Of a stretch of 37,401 nucleotides of DNA, positions 1 through 37,401 are shown piece by piece; the first letter of the stretch is position 1, and every line of letters begins with the position of its first letter. Under the pieces are notes generated by a model. The model did not search any database. It saw only the letters and a list, made by a program, of their open reading frames with translations, and had not been told where the DNA came from. Made by a program: the position numbers and the translations under genes. The DNA is taken from the IMG/VR virus record IMGVR_UViG_3300017909_005256, positions 1 to 37,401 of that record. One strand, 5' to 3'. The stretch comes from a virus (taxonomy: Duplodnaviria; Caudoviricetes).

Positions 1-960
1 ATGATTTTATTTACAGCAGACTGGCATATTAAATTAGGTCAAAAGAATGTACCTGTACCGTGGGCTTGTACTCGTTATAAGTTATTTTTCGAACAGATAC
101 AAGAAGCTGTAGATTCACATGGAATTACTCTCCACATCATAGGCGGGGACTTGTTTGATCGAGTCCCTTCTATGGATGAGCTTACTCTTTACTTTGACTT
201 TGTTAAGCAACAAAAAGTAAGAACAATTATTTATGATGGAAACCATGAAGCTACAAAAAAGAATCATACATTCTTTAGTAATTTGATTCGTGCCACTCAT
301 AGTATAAATCCTCTAGTAGAAGTTGTAACAGAAACTTACTACGAAGATGATTGGGCGATTCTTCCCTATGCAGACTTGCATAAAAAGAATCAAATAGAAA
401 ACATCAATGCAGATGTTTTGTTTACTCATGTAAGAGGAGAAATACCCCCTCATGTTACACCAGAAGTAGAATTAGACAGATTTGATAAGTTTGATGTCGT
501 TTTTGCTGGAGATTTACACGCTCACGAGAATACTCAACGAAATATTGTATATCCAGGCAGTCCAATGACAACATCTTTTCATAGAAACGAAGTCCAAACG
601 GGGTTCTTAGTTATTAATCCTGAGAATCATTGGGAGTGGACTTGGCATGAATTTGACTTACCACAACTTATTCGTAAGACAGTAGATAGTGCTGATGAAA
701 TGGTACCAACAGATTTTCATCATACTATTTATGAAGTTGAGGGAGATGTCGCAGATTTGGCAAAAGTTAAAAACTCTGATCTACTTGATAAAAAAGTTGT
801 AAAAAGAGAGGTACAAGCTACTCTTGACTTAAGTAGTGATATGTCTATTTCGGATGAACTTGGCGTTTATCTAAAAGAGATATTATCGTTAAATGATGAT
901 AAAATAAAAAATATAATGGGAGTTTTTAATGATTATTCTTCAGAAGTTAACCTGGGATAA
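1..960 (+). CDS. D12: SbcD/Mre11-like metallophosphoesterase nuclease subunit (T5 D12-like)
   Basis: Phosphoesterase motifs ADWH, GGDLFD, GNHE, THV and GDLH; directly upstream of an SbcC-like ATPase as in T5. Confidence 0.9.
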   Translation: MILFTADWHIKLGQKNVPVPWACTRYKLFFEQIQEAVDSHGITLHIIGGDLFDRVPSMDELTLYFDFVKQQKVRTIIYDGNHEATKKNHTFFSNLIRATHSINPLVEVVTETYYEDDWAILPYADLHKKNQIENINADVLFTHVRGEIPPHVTPEVELDRFDKFDVVFAGDLHAHENTQRNIVYPGSPMTTSFHRNEVQTGFLVINPENHWEWTWHEFDLPQLIRKTVDSADEMVPTDFHHTIYEVEGDVADLAKVKNSDLLDKKVVKREVQATLDLSSDMSISDELGVYLKEILSLNDDKIKNIMGVFNDYSSEVNLG

Positions 961-2734
961 TTGCTTTTCGTATGGAGAAGGAAACGAAATTAATCTTTCG
1001 GATTCTACTCTTACACAATTAGTAGGTACAAATGGTGTTGGTAAATCATCAATACCACTTATATTAGAAGAAGTATTATTTAATAAAAATAGTAAGAATG
1101 TAAAGAAGGCAGATATTGCAAATAGATATGTAAACAAAGGTTATGACATATCTCTTGACTTTACTGTTGATGCAGATTCTTATACTATAAGTGTTAGTCG
1201 TAGGTCAACCCTTAAATGTAAACTTATAAAGAATGGAGAAGATATATCTTCTCACACAGCAAGTAACACTTATAAAACACTCGGTGATATATTAGGTATT
1301 GATTTTAAAACTTTTTCACAATTAGTGTATCAAAATACAAACGCGTCCTTGCAGTTTTTAACTGCTACGGACACTAATCGCAAAAAGTTCTTAATTGATT
1401 TACTAAAATTAGACGAATATGTTTCGTACTTTGAAACTTTTAAAGAAGCAGTACGCAGAACTTCAAGTGATATTGCTGTAACCTCGGGTAAAATTGCGAC
1501 AATTGAAAAATGGTTACAAGACAATAAACTCGAGGATACTACCATACTTCCAAAAATGGATTTACCATTTCAGTCGGAAGAAGATGAGAAAACTTTAAGT
1601 TCATTACAAATAGAATTTGAAAATATCTCCGAAAAGAATAAAAAAATAAATTATAATAATTTACTGAAAGAGCAACTAAAAGATATAGACCTTGATAAAG
1701 CAAAACTTATTGCAAATAATGCTCTTGAGGATACTAATGGTTTATACGGACAAGTAGGAAAATTAAAGTCCGATGTTGGGTATGAAAATAACTTAATACA
1801 AAAATATGAAAATATAAGCGGTCAACCCGTTTGTCCTACTTGCGAACAGGATATAGATACAAATTTTGTTAAAGATCAATTAACTAAACACAGAGTAAAT
1901 GTAGAAAATGCTAATCTACAGATACAAGAATCGGAAGAAAAGATAAAGGAAATAGAGCAAAACAATGAGAATATTAGGAAAGCCAAGCACCAAGTCGAAG
2001 AGTGGGAGAACCTCTTCAGGTCTATTGACAACGAACTCCCAGATAGAGCAATCAATCGAGAAGAGATCGAAAAAAACATTTTGGAGCTTCGTCAAAAAAT
2101 TGCCGATACTCGGGAAGCTCTTTCAAAAGTAGTAGAAGAAAATGAGAGAAGAGAAAGACATAATACAAGAATTGGAATCATACAGGAACAAACTGACGAG
2201 TTTCAGAGAGAGCTTGATGATTTCTCGACTAGACTACAAGGTATTGAAAACAAACTTACGATACTTGAGATACTTAAAAAAGCATTTTCAACAAACGGAC
2301 TCTTAGCTTATAAGATAGAATCTTTAGTAAAAGAGTTGGAAATAATGACAAACGACTATTTAGCAGAATTTAGTGATGGTCGGTTCTCTATTAATTTTGT
2401 AGTAGAGAATGATAAACTAAATGTAGAAGTATCCGATAATGGAAACATTATTGATATTCTAGCACTTTCTTCTGGTGAACTAGCGAGAGTAAATATTGCT
2501 ACTCTAGTTGCCATTAGAAAGCTAATGACTTCAATTAGTAGAAGTCAAATTAATGTACTTTTTCTTGATGAAGTTAATCAAGCATTAGACGAGCAAGGAA
2601 AAGAAAAAGTGGTGGAAGTCCTACTAAAAGAAGAAGGTCTAAATACATATTTAGTTTCTCATGGTTGGACTCACCCACTACTTGAGAAGATAGAAATTAT
2701 CAAAGAAGATAATATATCATGCCTCAACAATTAA
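929..2734 (+). CDS. D13: SbcC/Rad50-like ATPase, recombination exonuclease subunit (T5 D13-like)
   Basis: Walker A GTNGVGKS, long coiled coil with central zinc-hook CPTC, signature LSSGE, Walker B FLDE, H-loop VSH. Confidence 0.92.
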   Translation: MIILQKLTWDNCFSYGEGNEINLSDSTLTQLVGTNGVGKSSIPLILEEVLFNKNSKNVKKADIANRYVNKGYDISLDFTVDADSYTISVSRRSTLKCKLIKNGEDISSHTASNTYKTLGDILGIDFKTFSQLVYQNTNASLQFLTATDTNRKKFLIDLLKLDEYVSYFETFKEAVRRTSSDIAVTSGKIATIEKWLQDNKLEDTTILPKMDLPFQSEEDEKTLSSLQIEFENISEKNKKINYNNLLKEQLKDIDLDKAKLIANNALEDTNGLYGQVGKLKSDVGYENNLIQKYENISGQPVCPTCEQDIDTNFVKDQLTKHRVNVENANLQIQESEEKIKEIEQNNENIRKAKHQVEEWENLFRSIDNELPDRAINREEIEKNILELRQKIADTREALSKVVEENERRERHNTRIGIIQEQTDEFQRELDDFSTRLQGIENKLTILEILKKAFSTNGLLAYKIESLVKELEIMTNDYLAEFSDGRFSINFVVENDKLNVEVSDNGNIIDILALSSGELARVNIATLVAIRKLMTSISRSQINVLFLDEVNQALDEQGKEKVVEVLLKEEGLNTYLVSHGWTHPLLEKIEIIKEDNISCLNN

Positions 2735-2910
2735 AATTTAATTTTAAACCAAGAGATGCCACTCCTGAAGAACAAAAGGAGTGGATAGAAAAAGAATTAG
2801 TACCCTTGGGTGAGAAGCAACTGCCGTTTATAGCATTTATGTCTGTATTACAGGTAGCTACAGTCGGTCTTATGCTTCTAGCCTTTTGGGTAATCGGGAA
2901 AAATATATGA
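2719..2910 (+). CDS. small hypothetical membrane protein
   Basis: 63 aa with one hydrophobic C-terminal segment (FIAFMSVLQVATVGLMLLAFWVI); overlaps the D13 end and its stop overlaps the next ATG (ATGA). Confidence 0.6.
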   Translation: MPQQLKFNFKPRDATPEEQKEWIEKELVPLGEKQLPFIAFMSVLQVATVGLMLLAFWVIGKNI

Positions 2911-3317
2911 AAGGAATGATGATAACAACAGTAGTAGTTCTAGTAGGACTTATATGGTACGTAACAGCAGATAGCCCTCGACAATCAAGAGTTCAAGGGT
3001 GTTATGGTGAATGTTATGAAAGGCATATAGAGATGTATGGAACACTCGCACAACAAATGAAAGCACAAGCAGAGGCTGCAGCGGCTGATGAGTTTTCATC
3101 TATTCGAGGACTCTGGGCGGGTTGCGCGGCTTGTCACGGTAATAACGGACAAGGTGGCGTAGGACCAGCACTAGCAGGAAAAGAAATAGCTGATATGTTA
3201 AAAGCATATCGAGCAGGAGAAACACGAGGCCCTCAGTCAGTAATGATGTGGTCTCAAGCAAGTCAATTAACTGATGGAGAGATTGACTTACTAAGCAAAT
3301 TTACAGTACAATTATGA
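2907..3317 (+). CDS. class I c-type cytochrome (c553/c4-like) with N-terminal membrane anchor or signal
   Basis: Hydrophobic N-terminus, heme motif CAACH followed by GNNGQGGVGPALAG, distal Met (VMMW) and C-terminal helix LTDGEIDLL; start moved to ATG 2907 (ATGA overlap) from the track's 2886. Confidence 0.85.
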   Translation: MKGMMITTVVVLVGLIWYVTADSPRQSRVQGCYGECYERHIEMYGTLAQQMKAQAEAAAADEFSSIRGLWAGCAACHGNNGQGGVGPALAGKEIADMLKAYRAGETRGPQSVMMWSQASQLTDGEIDLLSKFTVQL

Positions 3318-3538
3318 AAATAGAAATTTATAGTATACCAAATTGTCCTTATTGTGTGAAAGCAAAAGCATTAGCAGATGCAAAAGGACACGAAGTAGAA
3401 TACAAGATGATGGGGGAAGACTTTGATATAGCGTATGTCAGAGAACACTTCCCAGAGGCTAGAACTTTTCCACAAATTTTAGTGGATGGAAAGAAGATTG
3501 GAGGATACGTTAACTTACAGGAACTTTTAGATGGTTAA
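3314..3538 (+). CDS. grx: glutaredoxin
   Basis: CPYC active site, TFPQI cis-Pro motif, IGGY; likely reductant for the nearby ribonucleotide reductase. Confidence 0.92.
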   Translation: MKIEIYSIPNCPYCVKAKALADAKGHEVEYKMMGEDFDIAYVREHFPEARTFPQILVDGKKIGGYVNLQELLDG

Positions 3539-4019
3539 TGGTCGAAGAAAAGGACATGACGGAGAAATAAAAGTTGCTGGAATGTTACACAGACATACAG
3601 GATTAACTTTCGTTCAAACACCTGGCTCTGGTAGTGGAAAACTAAAAGGTGACTTGTATGTTCCTCACAAACATAATCTTTTTACAATAGAAGTAAAGTT
3701 TTATAACGATATGGCTTTCAACCATAAAATGTTTACTCAAAAAAGTAATCGTTTTGTAAGTTGGTGGTCGAAGCTAGTAAAACAAGCAGAACAAATGGAA
3801 CAAGAACCCATTTTGTTCTTTAAAGAAAATCACTCACAGTGGTATGTGGCAACGACAAGAAAGCCACTTTGCAAAAAACATTTATATATTAATTGGTTAG
3901 GATGCTATGTATTACTAGCCGAAAAGTTCTTGGAAACACAAAACATGGAATTTACAAATGGCGATACAATTTACGAACCATGGAAAGCCGATCCCGAATG
4001 GGAACTTGTTGATTGTTGA
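3531..4019 (+). CDS. D14: PD-(D/E)xK Holliday-junction resolvase-like endonuclease (T5 D14-like)
   Basis: N-terminal GRRKG..GE, TPGSGSG, GDLYVP and IEVK catalytic pattern; position between D13 and D15. Confidence 0.85.
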   Translation: MVNGRRKGHDGEIKVAGMLHRHTGLTFVQTPGSGSGKLKGDLYVPHKHNLFTIEVKFYNDMAFNHKMFTQKSNRFVSWWSKLVKQAEQMEQEPILFFKENHSQWYVATTRKPLCKKHLYINWLGCYVLLAEKFLETQNMEFTNGDTIYEPWKADPEWELVDC

Positions 4020-4809
4020 TGGACTCAATCTAGCTTTCCGTTGGAAACATCAAGGCAGTACTGATTTCGAGCATGATTATGTTCGAACAGTAGAAAGTCT
4101 TGCAAAGTCCTACAACTGTGGAGATATAGTTGTTCTTGGAGATGGTGGTAGCAACTATCGAAAAGAAATATATCCAGAGTATAAAGCAAATCGTAAAGAA
4201 CGATATGCAGAACAAACTCCTGAGGAAGAACAAGAGTTCTTAGAGTTTTTACAAGAGTTTTCCTTAACTATGGATAACTTAAAAAGCAAAGGATACCTCA
4301 CTCTTAAATACCAAGGAGTAGAAGCGGATGATATTGCCGCTTTAATTTGTCAAAATCGAGAAAATCTAGGTCTTGAAGAAATATGGCTAATATCTTCGGA
4401 TAAAGACTGGGATGCATTGATAGACGACAATATAAGTCGTTTTTCGACTGTAACAAGAAAGGAAACAACCACCCATAACTGGGACGAACATTATGATTTT
4501 AATCCTGAGTACTTCCTTACTTACAAGTGCTTAACAGGAGATAAAGGAGATAATGTTCCAGGAGTTGATGGAGTAGGCCCAAAAAGAGCCGTACAGTTAA
4601 TAGAGCAGTATGGGGATGTTTTCGATATTATGGCGAGTTTGCCTATTGATGGAAAGTATAAATATATTCAGAACTTAAATGAGTTCGGAAGTAATGGACT
4701 AGAAGTAGGTATCAAACTTATGGATTTAACATATGATGTCAATGGCGCTGTGCTAGGGCATGATGAAGATATTATAAAATTAGTGAGAAATTATGTCGAT
4801 AAAAATTGA
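3958..4809 (+). CDS. D15: flap endonuclease / 5'-3' exonuclease (T5 D15-like)
   Basis: LLIVDGLNLAFR, YPEYKANR, GVEADD, SSDKDWD and GDKGDNVPGVDGVGPKRA helix-hairpin-helix. Confidence 0.93.
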   Translation: MAIQFTNHGKPIPNGNLLIVDGLNLAFRWKHQGSTDFEHDYVRTVESLAKSYNCGDIVVLGDGGSNYRKEIYPEYKANRKERYAEQTPEEEQEFLEFLQEFSLTMDNLKSKGYLTLKYQGVEADDIAALICQNRENLGLEEIWLISSDKDWDALIDDNISRFSTVTRKETTTHNWDEHYDFNPEYFLTYKCLTGDKGDNVPGVDGVGPKRAVQLIEQYGDVFDIMASLPIDGKYKYIQNLNEFGSNGLEVGIKLMDLTYDVNGAVLGHDEDIIKLVRNYVDKN

Positions 4810-6559
4810 TTATACAAAAGACAGTCTTTTAGATGAGTTTGCAATTGCTACTCTCAAAGACAGATATATGGTTGAAGGTGAGACTTCTCCACAAGAAGCA
4901 TTTGCTCGTGCAGCAGAAGCTTTCGCAGATGATGAAGATCACGCACAGCGATTGTACGATTATGTTAGCCAACTATGGTTCATGTTTGCAACTCCTGTAC
5001 TATCTAATGGTGGTACGAGGCGAGGATTACCTATAAGTTGCTTTCTGAACTATGTTGATGATAGTCGAGAAGGAATTACAGATCACTTTACTGAAAATGC
5101 TTTTTTAAGTAGTTTTGGAGGTGGTATTGGTGGTACATGGAGTGATGTTCGTTCTGTAGGAAGTAAAACATCAAAGGGCTCAGAAAGTACTGGAGTTATT
5201 CCTTTCGTAAAGGTTGTAGATAGTGAAATGTTGGCATTTAGCCAGGGAGTAACAAGACGGGGTAGTTACGCTGCTTATCTACATATATCCCACCCTGAAA
5301 TAGAGGAATTTCTAGATGGAAGAAAACCAACTGGAGGAGATACTAATCGCAAGTTTACTAATTTGCATCACGCTATCGTTGTACCTGACGCTTTCTTAGA
5401 AAAGATACACAGAGCTACAAAGGAACAAGACTTTGACGATAGTTGGGAGTTAGTCGATCCTCATAGTAAAAAAGTCGTAAAAACAGTTAGTGCAAGAACT
5501 TTGTGGGTAAAAATACTACAAAATAGAATGGAAACAGGAGAGCCGTATATAATGTTCGAAGATGCGGTAAAAGAAGGTTTACCTGAGTTTCAAAAGAAAA
5601 AAGGATTACAAGTACATCATAGTAATCTTTGTAGTGAAATTACTCTTGCAACTAATGAAGAAAGAACCGCAGTATGTTGTCTTTCTAGTGTAAATTTAGA
5701 ATATTATGATGAGTGGAAAAACCACCCAGCATTTATACCTGATTTAGTTAGAATGTTAGACAATGTATTAGAATATTTTATAAATAATGCACCAGACCAA
5801 TTACAAAAAGCTAAATTTAGTGCTTACAGGGAGAGAAGTATAGGTCTAGGCGCTATGGGTTTTCATGCTTATTTACAGAAAAATGGTATTCCTTTTGAGA
5901 GTGCTATGGCAAATATGAGTAATATTGAAATGTTTGATTTTATAAAAACAGAAGCTATGGAAACCACTAGAAAACTTGCAGTAGAGCGAGGAGCATGTCC
6001 CGATGATGATAGTTGTCAAGTGCGAAACGCACATCTACTTGCTATCGCTCCAAATGCAAGTTCTAGTATAATATGTGGTAATACTTCCCCAAGTATTGAG
6101 CCGTATCGTGCAAATGCATACACTCAAAAAACAAAAACAGGAAGTAACCTAGTTAAAAATAAATATCTCGATCTTATTTTAGAAACAAAAGATATTGACT
6201 ATGATGAAACTTGGAAAAGTATTATTGCTAACAAAGGATCAGTTCAACATTTGGATTGTTTAGAACAGTGGGAAAAAGATGTATTTAAGACTGCTGTTGA
6301 GATAAATCAAAGTTGGGTAATAGAACATGCATCTGTTAGGCAACCATATATTTGCCAATCACAGAGTGTGAATTTATTCTTTCCGCCAGATGTGAATAAA
6401 GCAGACTTGCATAATATTCATATGCTGGCATGGGCTAAGAATTTAAAAACGCTTTACTACCTACGAAGCGAGGCTATCAGTCGTGCTGATAATGTTGCTT
6501 CTCAGGCAAAGCGAGAAATAATCTTTGAAAATCAAGATTGTTTAAGTTGTGAGGGATAA
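4793..6559 (+). CDS. nrdA: ribonucleotide reductase class Ia alpha subunit (short form, no ATP cone)
   Basis: ATPVLSN, PISCF, SNLCSEI catalytic loop, IAPNASSS, KTLYYLR tyrosine pair, C-terminal CLSCEG. Confidence 0.95.
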   Translation: MSIKIDYTKDSLLDEFAIATLKDRYMVEGETSPQEAFARAAEAFADDEDHAQRLYDYVSQLWFMFATPVLSNGGTRRGLPISCFLNYVDDSREGITDHFTENAFLSSFGGGIGGTWSDVRSVGSKTSKGSESTGVIPFVKVVDSEMLAFSQGVTRRGSYAAYLHISHPEIEEFLDGRKPTGGDTNRKFTNLHHAIVVPDAFLEKIHRATKEQDFDDSWELVDPHSKKVVKTVSARTLWVKILQNRMETGEPYIMFEDAVKEGLPEFQKKKGLQVHHSNLCSEITLATNEERTAVCCLSSVNLEYYDEWKNHPAFIPDLVRMLDNVLEYFINNAPDQLQKAKFSAYRERSIGLGAMGFHAYLQKNGIPFESAMANMSNIEMFDFIKTEAMETTRKLAVERGACPDDDSCQVRNAHLLAIAPNASSSIICGNTSPSIEPYRANAYTQKTKTGSNLVKNKYLDLILETKDIDYDETWKSIIANKGSVQHLDCLEQWEKDVFKTAVEINQSWVIEHASVRQPYICQSQSVNLFFPPDVNKADLHNIHMLAWAKNLKTLYYLRSEAISRADNVASQAKREIIFENQDCLSCEG

Positions 6560-7519
6560 ATGAGTTTATTAAAAGATAGAAATTATTATAAACCTTTTGA
6601 TTATCCTTGGGCTTTCGAGGCTTACAAAAAGCAACAACAGATGCATTGGTTACCTGATGAAGTGCCATTGCAAGATGATGTAAAAGACTATAACTACAAA
6701 CTTACACCTGAGAATAGAGTACTAATTGATAATATCTTTAGATTCTTTACTCAGGCAGATGTGGATGTTTGTTGTGGATATGCAAAACACTATCTACCTA
6801 CATTCAAATCTCCAGAAGTAAGAATGATGTTAGTATCTTTTGCAGCTATGGAAGCAGTACACCAAGATGCTTATTCAGCGTTATTGGAAACTTTAGGAAA
6901 GACAGAGGATATTTACCAAGAATTTATGGATATTCAAGAAATGGTTGAAAAACATGAATATCTATCAGATTTTAACATGAATGATCCACATAATATTGCA
7001 AAAACTCTTGCAGTATATAGTGGATTTACAGAGGGAGTACAATTATTTAGTAGTTTTGCTATACTATTGAACTTCCCAAGACATAATTTAATGAAAGGTA
7101 TGGGACAAATTGTTACATGGTCTATACGTGATGAGACACTTCATGTAGAAAATGTTTCAAAGTTGTTTAGAACTTTCATAGCAGAGAATCCAGACATATG
7201 GACTGATAAACTAAAATATGAAATATATTGTGCGGCAGAACGTGTTGTTGAATTAGAAGATAAATTTATTGATGTTTGTTTTGAAAAATCAAATATACCA
7301 GATTTAACAGCAAAAGAAGTTAAAGAGTATATTCGTTATATTGCTGACAGAAGATTACTAGGACTAGGAATGAAAAATATATTTCATAGTACTGATAATC
7401 CGTTACCGTGGATTGATATGCAAATAAATGCAGTGGAGCATACTAACTTTTTTGAAAACCGTGCTACGGAGTATGCTAAAAGTAGCACACAAGGAAATTG
7501 GCAGGATATATTTAAATGA
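6560..7519 (+). CDS. nrdB: ribonucleotide reductase class Ia beta subunit
   Basis: W.PDEV, FFTQAD, EAVHQDAY (radical Tyr retained), EGVQLFSSF, RDETLH, NFFENRATEY. Confidence 0.95.
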   Translation: MSLLKDRNYYKPFDYPWAFEAYKKQQQMHWLPDEVPLQDDVKDYNYKLTPENRVLIDNIFRFFTQADVDVCCGYAKHYLPTFKSPEVRMMLVSFAAMEAVHQDAYSALLETLGKTEDIYQEFMDIQEMVEKHEYLSDFNMNDPHNIAKTLAVYSGFTEGVQLFSSFAILLNFPRHNLMKGMGQIVTWSIRDETLHVENVSKLFRTFIAENPDIWTDKLKYEIYCAAERVVELEDKFIDVCFEKSNIPDLTAKEVKEYIRYIADRRLLGLGMKNIFHSTDNPLPWIDMQINAVEHTNFFENRATEYAKSSTQGNWQDIFK

Positions 7520-7710
7520 TGGAAACTATAACTATAGACGGAAAAGAATATGAAGTAGAGCATTTGGAAGATAGTCAAAAAGCTATCGTTCAAGCTCTAA
7601 ACTATTGCTCTGTAAAAATTGATGAGACAAAACATCAACTAGCTGCGTTAGAAACAGCGAAGCAGGCATATATTAATGACTTAGGAAATCAACTAAAAGA
7701 GGATAGCTAA
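7516..7710 (+). CDS. small coiled-coil hypothetical protein (resembles DUF6447-type 'ITIDGKEY' proteins)
   Basis: 64 aa; ITIDGKEY N-terminus plus heptad helix; coupled to neighbours by ATGA and TAATG overlaps. Confidence 0.65.
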   Translation: MMETITIDGKEYEVEHLEDSQKAIVQALNYCSVKIDETKHQLAALETAKQAYINDLGNQLKEDS

Positions 7711-8369
7711 TGAAAATATTTATTGGGTATGAAGAAGAATATCCAGAAATGTTTGAGGTATGTAAAGAATCAATACTTCGTTACAATAGTAATCATGAGA
7801 TAATACCTCTAAGAAAATCTAAGTTAGAAAACGATGGGGTTTACTGGAGAGCATTTCAAGGTGAAAGCACAGATTTTGCTTTTACTCGCTTTCTAGTACC
7901 TTATCTATGTAATTATGAGGGCAATGCCCTATTTTGTGATGGAGACTTTCTTTGGTATTGTGATCCCGAAGAAATTAAAGATTGGGTAGATGATGAAGCA
8001 GTTTCATGCGTTCAACATCCTTGGCTAGTTTTTGAAGAGCATCGCAAAATGAAAGATAAAACAAATAGACCGTATAAACGAAAATATTGGTCTAGTCTTA
8101 TGTATTTTAATAATACAAAATGTAAAACGCTAACAAAAGAAGCAGTTAGTGTACGTAATGCCGCATGGCTACACGAAATGGATTGGGCGGAGTCAGTGGG
8201 TAGTATACCTGCTATATACAACGCTATGATAAACTATTATGACTTTAGTATAAAAGCTAAAGCAGTTCATTTTACTGATGGTGGCCCTTGGCTTGATATT
8301 AACGATAATTTACTATATAGTTCAGAATGGATAAAAATTTACAACAACTTACTGAAAACAAAAATATAA
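7710..8369 (+). CDS. GT-A fold nucleotide-diphospho-sugar glycosyltransferase (CDI-like / GT8-related)
   Basis: KIFIGY, STDFAFTRFLVPYL, DxD motif (FCDGDFL), RKYWSSLMYFN, VHFTDGGPW. Confidence 0.85.
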   Translation: MKIFIGYEEEYPEMFEVCKESILRYNSNHEIIPLRKSKLENDGVYWRAFQGESTDFAFTRFLVPYLCNYEGNALFCDGDFLWYCDPEEIKDWVDDEAVSCVQHPWLVFEEHRKMKDKTNRPYKRKYWSSLMYFNNTKCKTLTKEAVSVRNAAWLHEMDWAESVGSIPAIYNAMINYYDFSIKAKAVHFTDGGPWLDINDNLLYSSEWIKIYNNLLKTKI

Positions 8370-8992
8370 TAATTGTAGGAAATTCAGTAGAGATTCTACG
8401 ATATAAAAAAGGTGACTTTATAGATTCATTTGATACAGTTGTTCGACTAGGAAAAGGAATACCTGAAGATAGAGTGTATGAAAATATTGGTCGAAAATTT
8501 GATATTTGGGTTACTACTTGGTTACGAATAAAAATGAATAAATTTGTGCCTAAGCATACCTATGCTTTATTCAATGAATCAAGATGGAATCTTGACTACC
8601 ATCCACCCAATGAAAGAATACCCGAAGATAGAGAATTTCATAGTATGTTTAGTTTAGAAGAATATCAAGAACTTAGAAAAGAATGTGGAACTAAAGAAGG
8701 GTGGAAAAAAGCTGGAGAAAGACCTTCAAATGGATATGTTGCAATAAAATATTTTTTAAATAAATGTAATTGTAAGAGTATCACTCTAATTGGGTTTGAT
8801 TTTTTCAGTAAGAAGTTGCCCTTCAAAGCAGGGAGTGATTATCCATCAAGTTGGCATATCCCAATGAATACTGCTGAAGGGGCTATTCATGCTCCAAAAG
8901 AAAAAGAGCTAGTGTTAAAACTACATGAAGAAGGAAAGGTAAACTTAATTCAACTATCTAATTTAGATGAAGAATTTTTAAAGTTTACCTAA
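8327..8992 (+). CDS. GT29 sialyltransferase-like protein
   Basis: Sialylmotif-L-like IIIVGNS..L....G.FIDSFDTVVR, sialylmotif-S-like PSNGYVAIKYFLNKCNCKSITLIGFDFF, late His..Glu resembling motif VS. Confidence 0.72.
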   Translation: MDKNLQQLTENKNIIIVGNSVEILRYKKGDFIDSFDTVVRLGKGIPEDRVYENIGRKFDIWVTTWLRIKMNKFVPKHTYALFNESRWNLDYHPPNERIPEDREFHSMFSLEEYQELRKECGTKEGWKKAGERPSNGYVAIKYFLNKCNCKSITLIGFDFFSKKLPFKAGSDYPSSWHIPMNTAEGAIHAPKEKELVLKLHEEGKVNLIQLSNLDEEFLKFT

Positions 8993-9937
8993 CTTAAATC
9001 CTGTATCTAGTAAATTTTTACTTATATATTTCTGTTTTTCAGCTTTCAATAATAAATTTTCATTTATCGCTGCATCTCTAAAATTAACAGGAATACTATC
9101 AATCAAATCTGTATATAAATCCCAAGGAGTTGAGAGCTGAATAGAAGTTCTTAAGTTCTCATATTTAGCTGTCAAATACTGTGTGTCAATTTGTAAAGTC
9201 CATGCTTTTCTTAACATCTTATTATAGTTAAGACAATCTAGCGGGCCTAATGAATCATTTGTTACTAGATCATCTAGCTTACCATCTGCATAGACTGGCA
9301 TTTTTCCATGATTATATGTCATTAACATTTGCATAAATCTATCTGTTTTTGCATGTCTCAGTTGAGTATCTATATAAGGCTCATCTCCATTAACTGATGG
9401 TCGTTTTTCAAAAAATAAATCTTGATTTGGCATATGTTTTAACTTTTTCCAATTAAGTAAAAAGAAATTATCATTATACCTCCATCTTCCATCATTCATT
9501 TTATTGCCTTTAAAATTAATTCCTAAAATATTATAATATCCTTTGTAGTGTGGATGTTTTTCAAATTGATGATTAATAGATAGACTAGATAAAGATTTAA
9601 AAAATTCTTCGGGAGGTAGATTACCACCCTCTAATCTGCCTAAAAATATTCTAGGGCCATTTGCAAATACTATTCTTTTATTTAGTTCTCTTTTATTTTT
9701 CCACCACTCTTTCAAATGCAAAATTGTTTTTGCCTGTGAATGAGCCGTCCAACCTTTCCACGGCACTTGATATATCATTACGTCATTAAAATTATCAAGT
9801 ACCCATTTTACTTCTCTATCTCTCCAATGATCTTCGCTTATATATAAATGAAGTCTAAAGGGGTCAGTTTTATTCAATAGAGAAGCTAGAGTAAACATAC
9901 TCCATACGCGTTTATAATTATGTACTATTTCAACCAT
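8978..9937 (-). CDS. divergent GT8-like (GT-A) protein lacking a clear DxD
   Basis: N-terminal FTLASLLNK..FRLHLY, KRIVFANG where GT8 has KxlYLDxD, YNDNFFLLNWKKLK resembling GT8 YFNSGVLLiNLkkWR. Confidence 0.5.
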   Translation of the reverse strand: MVEIVHNYKRVWSMFTLASLLNKTDPFRLHLYISEDHWRDREVKWVLDNFNDVMIYQVPWKGWTAHSQAKTILHLKEWWKNKRELNKRIVFANGPRIFLGRLEGGNLPPEEFFKSLSSLSINHQFEKHPHYKGYYNILGINFKGNKMNDGRWRYNDNFFLLNWKKLKHMPNQDLFFEKRPSVNGDEPYIDTQLRHAKTDRFMQMLMTYNHGKMPVYADGKLDDLVTNDSLGPLDCLNYNKMLRKAWTLQIDTQYLTAKYENLRTSIQLSTPWDLYTDLIDSIPVNFRDAAINENLLLKAEKQKYISKNLLDTGFKLGKL

Positions 9938-10826
9938 TTATTACCTTATAATCCCAAAAGTTATCAAAATATGCTTGTAACCTTTCTTCTCGATCTTCAT
10001 CAAAATTAAATATTATACCAGAGTTTTTTGCAGATAAAATTCTATAAAGTTTTTTAATGCAATCGCCTCCAGTTATTGCTCCATAAATAGATTCATAAGT
10101 ACCAAGTGCTCTTTGTCTTTCAGATACAGGTTTAGTTATTAATCCTATTTTCTTACCTTTTAGTAAAGCCATAATACCCATTTCACTATTTTGCCCGCAA
10201 GCCATTTGCTTACAGTTCATAAGTAGTTCAAATCCACCTTCTTTTTTATTTAAAACATTTTCTTCACCGTATCTAAGTCTAAATTTTGCAATAAATAAAT
10301 GTGCTGTTATTGGATGAGGTTTTACTACATATCCATCTTTCATATATTGGTCGAATCTACGCCAATTTATACAGTTAGGATTTGATAATAAATTTGTTCC
10401 TGGTGGAAATACTACCTTATCGTAAAATTCTGTGTTCCATTGTAAACTATATTTGTTTTCTAAACAATTTATAATTTTTTCTATTCTCTCTTCATCGATC
10501 TTCATTGAATTATCATTTGCAATATATCGAAGAAGTTTATCATTAATTGGTAAAGAAGGAACTCTAAAGTATATTCCTCTACCAAGAAAATCTGTGTATA
10601 ACCATTTTCTCACTGTTCGAATTTCATTGGTGTTAAACCAAAGATCATACTGTACGTCAGAGTTTCTATACTGATTAGGTAAGATTTCTCTTAATTCTGA
10701 TAACTCATCTAATTGTCCTTTTGGTCTAAAACTAGACCCAGATTTCATAAAATGAGTTGCGACATCTCCCAGTGCTTCATTTATACTAAGTGCTGATAGT
10801 TTTTTAGTTGGTTTCTTTGCTACCAT
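9930..10826 (-). CDS. capsule polysaccharide synthesis KpsC/KpsS-like (GT-B) glycosyltransferase
   Basis: YVVKPHP motif followed by FELL..C....QNSEMGIMALLKGKKI, matching the KxHP...NSxxGxEALLxGKxV pattern of KpsC/KpsS-type transferases. Confidence 0.6.
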   Translation of the reverse strand: MVAKKPTKKLSALSINEALGDVATHFMKSGSSFRPKGQLDELSELREILPNQYRNSDVQYDLWFNTNEIRTVRKWLYTDFLGRGIYFRVPSLPINDKLLRYIANDNSMKIDEERIEKIINCLENKYSLQWNTEFYDKVVFPPGTNLLSNPNCINWRRFDQYMKDGYVVKPHPITAHLFIAKFRLRYGEENVLNKKEGGFELLMNCKQMACGQNSEMGIMALLKGKKIGLITKPVSERQRALGTYESIYGAITGGDCIKKLYRILSAKNSGIIFNFDEDREERLQAYFDNFWDYKVING

Positions 10827-10974
10827 TTCTTAACTCAAAAACTATTTTTTCTATATTTTTTAACCTTTCCTCTGTTTCTCCCAGAGTATCATATATCGCT
10901 GCCATCATACTTTCTAATTTTCCATTTAAGTAATCTGGACTTACATCTTTTTTTGTGCCAAATTCATTTGCCAT
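10804..10974 (-). CDS. small coiled-coil hypothetical protein (56 aa, not in ORF track)
   Basis: Read by hand: MANEFGTKKDVSPDYLNGKLESMMAAIYDTLGETEERLKNIEKIVFELRNGSKETN; starts 2 nt after the giant ORF's stop and overlaps the next gene, exactly filling the gap. Confidence 0.7.
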   Translation of the reverse strand: MANEFGTKKDVSPDYLNGKLESMMAAIYDTLGETEERLKNIEKIVFELRNGSKETN

Positions 10975-10976
10975 TT

Positions 10977-13900
10977 TTAGTTTGTTTCACTCCATTGTGA
11001 GCCATCCCAGTAGGAGAATCCAAAGTCAGAAGCGCTTGAAACTTCTGTATTGAATAGTGTACCTGCAGAGCTGGCTGTTACTCGTTCAAATATTGTTGTT
11101 TGCGTTGAGAAAGTTGTAGTTGTAAGTGCGCCAGTGGCAACCGTAGTATCAGTTGATTTACTTGTTTCAAAAGTTGTAGTTGTTGTTGTACCTCTTGAAG
11201 AGGAAGTAGATATAGTTGTTTCAAATGTAGTTGTTGTACCAACTGCAGTATCTGTAGTTGTAGTTGTTTCAATTGTTGTGTCTGTGGCTCTTGTAGTTAA
11301 AGTAGCTTGAGAGGTATCTGTATCTTGTGATGTCTCGAATGTAGTTGTTGTACTTTGAGAAGTATCCGTACCTCTACTTGTTTCTGTACCTTGAGATGTT
11401 GCAAATGTAGTTGTTGTAGATTGACTTGTATCTGTTGATCTGCTAGTATCTGTATCTTGAGCTGTTTCAAATATAGTAGTTGTACCTCTATTTGTTTCTG
11501 TAGCTCTAGATGTTGCAACAACAGATGATGTTTCAAATGTGGATACAGTATTAATTGTAGTATCAGTGCTTCTAGTTGTAAGAGTATCAAATACAGTATC
11601 AAATGCTGTAGTTGTAGACTGACTTGTATCTGTGCTTCGAGATGTTTCTGTACCTTGGGATGTTTCAAATGTAGTTACTGTGGCTACAACAGATATTGTA
11701 TTTCTGCTTGTTGCTGTATCATCAGTTGTCTCAAATCCAGTTACTGTACTCTTAGAAGTTGCAGTATCTTGACTTGTTTCTGTAGATTGAGTTGTTTCAA
11801 ATACAGTTGCTGTACTTTGAGTTGTGTCTGTTCCTCTACTTGTGCCTGTATCTTGCGTAGTATTAAATGTTGTAGTTGTGCTTTGTGTAGTATCAGTGCC
11901 TCTAGTTGTTTCTGTGCCTTGTGATGTTTCAAAGGTTGTGCTAGTAGATTGAGTAGTGGCAGTACTTCGAGAGCTTGCTGTCGATTGATCGGTTTCAAAA
12001 GTTGTAGTTGTTGACTGAGTTGTAGCAGTATCTCTCGAAGTAGCTGTTCCTTGTGAGGTATCATATACAGTTGATGTAGATTGTGATGTAGATGTATCTC
12101 TAGAACTTGATGTAGACTGATCTGTTTCAAATGTTGTAGTTGTATTTTCTGTTGTATCAGTTGATCTAGTTGTTTCTGTACCCTGTGATGTTTCAAATGT
12201 AGTTACAGTAGCTACAACAGATATAGTATTTCTGCTTGTTTCTGTATCAGCACTTGTTTCAAATCCAGTTACTGTATTCCTAGAAGTATCTGTGCCTCTG
12301 CTTGTTTCTGTGCCTTGAGACGTTGCAAATGTTGTAGTTGTACTTTGTGTTGTAGCTGTGCTTCTTGAGCTTCCTGTAGACTGATCTGTTTCAAATGTTG
12401 TAGTTGTACTTTGAGTTGTGTCTGTTCCTCTACTTGTTTCTGTACCCTGTGATGTTTCAAATGTAGTTACAGTAGACTGTGTTGTAGCTGTGTCTCTAGA
12501 GCTTGATGTAGATTGGTCTGTATCAAATATGGTTGTAGTATTTTTTGATGTAGAAGTGTCTCTTGATGTTGCTGTACCTTGGTCTGTTTCATATGTTGTA
12601 ACAGTAGATTTTGATGTTGATGTACTTCTCGAACTTCCAGTAGACTGATCTGTATCAAAAGTTGTTGTTGTAGACTGCGATGTAGAAGTGTCTCTTGATG
12701 TTGCTGTACCTTGGTCTGTTTCATATGTTGTAACAGTAGATTTTGATGTAGTAGTGCCTCTAGAACTGCCAGTAGCCTGGTCTGTGTCAAAAGTAGTAGT
12801 AGTAGATTGGCTAGTGTCTGTACCTCTTGAAGTTTCAGTACCTTGTGATGTCTCAAAGGTAGTGGTTGTACTCTGTGATGTATCAGTACTTCTAGAAGTT
12901 CCAGAAGCTCTACTTGTATCAAATGTCGTAGTTGTGCTTTGTGTTGTGTCTGTTCCTCTACTTGTTTCTGTACCCTGTGATGTTGCGAATACAGTAGTGG
13001 TAGATTTAGATGTAGATGTATCTCTGCTTGAAGCAGTAGATTGATCTGTATCAAAAGTTGTTGTTGTATTTCTTGAAGTTAAAGTTGCTCTTGATGTAGC
13101 AGTACCTTGTGATGTTTCAAATGTAGTTACAGTAGACTGTGTTGTAGCTGTATTTCTTGATGTTGCTGTATCTTGTGTTGTATTAAATACTGTGTCGGTG
13201 CTTTGAGTTGTATCTGTTGTTCTACTTGTTGCTGTGCCTTGATCTGTTTCAAATGTAGTTGTTGTAGATTGACTTGTATCTGTTGATCTACTTGTACCTG
13301 TTGCTTGATTAGTATTAAATGTAGTACTTGTACTTTGTGTTGTGTCTGTTGTCCTACTTGTTGCTGTGCCTTGATCTGTTTCAAATGTAGTAACAGTAGA
13401 TTTTGAAGTTGCTGTACTTCTTGAGCTTCCTGTAGACTGATCTGTATCAAAAGTTGTAGTTGTAGACTGGGATGTATCAGTAGCTCTTGATGTTGCTGTA
13501 CCTTGATCTGTTTCAAATGTAGTTACTGTTGCTTTTGAAGTTGCAGTACTTCTAGAGCTTCCTGTGGACTGATCTGTTTCAAATGTTGTTGTTGTGTCTT
13601 GAGAAGTATCAGTAGCTCTTGAAGTTGCTGTACCCTGTGATGTCTCAAAGGTAGTAGTTGTAGCTTTTGAAGTTGCAGTATCTCTACTTGTACCTGTTGT
13701 TTGAGTTGTATTAAATATTGTAGAAGTAGTTCTACTTGTACCTGTTGCTCTTGAACTTGCTCTAGAAGTAATAAATGCTGTTTCAAATGTTGTTGTTTGT
13801 GAGGTATTTGTACTTTGTGCTGTATTTGTACTAAATGCTGTTGTTGTATTAAATGTTGTAGTTGTACCTGTGTTTGTACTTTGTGTTGTAGTTTCTGTAA

Positions 13901-16900
13901 ATGTTGTAGTTGTGCCTGTATTATAAACAGTTGTAGTTGTAAATGTAGTACTTGTAGTTGTATTTGTACCTTGTGCGGTACTTTCAATAAATGTTGTATC
14001 AGTAGCAAATGTTGTAGTTGTATCAAATACTGTTGAAGTAGTTGTATTTGTAGCTTGAGCTGTACTTTCAATAAATGTTGTATCTGTTTCAAAAGCTGTA
14101 GTTGTAGCAAATGTAGAAGTTGTATTAGTATTTGTACCTTGTGCTGTACTTTCAATAAAGGATGTATCTGTATCAAAAGTTGTTGTTGTATCAAATGTAG
14201 AAGTTGTATTAGTATTTGTACCTTGTGCTGTATTTGTTCCTTGTGAAGTACTTGTGTTTGTTCCTTGAGTTGTACTTTCGTTAAATGTAGTTGATGTAGC
14301 TGTATTTGTACTCTGTGATGTTCCTGTAGTTTGAGATGTGCTTGTATTTGTACCTTGAGTAGTTGAAGCATCAAATGTAGTTGTAGTGCTTGTATTTGTA
14401 CTCTGTGATGTTCCAGTAGTTTGAGATGTACTTGTATTTGTACTCTGAGTAGTTGCAGCATCAAATGTAGTTGTAGTACTTGTATTTGTACCTTGAGCTG
14501 TAGCTGTTGACTGAGCTGTGCTAGTGTTTGTACCTTGAGTTGTGCTTTCGTTAAAGGTAGTTGTAGTACTTGTATTTGTACCTTGAGCTGTAGCTGTTGA
14601 CTGAGCTGTACTTGTATTTGTACTCTGAGTAGTTGCAGCATCAAATGTAGTTGTAGTACTTGTATTTGTACCTTGAGCTGTATTTGTTGCCTGTGATGTA
14701 TTTGTACTTGTAGATGTGTTTGTACCTCTACTTGTTCCCTGAGATGTATTTGTACTTGTACTTGTGTTTGTGCCTTGTGCTGTAGCTGTTGACTGAGCTG
14801 TACTTGTATTTGTAGACTGTGTTGTACTTGCAACAAATGTAGTGTTTGTAGCTGTATTTGTACCTTGAGATGTATTTGTTCCTCTACTACTTACTGTATT
14901 TGTACCTTGAGCTGTATTTGTTGATTGAGCTGTACTTGTATTTGTCGACTGTGTTGTATTCTCATTAAATGTTGTATTTGTACCTGTATTTGTATTATTT
15001 GTAAAGCTCGTTGTAGTACTTGTATTTGTCGACTGTGTTGTATTCTCATTAAATGTTGTATTTGTGCCTGTATTTGTATTATTTGTAAAGCTTGTTGTAG
15101 TATTTGTATTTGTAGACTGTGTTGTACTCTCATTAAATGTTGTAGTTGTACCTGTATTTGTATTATTTGTAAAGCTCGTTGTAGTATTTGTATTTGTATT
15201 ATTTGTAAAGGCAGTTGTATACGTAGTTGTTGTACCTGTGTTTGTATTATTTGCAAAAGCAGTTGTATACGTGGTTGTTGTACCTGTGTTTGTATTGTTT
15301 GTGAAGGCAGTTGTATACGTAGTTGTTGTACCTGTATTTGTATTGTTTGTTTGAGATGTACTTGCAACAAATGTAGTGTTTGTAGCTGTGTTTGTAGCCC
15401 GTGATGTTAAATAAGTAGTTGTTGTACCAGTGTTTGTATTGTTTGTTTGAGATGTACTTGCAACAAATGTAGTGTTTGTACCTGTGTTTGTATTGTTTGT
15501 AAAGGTGGTATTTCTAACAAATACAGTATCTCTCTCCGCAATCGTGTTACGGCTTGTATTTGTACTTGTAGATGTGTTTGTACCTCTACTTGTTTGCTCT
15601 GGTTGCTGAATGGTAGTTCCAAATTCAGGGCAGAAGAAGCTAGTATTTGTAAAATAAACTGTTGTTGTGCCTGTGTTTGTATTGTTTGTAAAGCTGGTAG
15701 TTCTGTTAAACTCAGTTTCAGTTTGAACTGTGGTATTTCTTGACGTATTTGTACTTGTACTTGTGTTTGTACCTTGAGTTGTATTTTCATTAAATGAAGT
15801 ATTTGTACTTGTACTTGTGTTTGTACCTCTACTTGTATTAAAAAATGTAGCTGTAACTGTATTTGTTCCTTGTGTTGTACTTTCATTAAATGAAGTATTT
15901 GTACTTGTACTTGTGTTTGTACCTCTACTTGTACCTCGAGCTGTATTTGTGCTTGTACTTGTATTTGTACCTCTACTTGTGCCTTGAGATGTATTTGTAC
16001 TTGTACTTGTGTTTGTAGCTCTACTTGTACCTCGAGCTGTATTTGTACTTGTACTTGTATTTGTTGCCTGTGATGTATTTGTACTTGTAGATGTATTTGT
16101 GCCTTGAGATGTACCTGCTGTAAATGTAGTGTTTGTAGCTGTATTTGTAGCCTGAGATGTATTTGTACTTGTACTTGTGTTTGTACCTTGAGTTGTACTT
16201 GCAACAAATGTAGTATTTGTTGCTGTATTTGTAGCCTGAGATGTATTTGTGCTTGTACTTGTATTTGTACCTTGAGTTGTACTTGCTACAAATGTAGTGT
16301 TTGTTACTTGATTGAATGTTGTAGTTGTAGTAAAAGTAGTTGTTGTACCAGTATTATAATTTGTGTTTGTTGTAAATGTTGTAGTTGTAGCTGTATTTGT
16401 ACTCTGTGTTGTATTTTCATTAAATGTAGTATCTGTTGCTTCATTGAATGTTGTAGTTGTAGCAAAAGTAGTTGTTGTACCTGTATTTGTATTATTTGTA
16501 AATGCAGTTGTATAAGCAGTTGTTGTACCTGTATTTGTATTGTTTGTAAAGCTCGTTGTTGTAGTAAAAGTAGTTGTTGTACCTGTATTTGTTGACTGAG
16601 CTGTACTCTCAATAAATGTAGTATCTGTTGCTTGTAAGAACGTTGTAGTTGTAGCAAAGGTAGTTGATGTACCTGTGTTTGTTGACTGAGCTGTACTTGC
16701 TACAAATGTAGTATCTGTTGCTTGTAAGAATGTTGTAGTTGTAGCAAAAGTAGTTGTTGTGCCTGTATTTGTTGATTGAGCCGTACTCTCAATAAATGTA
16801 GTATCTGTTGCTTGTAAGAACGTTGTAGTAGTATTAAATGCAGTTGTCGTATTTGTATTTGTTGACTGAGCTGTACTCTCAATAAATGTAGTATCTGTTG

Positions 16901-19900
16901 CCTGTAAGAACGTTGTAGTAGTATTAAATGCAGTTGTTGTATTTGTATTTGTTGATTGTGTAGTGCTTGCCGTAAATGTTGTAGTTGTACCAGTATTAAA
17001 TGTAGTTGTAGTTGTAAATGTTGTAGTTGTACCAGTAGTTGTAGATTGAGCTGTACTTGTGCTTTGTGCTGTATTTGTAGACTGCGTTGTGCTAGCATCA
17101 AACGTTGTAGTTGTACCAGTAGTTGTGGATTGAGCTGTATTTGTACTTTGCGCTGTATTAGTTGATTGTGTTGTTCCAGCATCAAATGTAGTTGTAGTGC
17201 CTGTATTTGTGCTTTGTGCTGTACTTGTACTTTGTGCTGTGTTGGTTGATTGTGTTGTTGAGGCATCAAATGTTGTAGTTGTACCTGTGTTTGTACTTTG
17301 CGAAGTATTTGTTGAATCCGAGGTACTGGTATTTGTACCTTGAGATGTACCTGCTGTAAATGTAGTGCTTGTTGCTGTATTTGTTCCTTGTGCTGTACTT
17401 GTTGTTTGTGATGTTGTAGTTGTAAATATTGTAGTTGTAGCAAATGTTGTAGTTCTACTTGTACTAATTACAGTATCAAATGAGGTTGTATATGCTGTTG
17501 TAGTATCAAACTCTGTTGTAGTGTCCCTGTTTGTTTCAAAAGTTGTAGTTGTACTATATGCTGTTGTAGTATTAAATATAGTCGTTGTATTTTTTGATGT
17601 ATTAAATGTAGTAGTTGTTGTATAAGCTGTTGTAGTGCTAAATACGGTTGTTGTATTTTGAGTTGTATTAAATGTTGTTGTAGTTGTATATGCTGTAGTT
17701 GTATTAAATACAGTTGTAGTATTTTGAGTAGTATTAAATGTAGTTGTTGTTGTATAAGCTGTTGTAGTACTAAATACAGTTGTCGTATTTTGAGTTGTTT
17801 CAAAAGTTGTTGTTGTGGTGTATGAAGTTGTAGTGTTAAATACTGTTGTTGTATTTCGTGTAGTATTAAATGTAGTTGTAGTTGTATACGCTGTTGTTGT
17901 ACCAAAAGTCGTAGTCGTATTTCTGCTAGTCTCAAAGGTAGTTGTAGTTGTATACGCTGTAGTGGTTGTAAATACAGTTGTAGTATTTTGAGTAGTATTA
18001 AATGTAGTTGTTGTTGTGTAAGCTGTTGTTGTGCCAAAAGTTGTAGTAGTGCTTTGTGTAGTATTAAATGTTGTTGTAGTGTTAAATGTTGTGGTTGTAT
18101 TAAATGTTGTTGTTGTATTTTGTGTAGTATTAAATGTAGTTGTTGTTGTGTAAGTTGTGGTTGTATTAAATGCAGTAGTTGTATTTTGGGTTGTCTCAAA
18201 TGTTGTAGTAGTAGTAAACTGAGTAGTTGTATTAAATGTAGTTGTAGTAGACTGACTAGTATTAAATGTGGTGGTGGTATTAAATGCAGTTGTAGTTGTA
18301 AATGTAGTAGTTGTATTCTGGGTTGTCTCAAATGTTGTTGTAGTATCGTATGAAGTGGTTGTTGCAAATACTGTTGTTGTACTTTTTGTCGTATTAAATG
18401 TTGTAGTGGTATTAAATGCTGTTGTAGTCGTAAATGTAGTAGTTGTATTCTGAGTTGTTTCAAATGTAGTTGTAGTAGTATATGCAGTTGTAGTTGTAAA
18501 CTGAGTTGTTGTATTTTGTGTAGTATTAAATGTAGTTGTAGTTGTATATGCTGTAGTTGTATTAAATGTAGTAGTTGTATTCTGTGTTGTTTCAAACGTA
18601 GTTGTTGTGGTAAATTGAGTTGTAGTATTAAACACAGTTGTAGTAGACTGACTAGTATTAAATGTGGTTGTAGTTGTATATGCTGTTGTAGTATTAAATG
18701 TAGTTGTAGTATTTTGTGATGTAGCAAATGTTGTAGTTGTGGTAAATTGAGTTGTAGTATTAAATGTAGTAGTTGTACCCTGAGTTGTATTAAATGTAGT
18801 AGTTGTGTTAAATGCAGTTGTAGTTGTAAATGTAGTAGTTGTATTTTGAGTAGTGTTAAATGTTGTAGTTGTGTTAAATTGAGTTGTAGTATCAAAAGTA
18901 GTTATTGTACTCTGAGTTGTATTAAATGTAGTTGTTGTATTAAAAGCTGTAGTTGTTTCAAAAGTAGTTACTGTTGTTTGCCCTGTATTAAACGTAGTTG
19001 TTGTATTAAAGGTTGTTGTTGTTGTAAAGTTTGTAGTTGTATTTTGAGTTGTATTAAATGTAGTTGTAGTTGTAAATGCTGTGGTAGTTGCCACTGATGT
19101 AGTAGTGCTTTGTGTAGTATTAAATGTAGTTGTTGTTGTAAACTGAGTTGTAGTATTAAATACAGTTGTGGTATTTGTATTAGTTTCAAATGTTGTAGTT
19201 GTAGCGAACTCTGTAGTTGTATTAAATGTTGTTGTAGTACTCTGAGTCGTATTAAATGTAGTTGTTGTTGTAAACTGAGTTGTAGTATTAAAGGTTGTAG
19301 TAGTGTCTTGGCTAGTATTAAATGTTGTAGTTGTGTTAAAAGTTGTTGTAGTTGTAAATGTTGTTGTAGTACTTTGAGTTGTATTAAATGTAGTAGTTGT
19401 GTTAAATGCTGTTGTAGTTGTAAACGTTGTAGTTGTATTTTGAGTTGTATTAAATGTTGTAGTAGTATTAAATGCTGTAGTTGTATTAAACGTAGTTGTA
19501 GTTGTTTGTCCTGTATTAAATGTAGTTGTAGTATTAAATGTAGTTGTTGTTGTAAAGTTTGTGGTTGTACCCTGAGTAGTGTTAAAAGTTGTGGTAGTTG
19601 TAAATGCTGTTGTTGTACTAAATACAGTTGTTGTGTTTGTGCTAGTTTCTACAGTTGTTTGTGTAGTGAACTCTGTTGTTGTTGTAAAAGCAGTTTCTAC
19701 AGTTTCAGTTGTATTAAACGTAGTAGTTGTATCAAATGTTGTAGTTGTTTCAAAAGTTGTAACTGTACTCTGAGTTGTATTAAAGGTTGTACTAGTGGTA
19801 AATGTAGTTGTAGTACTAAATGTTGTTGTAGTGTTTTGAGTTGTATTAAATGTTGTTGTTGTGTTAAATGCTGTTGTAGTTGTAAATGTTGTAGTTGTGC

Positions 19901-20303
19901 CTTGAGTTGTATTAAAGGTTGTACTTGTTGTAAAAGTAGTTGTAGTTGTAAACTCAGTTGTGGTACTAAATGCAGTTTCAAAAGCTGTTGTTGTAGCTAT
20001 TGCGGTATCTGTTGCTGCTGCTGTATTGAACGAAGTGTCAGTAGAATATAATGTGGTTGTAGTTGTACTTTGTGTAGTATTAAATGTAGTAGTTGTGGTA
20101 AAAGCTGTTTCTTGTACTCCAGATATAGTTGAGGTAGAAGTGTCGGTATTTCTTGATGTAGTTTCTACGACTGTAAAAGGCCCTGCGAGTGCTCCGCCAT
20201 CGTTTACATATACCTCATTGATTCTTCTAAGAGTTCCGCTATCATTAACCGCCAAATAACTGACTTGTCTAAGCGTACCACTATTATTAACATAAATTGC
20301 CAT
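10977..20303 (-). CDS. giant 3108-aa Thr-rich repeat protein, putative virion fibre; predicted self-complementary beta-hairpin
   Basis: Single 9.3-kb ORF with variable third codon positions; short unique head (YVNNSGTLR-type repeats) and tail (FGFSYWDGSQW); Thr-rich arms with mirrored aromatic vs R/Q/K spacing; lies in the fibre operon. Confidence 0.88.
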   Translation of the reverse strand: MAIYVNNSGTLRQVSYLAVNDSGTLRRINEVYVNDGGALAGPFTVVETTSRNTDTSTSTISGVQETAFTTTTTFNTTQSTTTTTLYSTDTSFNTAAATDTAIATTTAFETAFSTTTEFTTTTTFTTSTTFNTTQGTTTTFTTTTAFNTTTTFNTTQNTTTTFSTTTTFTTSTTFNTTQSTVTTFETTTTFDTTTTFNTTETVETAFTTTTEFTTQTTVETSTNTTTVFSTTTAFTTTTTFNTTQGTTTNFTTTTTFNTTTTFNTGQTTTTTFNTTTAFNTTTTFNTTQNTTTTFTTTTAFNTTTTFNTTQSTTTTFTTTTTFNTTTTFNTSQDTTTTFNTTTQFTTTTTFNTTQSTTTTFNTTTEFATTTTFETNTNTTTVFNTTTQFTTTTTFNTTQSTTTSVATTTAFTTTTTFNTTQNTTTNFTTTTTFNTTTTFNTGQTTVTTFETTTAFNTTTTFNTTQSTITTFDTTTQFNTTTTFNTTQNTTTTFTTTTAFNTTTTFNTTQGTTTTFNTTTQFTTTTTFATSQNTTTTFNTTTAYTTTTTFNTSQSTTTVFNTTTQFTTTTTFETTQNTTTTFNTTTAYTTTTTFNTTQNTTTQFTTTTAYTTTTTFETTQNTTTTFTTTTAFNTTTTFNTTKSTTTVFATTTSYDTTTTFETTQNTTTTFTTTTAFNTTTTFNTSQSTTTTFNTTTQFTTTTTFETTQNTTTAFNTTTTYTTTTTFNTTQNTTTTFNTTTTFNTTTTFNTTQSTTTTFGTTTAYTTTTTFNTTQNTTTVFTTTTAYTTTTTFETSRNTTTTFGTTTAYTTTTTFNTTRNTTTVFNTTTSYTTTTTFETTQNTTTVFSTTTAYTTTTTFNTTQNTTTVFNTTTAYTTTTTFNTTQNTTTVFSTTTAYTTTTTFNTSKNTTTIFNTTTAYSTTTTFETNRDTTTEFDTTTAYTTSFDTVISTSRTTTFATTTIFTTTTSQTTSTAQGTNTATSTTFTAGTSQGTNTSTSDSTNTSQSTNTGTTTTFDASTTQSTNTAQSTSTAQSTNTGTTTTFDAGTTQSTNTAQSTNTAQSTTTGTTTTFDASTTQSTNTAQSTSTAQSTTTGTTTTFTTTTTFNTGTTTTFTASTTQSTNTNTTTAFNTTTTFLQATDTTFIESTAQSTNTNTTTAFNTTTTFLQATDTTFIESTAQSTNTGTTTTFATTTTFLQATDTTFVASTAQSTNTGTSTTFATTTTFLQATDTTFIESTAQSTNTGTTTTFTTTTSFTNNTNTGTTTAYTTAFTNNTNTGTTTTFATTTTFNEATDTTFNENTTQSTNTATTTTFTTNTNYNTGTTTTFTTTTTFNQVTNTTFVASTTQGTNTSTSTNTSQATNTATNTTFVASTTQGTNTSTSTNTSQATNTATNTTFTAGTSQGTNTSTSTNTSQATNTSTSTNTARGTSRATNTSTSTNTSQGTSRGTNTSTSTNTARGTSRGTNTSTSTNTSFNESTTQGTNTVTATFFNTSRGTNTSTSTNTSFNENTTQGTNTSTSTNTSRNTTVQTETEFNRTTSFTNNTNTGTTTVYFTNTSFFCPEFGTTIQQPEQTSRGTNTSTSTNTSRNTIAERDTVFVRNTTFTNNTNTGTNTTFVASTSQTNNTNTGTTTTYLTSRATNTATNTTFVASTSQTNNTNTGTTTTYTTAFTNNTNTGTTTTYTTAFANNTNTGTTTTYTTAFTNNTNTNTTTSFTNNTNTGTTTTFNESTTQSTNTNTTTSFTNNTNTGTNTTFNENTTQSTNTSTTTSFTNNTNTGTNTTFNENTTQSTNTSTAQSTNTAQGTNTVSSRGTNTSQGTNTATNTTFVASTTQSTNTSTAQSTATAQGTNTSTSTNTSQGTSRGTNTSTSTNTSQATNTAQGTNTSTTTTFDAATTQSTNTSTAQSTATAQGTNTSTTTTFNESTTQGTNTSTAQSTATAQGTNTSTTTTFDAATTQSTNTSTSQTTGTSQSTNTSTTTTFDASTTQGTNTSTSQTTGTSQSTNTATSTTFNESTTQGTNTSTSQGTNTAQGTNTNTTSTFDTTTTFDTDTSFIESTAQGTNTNTTSTFATTTAFETDTTFIESTAQATNTTTSTVFDTTTTFATDTTFIESTAQGTNTTTSTTFTTTTVYNTGTTTTFTETTTQSTNTGTTTTFNTTTAFSTNTAQSTNTSQTTTFETAFITSRASSRATGTSRTTSTIFNTTQTTGTSRDTATSKATTTTFETSQGTATSRATDTSQDTTTTFETDQSTGSSRSTATSKATVTTFETDQGTATSRATDTSQSTTTTFDTDQSTGSSRSTATSKSTVTTFETDQGTATSRTTDTTQSTSTTFNTNQATGTSRSTDTSQSTTTTFETDQGTATSRTTDTTQSTDTVFNTTQDTATSRNTATTQSTVTTFETSQGTATSRATLTSRNTTTTFDTDQSTASSRDTSTSKSTTTVFATSQGTETSRGTDTTQSTTTTFDTSRASGTSRSTDTSQSTTTTFETSQGTETSRGTDTSQSTTTTFDTDQATGSSRGTTTSKSTVTTYETDQGTATSRDTSTSQSTTTTFDTDQSTGSSRSTSTSKSTVTTYETDQGTATSRDTSTSKNTTTIFDTDQSTSSSRDTATTQSTVTTFETSQGTETSRGTDTTQSTTTTFETDQSTGSSRSTATTQSTTTTFATSQGTETSRGTDTSRNTVTGFETSADTETSRNTISVVATVTTFETSQGTETTRSTDTTENTTTTFETDQSTSSSRDTSTSQSTSTVYDTSQGTATSRDTATTQSTTTTFETDQSTASSRSTATTQSTSTTFETSQGTETTRGTDTTQSTTTTFNTTQDTGTSRGTDTTQSTATVFETTQSTETSQDTATSKSTVTGFETTDDTATSRNTISVVATVTTFETSQGTETSRSTDTSQSTTTAFDTVFDTLTTRSTDTTINTVSTFETSSVVATSRATETNRGTTTIFETAQDTDTSRSTDTSQSTTTTFATSQGTETSRGTDTSQSTTTTFETSQDTDTSQATLTTRATDTTIETTTTTDTAVGTTTTFETTISTSSSRGTTTTTTFETSKSTDTTVATGALTTTTFSTQTTIFERVTASSAGTLFNTEVSSASDFGFSYWDGSQWSETN
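11150..13740 (-). repeat. 22-aa (66-bp) degenerate repeats of the C-terminal arm, consensus about TTTTFETxQxTxTSRxTxTx(Q/K)S
   Basis: Repeated units such as TTTTFETDQSTGSSRSTATSKA; boundaries approximate. Confidence 0.85.
17500..20100 (-). repeat. 22-aa (66-bp) degenerate repeats of the N-terminal arm, consensus about TTTTFNTTQNTTTTFNTTTx(F/Y)T
   Basis: Repeated units such as TTTTFNTTQSTTTTFNTTTQFT; boundaries approximate. Confidence 0.85.
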
Positions 20304-20326
20304 CTACTACTACTTTTTTATACTAC

Positions 20327-20548
20327 TTAGCTTGAGTATACAAACCAGATATGACCGTCACTTGTACCAGTCGTATCAGTCGGGGCAGTTGTTGTTATTG
20401 TAAAAGGTAATCTACCACTATCAATAGTACCAGATCCAATTTTATCTGAAGCAACTGACCCTTCAAAGTTTCTGGTTGCATCAATAACGTCCGAGCCGTC
20501 AATCTTTAAACCAGAATCTTCGATATTAAAATCTAACTTTTGTCCCAT
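20327..20548 (-). CDS. small tail-fibre-associated protein
   Basis: 73 aa ending TITTTAPTDTTGTSDGHIWFVYSS, a 'ApS...dGdiW' segment typical of phage fibre modules; lies between two fibre-like genes. Confidence 0.65.
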   Translation of the reverse strand: MGQKLDFNIEDSGLKIDGSDVIDATRNFEGSVASDKIGSGTIDSGRLPFTITTTAPTDTTGTSDGHIWFVYSS

Positions 20549-20550
20549 TT

Positions 20551-23241
20551 CTATACCTCTAATGTAGTTCTTATAAACTTGTACGCCATAGTGTCTGTAC
20601 TTGCTGGCGTTACTCTTAATCTTACATTACCACTATCTATATCTGCGTCAAAAGTCGCTTGCGCTCCATTATCAAATATAGATGCGTACTGTGTTAAATA
20701 AACTGTTGATCCATCATGAAACAAAAATATTTCTATTGAATGATAATCTCCATCTGTGGAGTTTACAATTTGAACTATATATTTTGCTGTTCTAAATGTT
20801 GTTGCACTATATGAATCAAGTGTAAATTGTGCTGTTGATGAAGAACTTCCTGTACCTACATCAAATCCAGCAACTTCATCTATATGAAGTTTTTGTGGCG
20901 GTGCTGAATCTTGAATACCTAGTAAACCTGCAACATTTACTTCATCGGAAGTACCATCACCTAAGTCTATATTTCCAGAGAATGTAACATCCCCACTAAA
21001 TGTTTGTCCGCTTAATGCACCACTTGCTAATTCACTTGTTCCAATGCTGTTTGCTGCTATTTCTGAACTGCCTACTGCATTTGCTTGAATTTTTGCCGCT
21101 GTAACTGAGTTACCTGCTAGTTGATTAGTATTAATTAAACCATCTGTAATATATGCGGCACTATCAATAGCGTTATCAGCTATTTTAGCGCTAGTTACAG
21201 AATCAGAAGCTAAATGTATAGCATCTATTGATCCTGATACTAACTCTGCAGAGTCTACTGAGTTTTGAGCTATTTGAGTACTACCAACTGCGTTACCTGC
21301 TATTTCTGAAGAGCCTATTGCATTTGCGGATATTTCTGAACTACCTACAGCATTTCCTGCTATCTTGGTTGCTACTACTGAATTTGCTGCTAAATGTATA
21401 GCATCTATTGATCCTGATACTAACTCTGCAGAGTCTACTGAGTTTTGAGCTATTTGAGTTGAGCCCACAGCATTACCAGCTATTTCTGAAGAACCGACAA
21501 CATTTTCCGCTATTTTAGCTGCTGTTATAGAATTGTCTGATAAATGAATAGTATCTATTGATCCTGATACTAACTCTGCAGAGTCAACGCTATTAGCAGC
21601 TATCTCTGCACTACCAACAGCGTTTCCTGCAATATGTCTTGCAACTACTGCGTTACTTGCTAGTTTAGTAGCATCTATTGAGTTATCAGCTATTTTTGCT
21701 GTAGTGATAGTGTTATCGGCAATATCAGCTGCAACAATAGTTCCATTTACTATTTTTGCTGAAGTAACAGAATTATCTGCTATTGCTGATGCAGTACCTG
21801 TTAAATTACCTGTAATGTCGCCTTCTATATCTGCTACAAGAACTGCTTTTTCATAACTAGCTGCTTCTGTATTTACTGTGGAAGTTGGTTGTGTTGTTAA
21901 GTTTTTAAATAATTTAAACTTTCCACTATCTGATGCATCTCTGAATAATCCTGTATATTCGTCTTGAGAGCCACTATCATCGTAGACTCCATAAAATCCA
22001 ATATCAATTGCATCGCTTGATGTATTGTTGTTTGCTAGTTCAAGTAATGAATCATTCATTGTAATAGTCGTTGCCGAAGCAATAAAACTAGAACCAGAGA
22101 CTGTTACATCTCCTGAGAATGTTACATTACCTGTAAATGTTTGTCCTGAAAGAGCGCCACTTGCCAGCTCACTTGAGCCAACAGCGTTTTCAGCTAGCTC
22201 TGCACTATCAACAGCATTTCCAGCTATTTCAGCTGATCCTACAGCATTGCCAGCTATTTCAGCTGCTCCTACGGCATTGCCAGCTATTTCCGCTGATCCT
22301 ACAGCATTTGCTGCTATAGTTTCTGCTATTACTGAATTACTCGCTAATTTTGCATTTGTAACTGCATTATCTTGTATTTTTGCGGTTATGACTGAATCAG
22401 AAGCTAAATGTATAGCATCTATACTGCCTGTAACTAATTCGCTGGAATCTACTGAATTTTCAGCAAGTTCTGAACTACCTACTGCATTTGCAGCTATATC
22501 TCCTGCTACAACAGCATTTCCTGCTATTTTTCCTGAAGTTACTGAATTATCTGCAAGATGAATAGTATCTATACTACCTGTAACTAATTCACTACTATCA
22601 ACCGAATTTTCAGCAAGTTCTGAACTACCTACTGCATTTGCCGCTAGTTGTGTTGAAGTAACAGCGTTTCCTGCTATTTCTGCACTATCAACAGCATTAG
22701 CAGCTATTTTAGCTGATGTAACTTGATTGTCTGATATTGTGATAGCTCCATCAGCGATTTGAACTCCTGTAACTGCATTTGCAGCTATCTCTGAACTGTC
22801 TACTGAGTTTGCTGATATTTCTGCACTTCCAACAGCATTTCCAGCTATCTGTGTAGAAGTAACAGCGTTTCCTGCTATTTCTGAACTATCTACTGAATTT
22901 TCCGCTAGTGAACTTGAAGTAACTGAGTTTGTTGCAAGTTTTGCTGATGTTACTGCTGCTGAGTCTAACTCTGAAGTGCCTACTGCACCTGCTGCGATTT
23001 CTGCGCTACCTACCGCGTTTGCTGCTATAGCTGCTGAATCAATAGAATTATCTCCAACTGAAGTAACCGCTGTACCTTGTAACTGTGCTGATCCTACAGC
23101 ATTTGTTGCTATTTCTGATGATGTAACAGAGTTTTCTGCTAGTTCCGCACTATCAATTGCATTATTAGCAACTTTTGCCGCTGTTACTGCGTTTTCACCT
23201 AAAGCAACATCTTGTACTAAAATTTTTCCAATTAATGGCAT
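20551..23241 (-). CDS. tail fibre / virion structural protein with decapeptide repeats
   Basis: Dozens of (A/G)xN(A/S)V(G/T/D)SxE(I/L) 10-aa repeats interrupted by a globular insert (DSLLELANNN..DIGFYG) and ending in a beta domain (FRTAKYIVQI...GNVRLRVTP) of a kind seen in aquatic phage structural proteins. Confidence 0.75.
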   Translation of the reverse strand: MPLIGKILVQDVALGENAVTAAKVANNAIDSAELAENSVTSSEIATNAVGSAQLQGTAVTSVGDNSIDSAAIAANAVGSAEIAAGAVGTSELDSAAVTSAKLATNSVTSSSLAENSVDSSEIAGNAVTSTQIAGNAVGSAEISANSVDSSEIAANAVTGVQIADGAITISDNQVTSAKIAANAVDSAEIAGNAVTSTQLAANAVGSSELAENSVDSSELVTGSIDTIHLADNSVTSGKIAGNAVVAGDIAANAVGSSELAENSVDSSELVTGSIDAIHLASDSVITAKIQDNAVTNAKLASNSVIAETIAANAVGSAEIAGNAVGAAEIAGNAVGSAEIAGNAVDSAELAENAVGSSELASGALSGQTFTGNVTFSGDVTVSGSSFIASATTITMNDSLLELANNNTSSDAIDIGFYGVYDDSGSQDEYTGLFRDASDSGKFKLFKNLTTQPTSTVNTEAASYEKAVLVADIEGDITGNLTGTASAIADNSVTSAKIVNGTIVAADIADNTITTAKIADNSIDATKLASNAVVARHIAGNAVGSAEIAANSVDSAELVSGSIDTIHLSDNSITAAKIAENVVGSSEIAGNAVGSTQIAQNSVDSAELVSGSIDAIHLAANSVVATKIAGNAVGSSEISANAIGSSEIAGNAVGSTQIAQNSVDSAELVSGSIDAIHLASDSVTSAKIADNAIDSAAYITDGLINTNQLAGNSVTAAKIQANAVGSSEIAANSIGTSELASGALSGQTFSGDVTFSGNIDLGDGTSDEVNVAGLLGIQDSAPPQKLHIDEVAGFDVGTGSSSSTAQFTLDSYSATTFRTAKYIVQIVNSTDGDYHSIEIFLFHDGSTVYLTQYASIFDNGAQATFDADIDSGNVRLRVTPASTDTMAYKFIRTTLEV
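21209..21459. repeat. 71-bp identical direct repeat (21209-21279 and 21389-21459)
   Basis: gctaaatgtatagcatctattgatcctgatactaactctgcagagtctactgagttttgagctatttgagt occurs twice, 180 bp apart, with a partial third copy near 21550. Confidence 0.85.
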
Positions 23242-23242
23242 A

Positions 23243-23575
23243 TTATGTTTGCTCCAAATAACTTAGTACTACATCTACAGTGCTGGCTATATTTGATTGA
23301 ACTTTAATTGCGTCTCCTGCCTCAAGTACTACTTTAGCATCTCCACCGACTGGTGCTAGGGTTGATTGACCTGGAATTTCTCCACTTGCTAATATATTTA
23401 CATCGGTGCTAGTGCTACTGTCTGTAAAAATAACATTCGCTTCTATAGCACCTGTAGTCGTATTACATAGATATAATCCGATTATAGTTGAAGTTGTAGA
23501 GGCAGGACATGTATAAACAGTTGTTTCAACTGTTCCTACATTATTTGCGACTACTGATTTAAATGTTGATGCCAT
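23243..23575 (-). CDS. small beta-rich virion structural protein (fibre/spike adaptor-like)
   Basis: MASTFK..., TVYTCPA, KVVLEAGDAIKVQS, DVVLSYLE pattern; follows an 'AIALG'-ending gene, a pairing I recognise from aquatic phages. Confidence 0.65.
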   Translation of the reverse strand: MASTFKSVVANNVGTVETTVYTCPASTTSTIIGLYLCNTTTGAIEANVIFTDSSTSTDVNILASGEIPGQSTLAPVGGDAKVVLEAGDAIKVQSNIASTVDVVLSYLEQT

Positions 23576-23578
23576 GTG

Positions 23579-23869
23579 TTATCCCAATGCTATTGCAAAA
23601 GCAAGTATATCTGCTTCAGTTGCAAATCGTCCTTCTACGTTTGCAGGAGTAAATGTAAATACACCAGCATTGTCGTATGTTAAACTACCATTTCCACTTG
23701 CTGTTGCAGTCGTTACACTAAAATCTGTTAATGCAGCAGAATCACCTGAGGGAATTGCTGATGATATTGTAAGTGTAGTCGTATTGCTCGTGGCTGTAAT
23801 TGTCGTAGTATTAGGAGTAATAGTTAATTTATTATTATCACTAGGAGTAATAATTAATTTGGTAGCCAT
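23579..23869 (-). CDS. small fibre-associated protein ending in AFAIALG
   Basis: 96 aa; GNGSLTYDNAGVFTFTP fibre-type segment; TAATG coupling to the upstream gene. Confidence 0.6.
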   Translation of the reverse strand: MATKLIITPSDNNKLTITPNTTTITATSNTTTLTISSAIPSGDSAALTDFSVTTATASGNGSLTYDNAGVFTFTPANVEGRFATEADILAFAIALG

Positions 23870-24207
23870 TATCGTGTAACTTCTTGTGTGACTCTTGCAA
23901 CGCCTTGAATTAGTCTAGTAACAGTATTTGCACTTGTATTTACTAGCTCTAAATCGTAAAAATATTTTCCTGCAGTTACGTTTGTAGTTGTACCGTGACC
24001 CAATTCCATTTTTAAAATGCCATTTGCAGAGTCAGTTATAGTACAAGTAAAATCTGCTGTTTTTGTGTCTGAATTAAGAGTTGGGCGCAGTTGTGCTCGT
24101 GCTGAATGTGTACTTAAATTCACATTTGCACCATCTTGTTCTACTTGAATTTGTATTGAAAAAGTCGATCCCTGATCGATTACGATATCATACGTTCCTG
24201 CCGCCAT
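23869..24207 (-). CDS. T5 p132/LtfC-like collar protein (Ig/BppU-like fold) anchoring lateral fibres
   Basis: DIVIDQG, VNLSTHSARAQLR, DFTCTITDSANGILKMEL, YFYDLEL and RLIQGVARVTQEVTR match the recalled p132/BppU-N pattern; AGGAG RBS at 24215-24219. Confidence 0.7.
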   Translation of the reverse strand: MAAGTYDIVIDQGSTFSIQIQVEQDGANVNLSTHSARAQLRPTLNSDTKTADFTCTITDSANGILKMELGHGTTTNVTAGKYFYDLELVNTSANTVTRLIQGVARVTQEVTR

Positions 24208-24227
24208 TTTTATACTCCTATACGCTA

Positions 24228-24256
24228 ATTATATCAAAAACTTGAGGGTTTGTCAA
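24228..24256 (-). promoter_or_regulatory. consensus sigma70 promoter driving the fibre/glycosylation operon
   Basis: Minus strand reads AAAAATAATTC-TTGACA(24256-24251)-17 nt-TATAAT(24233-24228), followed by AGGAG and ATG 24207; sits in the largest intergenic gap of the window. Confidence 0.9.
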
Positions 24257-24285
24257 GAATTATTTTTGAGGGGTGTTCTTTCAAC

Positions 24286-24474
24286 CTATGAACTTGGGTA
24301 TTTGTCTTTAACTGCTTTTCTATCAAGATAAAAATTTCCTGTTTTTGCTGTATCCCCAAACTTACCACTATCAATATCATGATATAAAAGATCGAGTTGC
24401 TCTACTATTGCTGGATAATATCCTTTTCTTTTTGTATCATATGTTGATCCTGATTTTGTTAAACTTATATTCAC
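24286..24474 (-). CDS. small hypothetical protein (possible fibre assembly chaperone)
   Basis: 62 aa, GTG start overlapping the upstream TGA; KR..YP.I.EQLDLLYHDI...KAVKDKYP motif common in phage tail regions. Confidence 0.65.
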   Translation of the reverse strand: MNISLTKSGSTYDTKRKGYYPAIVEQLDLLYHDIDSGKFGDTAKTGNFYLDRKAVKDKYPSS

Positions 24475-24893
24475 TCTCCATACCTCTTTACATTAATATA
24501 TTCTGGGGAATGATATTTATACCCCAATTTACTAAATTGTATTTTATATTTTCCTGGTTCATCGCAGGAAAAACTTAAACTCGTACTATTCATAGTACCT
24601 TTTGATACATTATCAACAAAGACCTCTGTTCCAGAAGGTAATCCTGTAATTGTAACAGTATCATCTATTGCTGGAGTTTTTGAACTGAATGAAGGTGCAA
24701 ACGTAGTCATTTCTTCTATGTCTGTTCCTCCACTATTTACCCAGTAAATATCTGGACTTGGTGCGTTGTCTGTATCTTTACTTAAATAACTCAAACCTTC
24801 ATTTGCTTGTTCTGTAATTACATTTGAATCTATATTACTTGTTGTAGACCAAACAATTTTTTTGTCTGAATTATAAAAAATATGCCATGTCAT
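24471..24893 (-). CDS. hypothetical tail-associated protein
   Basis: 140 aa, ATGA coupled; C-terminal Ig-like pattern (ITGLPSGTEVFVD...PGKYKIQF). Confidence 0.6.
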   Translation of the reverse strand: MTWHIFYNSDKKIVWSTTSNIDSNVITEQANEGLSYLSKDTDNAPSPDIYWVNSGGTDIEEMTTFAPSFSSKTPAIDDTVTITGLPSGTEVFVDNVSKGTMNSTSLSFSCDEPGKYKIQFSKLGYKYHSPEYINVKRYGE

Positions 24894-25453
24894 AAACTTC
24901 TCCCATCTAAAAAATTTTCTGCTTTAAAAATTACCCATGAAACTGCTACTGCTTGTGAATTCGCATCATTGTTAGTTGGATTCGATGCGTTAAACTCAAA
25001 AAATACTGCATTTTGTATTTTTATATTTGTATTTGTAGTTTCTATAAATGCTCTAACACCTGCATTTGATTGAAACTCTTCATCATCTTCTTCCTCTTCT
25101 TCGGCTGGTATAACTTCTTGAAACCCATATGCTACGGGATTAAAAACTTGAGTTGCAATTCCGTTTGAATCTAAATCACTTACTCTACACCATCTAACTG
25201 CATACGCTGGATCATATCCTAATCCATGTGTTATTGTATGAGTATTAGCAGTATAAGTAGTGTTTGCATAAGTTACATTTGTATGCCGACTTGCTAAAAT
25301 AGTTTGTCCGTATGCTTCTACAATTAAACTTTCTCCTGCTCTTGAATCAAAGGCAAGTGGATTTGTAGTAGTTAATACATCATCTCCTGATTGAGATACA
25401 TACAATCCCTCTCCTCCAGTTGCTCTATTTCCTAGTAATACTCTATTTGCCAT
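24890..25453 (-). CDS. tail-tip associated protein, MANRVLLG paralog 3
   Basis: N-terminus MANRVLLG..GLYVSQSGDDVLT...LAFDS; HTITHGLGYDP motif; acidic loop. Confidence 0.7.
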   Translation of the reverse strand: MANRVLLGNRATGGEGLYVSQSGDDVLTTTNPLAFDSRAGESLIVEAYGQTILASRHTNVTYANTTYTANTHTITHGLGYDPAYAVRWCRVSDLDSNGIATQVFNPVAYGFQEVIPAEEEEEDDEEFQSNAGVRAFIETTNTNIKIQNAVFFEFNASNPTNNDANSQAVAVSWVIFKAENFLDGRSL

Positions 25454-25887
25454 TAAAACCTCGCTACATTTTTATATTGTGGAACTGCTGAAAATACATA
25501 AGTTTGTGAATTAGTTGTATTTGCATTTTTTACATTAATTGTTGTTGCATTGATAGAGTTTATTTCTAATTTTGCTCCACTATCTGTAAGTGATGTAGTG
25601 TACCCTCCAAATGCTATTAGTCCATGTGCTGCTGATACTGTTGTTATAGATACATTTACAGTTGTATTTGCAGCTATCGTAGTACTCACAGTTGCTGCAT
25701 TAGCAGATACTGTTAATAATTGATATAGTGCTTTTATATCTCCACTACTACCTTTATCTGTATTAAATATTAAATTATCTTCTCCAGTGGTAAGTACATT
25801 TTCTCCTGGTTTACTTATCCATAGACCATATTTGGAACTGCCGCCTCGTGCTGTGCTTGCTTGTCCTAGTAATACTCTATTTGCCAT
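25453..25887 (-). CDS. tail-tip associated protein, MANRVLLG paralog 2
   Basis: Start reassigned to ATG 25887 (TAATG overlap with the upstream stop) giving MANRVLLGQ..YGLWISKPGENVLT...LIFNT. Confidence 0.7.
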   Translation of the reverse strand: MANRVLLGQASTARGGSSKYGLWISKPGENVLTTGEDNLIFNTDKGSSGDIKALYQLLTVSANAATVSTTIAANTTVNVSITTVSAAHGLIAFGGYTTSLTDSGAKLEINSINATTINVKNANTTNSQTYVFSAVPQYKNVARF

Positions 25888-26411
25888 TATGAAAAATTCC
25901 CACTTGTCATGTACCCATAAGCACATGGTATTCTTAATACAAAATAAGAACAGTTAGTGCAAGAGTTTTCTAATCGTCCTGTTGCAGGCGCGGGAACAGA
26001 AGCTCCTGGTGAAGCAGGATTACTTGTATAAACATTATTATTTCTTTTTACTGGTGTAAGTGTACTCGCCGTTGTTTTAAAAAATGAATTATCTGTTTGA
26101 GTTTCTTCACCACCATCAATATCTTCTCCTACGTCTACGTACCCTTCAAATTTTTCAGTCGCAATAACTAAAGGAATGTATCCTAAACTAGATTTACTTC
26201 CTGTTGTTAAAAAATTATCTGCTGTTGTTAGTGTTAAATTGATACCACCAGCATAAATTTGTCCTGTTCTAGCAACTCTTGAATCAAATAATAAATCTTT
26301 ACTTTCACCATCATCAATTGCGTGGGTGACTACATCTACTCCTGGTTTTGATACTAATAATCCAAACTCAGTAGCATCTTCTAGTTGTCCTAGTAATATT
26401 CTATTTGCCAT
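25887..26411 (-). CDS. tail-tip associated protein, MANRILLG paralog 1
   Basis: MANRILLGQ..FGLLVSKPGVDV...LLFDS; SLGYIP motif. Confidence 0.7.
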   Translation of the reverse strand: MANRILLGQLEDATEFGLLVSKPGVDVVTHAIDDGESKDLLFDSRVARTGQIYAGGINLTLTTADNFLTTGSKSSLGYIPLVIATEKFEGYVDVGEDIDGGEETQTDNSFFKTTASTLTPVKRNNNVYTSNPASPGASVPAPATGRLENSCTNCSYFVLRIPCAYGYMTSGNFS

Positions 26412-26793
26412 TTTCCCAATCCTCTATTGCATTTCTAATCGTACTTTCTGCTAGTACGCTACAATGTATTTTTATAGGTGGTAAATCTAAAGCTGTTGCT
26501 ATATCTTTATCTTTTATTTGTTTTGCTTCTTCAATAGTTTTACCAAGTAACATTTCTACCAATTTACTTGAAGATGCGATAGCACTACCACATCCATAAG
26601 TTTTGAATTTTACATCTTCGATTATATTATTATTTATCTTTAGTTGTAATCTCATAACATCCCCACAAGCTGGTGCACCTGTCATTCCTGTTGCTACATT
26701 TGGATCATTTGGATCAAAACGTCCTACTGAAAATTGTTTAGGATTGTCTAATACTTGTTGAAATCTTTTTGTTACTTCTTTACTATATGCCAT
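26401..26793 (-). CDS. iscU: Fe-S cluster scaffold protein IscU
   Basis: MAYSKEV, GAPACGDVMRLQ, KFKTYGCGSAIASSS, LPPIKIHCSVLAE: three Cys ligands, Asp, His and the LPPxK chaperone motif are all present. Confidence 0.95.
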   Translation of the reverse strand: MAYSKEVTKRFQQVLDNPKQFSVGRFDPNDPNVATGMTGAPACGDVMRLQLKINNNIIEDVKFKTYGCGSAIASSSKLVEMLLGKTIEEAKQIKDKDIATALDLPPIKIHCSVLAESTIRNAIEDWENGK

Positions 26794-29700
26794 TAGTCTG
26801 AAATTAATATCCTTCTATTTGTTGAATCTATAACAATACCCGTTGCTGATAATGAAGTAGAGTTTATAGTCCAACCTCCTGCTGTTCCGCCCGCTACTGT
26901 AAGTGTTAAAGAATCTGTTGATGATATTTCTGCACTTTCAATAGAGTTGGCTGAGATTTGTGCTGATTGAACGGCATTGGCCGCTATCTGAGCGTTATTT
27001 ATTGTGCCAGTGAGTTTATCAGTTGCTACAGCGGATATCTGTGCGTTATTAATTGCTGAAGCAGCTATTTGCGCGTTGTTTATTGTACCTGTAAGTTTAT
27101 CAGTTCCTACAGAGCCTATCTGTGCGTTGTTTATCGCTCCAGCTTTTATCATAGCATTAGTTATTTGACCCGCTGCTATGTGTACGTTAGTAATAGCATC
27201 AGAGACTATTTCAGCACTATTAACTGAGTTAGCTTTTATCTGTACTGCGTTAATAGCATTAGCAGCTATCTGTGCGTTATTTATTGTGCCAGTGAGTTTA
27301 CCAGTTGCTACAGCGGATATCTGCGCGTTATTTATTTGACCTGATGCTATCATAGCGTTAGTTATTTGACCCGCTGCTATATGAGTATTATTTATTGCGT
27401 CAGCTTTTATTGCTGCGCTTGTTATTTGACCTGCTGCTATTTTTGCATTAGTAATAGCATCCGCGGCTATTTCTGCAGTATCTACTTCACCTGCACCTAT
27501 TTTTGCTGAAGTAATAGCATTTGCCTCTATCTTTGCGGTAGTGACTGCATTAACTTTAATTTGAGCTGCATTGATACTATCTGCTGCTATTTCTGGATTG
27601 CCAACTTCTCCCGCAATAATCATAGCTGCATCAATAGTATCAGCTGATATATGCGAGCCATTTATTTGGTCGGCTGCTATCATAACTGCGGTAATTTGAT
27701 TTGCTGCTATCATTGAATTATCGATTACATTCGCAGCTACCAGTCTAGCATTGTCAATAGCATTATTAGCTAGTTTAACACCAGAAACAATACCAGAGGC
27801 TAATTTTGCCGCATCATCAATAGCTCCAGAAGCTATTATAATTCCTGATACTTGATTTGCAGCTATTTGTACTGAAGTGATTGCATTAGATTCTACCTCT
27901 ACTGTTGTAATAGCATTTGCTGCTATCTGAGCTGTATTAATTGCGCCTGCAGCTACCTGTGCTTCAGTAATTGCATCTGAAGCTATTTGTACTGTATCTA
28001 TAGAATTTAAAGCTACTTCTGCTGAACCTACAGAGTTAGCCCTTATTTGTACTGCATTAATAGCATTAGCGGATATCTGAGCGTTGTTTATTGCACCTGC
28101 AGCTATTGCCGCATTAGTTATTTGACCCGCTGCTATGTGTGCGTTAGTAATAGCATCGGATAATATTTCCGCAGTGCCTATAGAATTTGCAGCTATTTCA
28201 ACATCTGTTATTGAGTTAGCTCCTACAGTAAATGAATCTACTGCATTCGCTGTTAACATAGCAGATGTAATTGAGTTAGCCTCAATTTGTACTCCTGTAA
28301 TAGCATTTGCTGCTATTTGTACTGTATCTATTGAATTTGCAGCTATCTGTGCTGTGTTTACTACATTTGCACCTAGCTCATCTTCATCTGTAACTTTTTG
28401 TTTGTTTGTAAAAGGTTTATATGAATATACTCCTGCAGTTTTTGTAACTTCACCTATTATACTATCTTGTAATTTATTGTATGGAAGTTCTTGTTTAAAT
28501 GCTGTTGCTCCACTATAAGCTCGTCCTATTCCATCTGCAACAAACATTGAAGTATTACTTACAACTTTTGATACCGTACTCATATATCGAGTAGCTCCAG
28601 TATTTATAGCAATAACATCTCCCGCTACAAAATCATCTTCAAATGTTGTACTAGTACCACTTATATGAACTCCATTTGCATTTGTTGCAACTGTACCCGT
28701 AACTGCAATTAAGTCACTATCGGCTTCTCCTACTCTACCAAAGAAACTATAAAGCATTTTTGCTGATTCTTCTCCAGCAGCCATAGAACTTGGATCTTCT
28801 GCAGTAGTATCTTCAATAAGTTGAATTGCTTTTAGTGGGTCAACTCTAGTAGTGCCTCTAGTTAAGTTACCATCATAATCAAAAAGTAAAAATCCTGTTT
28901 CTCCATTTGCTAAACCTGAGAAATCTTCCTGCGTAAAGTTAGTATTTCCACTTGTTACCTGTATTGTTGCTGCATCAGATGGAGGTGTAAAAGTATATGT
29001 ACTAGAGCCTAAAGTAACAAGTCCTGTAGAAGAATTTATATCGACAGTAGTAGAAAGAGTACCACCACGCATAAGTGCTTGATTTAACCCTCCTCCAACT
29101 GTTGCTGTTCCCCCTGGAGTGAATGTTTCTGCAGGAAAATCAAATTCTCTTTGTTTCCATCCCGAAGTTTGACCTGTACTTGAAACAGTTCTTATTCTTA
29201 CTATAACGTTATCTTTTGGTGTTATATTTTTTATAAGTATTTCATTTCTGTTTGTGGCTCTTATACGTTCAGTTTTGAATAGAGTATCATAATCCCCTGT
29301 ATCAAAATTATGTTGAACGTCATACCCAACTAAATCTTCATATACATCATCAATTGTATCGCCACTATCATTTACTCTTTGAGTTATAGGATGTTGCCAA
29401 CTTATAATTCCACTATATCCAGTTCCAGGATCATAAGTTTCTTTTTGTCCTGCGGATGAACCTTTATCTCCTGTAACCATTTTTGCGCTTAAATTAGTAG
29501 GCACAGGTACATCACTAGTTGATTGTTGTCTTTTTTGTATATCTGGTTCTTCTTGAACTACTGAGCCTCTATCAATTGTATCAAATTTATTAATATCATA
29601 TTCAACTGCATTAATCGTAACTTCCATTGTTTTTGGATCATGTTTTACAGAAGTTATCATATATTGTTTTAAACTTCCAGTAACATCGACACCATCATCA

Positions 29701-32411
29701 TCTACACCTGTTAAAGTGTAAATTACTTCCGAACTTGGAGCAGATGAAAAAGCAGAGTCCACAGTTATAGTACTAGAACTAGAATTTGCAAAATCAACAG
29801 TTTGAGTTTCAACTCTTACATTTTCAGACCAGACGGTTTGTACGATAGCACCACTATCATCTCTTATATTTGATGCTTTTGCTGCAGTATCAACAGAGTT
29901 TCCATCTTCATCTAATAGTATTAAATCTCCTTGAAAATAATCTGTACTATTTATAGTTGCTCTAGGTTGTGATAAATAAGCACCCCCTTCTGGATATATT
30001 AAGTGGAGTTTAAAGTTATCATTTGCATTTATAAATGAAGTTAAATCTCTGTCTGTTTTAATTGCAGTTGTAGTGCTGTTTGCTGTTGTTGTTACACGAC
30101 CACTCGCAATTACATCATTTAAATCTGGGTCTTGTAAATTAATTACATCTCCTGGTTTAAGAGCTAGAGCATTTGGGCCTGTTCTAAAGTTTACTAAATC
30201 TGTTTCAAATCTTTCTGCATAAAGTTGGTATTCTCCCATTCGTATAGCTTGCCCTCTTGAAGTAGTACCATATGCAGTAATTTTCTTTCTTCTTATTTTA
30301 CCTGTTTTTGCTATGTTGTCATTATCTTCGACAACTTCTACTCTTGATTTGTATTGATTTTCTGGGTCTTGCCAAGTGATAGCTATTTGATTATGTCTAA
30401 ATCTATTAGAACTTCCTGTGTAGTTTACAGTACCATCTATAATGTTTGATTTTGTAAAAGTATATACTGCACCTTTTTGAATATTTGCACCCAGAGATAT
30501 TTGTCCGTTAAACCAAATTAACATAGCTCTCATCATTCCAGCTACGTTTTGTAATACTTTTAATACACTATCTTCTTTTTGTAAGTATAAATTACATTCA
30601 AATCTTGGTTCTGTACCTCCTTTTCCATCGGGTACGAGTTCATCACAATATTTTGCAAGTTGAAATAAACTATATTTATCTACTTGTGATAAATCAAAAT
30701 CTTCATTAAGATATTGCCCTGCACCATATCTAGGATTTGTAAGTAAATCTAAAAATATCCATACAGGATTACTTGTATATACTGGAGAATAGTTTGGGTC
30801 TGTCGGATCAGTAAAAGTTTTTTGATCTCCTCTAAAATTACCATCCCAATCTTGGTATGCACCTGCATCTGCTCCTGTAGTTACGTTTCTTGTGTAAGCG
30901 GCTGATGATCTTCGTACTCCATCAAATAAAGTATCTTTAGGAAAATAGTTTGTAGGAACTTTTACTTTTAGTCCGTAAATCTCATATGATCTTTTTGGAA
31001 TTTTTTGAAAGTCCTCTGCATCGACTACTACTGCCGCGTATGCGGAATAAGGATATGTAAATTTATCAGTAACAATATTTTCTACTGATTTTACTGTTGC
31101 TTGGTTAGTTTGAGTCCAATCATTTTCTTTTTGATTTATAACTGAAATTCTTTCTATTTTTAATCTGTAAGCATCATAAGGTTGAAACTGAGAAATATCT
31201 TTTTCAATGGTATAATTAAAAGGAGTTCGTGTATTTGCTCTAATTTGTCCTGCTCTACTACTTTTCGAACATCCATTTGGGTAATAGTTTAATGTGGATG
31301 TATCTATAGTATTTCTTCCAAAAATTACTGCGTCTGTAAAACTATCACCACCATCTCTTGAATAACCAAAAGTTACTCTATACTCTGCAAATCCTTGTCC
31401 TCTTGTACCATTTGCTTTTTGAGAAACAAGTCCTTGTCCGAAATTAAGTGTTATTTTTAATTTATCAATTTCACTTGGATTTCCAATACTCATATCACTA
31501 GAAGTAAGAACTAACTCATTTCCTGAGTATGAAGTAATAACTGAGCCATTCGCATCGGTTGGAGCATCCATATCTAGAGCAGAGGGTGAAGGATACCCTG
31601 TATTTGCAGTTGTTTCAAGTCCTCCATTACTTACAGCATGGGCGATTGCAGCTGATCCAAGTCCTATTAAAGAACTCATAGCAGTTTGTTCTCTCTGCCC
31701 TGTTCTAAAAGCAAATCCAAAGTTATTATAATTATAAAATGGTGGAGCCTCAGCATTTCTTTCAGGAGAAGATAAAATTGCAATTGCATTTGCAGTATCT
31801 ACTCCTAATCCTGTAGTATTTAAAGTACATTTATTATTCGCAGTATCAAAACTTGCTACTTCCTCTACTAAGTCTATATAACAAGCTGTATTTGATACAT
31901 CTGTAGAAACTGTCTGATCGATTCTTATTGTAGTATTATTTACATATTCAACAATACCTGCAGCAAGTTGTCCGCCATTTTCTCCCGCACCATCAATACG
32001 AATTAGAGGTTCGAGTCGAGTAGAATTGTCATAGACATCTGTATTTGCAAAAAACGAGTTACTAGTAGAAGTAATTAATCGAGTGCCTTTTGTTGCACTA
32101 ATTCCAGATGTTGCTCTTTTCTTTGCTCCAACTACTAGTAATTCATATTTTCCTAAATCTGTATCTGCGGCAGAAAATATATTTACACTAGTATTATCTA
32201 TAAGCACACCTGTAGATGATGTATATGCTGAATCCACACTACGTTGTGGAGAAAGTTTTTGTTTGTTTGTAGAGTTAGCAACAGGATTTCCATCTAGTCT
32301 AATACTAGCAACGCCATCTACGAGACCCTCAATAGGGCCTTCTGATAGTAAGTCATAAACTAAAGCACTTTGCTCTGTAGTTATATCTGTTCTTGTATTA
32401 TTACCTGGCAT
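26793..32411 (-). CDS. central tail fibre / tail-tip protein, lambda gpJ-like, with C-terminal decapeptide-repeat extension
   Basis: DLLSEGPIEGLV, YPYSAY, PKRSYEIYGLKVKVPTNY, WDGNF, SNPVWIFLDLLTNPRYG, YCDELVPDGKGGTEPRFECN, GTTSRGQAIRMG, PGDVI; FN3-like region then repeats. Confidence 0.92.
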   Translation of the reverse strand: MPGNNTRTDITTEQSALVYDLLSEGPIEGLVDGVASIRLDGNPVANSTNKQKLSPQRSVDSAYTSSTGVLIDNTSVNIFSAADTDLGKYELLVVGAKKRATSGISATKGTRLITSTSNSFFANTDVYDNSTRLEPLIRIDGAGENGGQLAAGIVEYVNNTTIRIDQTVSTDVSNTACYIDLVEEVASFDTANNKCTLNTTGLGVDTANAIAILSSPERNAEAPPFYNYNNFGFAFRTGQREQTAMSSLIGLGSAAIAHAVSNGGLETTANTGYPSPSALDMDAPTDANGSVITSYSGNELVLTSSDMSIGNPSEIDKLKITLNFGQGLVSQKANGTRGQGFAEYRVTFGYSRDGGDSFTDAVIFGRNTIDTSTLNYYPNGCSKSSRAGQIRANTRTPFNYTIEKDISQFQPYDAYRLKIERISVINQKENDWTQTNQATVKSVENIVTDKFTYPYSAYAAVVVDAEDFQKIPKRSYEIYGLKVKVPTNYFPKDTLFDGVRRSSAAYTRNVTTGADAGAYQDWDGNFRGDQKTFTDPTDPNYSPVYTSNPVWIFLDLLTNPRYGAGQYLNEDFDLSQVDKYSLFQLAKYCDELVPDGKGGTEPRFECNLYLQKEDSVLKVLQNVAGMMRAMLIWFNGQISLGANIQKGAVYTFTKSNIIDGTVNYTGSSNRFRHNQIAITWQDPENQYKSRVEVVEDNDNIAKTGKIRRKKITAYGTTSRGQAIRMGEYQLYAERFETDLVNFRTGPNALALKPGDVINLQDPDLNDVIASGRVTTTANSTTTAIKTDRDLTSFINANDNFKLHLIYPEGGAYLSQPRATINSTDYFQGDLILLDEDGNSVDTAAKASNIRDDSGAIVQTVWSENVRVETQTVDFANSSSSTITVDSAFSSAPSSEVIYTLTGVDDDGVDVTGSLKQYMITSVKHDPKTMEVTINAVEYDINKFDTIDRGSVVQEEPDIQKRQQSTSDVPVPTNLSAKMVTGDKGSSAGQKETYDPGTGYSGIISWQHPITQRVNDSGDTIDDVYEDLVGYDVQHNFDTGDYDTLFKTERIRATNRNEILIKNITPKDNVIVRIRTVSSTGQTSGWKQREFDFPAETFTPGGTATVGGGLNQALMRGGTLSTTVDINSSTGLVTLGSSTYTFTPPSDAATIQVTSGNTNFTQEDFSGLANGETGFLLFDYDGNLTRGTTRVDPLKAIQLIEDTTAEDPSSMAAGEESAKMLYSFFGRVGEADSDLIAVTGTVATNANGVHISGTSTTFEDDFVAGDVIAINTGATRYMSTVSKVVSNTSMFVADGIGRAYSGATAFKQELPYNKLQDSIIGEVTKTAGVYSYKPFTNKQKVTDEDELGANVVNTAQIAANSIDTVQIAANAITGVQIEANSITSAMLTANAVDSFTVGANSITDVEIAANSIGTAEILSDAITNAHIAAGQITNAAIAAGAINNAQISANAINAVQIRANSVGSAEVALNSIDTVQIASDAITEAQVAAGAINTAQIAANAITTVEVESNAITSVQIAANQVSGIIIASGAIDDAAKLASGIVSGVKLANNAIDNARLVAANVIDNSMIAANQITAVMIAADQINGSHISADTIDAAMIIAGEVGNPEIAADSINAAQIKVNAVTTAKIEANAITSAKIGAGEVDTAEIAADAITNAKIAAGQITSAAIKADAINNTHIAAGQITNAMIASGQINNAQISAVATGKLTGTINNAQIAANAINAVQIKANSVNSAEIVSDAITNVHIAAGQITNAMIKAGAINNAQIGSVGTDKLTGTINNAQIAASAINNAQISAVATDKLTGTINNAQIAANAVQSAQISANSIESAEISSTDSLTLTVAGGTAGGWTINSTSLSATGIVIDSTNRRILISD
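26926..28375 (-). repeat. 10-aa repeat array (AANAINNAQI-like) in the gpJ C-terminus
   Basis: Tandem x(A/G)(N/Q)xI(T/N)xAxI decapeptides, with near-identical DNA blocks around 26985-27050 and 27265-27332. Confidence 0.85.
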
Positions 32412-32441
32412 TATCTTGTATCCACATCATTTCTTGTATCA

Positions 32442-33140
32442 TTAATCCAATTGAATATCATTTCTTGTATCATCAACTCCATCGTTGTTTCCTACTGCAT
32501 CTCCGCCACCAAAATTACCATCATTTTGTCCGTCATTATTATTGTTATTAAATCCGTTAGTATTATTTGTACCTTTACTTACAAATGTAAAATCTCCACC
32601 TGGTACACTTTTTACTCTATCATTTGTAAAACCAAAATTAATAACTGCTCCACCTACTTGCATCTTTCCATATGCTAAGGGTATTGGAATTCCCGACTTT
32701 GTCGCGTTTTCGGGCCCATTGAATAAATTATTTGTAGTGTCCTCTGTTTCTTCTGCATCTGGAGTAAGTAAATCTACTATACCTTTTAAAGCCATAGATG
32801 CACCTACACTAATTAAATACATGTTACCTGTAGCTATACCAATACCTGTAATTAATATTCCAATAAACATTTCTAAAGCGTTTGATCCCGCAGGTACAGG
32901 AGTTACAATTAAATCATCTTTTCCTAAATCTACTCCAACACTTACAGGGTCTAAAAAAGTTTCTCCCTTTTGTACGGTAAAATGTATACCTAAATCAGTA
33001 CATTCCATTAAATATCTTCGTAAGCCACCTTTCATAGTATCAATTGCATGAACTGCTTCAGTTATAGTTTTGCAATTTAATCGATGTTTTTCACCGAATA
33101 ACTCTCCGAGTTTACCTTTAAAATGAATTGTTCTTGTCAT
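32442..33140 (-). CDS. tail assembly protein, lambda gpI-like
   Basis: RTIHFKGKLGELFG, EAVHAI, IVTPVPAGS, hydrophobic Gly-rich middle, FNGPEN...GIPIPLAYGKMQVGGAVI. Confidence 0.88.
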   Translation of the reverse strand: MTRTIHFKGKLGELFGEKHRLNCKTITEAVHAIDTMKGGLRRYLMECTDLGIHFTVQKGETFLDPVSVGVDLGKDDLIVTPVPAGSNALEMFIGILITGIGIATGNMYLISVGASMALKGIVDLLTPDAEETEDTTNNLFNGPENATKSGIPIPLAYGKMQVGGAVINFGFTNDRVKSVPGGDFTFVSKGTNNTNGFNNNNNDGQNDGNFGGGDAVGNNDGVDDTRNDIQLD

Positions 33141-33436
33141 GGTTGTATAATATTTACCTCTTTCTGTGGGTAGGAAACAATCATATATGGAATACCTACC
33201 GCTTTACAATTATCTATGTCATGTTTGCTTGGGCGAACATCCGAGTCATAGTGACTATGTACTACATATTTTATTTTTGAATTTAGTTGATATCTGACGA
33301 AATCTTCTGCGTTCATGAGAAATGTATTTTTATTTGTCGCTATATTTTTCATGGGAATATATTTTTGAATTTTCTTATCTTCAATAACTAAACCACAACA
33401 CTCACCAGGAGCCTCTTGTTTAGCGTGTTCGAACAC
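33137..33436 (-). CDS. tail assembly protein, lambda gpK-like JAB/MPN domain only
   Basis: HAKQEAPGECCGLV and HSHYDSDVRPSKHD JAMM motif; lies between L and I; GTG start. Confidence 0.85.
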   Translation of the reverse strand: MFEHAKQEAPGECCGLVIEDKKIQKYIPMKNIATNKNTFLMNAEDFVRYQLNSKIKYVVHSHYDSDVRPSKHDIDNCKAVGIPYMIVSYPQKEVNIIQP

Positions 33437-33438
33437 GT

Positions 33439-34674
33439 CTATGAGAAAGCTTTCGATGCTGGAAACCCTCCGTATGGTAATTCTACAGTTGTATCTGAGT
33501 TAGCCGCTCCTGTGCTAGTATTTGAAGTTGGAGTTATTGGGTCAAATCCAAATCTCATTTTGCACCCTGTTGTTGTTTTACTACACATATCTCCACGTTC
33601 CCAATATTCACCCGATACTGGAGCAACGTTTTGACTAGGCTTTTTTGCCTTCCAAAGTAGTGTTTTATTAAATGTATTTGATGTTGAAACATTGTCTGTA
33701 AATGTAACATAACTATTATCTTTTACATCAGCAAATGTAAAGTACTCTGTGCCATGTGAATAACTTGCGTATATTCTTACTCTTTTAAAGTTAGAATTAT
33801 TATCGGCAGGTGTACCTGGACTTGCGGTACTTACTGTGGCCTGCCAAAAGTTATTTGATGATACACTACTTGTAGTACCATTTGCATTATTTCTTGTTTT
33901 TGTTTGTGCTGTTCTATAGTATGTATTTTTTGTTACTGAGCCACTTGTATAAAGTGTAAAACTAGTAGTACTTGGTACTAGGTATTCATCATCTACATTC
34001 ACATAAACTGTGTATTCATTATCTTTGTTTGAAAGACTTAATTTATAATCGGGATTATATTTACCCTCTAAATGCCAGTAACATCCACTCTGTGCTTTTT
34101 TATAGTTTGTTGAATCTAAATGGTCGCCTGCACCTTGATATATAAAAGGGCATCTATCTGGCATTACTAGTCTTCCCGGTAATTTTACCTCTGAAATATC
34201 GAAAGGTGCAACCATCTCAATAGAAACTTTTGTTTTATCTCTTGCCTTGATTCTATCCATTATATAAATTTGTCGAGGAAACTCAACTGGTGGATTAGCA
34301 TCTCCACTTTCATTATATAAGTACTTTTTCAATGTTGTTCGTTTTATAAATTTAAAACCTAAAAATGTATCATAATCAACTGTGCCAACTGCTCCTGATA
34401 ATGCTGTAGTTGCATTTCCTATATCAAGAACAGGTCTATTTATAGCACCATCATTTTTAAGTTCGAGTCCCTGTAATTGTGCGGGAATAGCAGTATAAGT
34501 TCTAATTGTAGTTGGATCATCAAAATCTCTAAATTGAGCTGTGGTTAAATCGCTTTCAAGACCACTCATAAAATATATAAAAGTGCCCTCTTTGTATTCT
34601 AATTCATACAAACAAACTAACTCAGAACCCGGATCAAGTTTTTGTAAATCCTTTATTATTAAATTTTCTGCCAT
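33439..34674 (-). CDS. minor tail protein, lambda gpL-like (Fe-S binding Cys motif)
   Basis: LQKLDPGSELVCLYEL, RPVLDIGN, KRTTLKKYL, LPGR..RCPFIYQG, GCYW, DMCSKTTTGCKMRFG, LPYGGFP. Confidence 0.9.
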   Translation of the reverse strand: MAENLIIKDLQKLDPGSELVCLYELEYKEGTFIYFMSGLESDLTTAQFRDFDDPTTIRTYTAIPAQLQGLELKNDGAINRPVLDIGNATTALSGAVGTVDYDTFLGFKFIKRTTLKKYLYNESGDANPPVEFPRQIYIMDRIKARDKTKVSIEMVAPFDISEVKLPGRLVMPDRCPFIYQGAGDHLDSTNYKKAQSGCYWHLEGKYNPDYKLSLSNKDNEYTVYVNVDDEYLVPSTTSFTLYTSGSVTKNTYYRTAQTKTRNNANGTTSSVSSNNFWQATVSTASPGTPADNNSNFKRVRIYASYSHGTEYFTFADVKDNSYVTFTDNVSTSNTFNKTLLWKAKKPSQNVAPVSGEYWERGDMCSKTTTGCKMRFGFDPITPTSNTSTGAANSDTTVELPYGGFPASKAFS

Positions 34675-35051
34675 TATGCTTCGTATAATCTCCTAAAAGT
34701 TGCTGATAGACTGTAGTAGTCATCATAGGCCCAAGTTTGATCCCATTTTTCACAAACAACTTTTACTGTTTCTTCATTTCCACTTTCATTTGTATCAGAG
34801 AAAGTATAGTCAAAAGCAGTTACTCCTTTTTTACCTTCGAAAAAAGCAACTATATCATCTATTTCATCTTTTGGTCTAGTAGCAAAATTAACTGTAAAAG
34901 ATTGTTTGATATTATTTATTCCGTTTGCTATTCTTAACTCATAGCCGTCACCAAACTCTGATCTAAATACAACGGGCTCGTTGCTTTTTGAAAAGCCTTT
35001 GTCTGGTTTTACAACTCCTAGAGTTCCACCTACATCAAATCCTATTGCCAT
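34674..35051 (-). CDS. minor tail protein, lambda gpM-like (distal tail protein)
   Basis: EFGDGYELRIANGINN, FFEGKKGVTAFDYT, VVCEKW, SLSATFRRLYE. Confidence 0.9.
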   Translation of the reverse strand: MAIGFDVGGTLGVVKPDKGFSKSNEPVVFRSEFGDGYELRIANGINNIKQSFTVNFATRPKDEIDDIVAFFEGKKGVTAFDYTFSDTNESGNEETVKVVCEKWDQTWAYDDYYSLSATFRRLYEA

Positions 35052-35054
35052 AAT

Positions 35055-37401
35055 TTACCCTTGAGCCAGGACTCCGCCTGGTCTTTGTTCTCTTTCTAGT
35101 ACTCCCATAACTCCTGCGTTAATTGCTTGTGCTAGTTGTGCTCCGCCATCAGAAGTTACAGAGGCACTTGCTCCTCCATTATCTACGTTTACTGAGATAT
35201 TTGTATTGTTTGTATTTCCCGCACCTTTTCCTAAGTCTACAGGTATACTCTTATTGTCTGGTAGTGGTACGACTGCTTCGTTTTGTTTTCCTTCGCCCAC
35301 TAAATATGTTGGTTGTGTGGCAACTCCACCTTTGTTATATCTTGCAATTCCACCTTTTTCAAGTGCTTGCATTTTGTTTCCTATGATTCCGCCTTTTGCA
35401 AATGGTAGTATAGAAAGTAAAGGTCCAACTCCAGGAATCATTCCAAGTAATGGTTTTAGAAGTCCTGTAAGACCTCCACCGCCTCCAGTGAGGCCTCCTA
35501 ATAATGTACCTAAGATTCCTCCTCCAGAGCCGCCCATTAGATTTCCAAGAATTCCACCCATTCCGCCACCGCCGAGTAATCCTTGTAGTGCGCCACCTAT
35601 TCCACCTTCTCCCATAAGATTACCCATGAAGTTTTTCATCATGCCACCTTCTCCAAAGATATTTTCAAATAAATCGCCAAATAAAGAGTTAGAACCGCCT
35701 TCTCCTTTTCCAAAAAGACCAGTACCGTCTCCTTTTAAAAGACCCATTAAGTTGCCGCCAAAAGTATCCATAGTTTCACCTAAGTCACCAAACATTGCTG
35801 AGAGTCCTGTACCACTAGTATTTGTACCTGTTGTCTTGACATCTTCGATATCATCTTTGTTATATACTTTTCCGTCAGAATCTACAACTTTTTCTGTTTC
35901 TTCTTCTCCTTCTTTTTTTGCTTCTTCTGTAGCGGCTGTAGTGCCCTCTGGTGCTTTAATAGCTGAAGGGGCTTTTACTTCCATAACCGCGGCCAGTTTA
36001 GTAACATGTTGAGTAAGTACATCAGCAAGTGACGTTACATGACTCATATGTACTTCTCTTAAAGCAGTAACTTGCGGGTCTTCTTCTCCTATGCCAAAGA
36101 CCTTTGCTACTTTATCCATGCCAGGTATTTGCATAAATAAGTCTTGACCTGTTTGCATGATGGTGCCTGCTAATGCGCCTGCAGCGGCTTGTCTCATTGA
36201 TTCTTCAAATTGTTCTTTAATTTCACCACCTGACTTATCTCCCAGTAATGCATCTTTTATTGCTTGTGTTCCTGCTTTATCAGCTGCTTCTGTTAATTGT
36301 CTTACAAGTTCTTTTCCTATATTTAGTTGTGCTTCTAATAAGTCTTTTTGGGCTTCAAGTTTTGCAATTTCTGAATCCATATTATCTAGTTTGACTTTTT
36401 GTAGTTCTTTTGCATCTTCTTGCATTACATTATTAACTTCATCATCTGCATTTCTACTTTGTCTTAATTTATCTAATTTAACGTGTATTCCCAGAAGTTT
36501 ATTTTCCATTTTAAGACGTCTAGTGTAAGCAGTATTAAAGTAACCTATTCTTGTTGCTTGTGCTTCTAGAAGATTAAGTCTTTGTTTTTCTTTCAGTATT
36601 GCTTCATTAGCATTTTCAAGAATCTTAGTAAATTCTACATTTTCGTTTACAATCTTATCAAGTCTTTCATTTGCTAATCTCAATCGTTCTTCTTCTTGCT
36701 CTTTTGCTTCGCCACCGAGCGCAATTGCTTCTTCATTTTTTGTGATATTTATTCCAAGCACTTCTGCAATTTTACCTCTAGCTGCGTCTATTCCCTCTAC
36801 CGTTTCCTCGCCTATCACACGCGTAAAATTTTGTTTTTTAATGTGTTCTAGTTCATTACTTAAAGCAGCAAATTGATTAACTATATTACCAAATTGGCTA
36901 GGTTTAGGAAGTCCTTGTGTAAATGCTTCTGATAAATTACCTGCAACTTCACCCAGTCCTTTTATATCAACAGCTTCTTTTCGAGTTTCTTCATTAACTA
37001 TACCCAATTTAGTTAAGAAGTCATCAAATGCCTGTGTTGTTGTAAAAATACCCTTTTCTATATCTCCTGTTAATTCTTCAGGAAATATAGTCATAAGAAT
37101 ACTTTGTAATTTTTTTCCTGCTCTCTGTTTATCAATAGCATTCTCTGCTTCTTGTACTGCTTCAAAGGCTTCTTGAACTCTTAGAATATCTGCTTTTGCC
37201 TGTTCTTGTTTGTCCGTATTCGTTGTTAGTAAACGCTTGAAACCTCTTTCGTCTTCAAAAAACTTTCTGCCTTCTAATAATGTACCCAAAGCTTCAAAGG
37301 CTTTACCTTTATTCTCTTCTGTTGCAGTTCCAATAGCATCTACAAACTGAGTAACTGCCTGACCTGCCAATGCTCGTTGAGCTGCTTCATCCTCTCCAAA
37401 T
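35055..37401 (-). CDS. tail tape measure protein, C-terminal part (5' end outside the window)
   Basis: Frame stays open to the window end; helical Ala/Glu/Lys-rich body, Gly-rich segment, FAKGGI and VGEGKQNEAVVPLPD, terminal EQRPGGVL; directly upstream of M. Confidence 0.88.
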   Translation of the reverse strand, partial: FGEDEAAQRALAGQAVTQFVDAIGTATEENKGKAFEALGTLLEGRKFFEDERGFKRLLTTNTDKQEQAKADILRVQEAFEAVQEAENAIDKQRAGKKLQSILMTIFPEELTGDIEKGIFTTTQAFDDFLTKLGIVNEETRKEAVDIKGLGEVAGNLSEAFTQGLPKPSQFGNIVNQFAALSNELEHIKKQNFTRVIGEETVEGIDAARGKIAEVLGINITKNEEAIALGGEAKEQEEERLRLANERLDKIVNENVEFTKILENANEAILKEKQRLNLLEAQATRIGYFNTAYTRRLKMENKLLGIHVKLDKLRQSRNADDEVNNVMQEDAKELQKVKLDNMDSEIAKLEAQKDLLEAQLNIGKELVRQLTEAADKAGTQAIKDALLGDKSGGEIKEQFEESMRQAAAGALAGTIMQTGQDLFMQIPGMDKVAKVFGIGEEDPQVTALREVHMSHVTSLADVLTQHVTKLAAVMEVKAPSAIKAPEGTTAATEEAKKEGEEETEKVVDSDGKVYNKDDIEDVKTTGTNTSGTGLSAMFGDLGETMDTFGGNLMGLLKGDGTGLFGKGEGGSNSLFGDLFENIFGEGGMMKNFMGNLMGEGGIGGALQGLLGGGGMGGILGNLMGGSGGGILGTLLGGLTGGGGGLTGLLKPLLGMIPGVGPLLSILPFAKGGIIGNKMQALEKGGIARYNKGGVATQPTYLVGEGKQNEAVVPLPDNKSIPVDLGKGAGNTNNTNISVNVDNGGASASVTSDGGAQLAQAINAGVMGVLEREQRPGGVLAQG

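Follow-up and report, generated by a model that had tools for sequence, protein, structure and literature searches.

The region analysed lies in a 37,401-nt stretch of DNA (the window) from a marine T5-like phage, and most of the region is taken up by a fibre operon on the minus strand. The operon is headed by a sigma70-type promoter (24228..24256, minus strand; TTGACA-17-TATAAT) that matches the consensus at 12 of 12 positions, as the preliminary description had proposed, and carries an extended -10 TG; no other of the 28 sites found in 20000-27000 reaches 12/12. The ATG at 24207 is about 20 nt downstream of this promoter, and from there to position 8978 nine minus-strand genes follow each other with a spacing of -23 to +23 nt, which confirms the tight packing claimed before; all the open reading frames of that description were also recovered where it had placed them. 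The first gene (23869..24207, 112 aa) encodes a protein resembling collar or L-shaped tail fibre assembly proteins (phrog_1084, E 9e-27, and, for L-shaped tail fibre assembly, phrog_3304, E 2e-13), in keeping with its earlier label as a collar protein. It is followed by two small proteins conserved in position (96 aa, 23579..23869; 110 aa, 23243..23575, phrog_1276), a repeat tail fibre of 896 aa (20551..23241; phrog_892 tail fibre, E 9e-90), a 73-aa adaptor (20327..20548), a giant Thr-rich protein of 3,108 aa (10977..20303) and a coiled-coil-like protein of 56 aa (10804..10974). The last two genes encode a 298-aa protein with a predicted KpsC/WbbB fold (9930..10826) and a 319-aa protein with a predicted GT8-type GT-A fold (8978..9937). 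Converging on them from the plus strand, beside nrdB, are two genes for accessory proteins, one GT8-like (7710..8369, 219 aa) and one of the GT29 sialyltransferase family (8327..8992, 221 aa), the latter overlapping the end of the GT-A gene by 15 nt. A 64-aa DUF6447 gene was excluded from the system, as two relatives that do not have the cassette (L064 and L071) retain it.

Regarding the giant protein, its composition is 46% Thr, 11% Ser and 8% Asn, and its two arms can be paired in a single fixed mirror register, in which residue i lies opposite residue 3123-i over 1,512 residue pairs. Along the arms residues alternate strictly with a period of two, and Gln/Arg face aromatic residues. The same mirror register is kept in all 46 complete relatives (668-1,621 aa), and its centre is a non-repeat hairpin turn at residues ~1550-1575 (15579..15656, minus strand), which is short and mainly acidic in close relatives. 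This single mirror register indicates a chain that folds back on itself into a two-stranded antiparallel beta-ribbon, with about 1,510 residue pairs and a length of at most ~0.5 um; its repeats expand in mirrored pairs. The C-terminal motif (10977..11096, minus strand) shows 65-73% identity in 45 loci, besides the identical contig L001, and the offset of the register at this motif is constant; on the return of the chain it would lie at the base, beside the N-terminus. The long Thr-rich filament that had been described is thus retained as to its size and Thr content, but the disordered mucin- or SRRP-like chain was rejected in favour of an ordered, mirror-paired ribbon. Across phages the N-termini of the Thr proteins fall into at least three unrelated types, and only the Thr-rich body is common to these proteins.

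The abundance of N-x-S/T sequons, which had been offered as an argument for glycosylation, is explained by composition (164 sequons, against 142 +/- 8 in shuffled sequences). Furthermore, there is only one extended D/E-x-N-x-S/T sequon and none of the window ORFs resembles an OST or NGT gene, and we therefore rejected N-glycosylation at these sites. Ice-binding by the Thr arrays was set aside as well, since it leaves the coupling to the enzymes unexplained. A second contig, L001, has 100% identity across the C-terminal 1,181 aa of the Thr protein, and all 30 of 30 bins are covered by public contigs, no single one of which spans the whole gene; nevertheless, a repeat-inflated misassembly is unlikely because the mirror register is unbroken.

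The link of the ribbon to the virion comes from a complex prediction. The N-terminal docking domain of the Thr protein (20172..20303, minus strand) is built of three repeats of 14 residues, and every repeat is predicted to pair with a single copy of the 73-aa adaptor. The adaptor itself is predicted to form a trimer, and its C-terminal strands, at residues 62-72, would bind the ribbon. The score of this complex was 0.82, against 0.02 for the best of three controls, with a contact agreement between runs of at least 94% and a partner pLDDT of at least 84. It passes a mark that is also passed by 116 of 157 solved pairs and 2 of 215 mismatched pairs, but the job is unlike this calibration set and the pass may reflect similarity to solved fibre joints. 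The ribbon is thus predicted to cap the trimer of the upstream adaptor, in agreement with the earlier proposal of a long filament carried by the virion. In the Vibrio phage 6E351A, neither the KpsC-fold homolog nor either of its two neighbours is among the 94 particle proteins given in Tables S4 and S8 of PMC12028318; coming from one proteomics table, this gives slight support to an enzyme role. This proteome is uninformative on the Thr protein itself, since the annotation in that paper covers the Thr ORF with an ORF of 29 aa on the opposite strand and with an extended neighbour, and its supplement holds no match to the GenBank id of the Thr protein.

The protein encoded by 9930..10826 belongs to an uncharacterised phage family and is the likely core transferase. 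Its AF2 model (pLDDT 90) matched 6mgd in Foldseek (E 3e-5), and in VIA it aligned with KpsC 6mgb (Z 9.8, rmsd 4.5, 219 residues aligned) and with WbbB (Z 8.2). These scores are moderate (TM ~0.4-0.47), the best full-length matches being Kdo transferases with TagF/TarL further down the lists; the modified GT-B fold of KpsC/WbbB is thus predicted, and the KpsC/KpsS-like label survives at the level of the model. The family comprises 345 clusters at 50% identity, almost exclusively from phages, and one member carries a fused polypeptide GlcNAc-transferase domain (PF11397, GT60). In 122 of 122 divergent members K125, N145, K169, H171 and P172 are invariant, Y126 is conserved in 98%, and the invariant residues persist at 20-30% identity. 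E215 is also conserved, at a site where KpsC differs. K169, H171 and P172 form a (K/R)xHP motif, and K125, Y126 and N145 were tentatively equated with KpsC residues by motif order and spacing. In PMC12887879 and PMC10148158, (K/R)xHP is assigned to CMP binding and Lys133/Tyr134 of KpsC to Kdo binding, and a QxxxD motif with a catalytic Asp nucleophile is defined for the retaining beta-Kdo transferases. This last motif is absent from our protein, which has PG-x-N there and then no conserved Asp.

For the 319-aa protein, VIA gave WbbM (Z 15.4), GlyE, a GT8 enzyme from S. pneumoniae TIGR4 (Z 15.1), and LgtC (Z 14.2), and Foldseek gave UGGT (E 4e-7), so that a GT-A fold of the LgtC/glycogenin type is predicted. 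In GT8 enzymes the metal-binding DxD follows the fourth strand. At this site none of the 113 aligned rows of the family has a DxD, the residues being ANG, GGN, DHM, TSG and similar. The GT8-like label hence holds for the fold but not for the DxD, and the protein may be either a metal-independent glycosyltransferase or a non-catalytic partner. Pairwise hhalign of its alignment against DLP6 gene 003 and against KVP40.0257 was not significant; iterative HMMs later recruited DLP6 003 (E 1e-36) and did not recruit three Vibrio-phage proteins.

Regarding the plus-strand genes, all 18 members of the 7710..8369 family carry FCDxD and HFTDGGPW, which we take to be the DxD and C-terminal His motifs of GT8. 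The protein had no match in the Pfam search, and PF01501 is carried by 13-14% of the members of its ESM Atlas neighbours (at 0.99); it may belong to GT8. The assignment of 8327..8992 to GT29 is firmer, since it exceeds the PF00777 cut-off (36.8 vs 23 bits); its L and S sialylmotif stretches align with an alpha-2,3-sialyltransferase, and a VS-like His-x3/4-Glu motif is present in 18 of 18 family members. The other three enzymes had no match in Pfam and NCBIfam, and for three of the four the PDB, searched by sequence and by profile, offered no useful hit.

Evidence on function comes from the coupling between these genes. The Thr gene is upstream of the KpsC-fold gene in all 46 loci found with it, one of them from the same phage. 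Of the 45 relatives anchored on nrdB whose sequence continues for 4.5 kb or more downstream, 37 carry the complete cassette, 7 lack all of it and in one it is cut by a contig end; presence and absence switch at least four times on the nrdB tree, two of the switches being forced by well-supported branches. In these close relatives the joint loss could be one deletion, because the genes are adjacent. We also examined the gene contexts of three distant subfamilies of the KpsC-fold family, with a threshold of 30% Thr, and a Thr-rich ORF ends at most 1 kb upstream of the KpsC-fold gene in 99 of 123 loci; dereplication at 60% leaves 27 of 35, and for other genes the figure is 4 of 309. In 19 of the 123 loci, including all five DLP6-like ones, there was no such ORF in the stretch examined. 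DLP6 has homologs of all four enzymes at two separate places, and a Thr tract of similar style within an annotated baseplate wedge protein. In five records the enzyme genes are set apart; the Thr gene lies elsewhere in three of these, among them the only record with a completeness of at least 90%, and the other two, which are incomplete, gave no Thr match. The pairing also occurs in cultured phages of other families (KVP40, 6E35.1a, F86, Lullwater, BL199 and Cr30), and the coupling spans siphoviruses, myoviruses, podoviruses and unlinked genes. Viral contigs scanned with the Lullwater homolog returned Lullwater itself only, and the DLP6 homolog returned nothing. Small genes resembling the 56-aa gene sit before the KpsC-fold gene in DLP6, KVP40 and a SAR92 prophage, and in some relatives UDP-glucose dehydrogenase family, SDR and radical SAM genes are inserted in the cassette.

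The four enzymes, which had been presented as equals, are not: the universal partner is the gene for the KpsC fold, the GT-A protein without DxD is frequent, and the GT8-like and GT29 proteins are accessory. None of 138 distant loci had either accessory gene close to the KpsC-fold gene, and homologs of 7710..8369 occur in phages with no KpsC-fold match, such as Mosig, S-SCSM2R and CcrColossus. The expected co-occurrence of glycosyltransferases and Thr-rich genes is borne out by a cassette that travels as a unit, but not by the GT8-like homologs, which are also found without the core gene.

Taken together, we propose that the phage builds a virion appendage, a fold-back beta-ribbon of up to ~0.5 um on the trimeric tail-fibre adaptor, whose threonines would be sugar-coated in the host cytoplasm by the phage's own enzymes. 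We put the probability that the ribbon is glycosylated at roughly 0.7, and if it is, the donor is likely to be a CMP-ulosonate. Gram-negative hosts produce CMP-Kdo for their LPS. The KpsC-fold enzyme may bind such a host donor, CMP-Kdo being the simplest candidate, and transfer the sugar to Thr/Ser of the ribbon, or to a first sugar there, in a single step, which we propose because the Asp nucleophile of KpsC is missing. In the Lullwater/Cr30 group this gene has no downstream homolog of the GT-A partner, and there it probably acts directly on the protein. The GT-A protein without DxD and the coiled coil of 56 aa may be a partner or chaperone, and the GT8-like and GT29 enzymes of this lineage may elongate the glycan and cap it; the chances that all four act on the same glycan are about even. 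Such a coat would hold this very long two-stranded ribbon in solution, stiffen it and protect it from proteases. In this clade the tip consists of no more than a short turn, so that contact with hosts or gels is probably made by the shaft with its cover of glycans. More tentatively, and with somewhat more doubt than confidence, a phage-wide family derived from capsule Kdo transferases might place Kdo or a related ulosonic acid directly on protein Thr, the substrate Thr replacing the lost Asp nucleophile, and so turn the ribbon into a polyanionic, glycan-coated whisker of tunable length (~0.1-0.5 um) in siphoviruses, myoviruses and podoviruses of Gram-negatives.

The missing nucleophile and the missing DxD could also mean that the GT-fold proteins are pseudo-enzymes, serving as hairpin chaperones or as sugar-binding parts of the virion while the ribbon stays unmodified, and a two-stranded ribbon of 1,500 pairs plausibly needs a folding aid. 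We consider this unlikely, since the invariance of KxHP, KY and Asn at 20-30% identity fits a live nucleotide-sugar site, and the GT60 fusion, the inserted sugar-pathway genes and the absence of the homologs from the 6E351A particle proteome (PMC12028318, Tables S4 and S8) point the same way. A ribbon modified otherwise, with a phospho-polyol or phospho-sugar from a CDP or CMP donor as in TagF, or with a neutral sugar added first by one of the GT-A enzymes, would suit the presence of TagF/TarL lower in the fold lists and E215, conserved where KpsC differs. The HP motif is, according to PMC12887879, common to several CMP-dependent families. The top full-length matches are nevertheless Kdo transferases and the Lullwater/Cr30 gene has no GT-A partner homolog downstream, so that such a chemistry appears quite improbable.

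KpsC, WbbB, LgtC and WbbM act on surface glycans, and the enzymes might therefore modify host LPS or capsule, or phage DNA, for superinfection exclusion or restriction escape, and simply hitch-hike in a variable region. The matching Vibrio-phage region is called an anti-defence island in PMC12028318, its first gene there, VP6E351A_0314, being the KpsC-fold homolog, and the GT8-like homologs without the core gene fit this too. However, the coupling is specific to Thr-rich genes, it extends over three virion types and to unlinked genes, and the core genes of the window are packed in the operon of the fibre. We hold this explanation to be very improbable, though less so for the two plus-strand genes beside nrdB.

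Returning to the glycosylated ribbon, the preliminary description had compared the locus with the streptococcal serine-rich repeat adhesins (SRRPs), in which a hydroxyl-rich repeat protein, secreted through accessory Sec and wall-anchored, is encoded beside the GT4 enzymes GtfA/GtfB and accessory cytoplasmic glycosyltransferases; GlyE acts on one of them, PsrP. The analogy is a functional one: a long hydroxyl-rich repeat protein lies beside several glycosyltransferases, one of them matching GlyE, and a pair of catalytic and noncatalytic enzymes is conceivable here. It does not extend to SRRP-type secretion, wall-anchor or GT4 GtfA/B genes, none of which was found among the window ORFs scanned, and the phage protein differs in using Thr instead of Ser, in its mirror-paired hairpin and in its predicted attachment to a tail-fibre adaptor. 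The core enzyme resembles the retaining beta-Kdo transferases KpsC (GT107), WbbB (GT99) and KrkA (GT140) in its predicted fold, in (K/R)xHP and in a Lys-Tyr pair about 20 residues ahead of an invariant amide residue (for the roles in KpsC see PMC10148158 and PMC12887879). Unlike them, it has no QxxxD nucleophile, hence no double displacement as described, and instead of capsule or O-antigen loci its family is almost confined to phages and tied to Thr-rich proteins. GT29 includes bacterial and plant members, the plant ones being proposed to transfer Kdo (PMC5811610). With its PF00777 match and its L, S and VS-like motifs 8327..8992 resembles them, but differs from the members treated there in being phage-encoded, short and devoid of a membrane anchor; the word "phage" does not occur in the main text of that paper.

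Phage glycosyltransferases have been proposed or shown to glycosylate virion proteins in the mycobacteriophages Che8 and Rita (Freeman et al. 2023, PMID 37329881, as cited in PMC11256854). There the target is the major capsid protein, according to the same source, whereas here the proposed target is a dedicated Thr ribbon, the core enzyme resembles KpsC and the hosts, where known, are Gram-negative. Our search of the openly accessible literature returned no account of such a system. Glycosylated virions have been documented in a few mycobacteriophages, and the system suggests a separate and widespread route in phages of Gram-negatives, together with an unusual fibre architecture, a single chain folded back over 1,500 residues. 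If true, it would add a new glycosyltransferase family, possibly also a novel chemistry on proteins (Thr-O-Kdo), and a long appendage of a new type, relevant to the way in which marine phages meet dilute hosts and gels. KVP40, Lullwater, Cr30 and DLP6 are among the cultured phages with the core enzyme, and the genes are annotated there as hypothetical.

The window is a 37.4-kb tailed-phage fragment (CheckV completeness 38%) from seawater metagenomes. SbcCD, resolvase, exonuclease and nrdAB genes lie on its plus strand and tape measure, tail-tip and fibre genes on its minus strand, a layout of plus-strand replication block and minus-strand tail block which we take to be T5-like. At the junction of the two blocks lies a cassette, and all the elements named in the preliminary description were found there: a 12/12 promoter with nine tightly packed minus-strand genes, the giant Thr-rich ORF among them (10977-20303), and two plus-strand glycosyltransferase (GT) genes converging on this fibre operon. 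A cytochrome c-like gene (2886-3317) is embedded in the replication block; immediately after the central tail fibre gene comes an IscU/NifU-like one (26401-26793).

The Thr protein has 3,108 residues (46% Thr, 11% Ser, 8% Asn). Its N-x-T/S sequons, previously put forward as an argument for glycosylation, number 164 against 142 +/- 8 in shuffled sequence and therefore carry little weight. The tandem-repeat periods of the gene are mirror-symmetric about position 15,600 (66, 90, 84 / 84, 90, 66 nt), and the mutual information between residues i and S-i has a single peak, at i+j = 3123 (1-based), where it reaches 0.80 bits (1,512 pairs); none of 20 block-shuffled controls exceeded 0.36. Residues alternate strictly along each arm, the parity is reversed at the turn and non-repeat sequence around residue 1561 occupies the mirror centre. 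One face is made of T/F/Q/R/Y (62-64% Thr) and the opposite one of T/S/N/A/D/G; the aromatics of the N-arm are opposite Gln or Arg in 139 of 159 cases (background 9%), and those of the C-arm in 69 of 80 (background 6%). Each of the 46 distinct complete relatives, which range over 668-1,621 aa (median around 950), had its best register at the length +11 to +16, so that insertions come in mirrored pairs. A second group of Thr proteins likewise keeps the register in most of its long members; its short members and the Lullwater-type group gave a weak signal or none in this test. Judging from the sequence, the protein would fold into a two-stranded antiparallel ribbon whose termini both lie at the base. 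At a rise of 0.33-0.35 nm per residue, the ribbon of the window, the longest copy met in the analysis and around three times the median relative, would measure up to about 0.5 um.

The Thr protein probably sits on the virion. In every contig reaching that far its gene comes after the tail fibre gene and that of a 73-aa adaptor (20327-20548, minus strand), and in cassette-free relatives the slot is filled by other fibres and small distal proteins. A complex of three adaptor copies with residues 1-52 of the Thr protein was predicted with a score of 0.82 (best control 0.02), a separate adaptor chain pairing with each 14-residue repeat; at least 94% of the contacts agreed among runs and the partner pLDDT was 84 or more. 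The mark for this score was passed by 116 of 157 solved pairs and 2 of 215 mismatched pairs, a calibration unlike the adaptor-Thr job, and similarity to solved fibre joints may contribute to the score. The cultured phage DLP6 has a tract of ribbon style within an annotated baseplate wedge protein (AAY80_265, locus L050:1408-5274). A long fibre-like unannotated ORF also runs across the DLP6 genome ends (end of L050 and L047:1-1655), upstream of the coiled-coil gene; we take its C-terminal end to resemble a Hint-type domain.

Regarding the enzymes, the model of the core protein at 9930-10826 (minus strand, pLDDT 90) matches the folds of KpsC (Z 9.8) and WbbB (Z 8.2), and its family comprises 345 clusters at 50% identity. 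Among 122 members, mostly at 20-35% identity, K125, N145, K169, H171 and P172 never vary and D61, D124, Y126, G143 and E215 hardly ever do, the window protein having Asn at 124. According to the accessible parts of PMC12887879 and PMC10148158, (K/R)xHP binds CMP, Lys133/Tyr134 of KpsC bind Kdo hydroxyls, and in QxxxD the Gln binds the carboxylate and the Asp is the nucleophile. The phage family keeps the motif order of KpsC but has no Asp after the amide residue; it would act in the manner of a CMP-ulosonate transferase, yet it falls outside GT99/107. Fusions of the KpsC-fold domain (P0206, P0231) join it to a PF11397 polypeptide GlcNAc-transferase domain, in one member, and to an N-terminal coiled-coil-like extension. 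The protein at 8978-9937 (minus strand) has a GT8-type GT-A fold (Z 15.4 to WbbM, 15.1 to GlyE), with no DxD among 113 aligned rows of its family. On the plus strand, the protein at 7710-8369 has a DxD and a conserved His motif, and its Atlas neighbours carry GT8 in 13-14% of their members; that at 8327-8992 belongs to GT29.

When the KpsC-fold protein was the bait, the Thr gene, the gene of the 56-aa coiled coil (10804-10974, minus strand) and the GT-A gene were present in 46 of 46 loci, GT29 in 45 and the GT8-like gene in 44, the absences being at contig ends. Using nrdB as an unbiased bait (the best 80 of 594 matches), 45 loci extended 4.5 kb or more downstream; of these, 37 carried the full cassette, 7 had neither any of the five genes nor a Thr ORF, and one ended just past the coiled coil. 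Cassette presence requires at least four changes on the nrdB tree, two of them forced. Gene adjacency could explain such joint loss in close relatives, and therefore we examined the coupling in distant phages.

Three subfamily alignments (for the first, the best 80 of 133) gave 138 distant loci, and 123 were scored after exclusion of 14 with less than 1 kb upstream and one weak match. ORFs were counted as Thr-rich when Thr made up 30% or more of an 80-residue window. In 99 of the loci such an ORF ends no more than 1 kb upstream of the KpsC-fold gene, against a background of 4/309; 5 had it elsewhere in the locus and 19 lacked it at this threshold. These 19 comprise five loci with milder Thr/Ser-rich ORFs, five DLP6-like ones with long beta-rich fibres and nine adjoining terminase genes; in three of five terminase-adjoining records examined, including the sole near-complete one, the Thr gene lies elsewhere. 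Thr genes of cultured phages are KVP40.0254 (29% Thr, 19% Ser), Lullwater gp41 (26% Thr), BL199 gp042, that of Cr30 (116 aa, 20% Thr, 19% Tyr), that of 6E35.1a and an unannotated ORF of F86 (L133:about 3100-3650). The Thr-rich ORF at L134:3162-3695 is missing from the 6E351A re-annotation used for particle proteomics. In the Lullwater/Cr30 group the KpsC-fold gene is not followed by a homolog of the GT-A partner, thus the minimum is the Thr gene plus the KpsC-fold gene. In the related group (L216-L254) these two are separated by a conserved gene of around 165 aa, possibly an adaptor or chaperone. The co-occurrence of GT and Thr genes expected earlier is borne out for the core; the plus-strand GTs were near none of the 138 distant loci. 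GT8-like homologs also occur in phages without the core enzyme, and the sole GT29 match among 50,697 phage records comes from DLP6, which has the core enzyme too and whose GT8-like gene adjoins the GT29 one. Both are best read as accessory extenders. A scan of 185,579 genomes gave a single match, a prophage-like region of SAR92 clade bacterium H921 that holds both core enzymes and the coiled coil along with a Thr gene of 988 aa; this module (L280:2926-7558) lies between capsid-side and head-tail/tail genes, and H921 is a possible tractable host system.

We infer a mechanism in which the KpsC-fold enzyme would O-glycosylate Thr/Ser of the ribbon in the cytoplasm, with a host CMP-ulosonate as donor (CMP-Kdo being the simplest option) and transfer by direct attack. 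The DxD-less GT-A protein and the coiled coil would act as helpers, the GT8-like and GT29 enzymes would extend the glycan, and the coat might serve solubility, stiffness, protection and encounter. We counted as outside support the PF11397 fusion, the sugar-pathway genes inserted in some relatives' cassettes and the finding that none of the 94 particle proteins listed for 6E351A in the accessible tables of PMC12028318 is one of the enzyme homologs; that list could not have shown the Thr protein.

The family and fold searches agreed with the preliminary description in that all four proteins are GT-like, with the reservation that the KpsC-fold protein is without the nucleophile Asp and the protein at 8978-9937 without DxD; that the GT-fold proteins are instead a chaperone or lectin seems unlikely to us. 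Some other chemistry on the ribbon is a still less probable alternative to its glycosylation and, with the core enzyme lying beside a Thr gene even in distant phages, we give very little credit to the host or DNA as the target of the enzymes. Virion glycosylation is already known in phages, namely mycobacteriophages (as cited in the accessible part of PMC11256854). In the open-access text searched, bioRxiv supplements being outside the search, we found neither the KpsC-fold phage family nor the Thr ribbon described, nor the pairing of the two, so that the enzyme family and the fibre architecture are undescribed in that literature.

Some relatives carry further genes in or beside the cassette. 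Radical SAM/SPASM and short-chain dehydrogenase genes, a possible sugar-modifying pair, lie between the GT8-like and GT29 genes (L008:6455-7853, L034:12452-13946, L059:7869-9321), the labels resting on Pfam for the L008 pair. Upstream of the GT8-like gene we found an unclassified protein of around 440 aa (L118:11138-13212, L060:11141-12460, L117:8060-9388) and, in L118, also a UDP-glucose/GDP-mannose dehydrogenase-family gene. A Coq4-like gene is immediately 3' of the DxD-less GT-A gene (L002:3235-3906, PF05019, with equivalents in L004, L009 and L059). In cassette-free relatives the position of the cassette is taken by different modifying enzymes, namely fusions of GT25, PLOD-type GT and 2OG oxygenase and free 2OG oxygenases (L080:11172-13645, L053:8076-10089, L105:11389-12084).

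Follow-up and report, generated by a model that had tools for sequence, protein, structure and literature searches.

A 3108-residue threonine-rich phage protein with mirror-complementary halves, a probable fold-back beta-ribbon tail fibre

The window, i.e., the whole stretch of 37,401 nucleotides that was analysed (IMG/VR virus record IMGVR_UViG_3300017909_005256; Duplodnaviria, Caudoviricetes), stems from a marine phage and encodes a threonine-rich protein whose two halves are complementary to each other residue by residue in reverse order, and the chain is therefore likely to fold back and zip onto itself. Judged from the sequence, an antiparallel fold-back is very likely and a role as virion fibre highly probable; the best reading is a two-stranded antiparallel beta-ribbon fibre which would sit on a T5-like phage tail with an adhesin-type N-terminal anchor and a variable tip. 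The overall explanation (ribbon fibre with head, tip and glycosylation) is considered probable. The open reading frame had been delimited correctly in a preliminary description of the sequence, and the gene and its parts are as follows.

10977..20303, minus strand: mirror-coded Thr-rich protein gene, 3108 aa, without Pfam or PHROGs match
20172..20303, minus strand: head, aa 1-44, three repeats of the Y-V-N-D-x-G-T-L-R type, conserved in relatives
15639..20171, minus strand: outgoing arm, aa 45-1555
15603..15638, minus strand: tip, aa 1556-1567, with the C1558-P-E-F-G-T turn, the most variable part in the family
11070..15602, minus strand: returning arm, aa 1568-3078, the complement of the outgoing arm in register i+j=3123
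10977..11069, minus strand: conserved C-terminal tail, aa 3079-3108, with a W-D-G motif, predicted to return to the head

The protein contains 1443 Thr residues (46%; Thr and Ser together 57%), no His, a single Cys (1558) and two Trp, both within the final ten residues. Pro occurs at residues 42, 1559 and 1568 only, i.e., in the head and the central turn, as previously described. In the outgoing arm Thr, Phe, Gln, Tyr and Arg occupy even positions and small polar residues odd ones, with a period of 22 residues (6+6+6+4) over aa ~114-930 and units of 28-32 residues further in; periods vary (20, 22, 28, 30, 32) within one chain and among relatives. The face which carries the aromatic and Gln/Arg/Lys markers is nearly free of Gly (0/103) and Asp (2/89), whereas the other face consists of Ser, Asn, Asp, Gly, Ala and Thr; this strict alternation is unbroken over ~1,480 residues. 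Marker spacings were said to be even (4, 6, 10, 12), which holds for most of them, with 2, 8 and 14 occurring too; a minority is odd (1, 3, 5, 9, 13) because some Gln residues sit on the other face.

At i+j=3123, 224 of the 254 partnered aromatic residues are opposite Gln (150), Arg (63) or Lys (11), and 224 of the 246 Gln, Arg and Lys residues are opposite Phe or Tyr. Pairs of two markers are unlike in 224 of 224 cases and like-like in none. Label shuffles (n=300, labels permuted only among marker positions, best register taken each time) yielded a mean of 112.6 and a maximum of 132 unlike pairs. When the C arm was shuffled in blocks of 1, 2, 22, 44 or 110 (300 times for each size), no more than 161 pairs were reached vs 221 observed for residues 45-1555. 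All 22 residue pairs on which the preliminary description had based the fold-back carry the residues named and sum to 3123, and the axis lies where it had been placed, between F1561 (codon ending at nt 15621) and G1562 (starting at nt 15620). Enrichment over registers shifted by 22, proposed there as a check, was found (224 pairs vs 157 at +22 and 156 at -22).

Regarding windows of 100 residues, 3123 was the sole best register in six of 16 (41-140 and five of the six within 941-1540); it tied with two others in window 1141-1240, and the last, short window was uninformative. Within the 22-periodic part (141-940, eight windows) 19 to 29 other registers tie with or beat 3123, so that this part alone fails to fix the register; the aperiodic inner and outer parts of the arms fix the identical register 3123. 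Gapped alignment of arm on arm required no gap, which corresponds to one register over ~1,500 residues. The likely turn, C1558-P-E-F-G-T1563, has a register of its own (3121), two off that of the arms, and the tip is hence irregular. The DNA is not an inverted repeat, as had been noted; the best reverse-complement identity between the arms is 0.32, which rules out a DNA-level inverted repeat as the source of the symmetry. No single public contig compared covers the entire gene; the tip bin was without cover in one run, a gap which proves nothing. No RNA holder was listed for the gene.

The comparison comprised 107 distinct relatives of 592-1621 aa, the longest one found being about half the size of the window protein. 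Whether symmetry is kept in homologs of other lengths had been proposed as a check, and the end offset proved constant: the register minus the position of the W-D-G motif equals 24 in the window protein and in 100 of the 107 relatives, with four more within two residues. Of 45 close pairs, which share members, 40 show the same net indel in the N arm as in the C arm, with paired indels of 4-42 residues; L045 and L046 have DNA that is 98.4% identical, yet differ by 42 residues on each arm. For a protein whose register is 767, covariation peaks at i+j 763, 767 and 765, with values of 0.044-0.054 vs a mean of 0 and a standard deviation of 0.008 (anti-diagonal band); eight covariation columns of swapped polarity were mostly unreliably aligned (14-50% register-consistent) and were not counted. 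Twenty relatives have a [DC]-P-E-x-G turn, which coincides with the axis (offset 0) in 11 of them and is displaced by one residue in the other nine. With the turn on the axis, an odd number of residues separates the Asp from the paired markers in 17 of 17; by the chignolin/GB1 convention these are the non-hydrogen-bonded sites. Among 29 disjoint close pairs, 23 diverge most strongly in the tip, with a mean identity of 0.73 vs 0.91-0.96 elsewhere (gaps were scored as mismatches in the tip and not in the arms, which lowers the tip value somewhat); the tip is rich in Glu, Asp, Tyr and Gly. Full-length members were absent from both large protein libraries searched, a search of protein libraries with the head region gave nothing near the length of the window protein or of the relative L004, and the short Vibrio ORF treated below has been overlooked in several annotations, which together point to a blind spot. 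Relatives of the exact family include none from a cultured phage, and the family is known from genes alone.

Symmetry is not complete throughout. The inner and outer registers differ by at least 10 in 15 of the 107 relatives, and in some relatives only ~40% of the aromatics pair at any one register. In the sister contig L036 the C arm is short by 30 and 44 residues, where the gene has its longest exact DNA repeats (53-76 nt); since its N arm runs off the contig, L036 is no test of a paired deletion. Eleven asymmetric relatives have a close symmetric partner, and five of them (L085, L172, L197, L223, L092) differ by one-arm indels, i.e., the indel is the sole difference and the exact flanking repeat is at most 20 nt, vs 24-83 nt at one or more junctions in the others. 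Because of these asymmetric relatives a one-arm-first change of length is proposed: repeat duplication or deletion would hit one arm, be tolerated as a loop-out and later find its counterpart in the other arm. The evidence for such intermediate stages from one-arm indels is partly confounded by assembly collapse.

Shorter versions are carried by the cultured Vibrio phages 6E35.1a and KVP40, and by DLP6, which is likewise in culture. In DLP6 the mirror code (38 pairs, 0/300 label shuffles) makes up the C-terminal half of the annotated baseplate wedge protein. The versions in cultured Vibrio phages have ~55 pairs, three of them with two Cys residues flanking the turn, and the Vibrio head module sits after tail-fibre genes in four of four other phages examined. 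The mirror test failed or was weak for Lull_041 (223/1000), for QD01_260 (83/1000) and for nine of 14 distant Thr-rich neighbours of the transferase-like gene g298 (see below). A virion proteome exists for one phage with a short version; its search database was likely without that ORF.

The gene is the last of a tail-fibre operon and is preceded by a separate tape-measure gene. The following genes lie near it.

10804..10974, minus strand: 56-aa ORF between the mirror-coded gene and g298, without PHROGs match
20327..20548, minus strand: 73-aa gene directly upstream, candidate trimeric adaptor for the head
20551..23241, minus strand: 896-aa side tail fibre (phrog_892 tail fiber, E 8.6e-90)
23869..24207, minus strand: T5 p132-like L-shaped fibre assembly (collar) protein (phrog_3304, E 2.3e-13)

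To judge from its sequence relatives, the head (aa 1-44) is likely an attachment module. A profile of it found 253 proteins, mostly of 150-250 aa with the module at the N terminus; 51 of 53 scanned head-bearing proteins matched phrog_13729, and four of the 53 have Ig-like or tail-fibre-assembly domains behind the module. Of 35 loci located by means of the head, 34 have the 73-aa gene upstream, and the remaining one is cut. The head profile found no chain in the PDB at E 10, i.e., no solved relative, and in the ESM Atlas the head scored 0.80-0.82, in all cases with unnamed clusters. KVP40 and DLP6 have small coiled-coil-like genes at the place of the 56-aa ORF. No relatives of the head were found in the genome contigs searched, and a host was therefore not obtained. 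The nearest cultured nrdA genes are those of pelagiphages (63-66%), which does not give the host, and SAR86 is a possible lead to the host from the available text of a paper on IscU-bearing marine phages (PMC5332604).

Downstream of the gene there is a group of conserved genes, some of them transferase-like.

9930..10826, minus strand: g298, 298 aa, predicted KpsS/KpsC/GT99-like transferase fold
8978..9937, minus strand: conserved 319-aa gene adjoining g298, glycosyltransferase-like by eye only
8327..8992, plus strand: GT29 (sialyltransferase-family) gene, convergent, position conserved (PF00777, E 3.7e-9)
7710..8369, plus strand: conserved 219-aa gene (phrog_28018, unknown function), glycosyltransferase-like by eye only

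The ESM Atlas model of g298 aligns with those of KpsC/KpsS (GT107) and GT99 beta-Kdo transferases (TM 0.63 to a KpsS-family cluster and 0.57 to GT99, all predicted models), with which g298 may have its fold and a K-x-H-P motif in common; the motif is invariant in 12 of 12 aligned g298 homologs. Unlike these enzymes, g298 has no Pfam match and its homologs remain below the family cut-offs (Lull_042, Capsule_synth 16.5 bits vs 20; KVP40.0256, GT52 19.8 vs 26.1), and it is linked to Thr-rich phage proteins, not to capsule synthesis: it accompanies them in unrelated phages, with a Thr-rich ORF at most 720 nt upstream in 22 of 28 distant loci. In Cr30 and L253 g298 is present with no Thr-rich neighbour within 7 kb. 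The GT29 gene matched PF00777 with 36.8 bits vs a cut-off of 23 (profile matched in part only); no match in Pfam, NCBIfam or the PDB was found for the 319-aa gene and no informative one for the 219-aa gene. PDB sequence searches with the products of these two genes, g298 and the head gave nothing significant (KpsC, 6mgb, came up at E 0.8). It is slightly favoured that the KpsS-like and GT29 enzymes are putative transferases of CMP-activated acidic sugars to Thr and Ser of the fibre. An enrichment of N-glycosylation sequons was rejected (Asn-x-Ser/Thr 0.67 vs Asp-x-Ser/Thr 0.64).

The fold-back put forward in the preliminary description passed every sequence test run, and is further backed by the fixed end offset, the equal indels, the covariation band, the on-axis turn and the Cys-closed Vibrio tips. 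The chain would run out for ~1,500 residues, turn at the Cys-Pro-Glu-Phe-Gly loop and zip back as a two-stranded ribbon, which would provide the virion with an extremely long, slender adhesin fibre. One face would consist of Thr-Thr pairs interrupted at intervals of 4-12 residues by Phe or Tyr opposite Gln, Arg or Lys; the unlike pairs would act as register marks, like base pairs, and prevent the low-complexity strand from slipping or from like-like pairing. Both ends would meet at the base, as the fixed offset suggests, where the three-repeat head would attach the chain to the terminus of the side-fibre assembly, tentatively on a trimer of the candidate 73-aa adaptor. A contact of the acidic, aromatic tip with the host surface is reasonably likely. 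The predicted length is ~0.5 micrometre, assuming a fully extended ribbon.

Structure prediction of the centre, suggested as a check, neither showed the hairpin nor gave a confident fold: single-sequence AlphaFold2 of aa 1372-1750 yielded a low pLDDT of 42, with short strands of ~10 residues and turns. The model of the 752-aa relative L004 from a 43-sequence alignment (pLDDT 31.5) was mostly coil and short strands, but also had two long strands, 43-76 and 689-721, with ends that agree with the register; both models are too low in confidence to use. The ~10-residue strands and the 6+6+6+4 period, which recurs regularly along 800 residues of each arm, would suit a ribbon wound into a compact double-stranded beta-helix with one 22-residue unit per turn, i.e., a fibre far shorter and thicker than 0.5 micrometre. 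This is improbable given the unbroken face alternation, the varying periods, the paired indels of many sizes, and arms without Pro or a fixed turn motif. Membership of the parallel beta-solenoids is contradicted by the mirror register with its 224 pairs, the paired indels and the alignment scores of the relative L059 (259 antiparallel vs 89.5 parallel). A disordered mucin-like protein, with a symmetry arising as by-product of repeat expansion or mis-assembly, would agree with the low complexity, the Thr and Ser content, the low pLDDT and the lack of a spanning public contig; its probability is close to negligible, as the symmetry recurs in more than 100 independently assembled relatives and arms which are unrelated as DNA could not have acquired matched indels through an assembler or through slippage. 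A chance origin of the symmetry is refuted by the DNA-unrelated arms, the paired indels, the relatives and the label shuffles.

In the needle of the T4 long-tail-fibre protein gp37, the metal ligands are His residues. It is possible, though unlikely, that three fold-back chains twist into a six-stranded needle of that type with the small-residue face inside: one face of the protein has small residues only, most tail fibres are trimers (available text of PMC12143355), and in the gp37 needle (D10-D11), which ends the tail fibre and binds the receptor with its tip, the chains run out to the tip and back with both termini at the basal knob (available text of PMC9603124). An out-and-back chain with its termini at the base is indicated here at the sequence level by the fixed offset and the on-axis turn. 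The gp37 needle is a 20 nm interwoven trimer (PMC9603124, same text), whereas the window protein has ~1,500 residues per arm and a predicted ~0.5 micrometre; according to the accessible part of PMC12028318, such needles hold metal ions, and a protein with no His and one Cys has no metal core. Similarity to the needle was not found by sequence or profile (PHROGs and Pfam for the protein, PDB for the head). A single complementary register was seen, whereas strands in a barrel would each have two neighbours, and the head, with its three internal repeats and its occurrence on small adhesin-like proteins, would suit a single chain capping a trimer. Complementarity by itself cannot separate intra- from intermolecular pairing, but the tight hairpin-type turn exactly on the axis in many relatives and the Cys pairs around the turn in short Vibrio versions make it very improbable that the arms pair between chains as an antiparallel domain-swapped dimer or an N-arm/C-arm polymer. 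Long beta-hairpins form tubes in other systems. A real hairpin which is not an external fibre but a protein kept inside the virion or ejected from it (a ruler or a many-hairpin DNA conduit), or one that acts in the infected cell, would be compatible with this and with a family known from genes alone; it is very doubtful, since the gene closes the side-fibre operon and follows a separate tape-measure gene, the head is of adhesin type, the tip varies, a hydrophobic face is missing and DLP6 has the code fused to a baseplate wedge protein.

Chignolin, the GB1 hairpin and trpzip are short beta-hairpins with cross-strand aromatic-cation and Thr-Thr pairs and an Asp-Pro-Glu-x-Gly turn. They share with the ribbon proposed here the type of turn and the non-hydrogen-bonded placing of aromatic pairs, but comprise 10-16 residues vs 3,000 and have no long-distance register code. 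T2-type gp38 is monomeric. Tip adhesins of this kind are named in PMC9603124 and PMC12143355 (available texts). They have a small N-terminal attachment module, a variable receptor-facing part and a gene directly after the fibre gene; the window protein likewise has an N-terminal module that also occurs in small fibre-associated proteins, a variable tip and a gene after a fibre gene, whereas its body would be a mirror-coded Thr ribbon instead of polyglycine helices or a beta-sandwich, and its head is of another family (phrog_13729-like). In the Trp-Arg ladder of thrombospondin type 1 repeats, which are stabilised by glycosylation, aromatics of one antiparallel strand stack with Arg of its neighbour, as is proposed here, in a thin fold without an ordinary core (available text of PMC6954052). 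These eukaryotic repeats have ~60 residues, three strands and disulfides and are strung head to tail (PMC6954052, same part); in contrast, the window protein would be one continuous fold-back with Phe/Tyr vs Gln/Arg/Lys pairs whose polarity switches along the chain, and the WxxWxxW three-strand disulfide pattern is absent (two Trp in the last ten residues, one Cys, no Pfam match). The available text of the paper on the hairy phage CBB names no gene for the CBB hairs (PMC5259590). No such protein was described in the literature and structures searched, mostly without subscription papers or bioRxiv supplements.

Known fibrous proteins are coiled coils, collagens, beta-helices, beta-spirals, cross-beta stacks and bead strings. 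Chances are about even that the family represents a fibrous class comparable to a nucleic-acid stem-loop: one chain of two complementary arms with a side-chain code that fixes the register over 1,500 residues, bulges as steps in its evolution, compensatory indels, a dedicated phage-encoded acidic-sugar coating, use as a module on varied anchors in sipho-, myo- and podophages and, here, a ~0.5-micrometre single-chain fishing line. If true, fibrous proteins would include one more kind, a two-stranded beta-ribbon hundreds of nm long whose pairing code can be read, and protein rods of chosen length could be designed by a simple rule; the ribbon would also reveal how mis-pairing is prevented in a low-complexity Thr-rich chain and how distant, DNA-unrelated parts of a gene keep equal length. 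In the sea, such a fibre might enlarge the capture radius of phages whose hosts are dilute. As cultured phages carry shorter versions, the hairpin design is testable now.

The window, a contig of 37.4 kb, comes from a T5-like marine phage and has the following gene content:

Minus strand: tape measure, minor tail proteins, central fibre J, p132-like collar protein and side fibre
Plus strand: exonuclease, resolvase and ribonucleotide reductase genes
10977..20303 (-): hairpin gene (3108 aa), the last large gene in the tail operon
26401-26793 (-): iscU/NifU-like gene within the tail operon (PHROGs)
2886-3317 (+): cytochrome c gene (Pfam)
3314-3538 (+): glutaredoxin-like ORF with C-P-Y-C (read from the ORF listing by eye)

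IscU-bearing marine phages are tied to gammaproteobacteria, one of them to SAR86, in PMC5332604. The end of central fibre J (26793-32411 (-); aa ~1320-1830) carries Ala/Asn/Ile-rich short repeats (phrog_892), which are also common to the 896-aa side fibre (20551-23241 (-)).

The 3108-aa hairpin protein (1443 Thr and 337 Ser) yielded no family match in Pfam or PHROGs. The preliminary description had proposed a palindrome folded as one giant antiparallel beta-hairpin, with aromatic residues facing Q/R/K at a register of i+j=3123. All 22 residue pairs listed there were right, and the mirror observation was confirmed: register 3123 gave 224 aromatic:Q/R/K pairs, against 157 and 156 for the next best registers, one 22-residue period away, and wherever a marker (aromatic or Q/R/K) stood opposite a marker the two were unlike (224/224). 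Shuffling of labels only reached at most 132 in 300 tries (224 observed), and shuffling of blocks at most 161 (221 observed). Many registers tie in the periodic part (residues 141-940); in the outer end and in the inner part, which is aperiodic, 3123 was the sole best in six windows altogether, and gapped alignment of arm on arm required zero gaps. The two arms are unrelated as DNA, so that the symmetry exists, as had been stated, in the protein only. Positions alternate strictly, with Thr, Phe, Gln, Arg and Tyr on one face; Gly (0/103), Asp (2/89) and Asn (12/240) are near-absent from this marker face. Between 11078 and 19981 (-), codon bias in the hairpin gene keeps the other same-strand frames open for stretches as long as 475 aa; several Vibrio records annotate such shadow ORFs and miss the real hairpin gene.

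Contigs from four public runs (four studies) were compared with the hairpin gene. The best run, which may itself be the source of the window, covers all 30 bins in long pieces with 0-8 differences, no piece spanning the whole gene. Over the last 1181 residues a sister contig differs by 7 substitutions; it also lacks two blocks, both where the longest exact repeats lie. The assembly is best supported from within the sequence itself, since an error in one arm would break the register, which is unbroken.

Viral and metagenome contigs were scanned with the head (N-terminal aa 1-44) and neighbour genes in four scans, two of them limited to the best 80 of 91 and the best 80 of 217 matches. The gene was complete in at least 178 loci, which encode at least 107 distinct proteins, 592-1621 aa long. 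Determined from markers alone, the best register lay 24 residues past the C-terminal W-D-G in 100 of 107 relatives (22 in 4, other in 3), as it does in the window protein. Among the 45 closest unequal-length pairs, which share members, net indels were equal on both arms in 40, one residue apart in 2 and 8-20 apart in 3; between the loci L045 and L046, 98.4% identical as DNA, each arm differs by a single block of 42 residues. In an alignment of 43 sequences, covariation peaked at anti-diagonals 763, 767 and 765, the register of the protein being 767. Of 20 relatives with an Asp/Cys-Pro-Glu-x-Gly turn near the centre, 11 have it exactly on the axis and 9 a single residue away; with the turn on the axis, paired markers stood at an odd distance from Asp in 17/17, which by the chignolin convention we take to be non-hydrogen-bonded sites. 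The acidic and aromatic tip (aa 1556-1567 in the window protein) diverged more than any other region in 23 of the 29 disjoint pairs compared.

Arm-on-arm alignment of 75 relatives gave one register in 47, a slip of 1-6 residues in 18 and a jump of at least 10 in 10; inner and outer registers were at least 10 apart in 15/107. Some of these 15 perhaps stem from assembly collapse; five have a flanking repeat of at most 20 nt. The slips and jumps fit growth by one-arm indels that would be matched later. Within one subfamily (L092, L094, L097-L102, L105, L109-L112) the register slips one residue per ~20, as regular beta-bulges would.

Structure prediction of the centre alone gave short strands rather than a hairpin, at pLDDT 42. 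A 752-aa relative predicted with its alignment scored pLDDT 31.5; its longest two strands (43-76 and 689-721) agree with the register, the remainder being short strands and coil. Because prediction left the fold unsettled, the fold-back interpretation rests on sequence and evolution, and the strong evolutionary evidence supports it. Antiparallel fold-back is very probable, a role as virion fibre is highly likely, and the whole mechanism proposed is reasonably probable.

The 73-aa gene (20327..20548 (-)) precedes the hairpin gene in 34 of 35 loci found by the head, the remaining locus being cut, and the 298-aa transferase-like gene (g298; 9930..10826 (-)) follows it in 30/30 loci reaching that far (28 with all four downstream genes, 2 ending early). 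In L043-L056, L067-L073, L079, L025 and L027 the convergent transferase-like genes are interspersed with about 1.3-2 kb of additional DNA. The three repeats of the head occur widely as an N-terminal module, in 253 proteins that mostly measure 150-250 aa; 51 of the 53 scanned match phrog_13729, and four have Ig-like or tail-fibre-assembly domains. Operon place, head module and divergent tip would suit a base-fixed adhesin with its tip facing the receptor.

As in the T4 gp37 needle (PMC9603124), the chain, judged from its sequence, would extend to a receptor-binding tip and return, and its chemistry resembles that of the Trp-Arg ladder in thrombospondin repeats (PMC6954052). The hairpin protein belongs to neither group: it matches neither in sequence, lacks His, is predicted to be 25 times as long and carries a register code. 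None of the RBPseg tail-fibre classes in the account available resembles it. The earlier remark that no described phage fibre is built so held for the mainly open-access literature searched, in which no description of such a protein was found.

Pfam assigns the gene at 8327-8992 to GT29. The predicted fold of g298 resembles KpsS and GT99; K-x-H-P is invariant, and family matches fall below the cut-off. KpsS/GT99-type and GT29-type enzymes use CMP-activated acidic sugars as substrates. From a wider g298 scan (80 loci), 28 distant loci were taken, leaving aside those resembling the T5-like family or Lullwater itself. A Thr-rich ORF lies at most 720 nt upstream of g298 in 22; 2 have none and 4 have less than 1.7 kb of upstream sequence. 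Only 5 of 14 distinct Thr-rich neighbours pass a gapped mirror test at 2/200 or better, so g298 follows Thr-rich proteins more surely than hairpins. L264 (4314-6357) and L269 (4391-6362) encode putative Thr-rich fold-back proteins with another head type and a Cys-rich central insert, followed by a 169-aa gene and then g298; their ribbon may be a stalk carrying a tip domain.

Homologs of g298 were traced in cultured phages, namely KVP40-like Vibrio myophages, Caulobacter podophages, Cr30 and DLP6. The Vibrio phages have a 168-197-aa gene near g298, with a different head, ~55-pair arms and the same code; label shuffles reaching the observed score, per 1000, were 0 (6E35.1a), 0 (D479), 3 (F86), 17 (KVP40.0254) and 83 (QD01). 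Two Cys surround the turn in three of these short versions, and the Vibrio head module comes after tail-fibre genes in 4/4 other phages examined. The Caulobacter proteins were weaker (BL198 25/1000, Lullwater 223/1000); in the record of Caulobacter phage Quill_5.2 (L155 1855-2500) the Thr-rich gene shifts frame near its end. No Thr-rich hairpin protein was found within the 7 kb examined near the g298 homolog of Cr30. The C-terminal half of DLP6 AAY80_265 (annotated as baseplate wedge protein) has 38 pairs, reached by 0/300 shuffles. These short proteins have the code in common with the window protein, but not the head, and the likeness does not imply common descent.

The one virion proteome found, that of 6E351A, is silent on the hairpin protein in the part of PMC12028318 available; this silence is uninformative because its annotation places different small ORFs across the hairpin gene. 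In Vibrio phage 6E35.1a (L161 1662-5747) and L082 the short hairpin and g298 come first in an island of QueC-like, phosphoribosyltransferase, radical SAM and nucleotidyltransferase genes. PMC12028318 terms this island anti-defence; alternatively, it could serve sugar-donor synthesis. The terminal repeat of the DLP6 record (ends at L083 15860-18490 and L081 1-1652) is spanned by a long ORF that lacks annotation and lies immediately upstream of the g298 homolog; by eye it has Ig-like repeats and ends in a Hint-like region.
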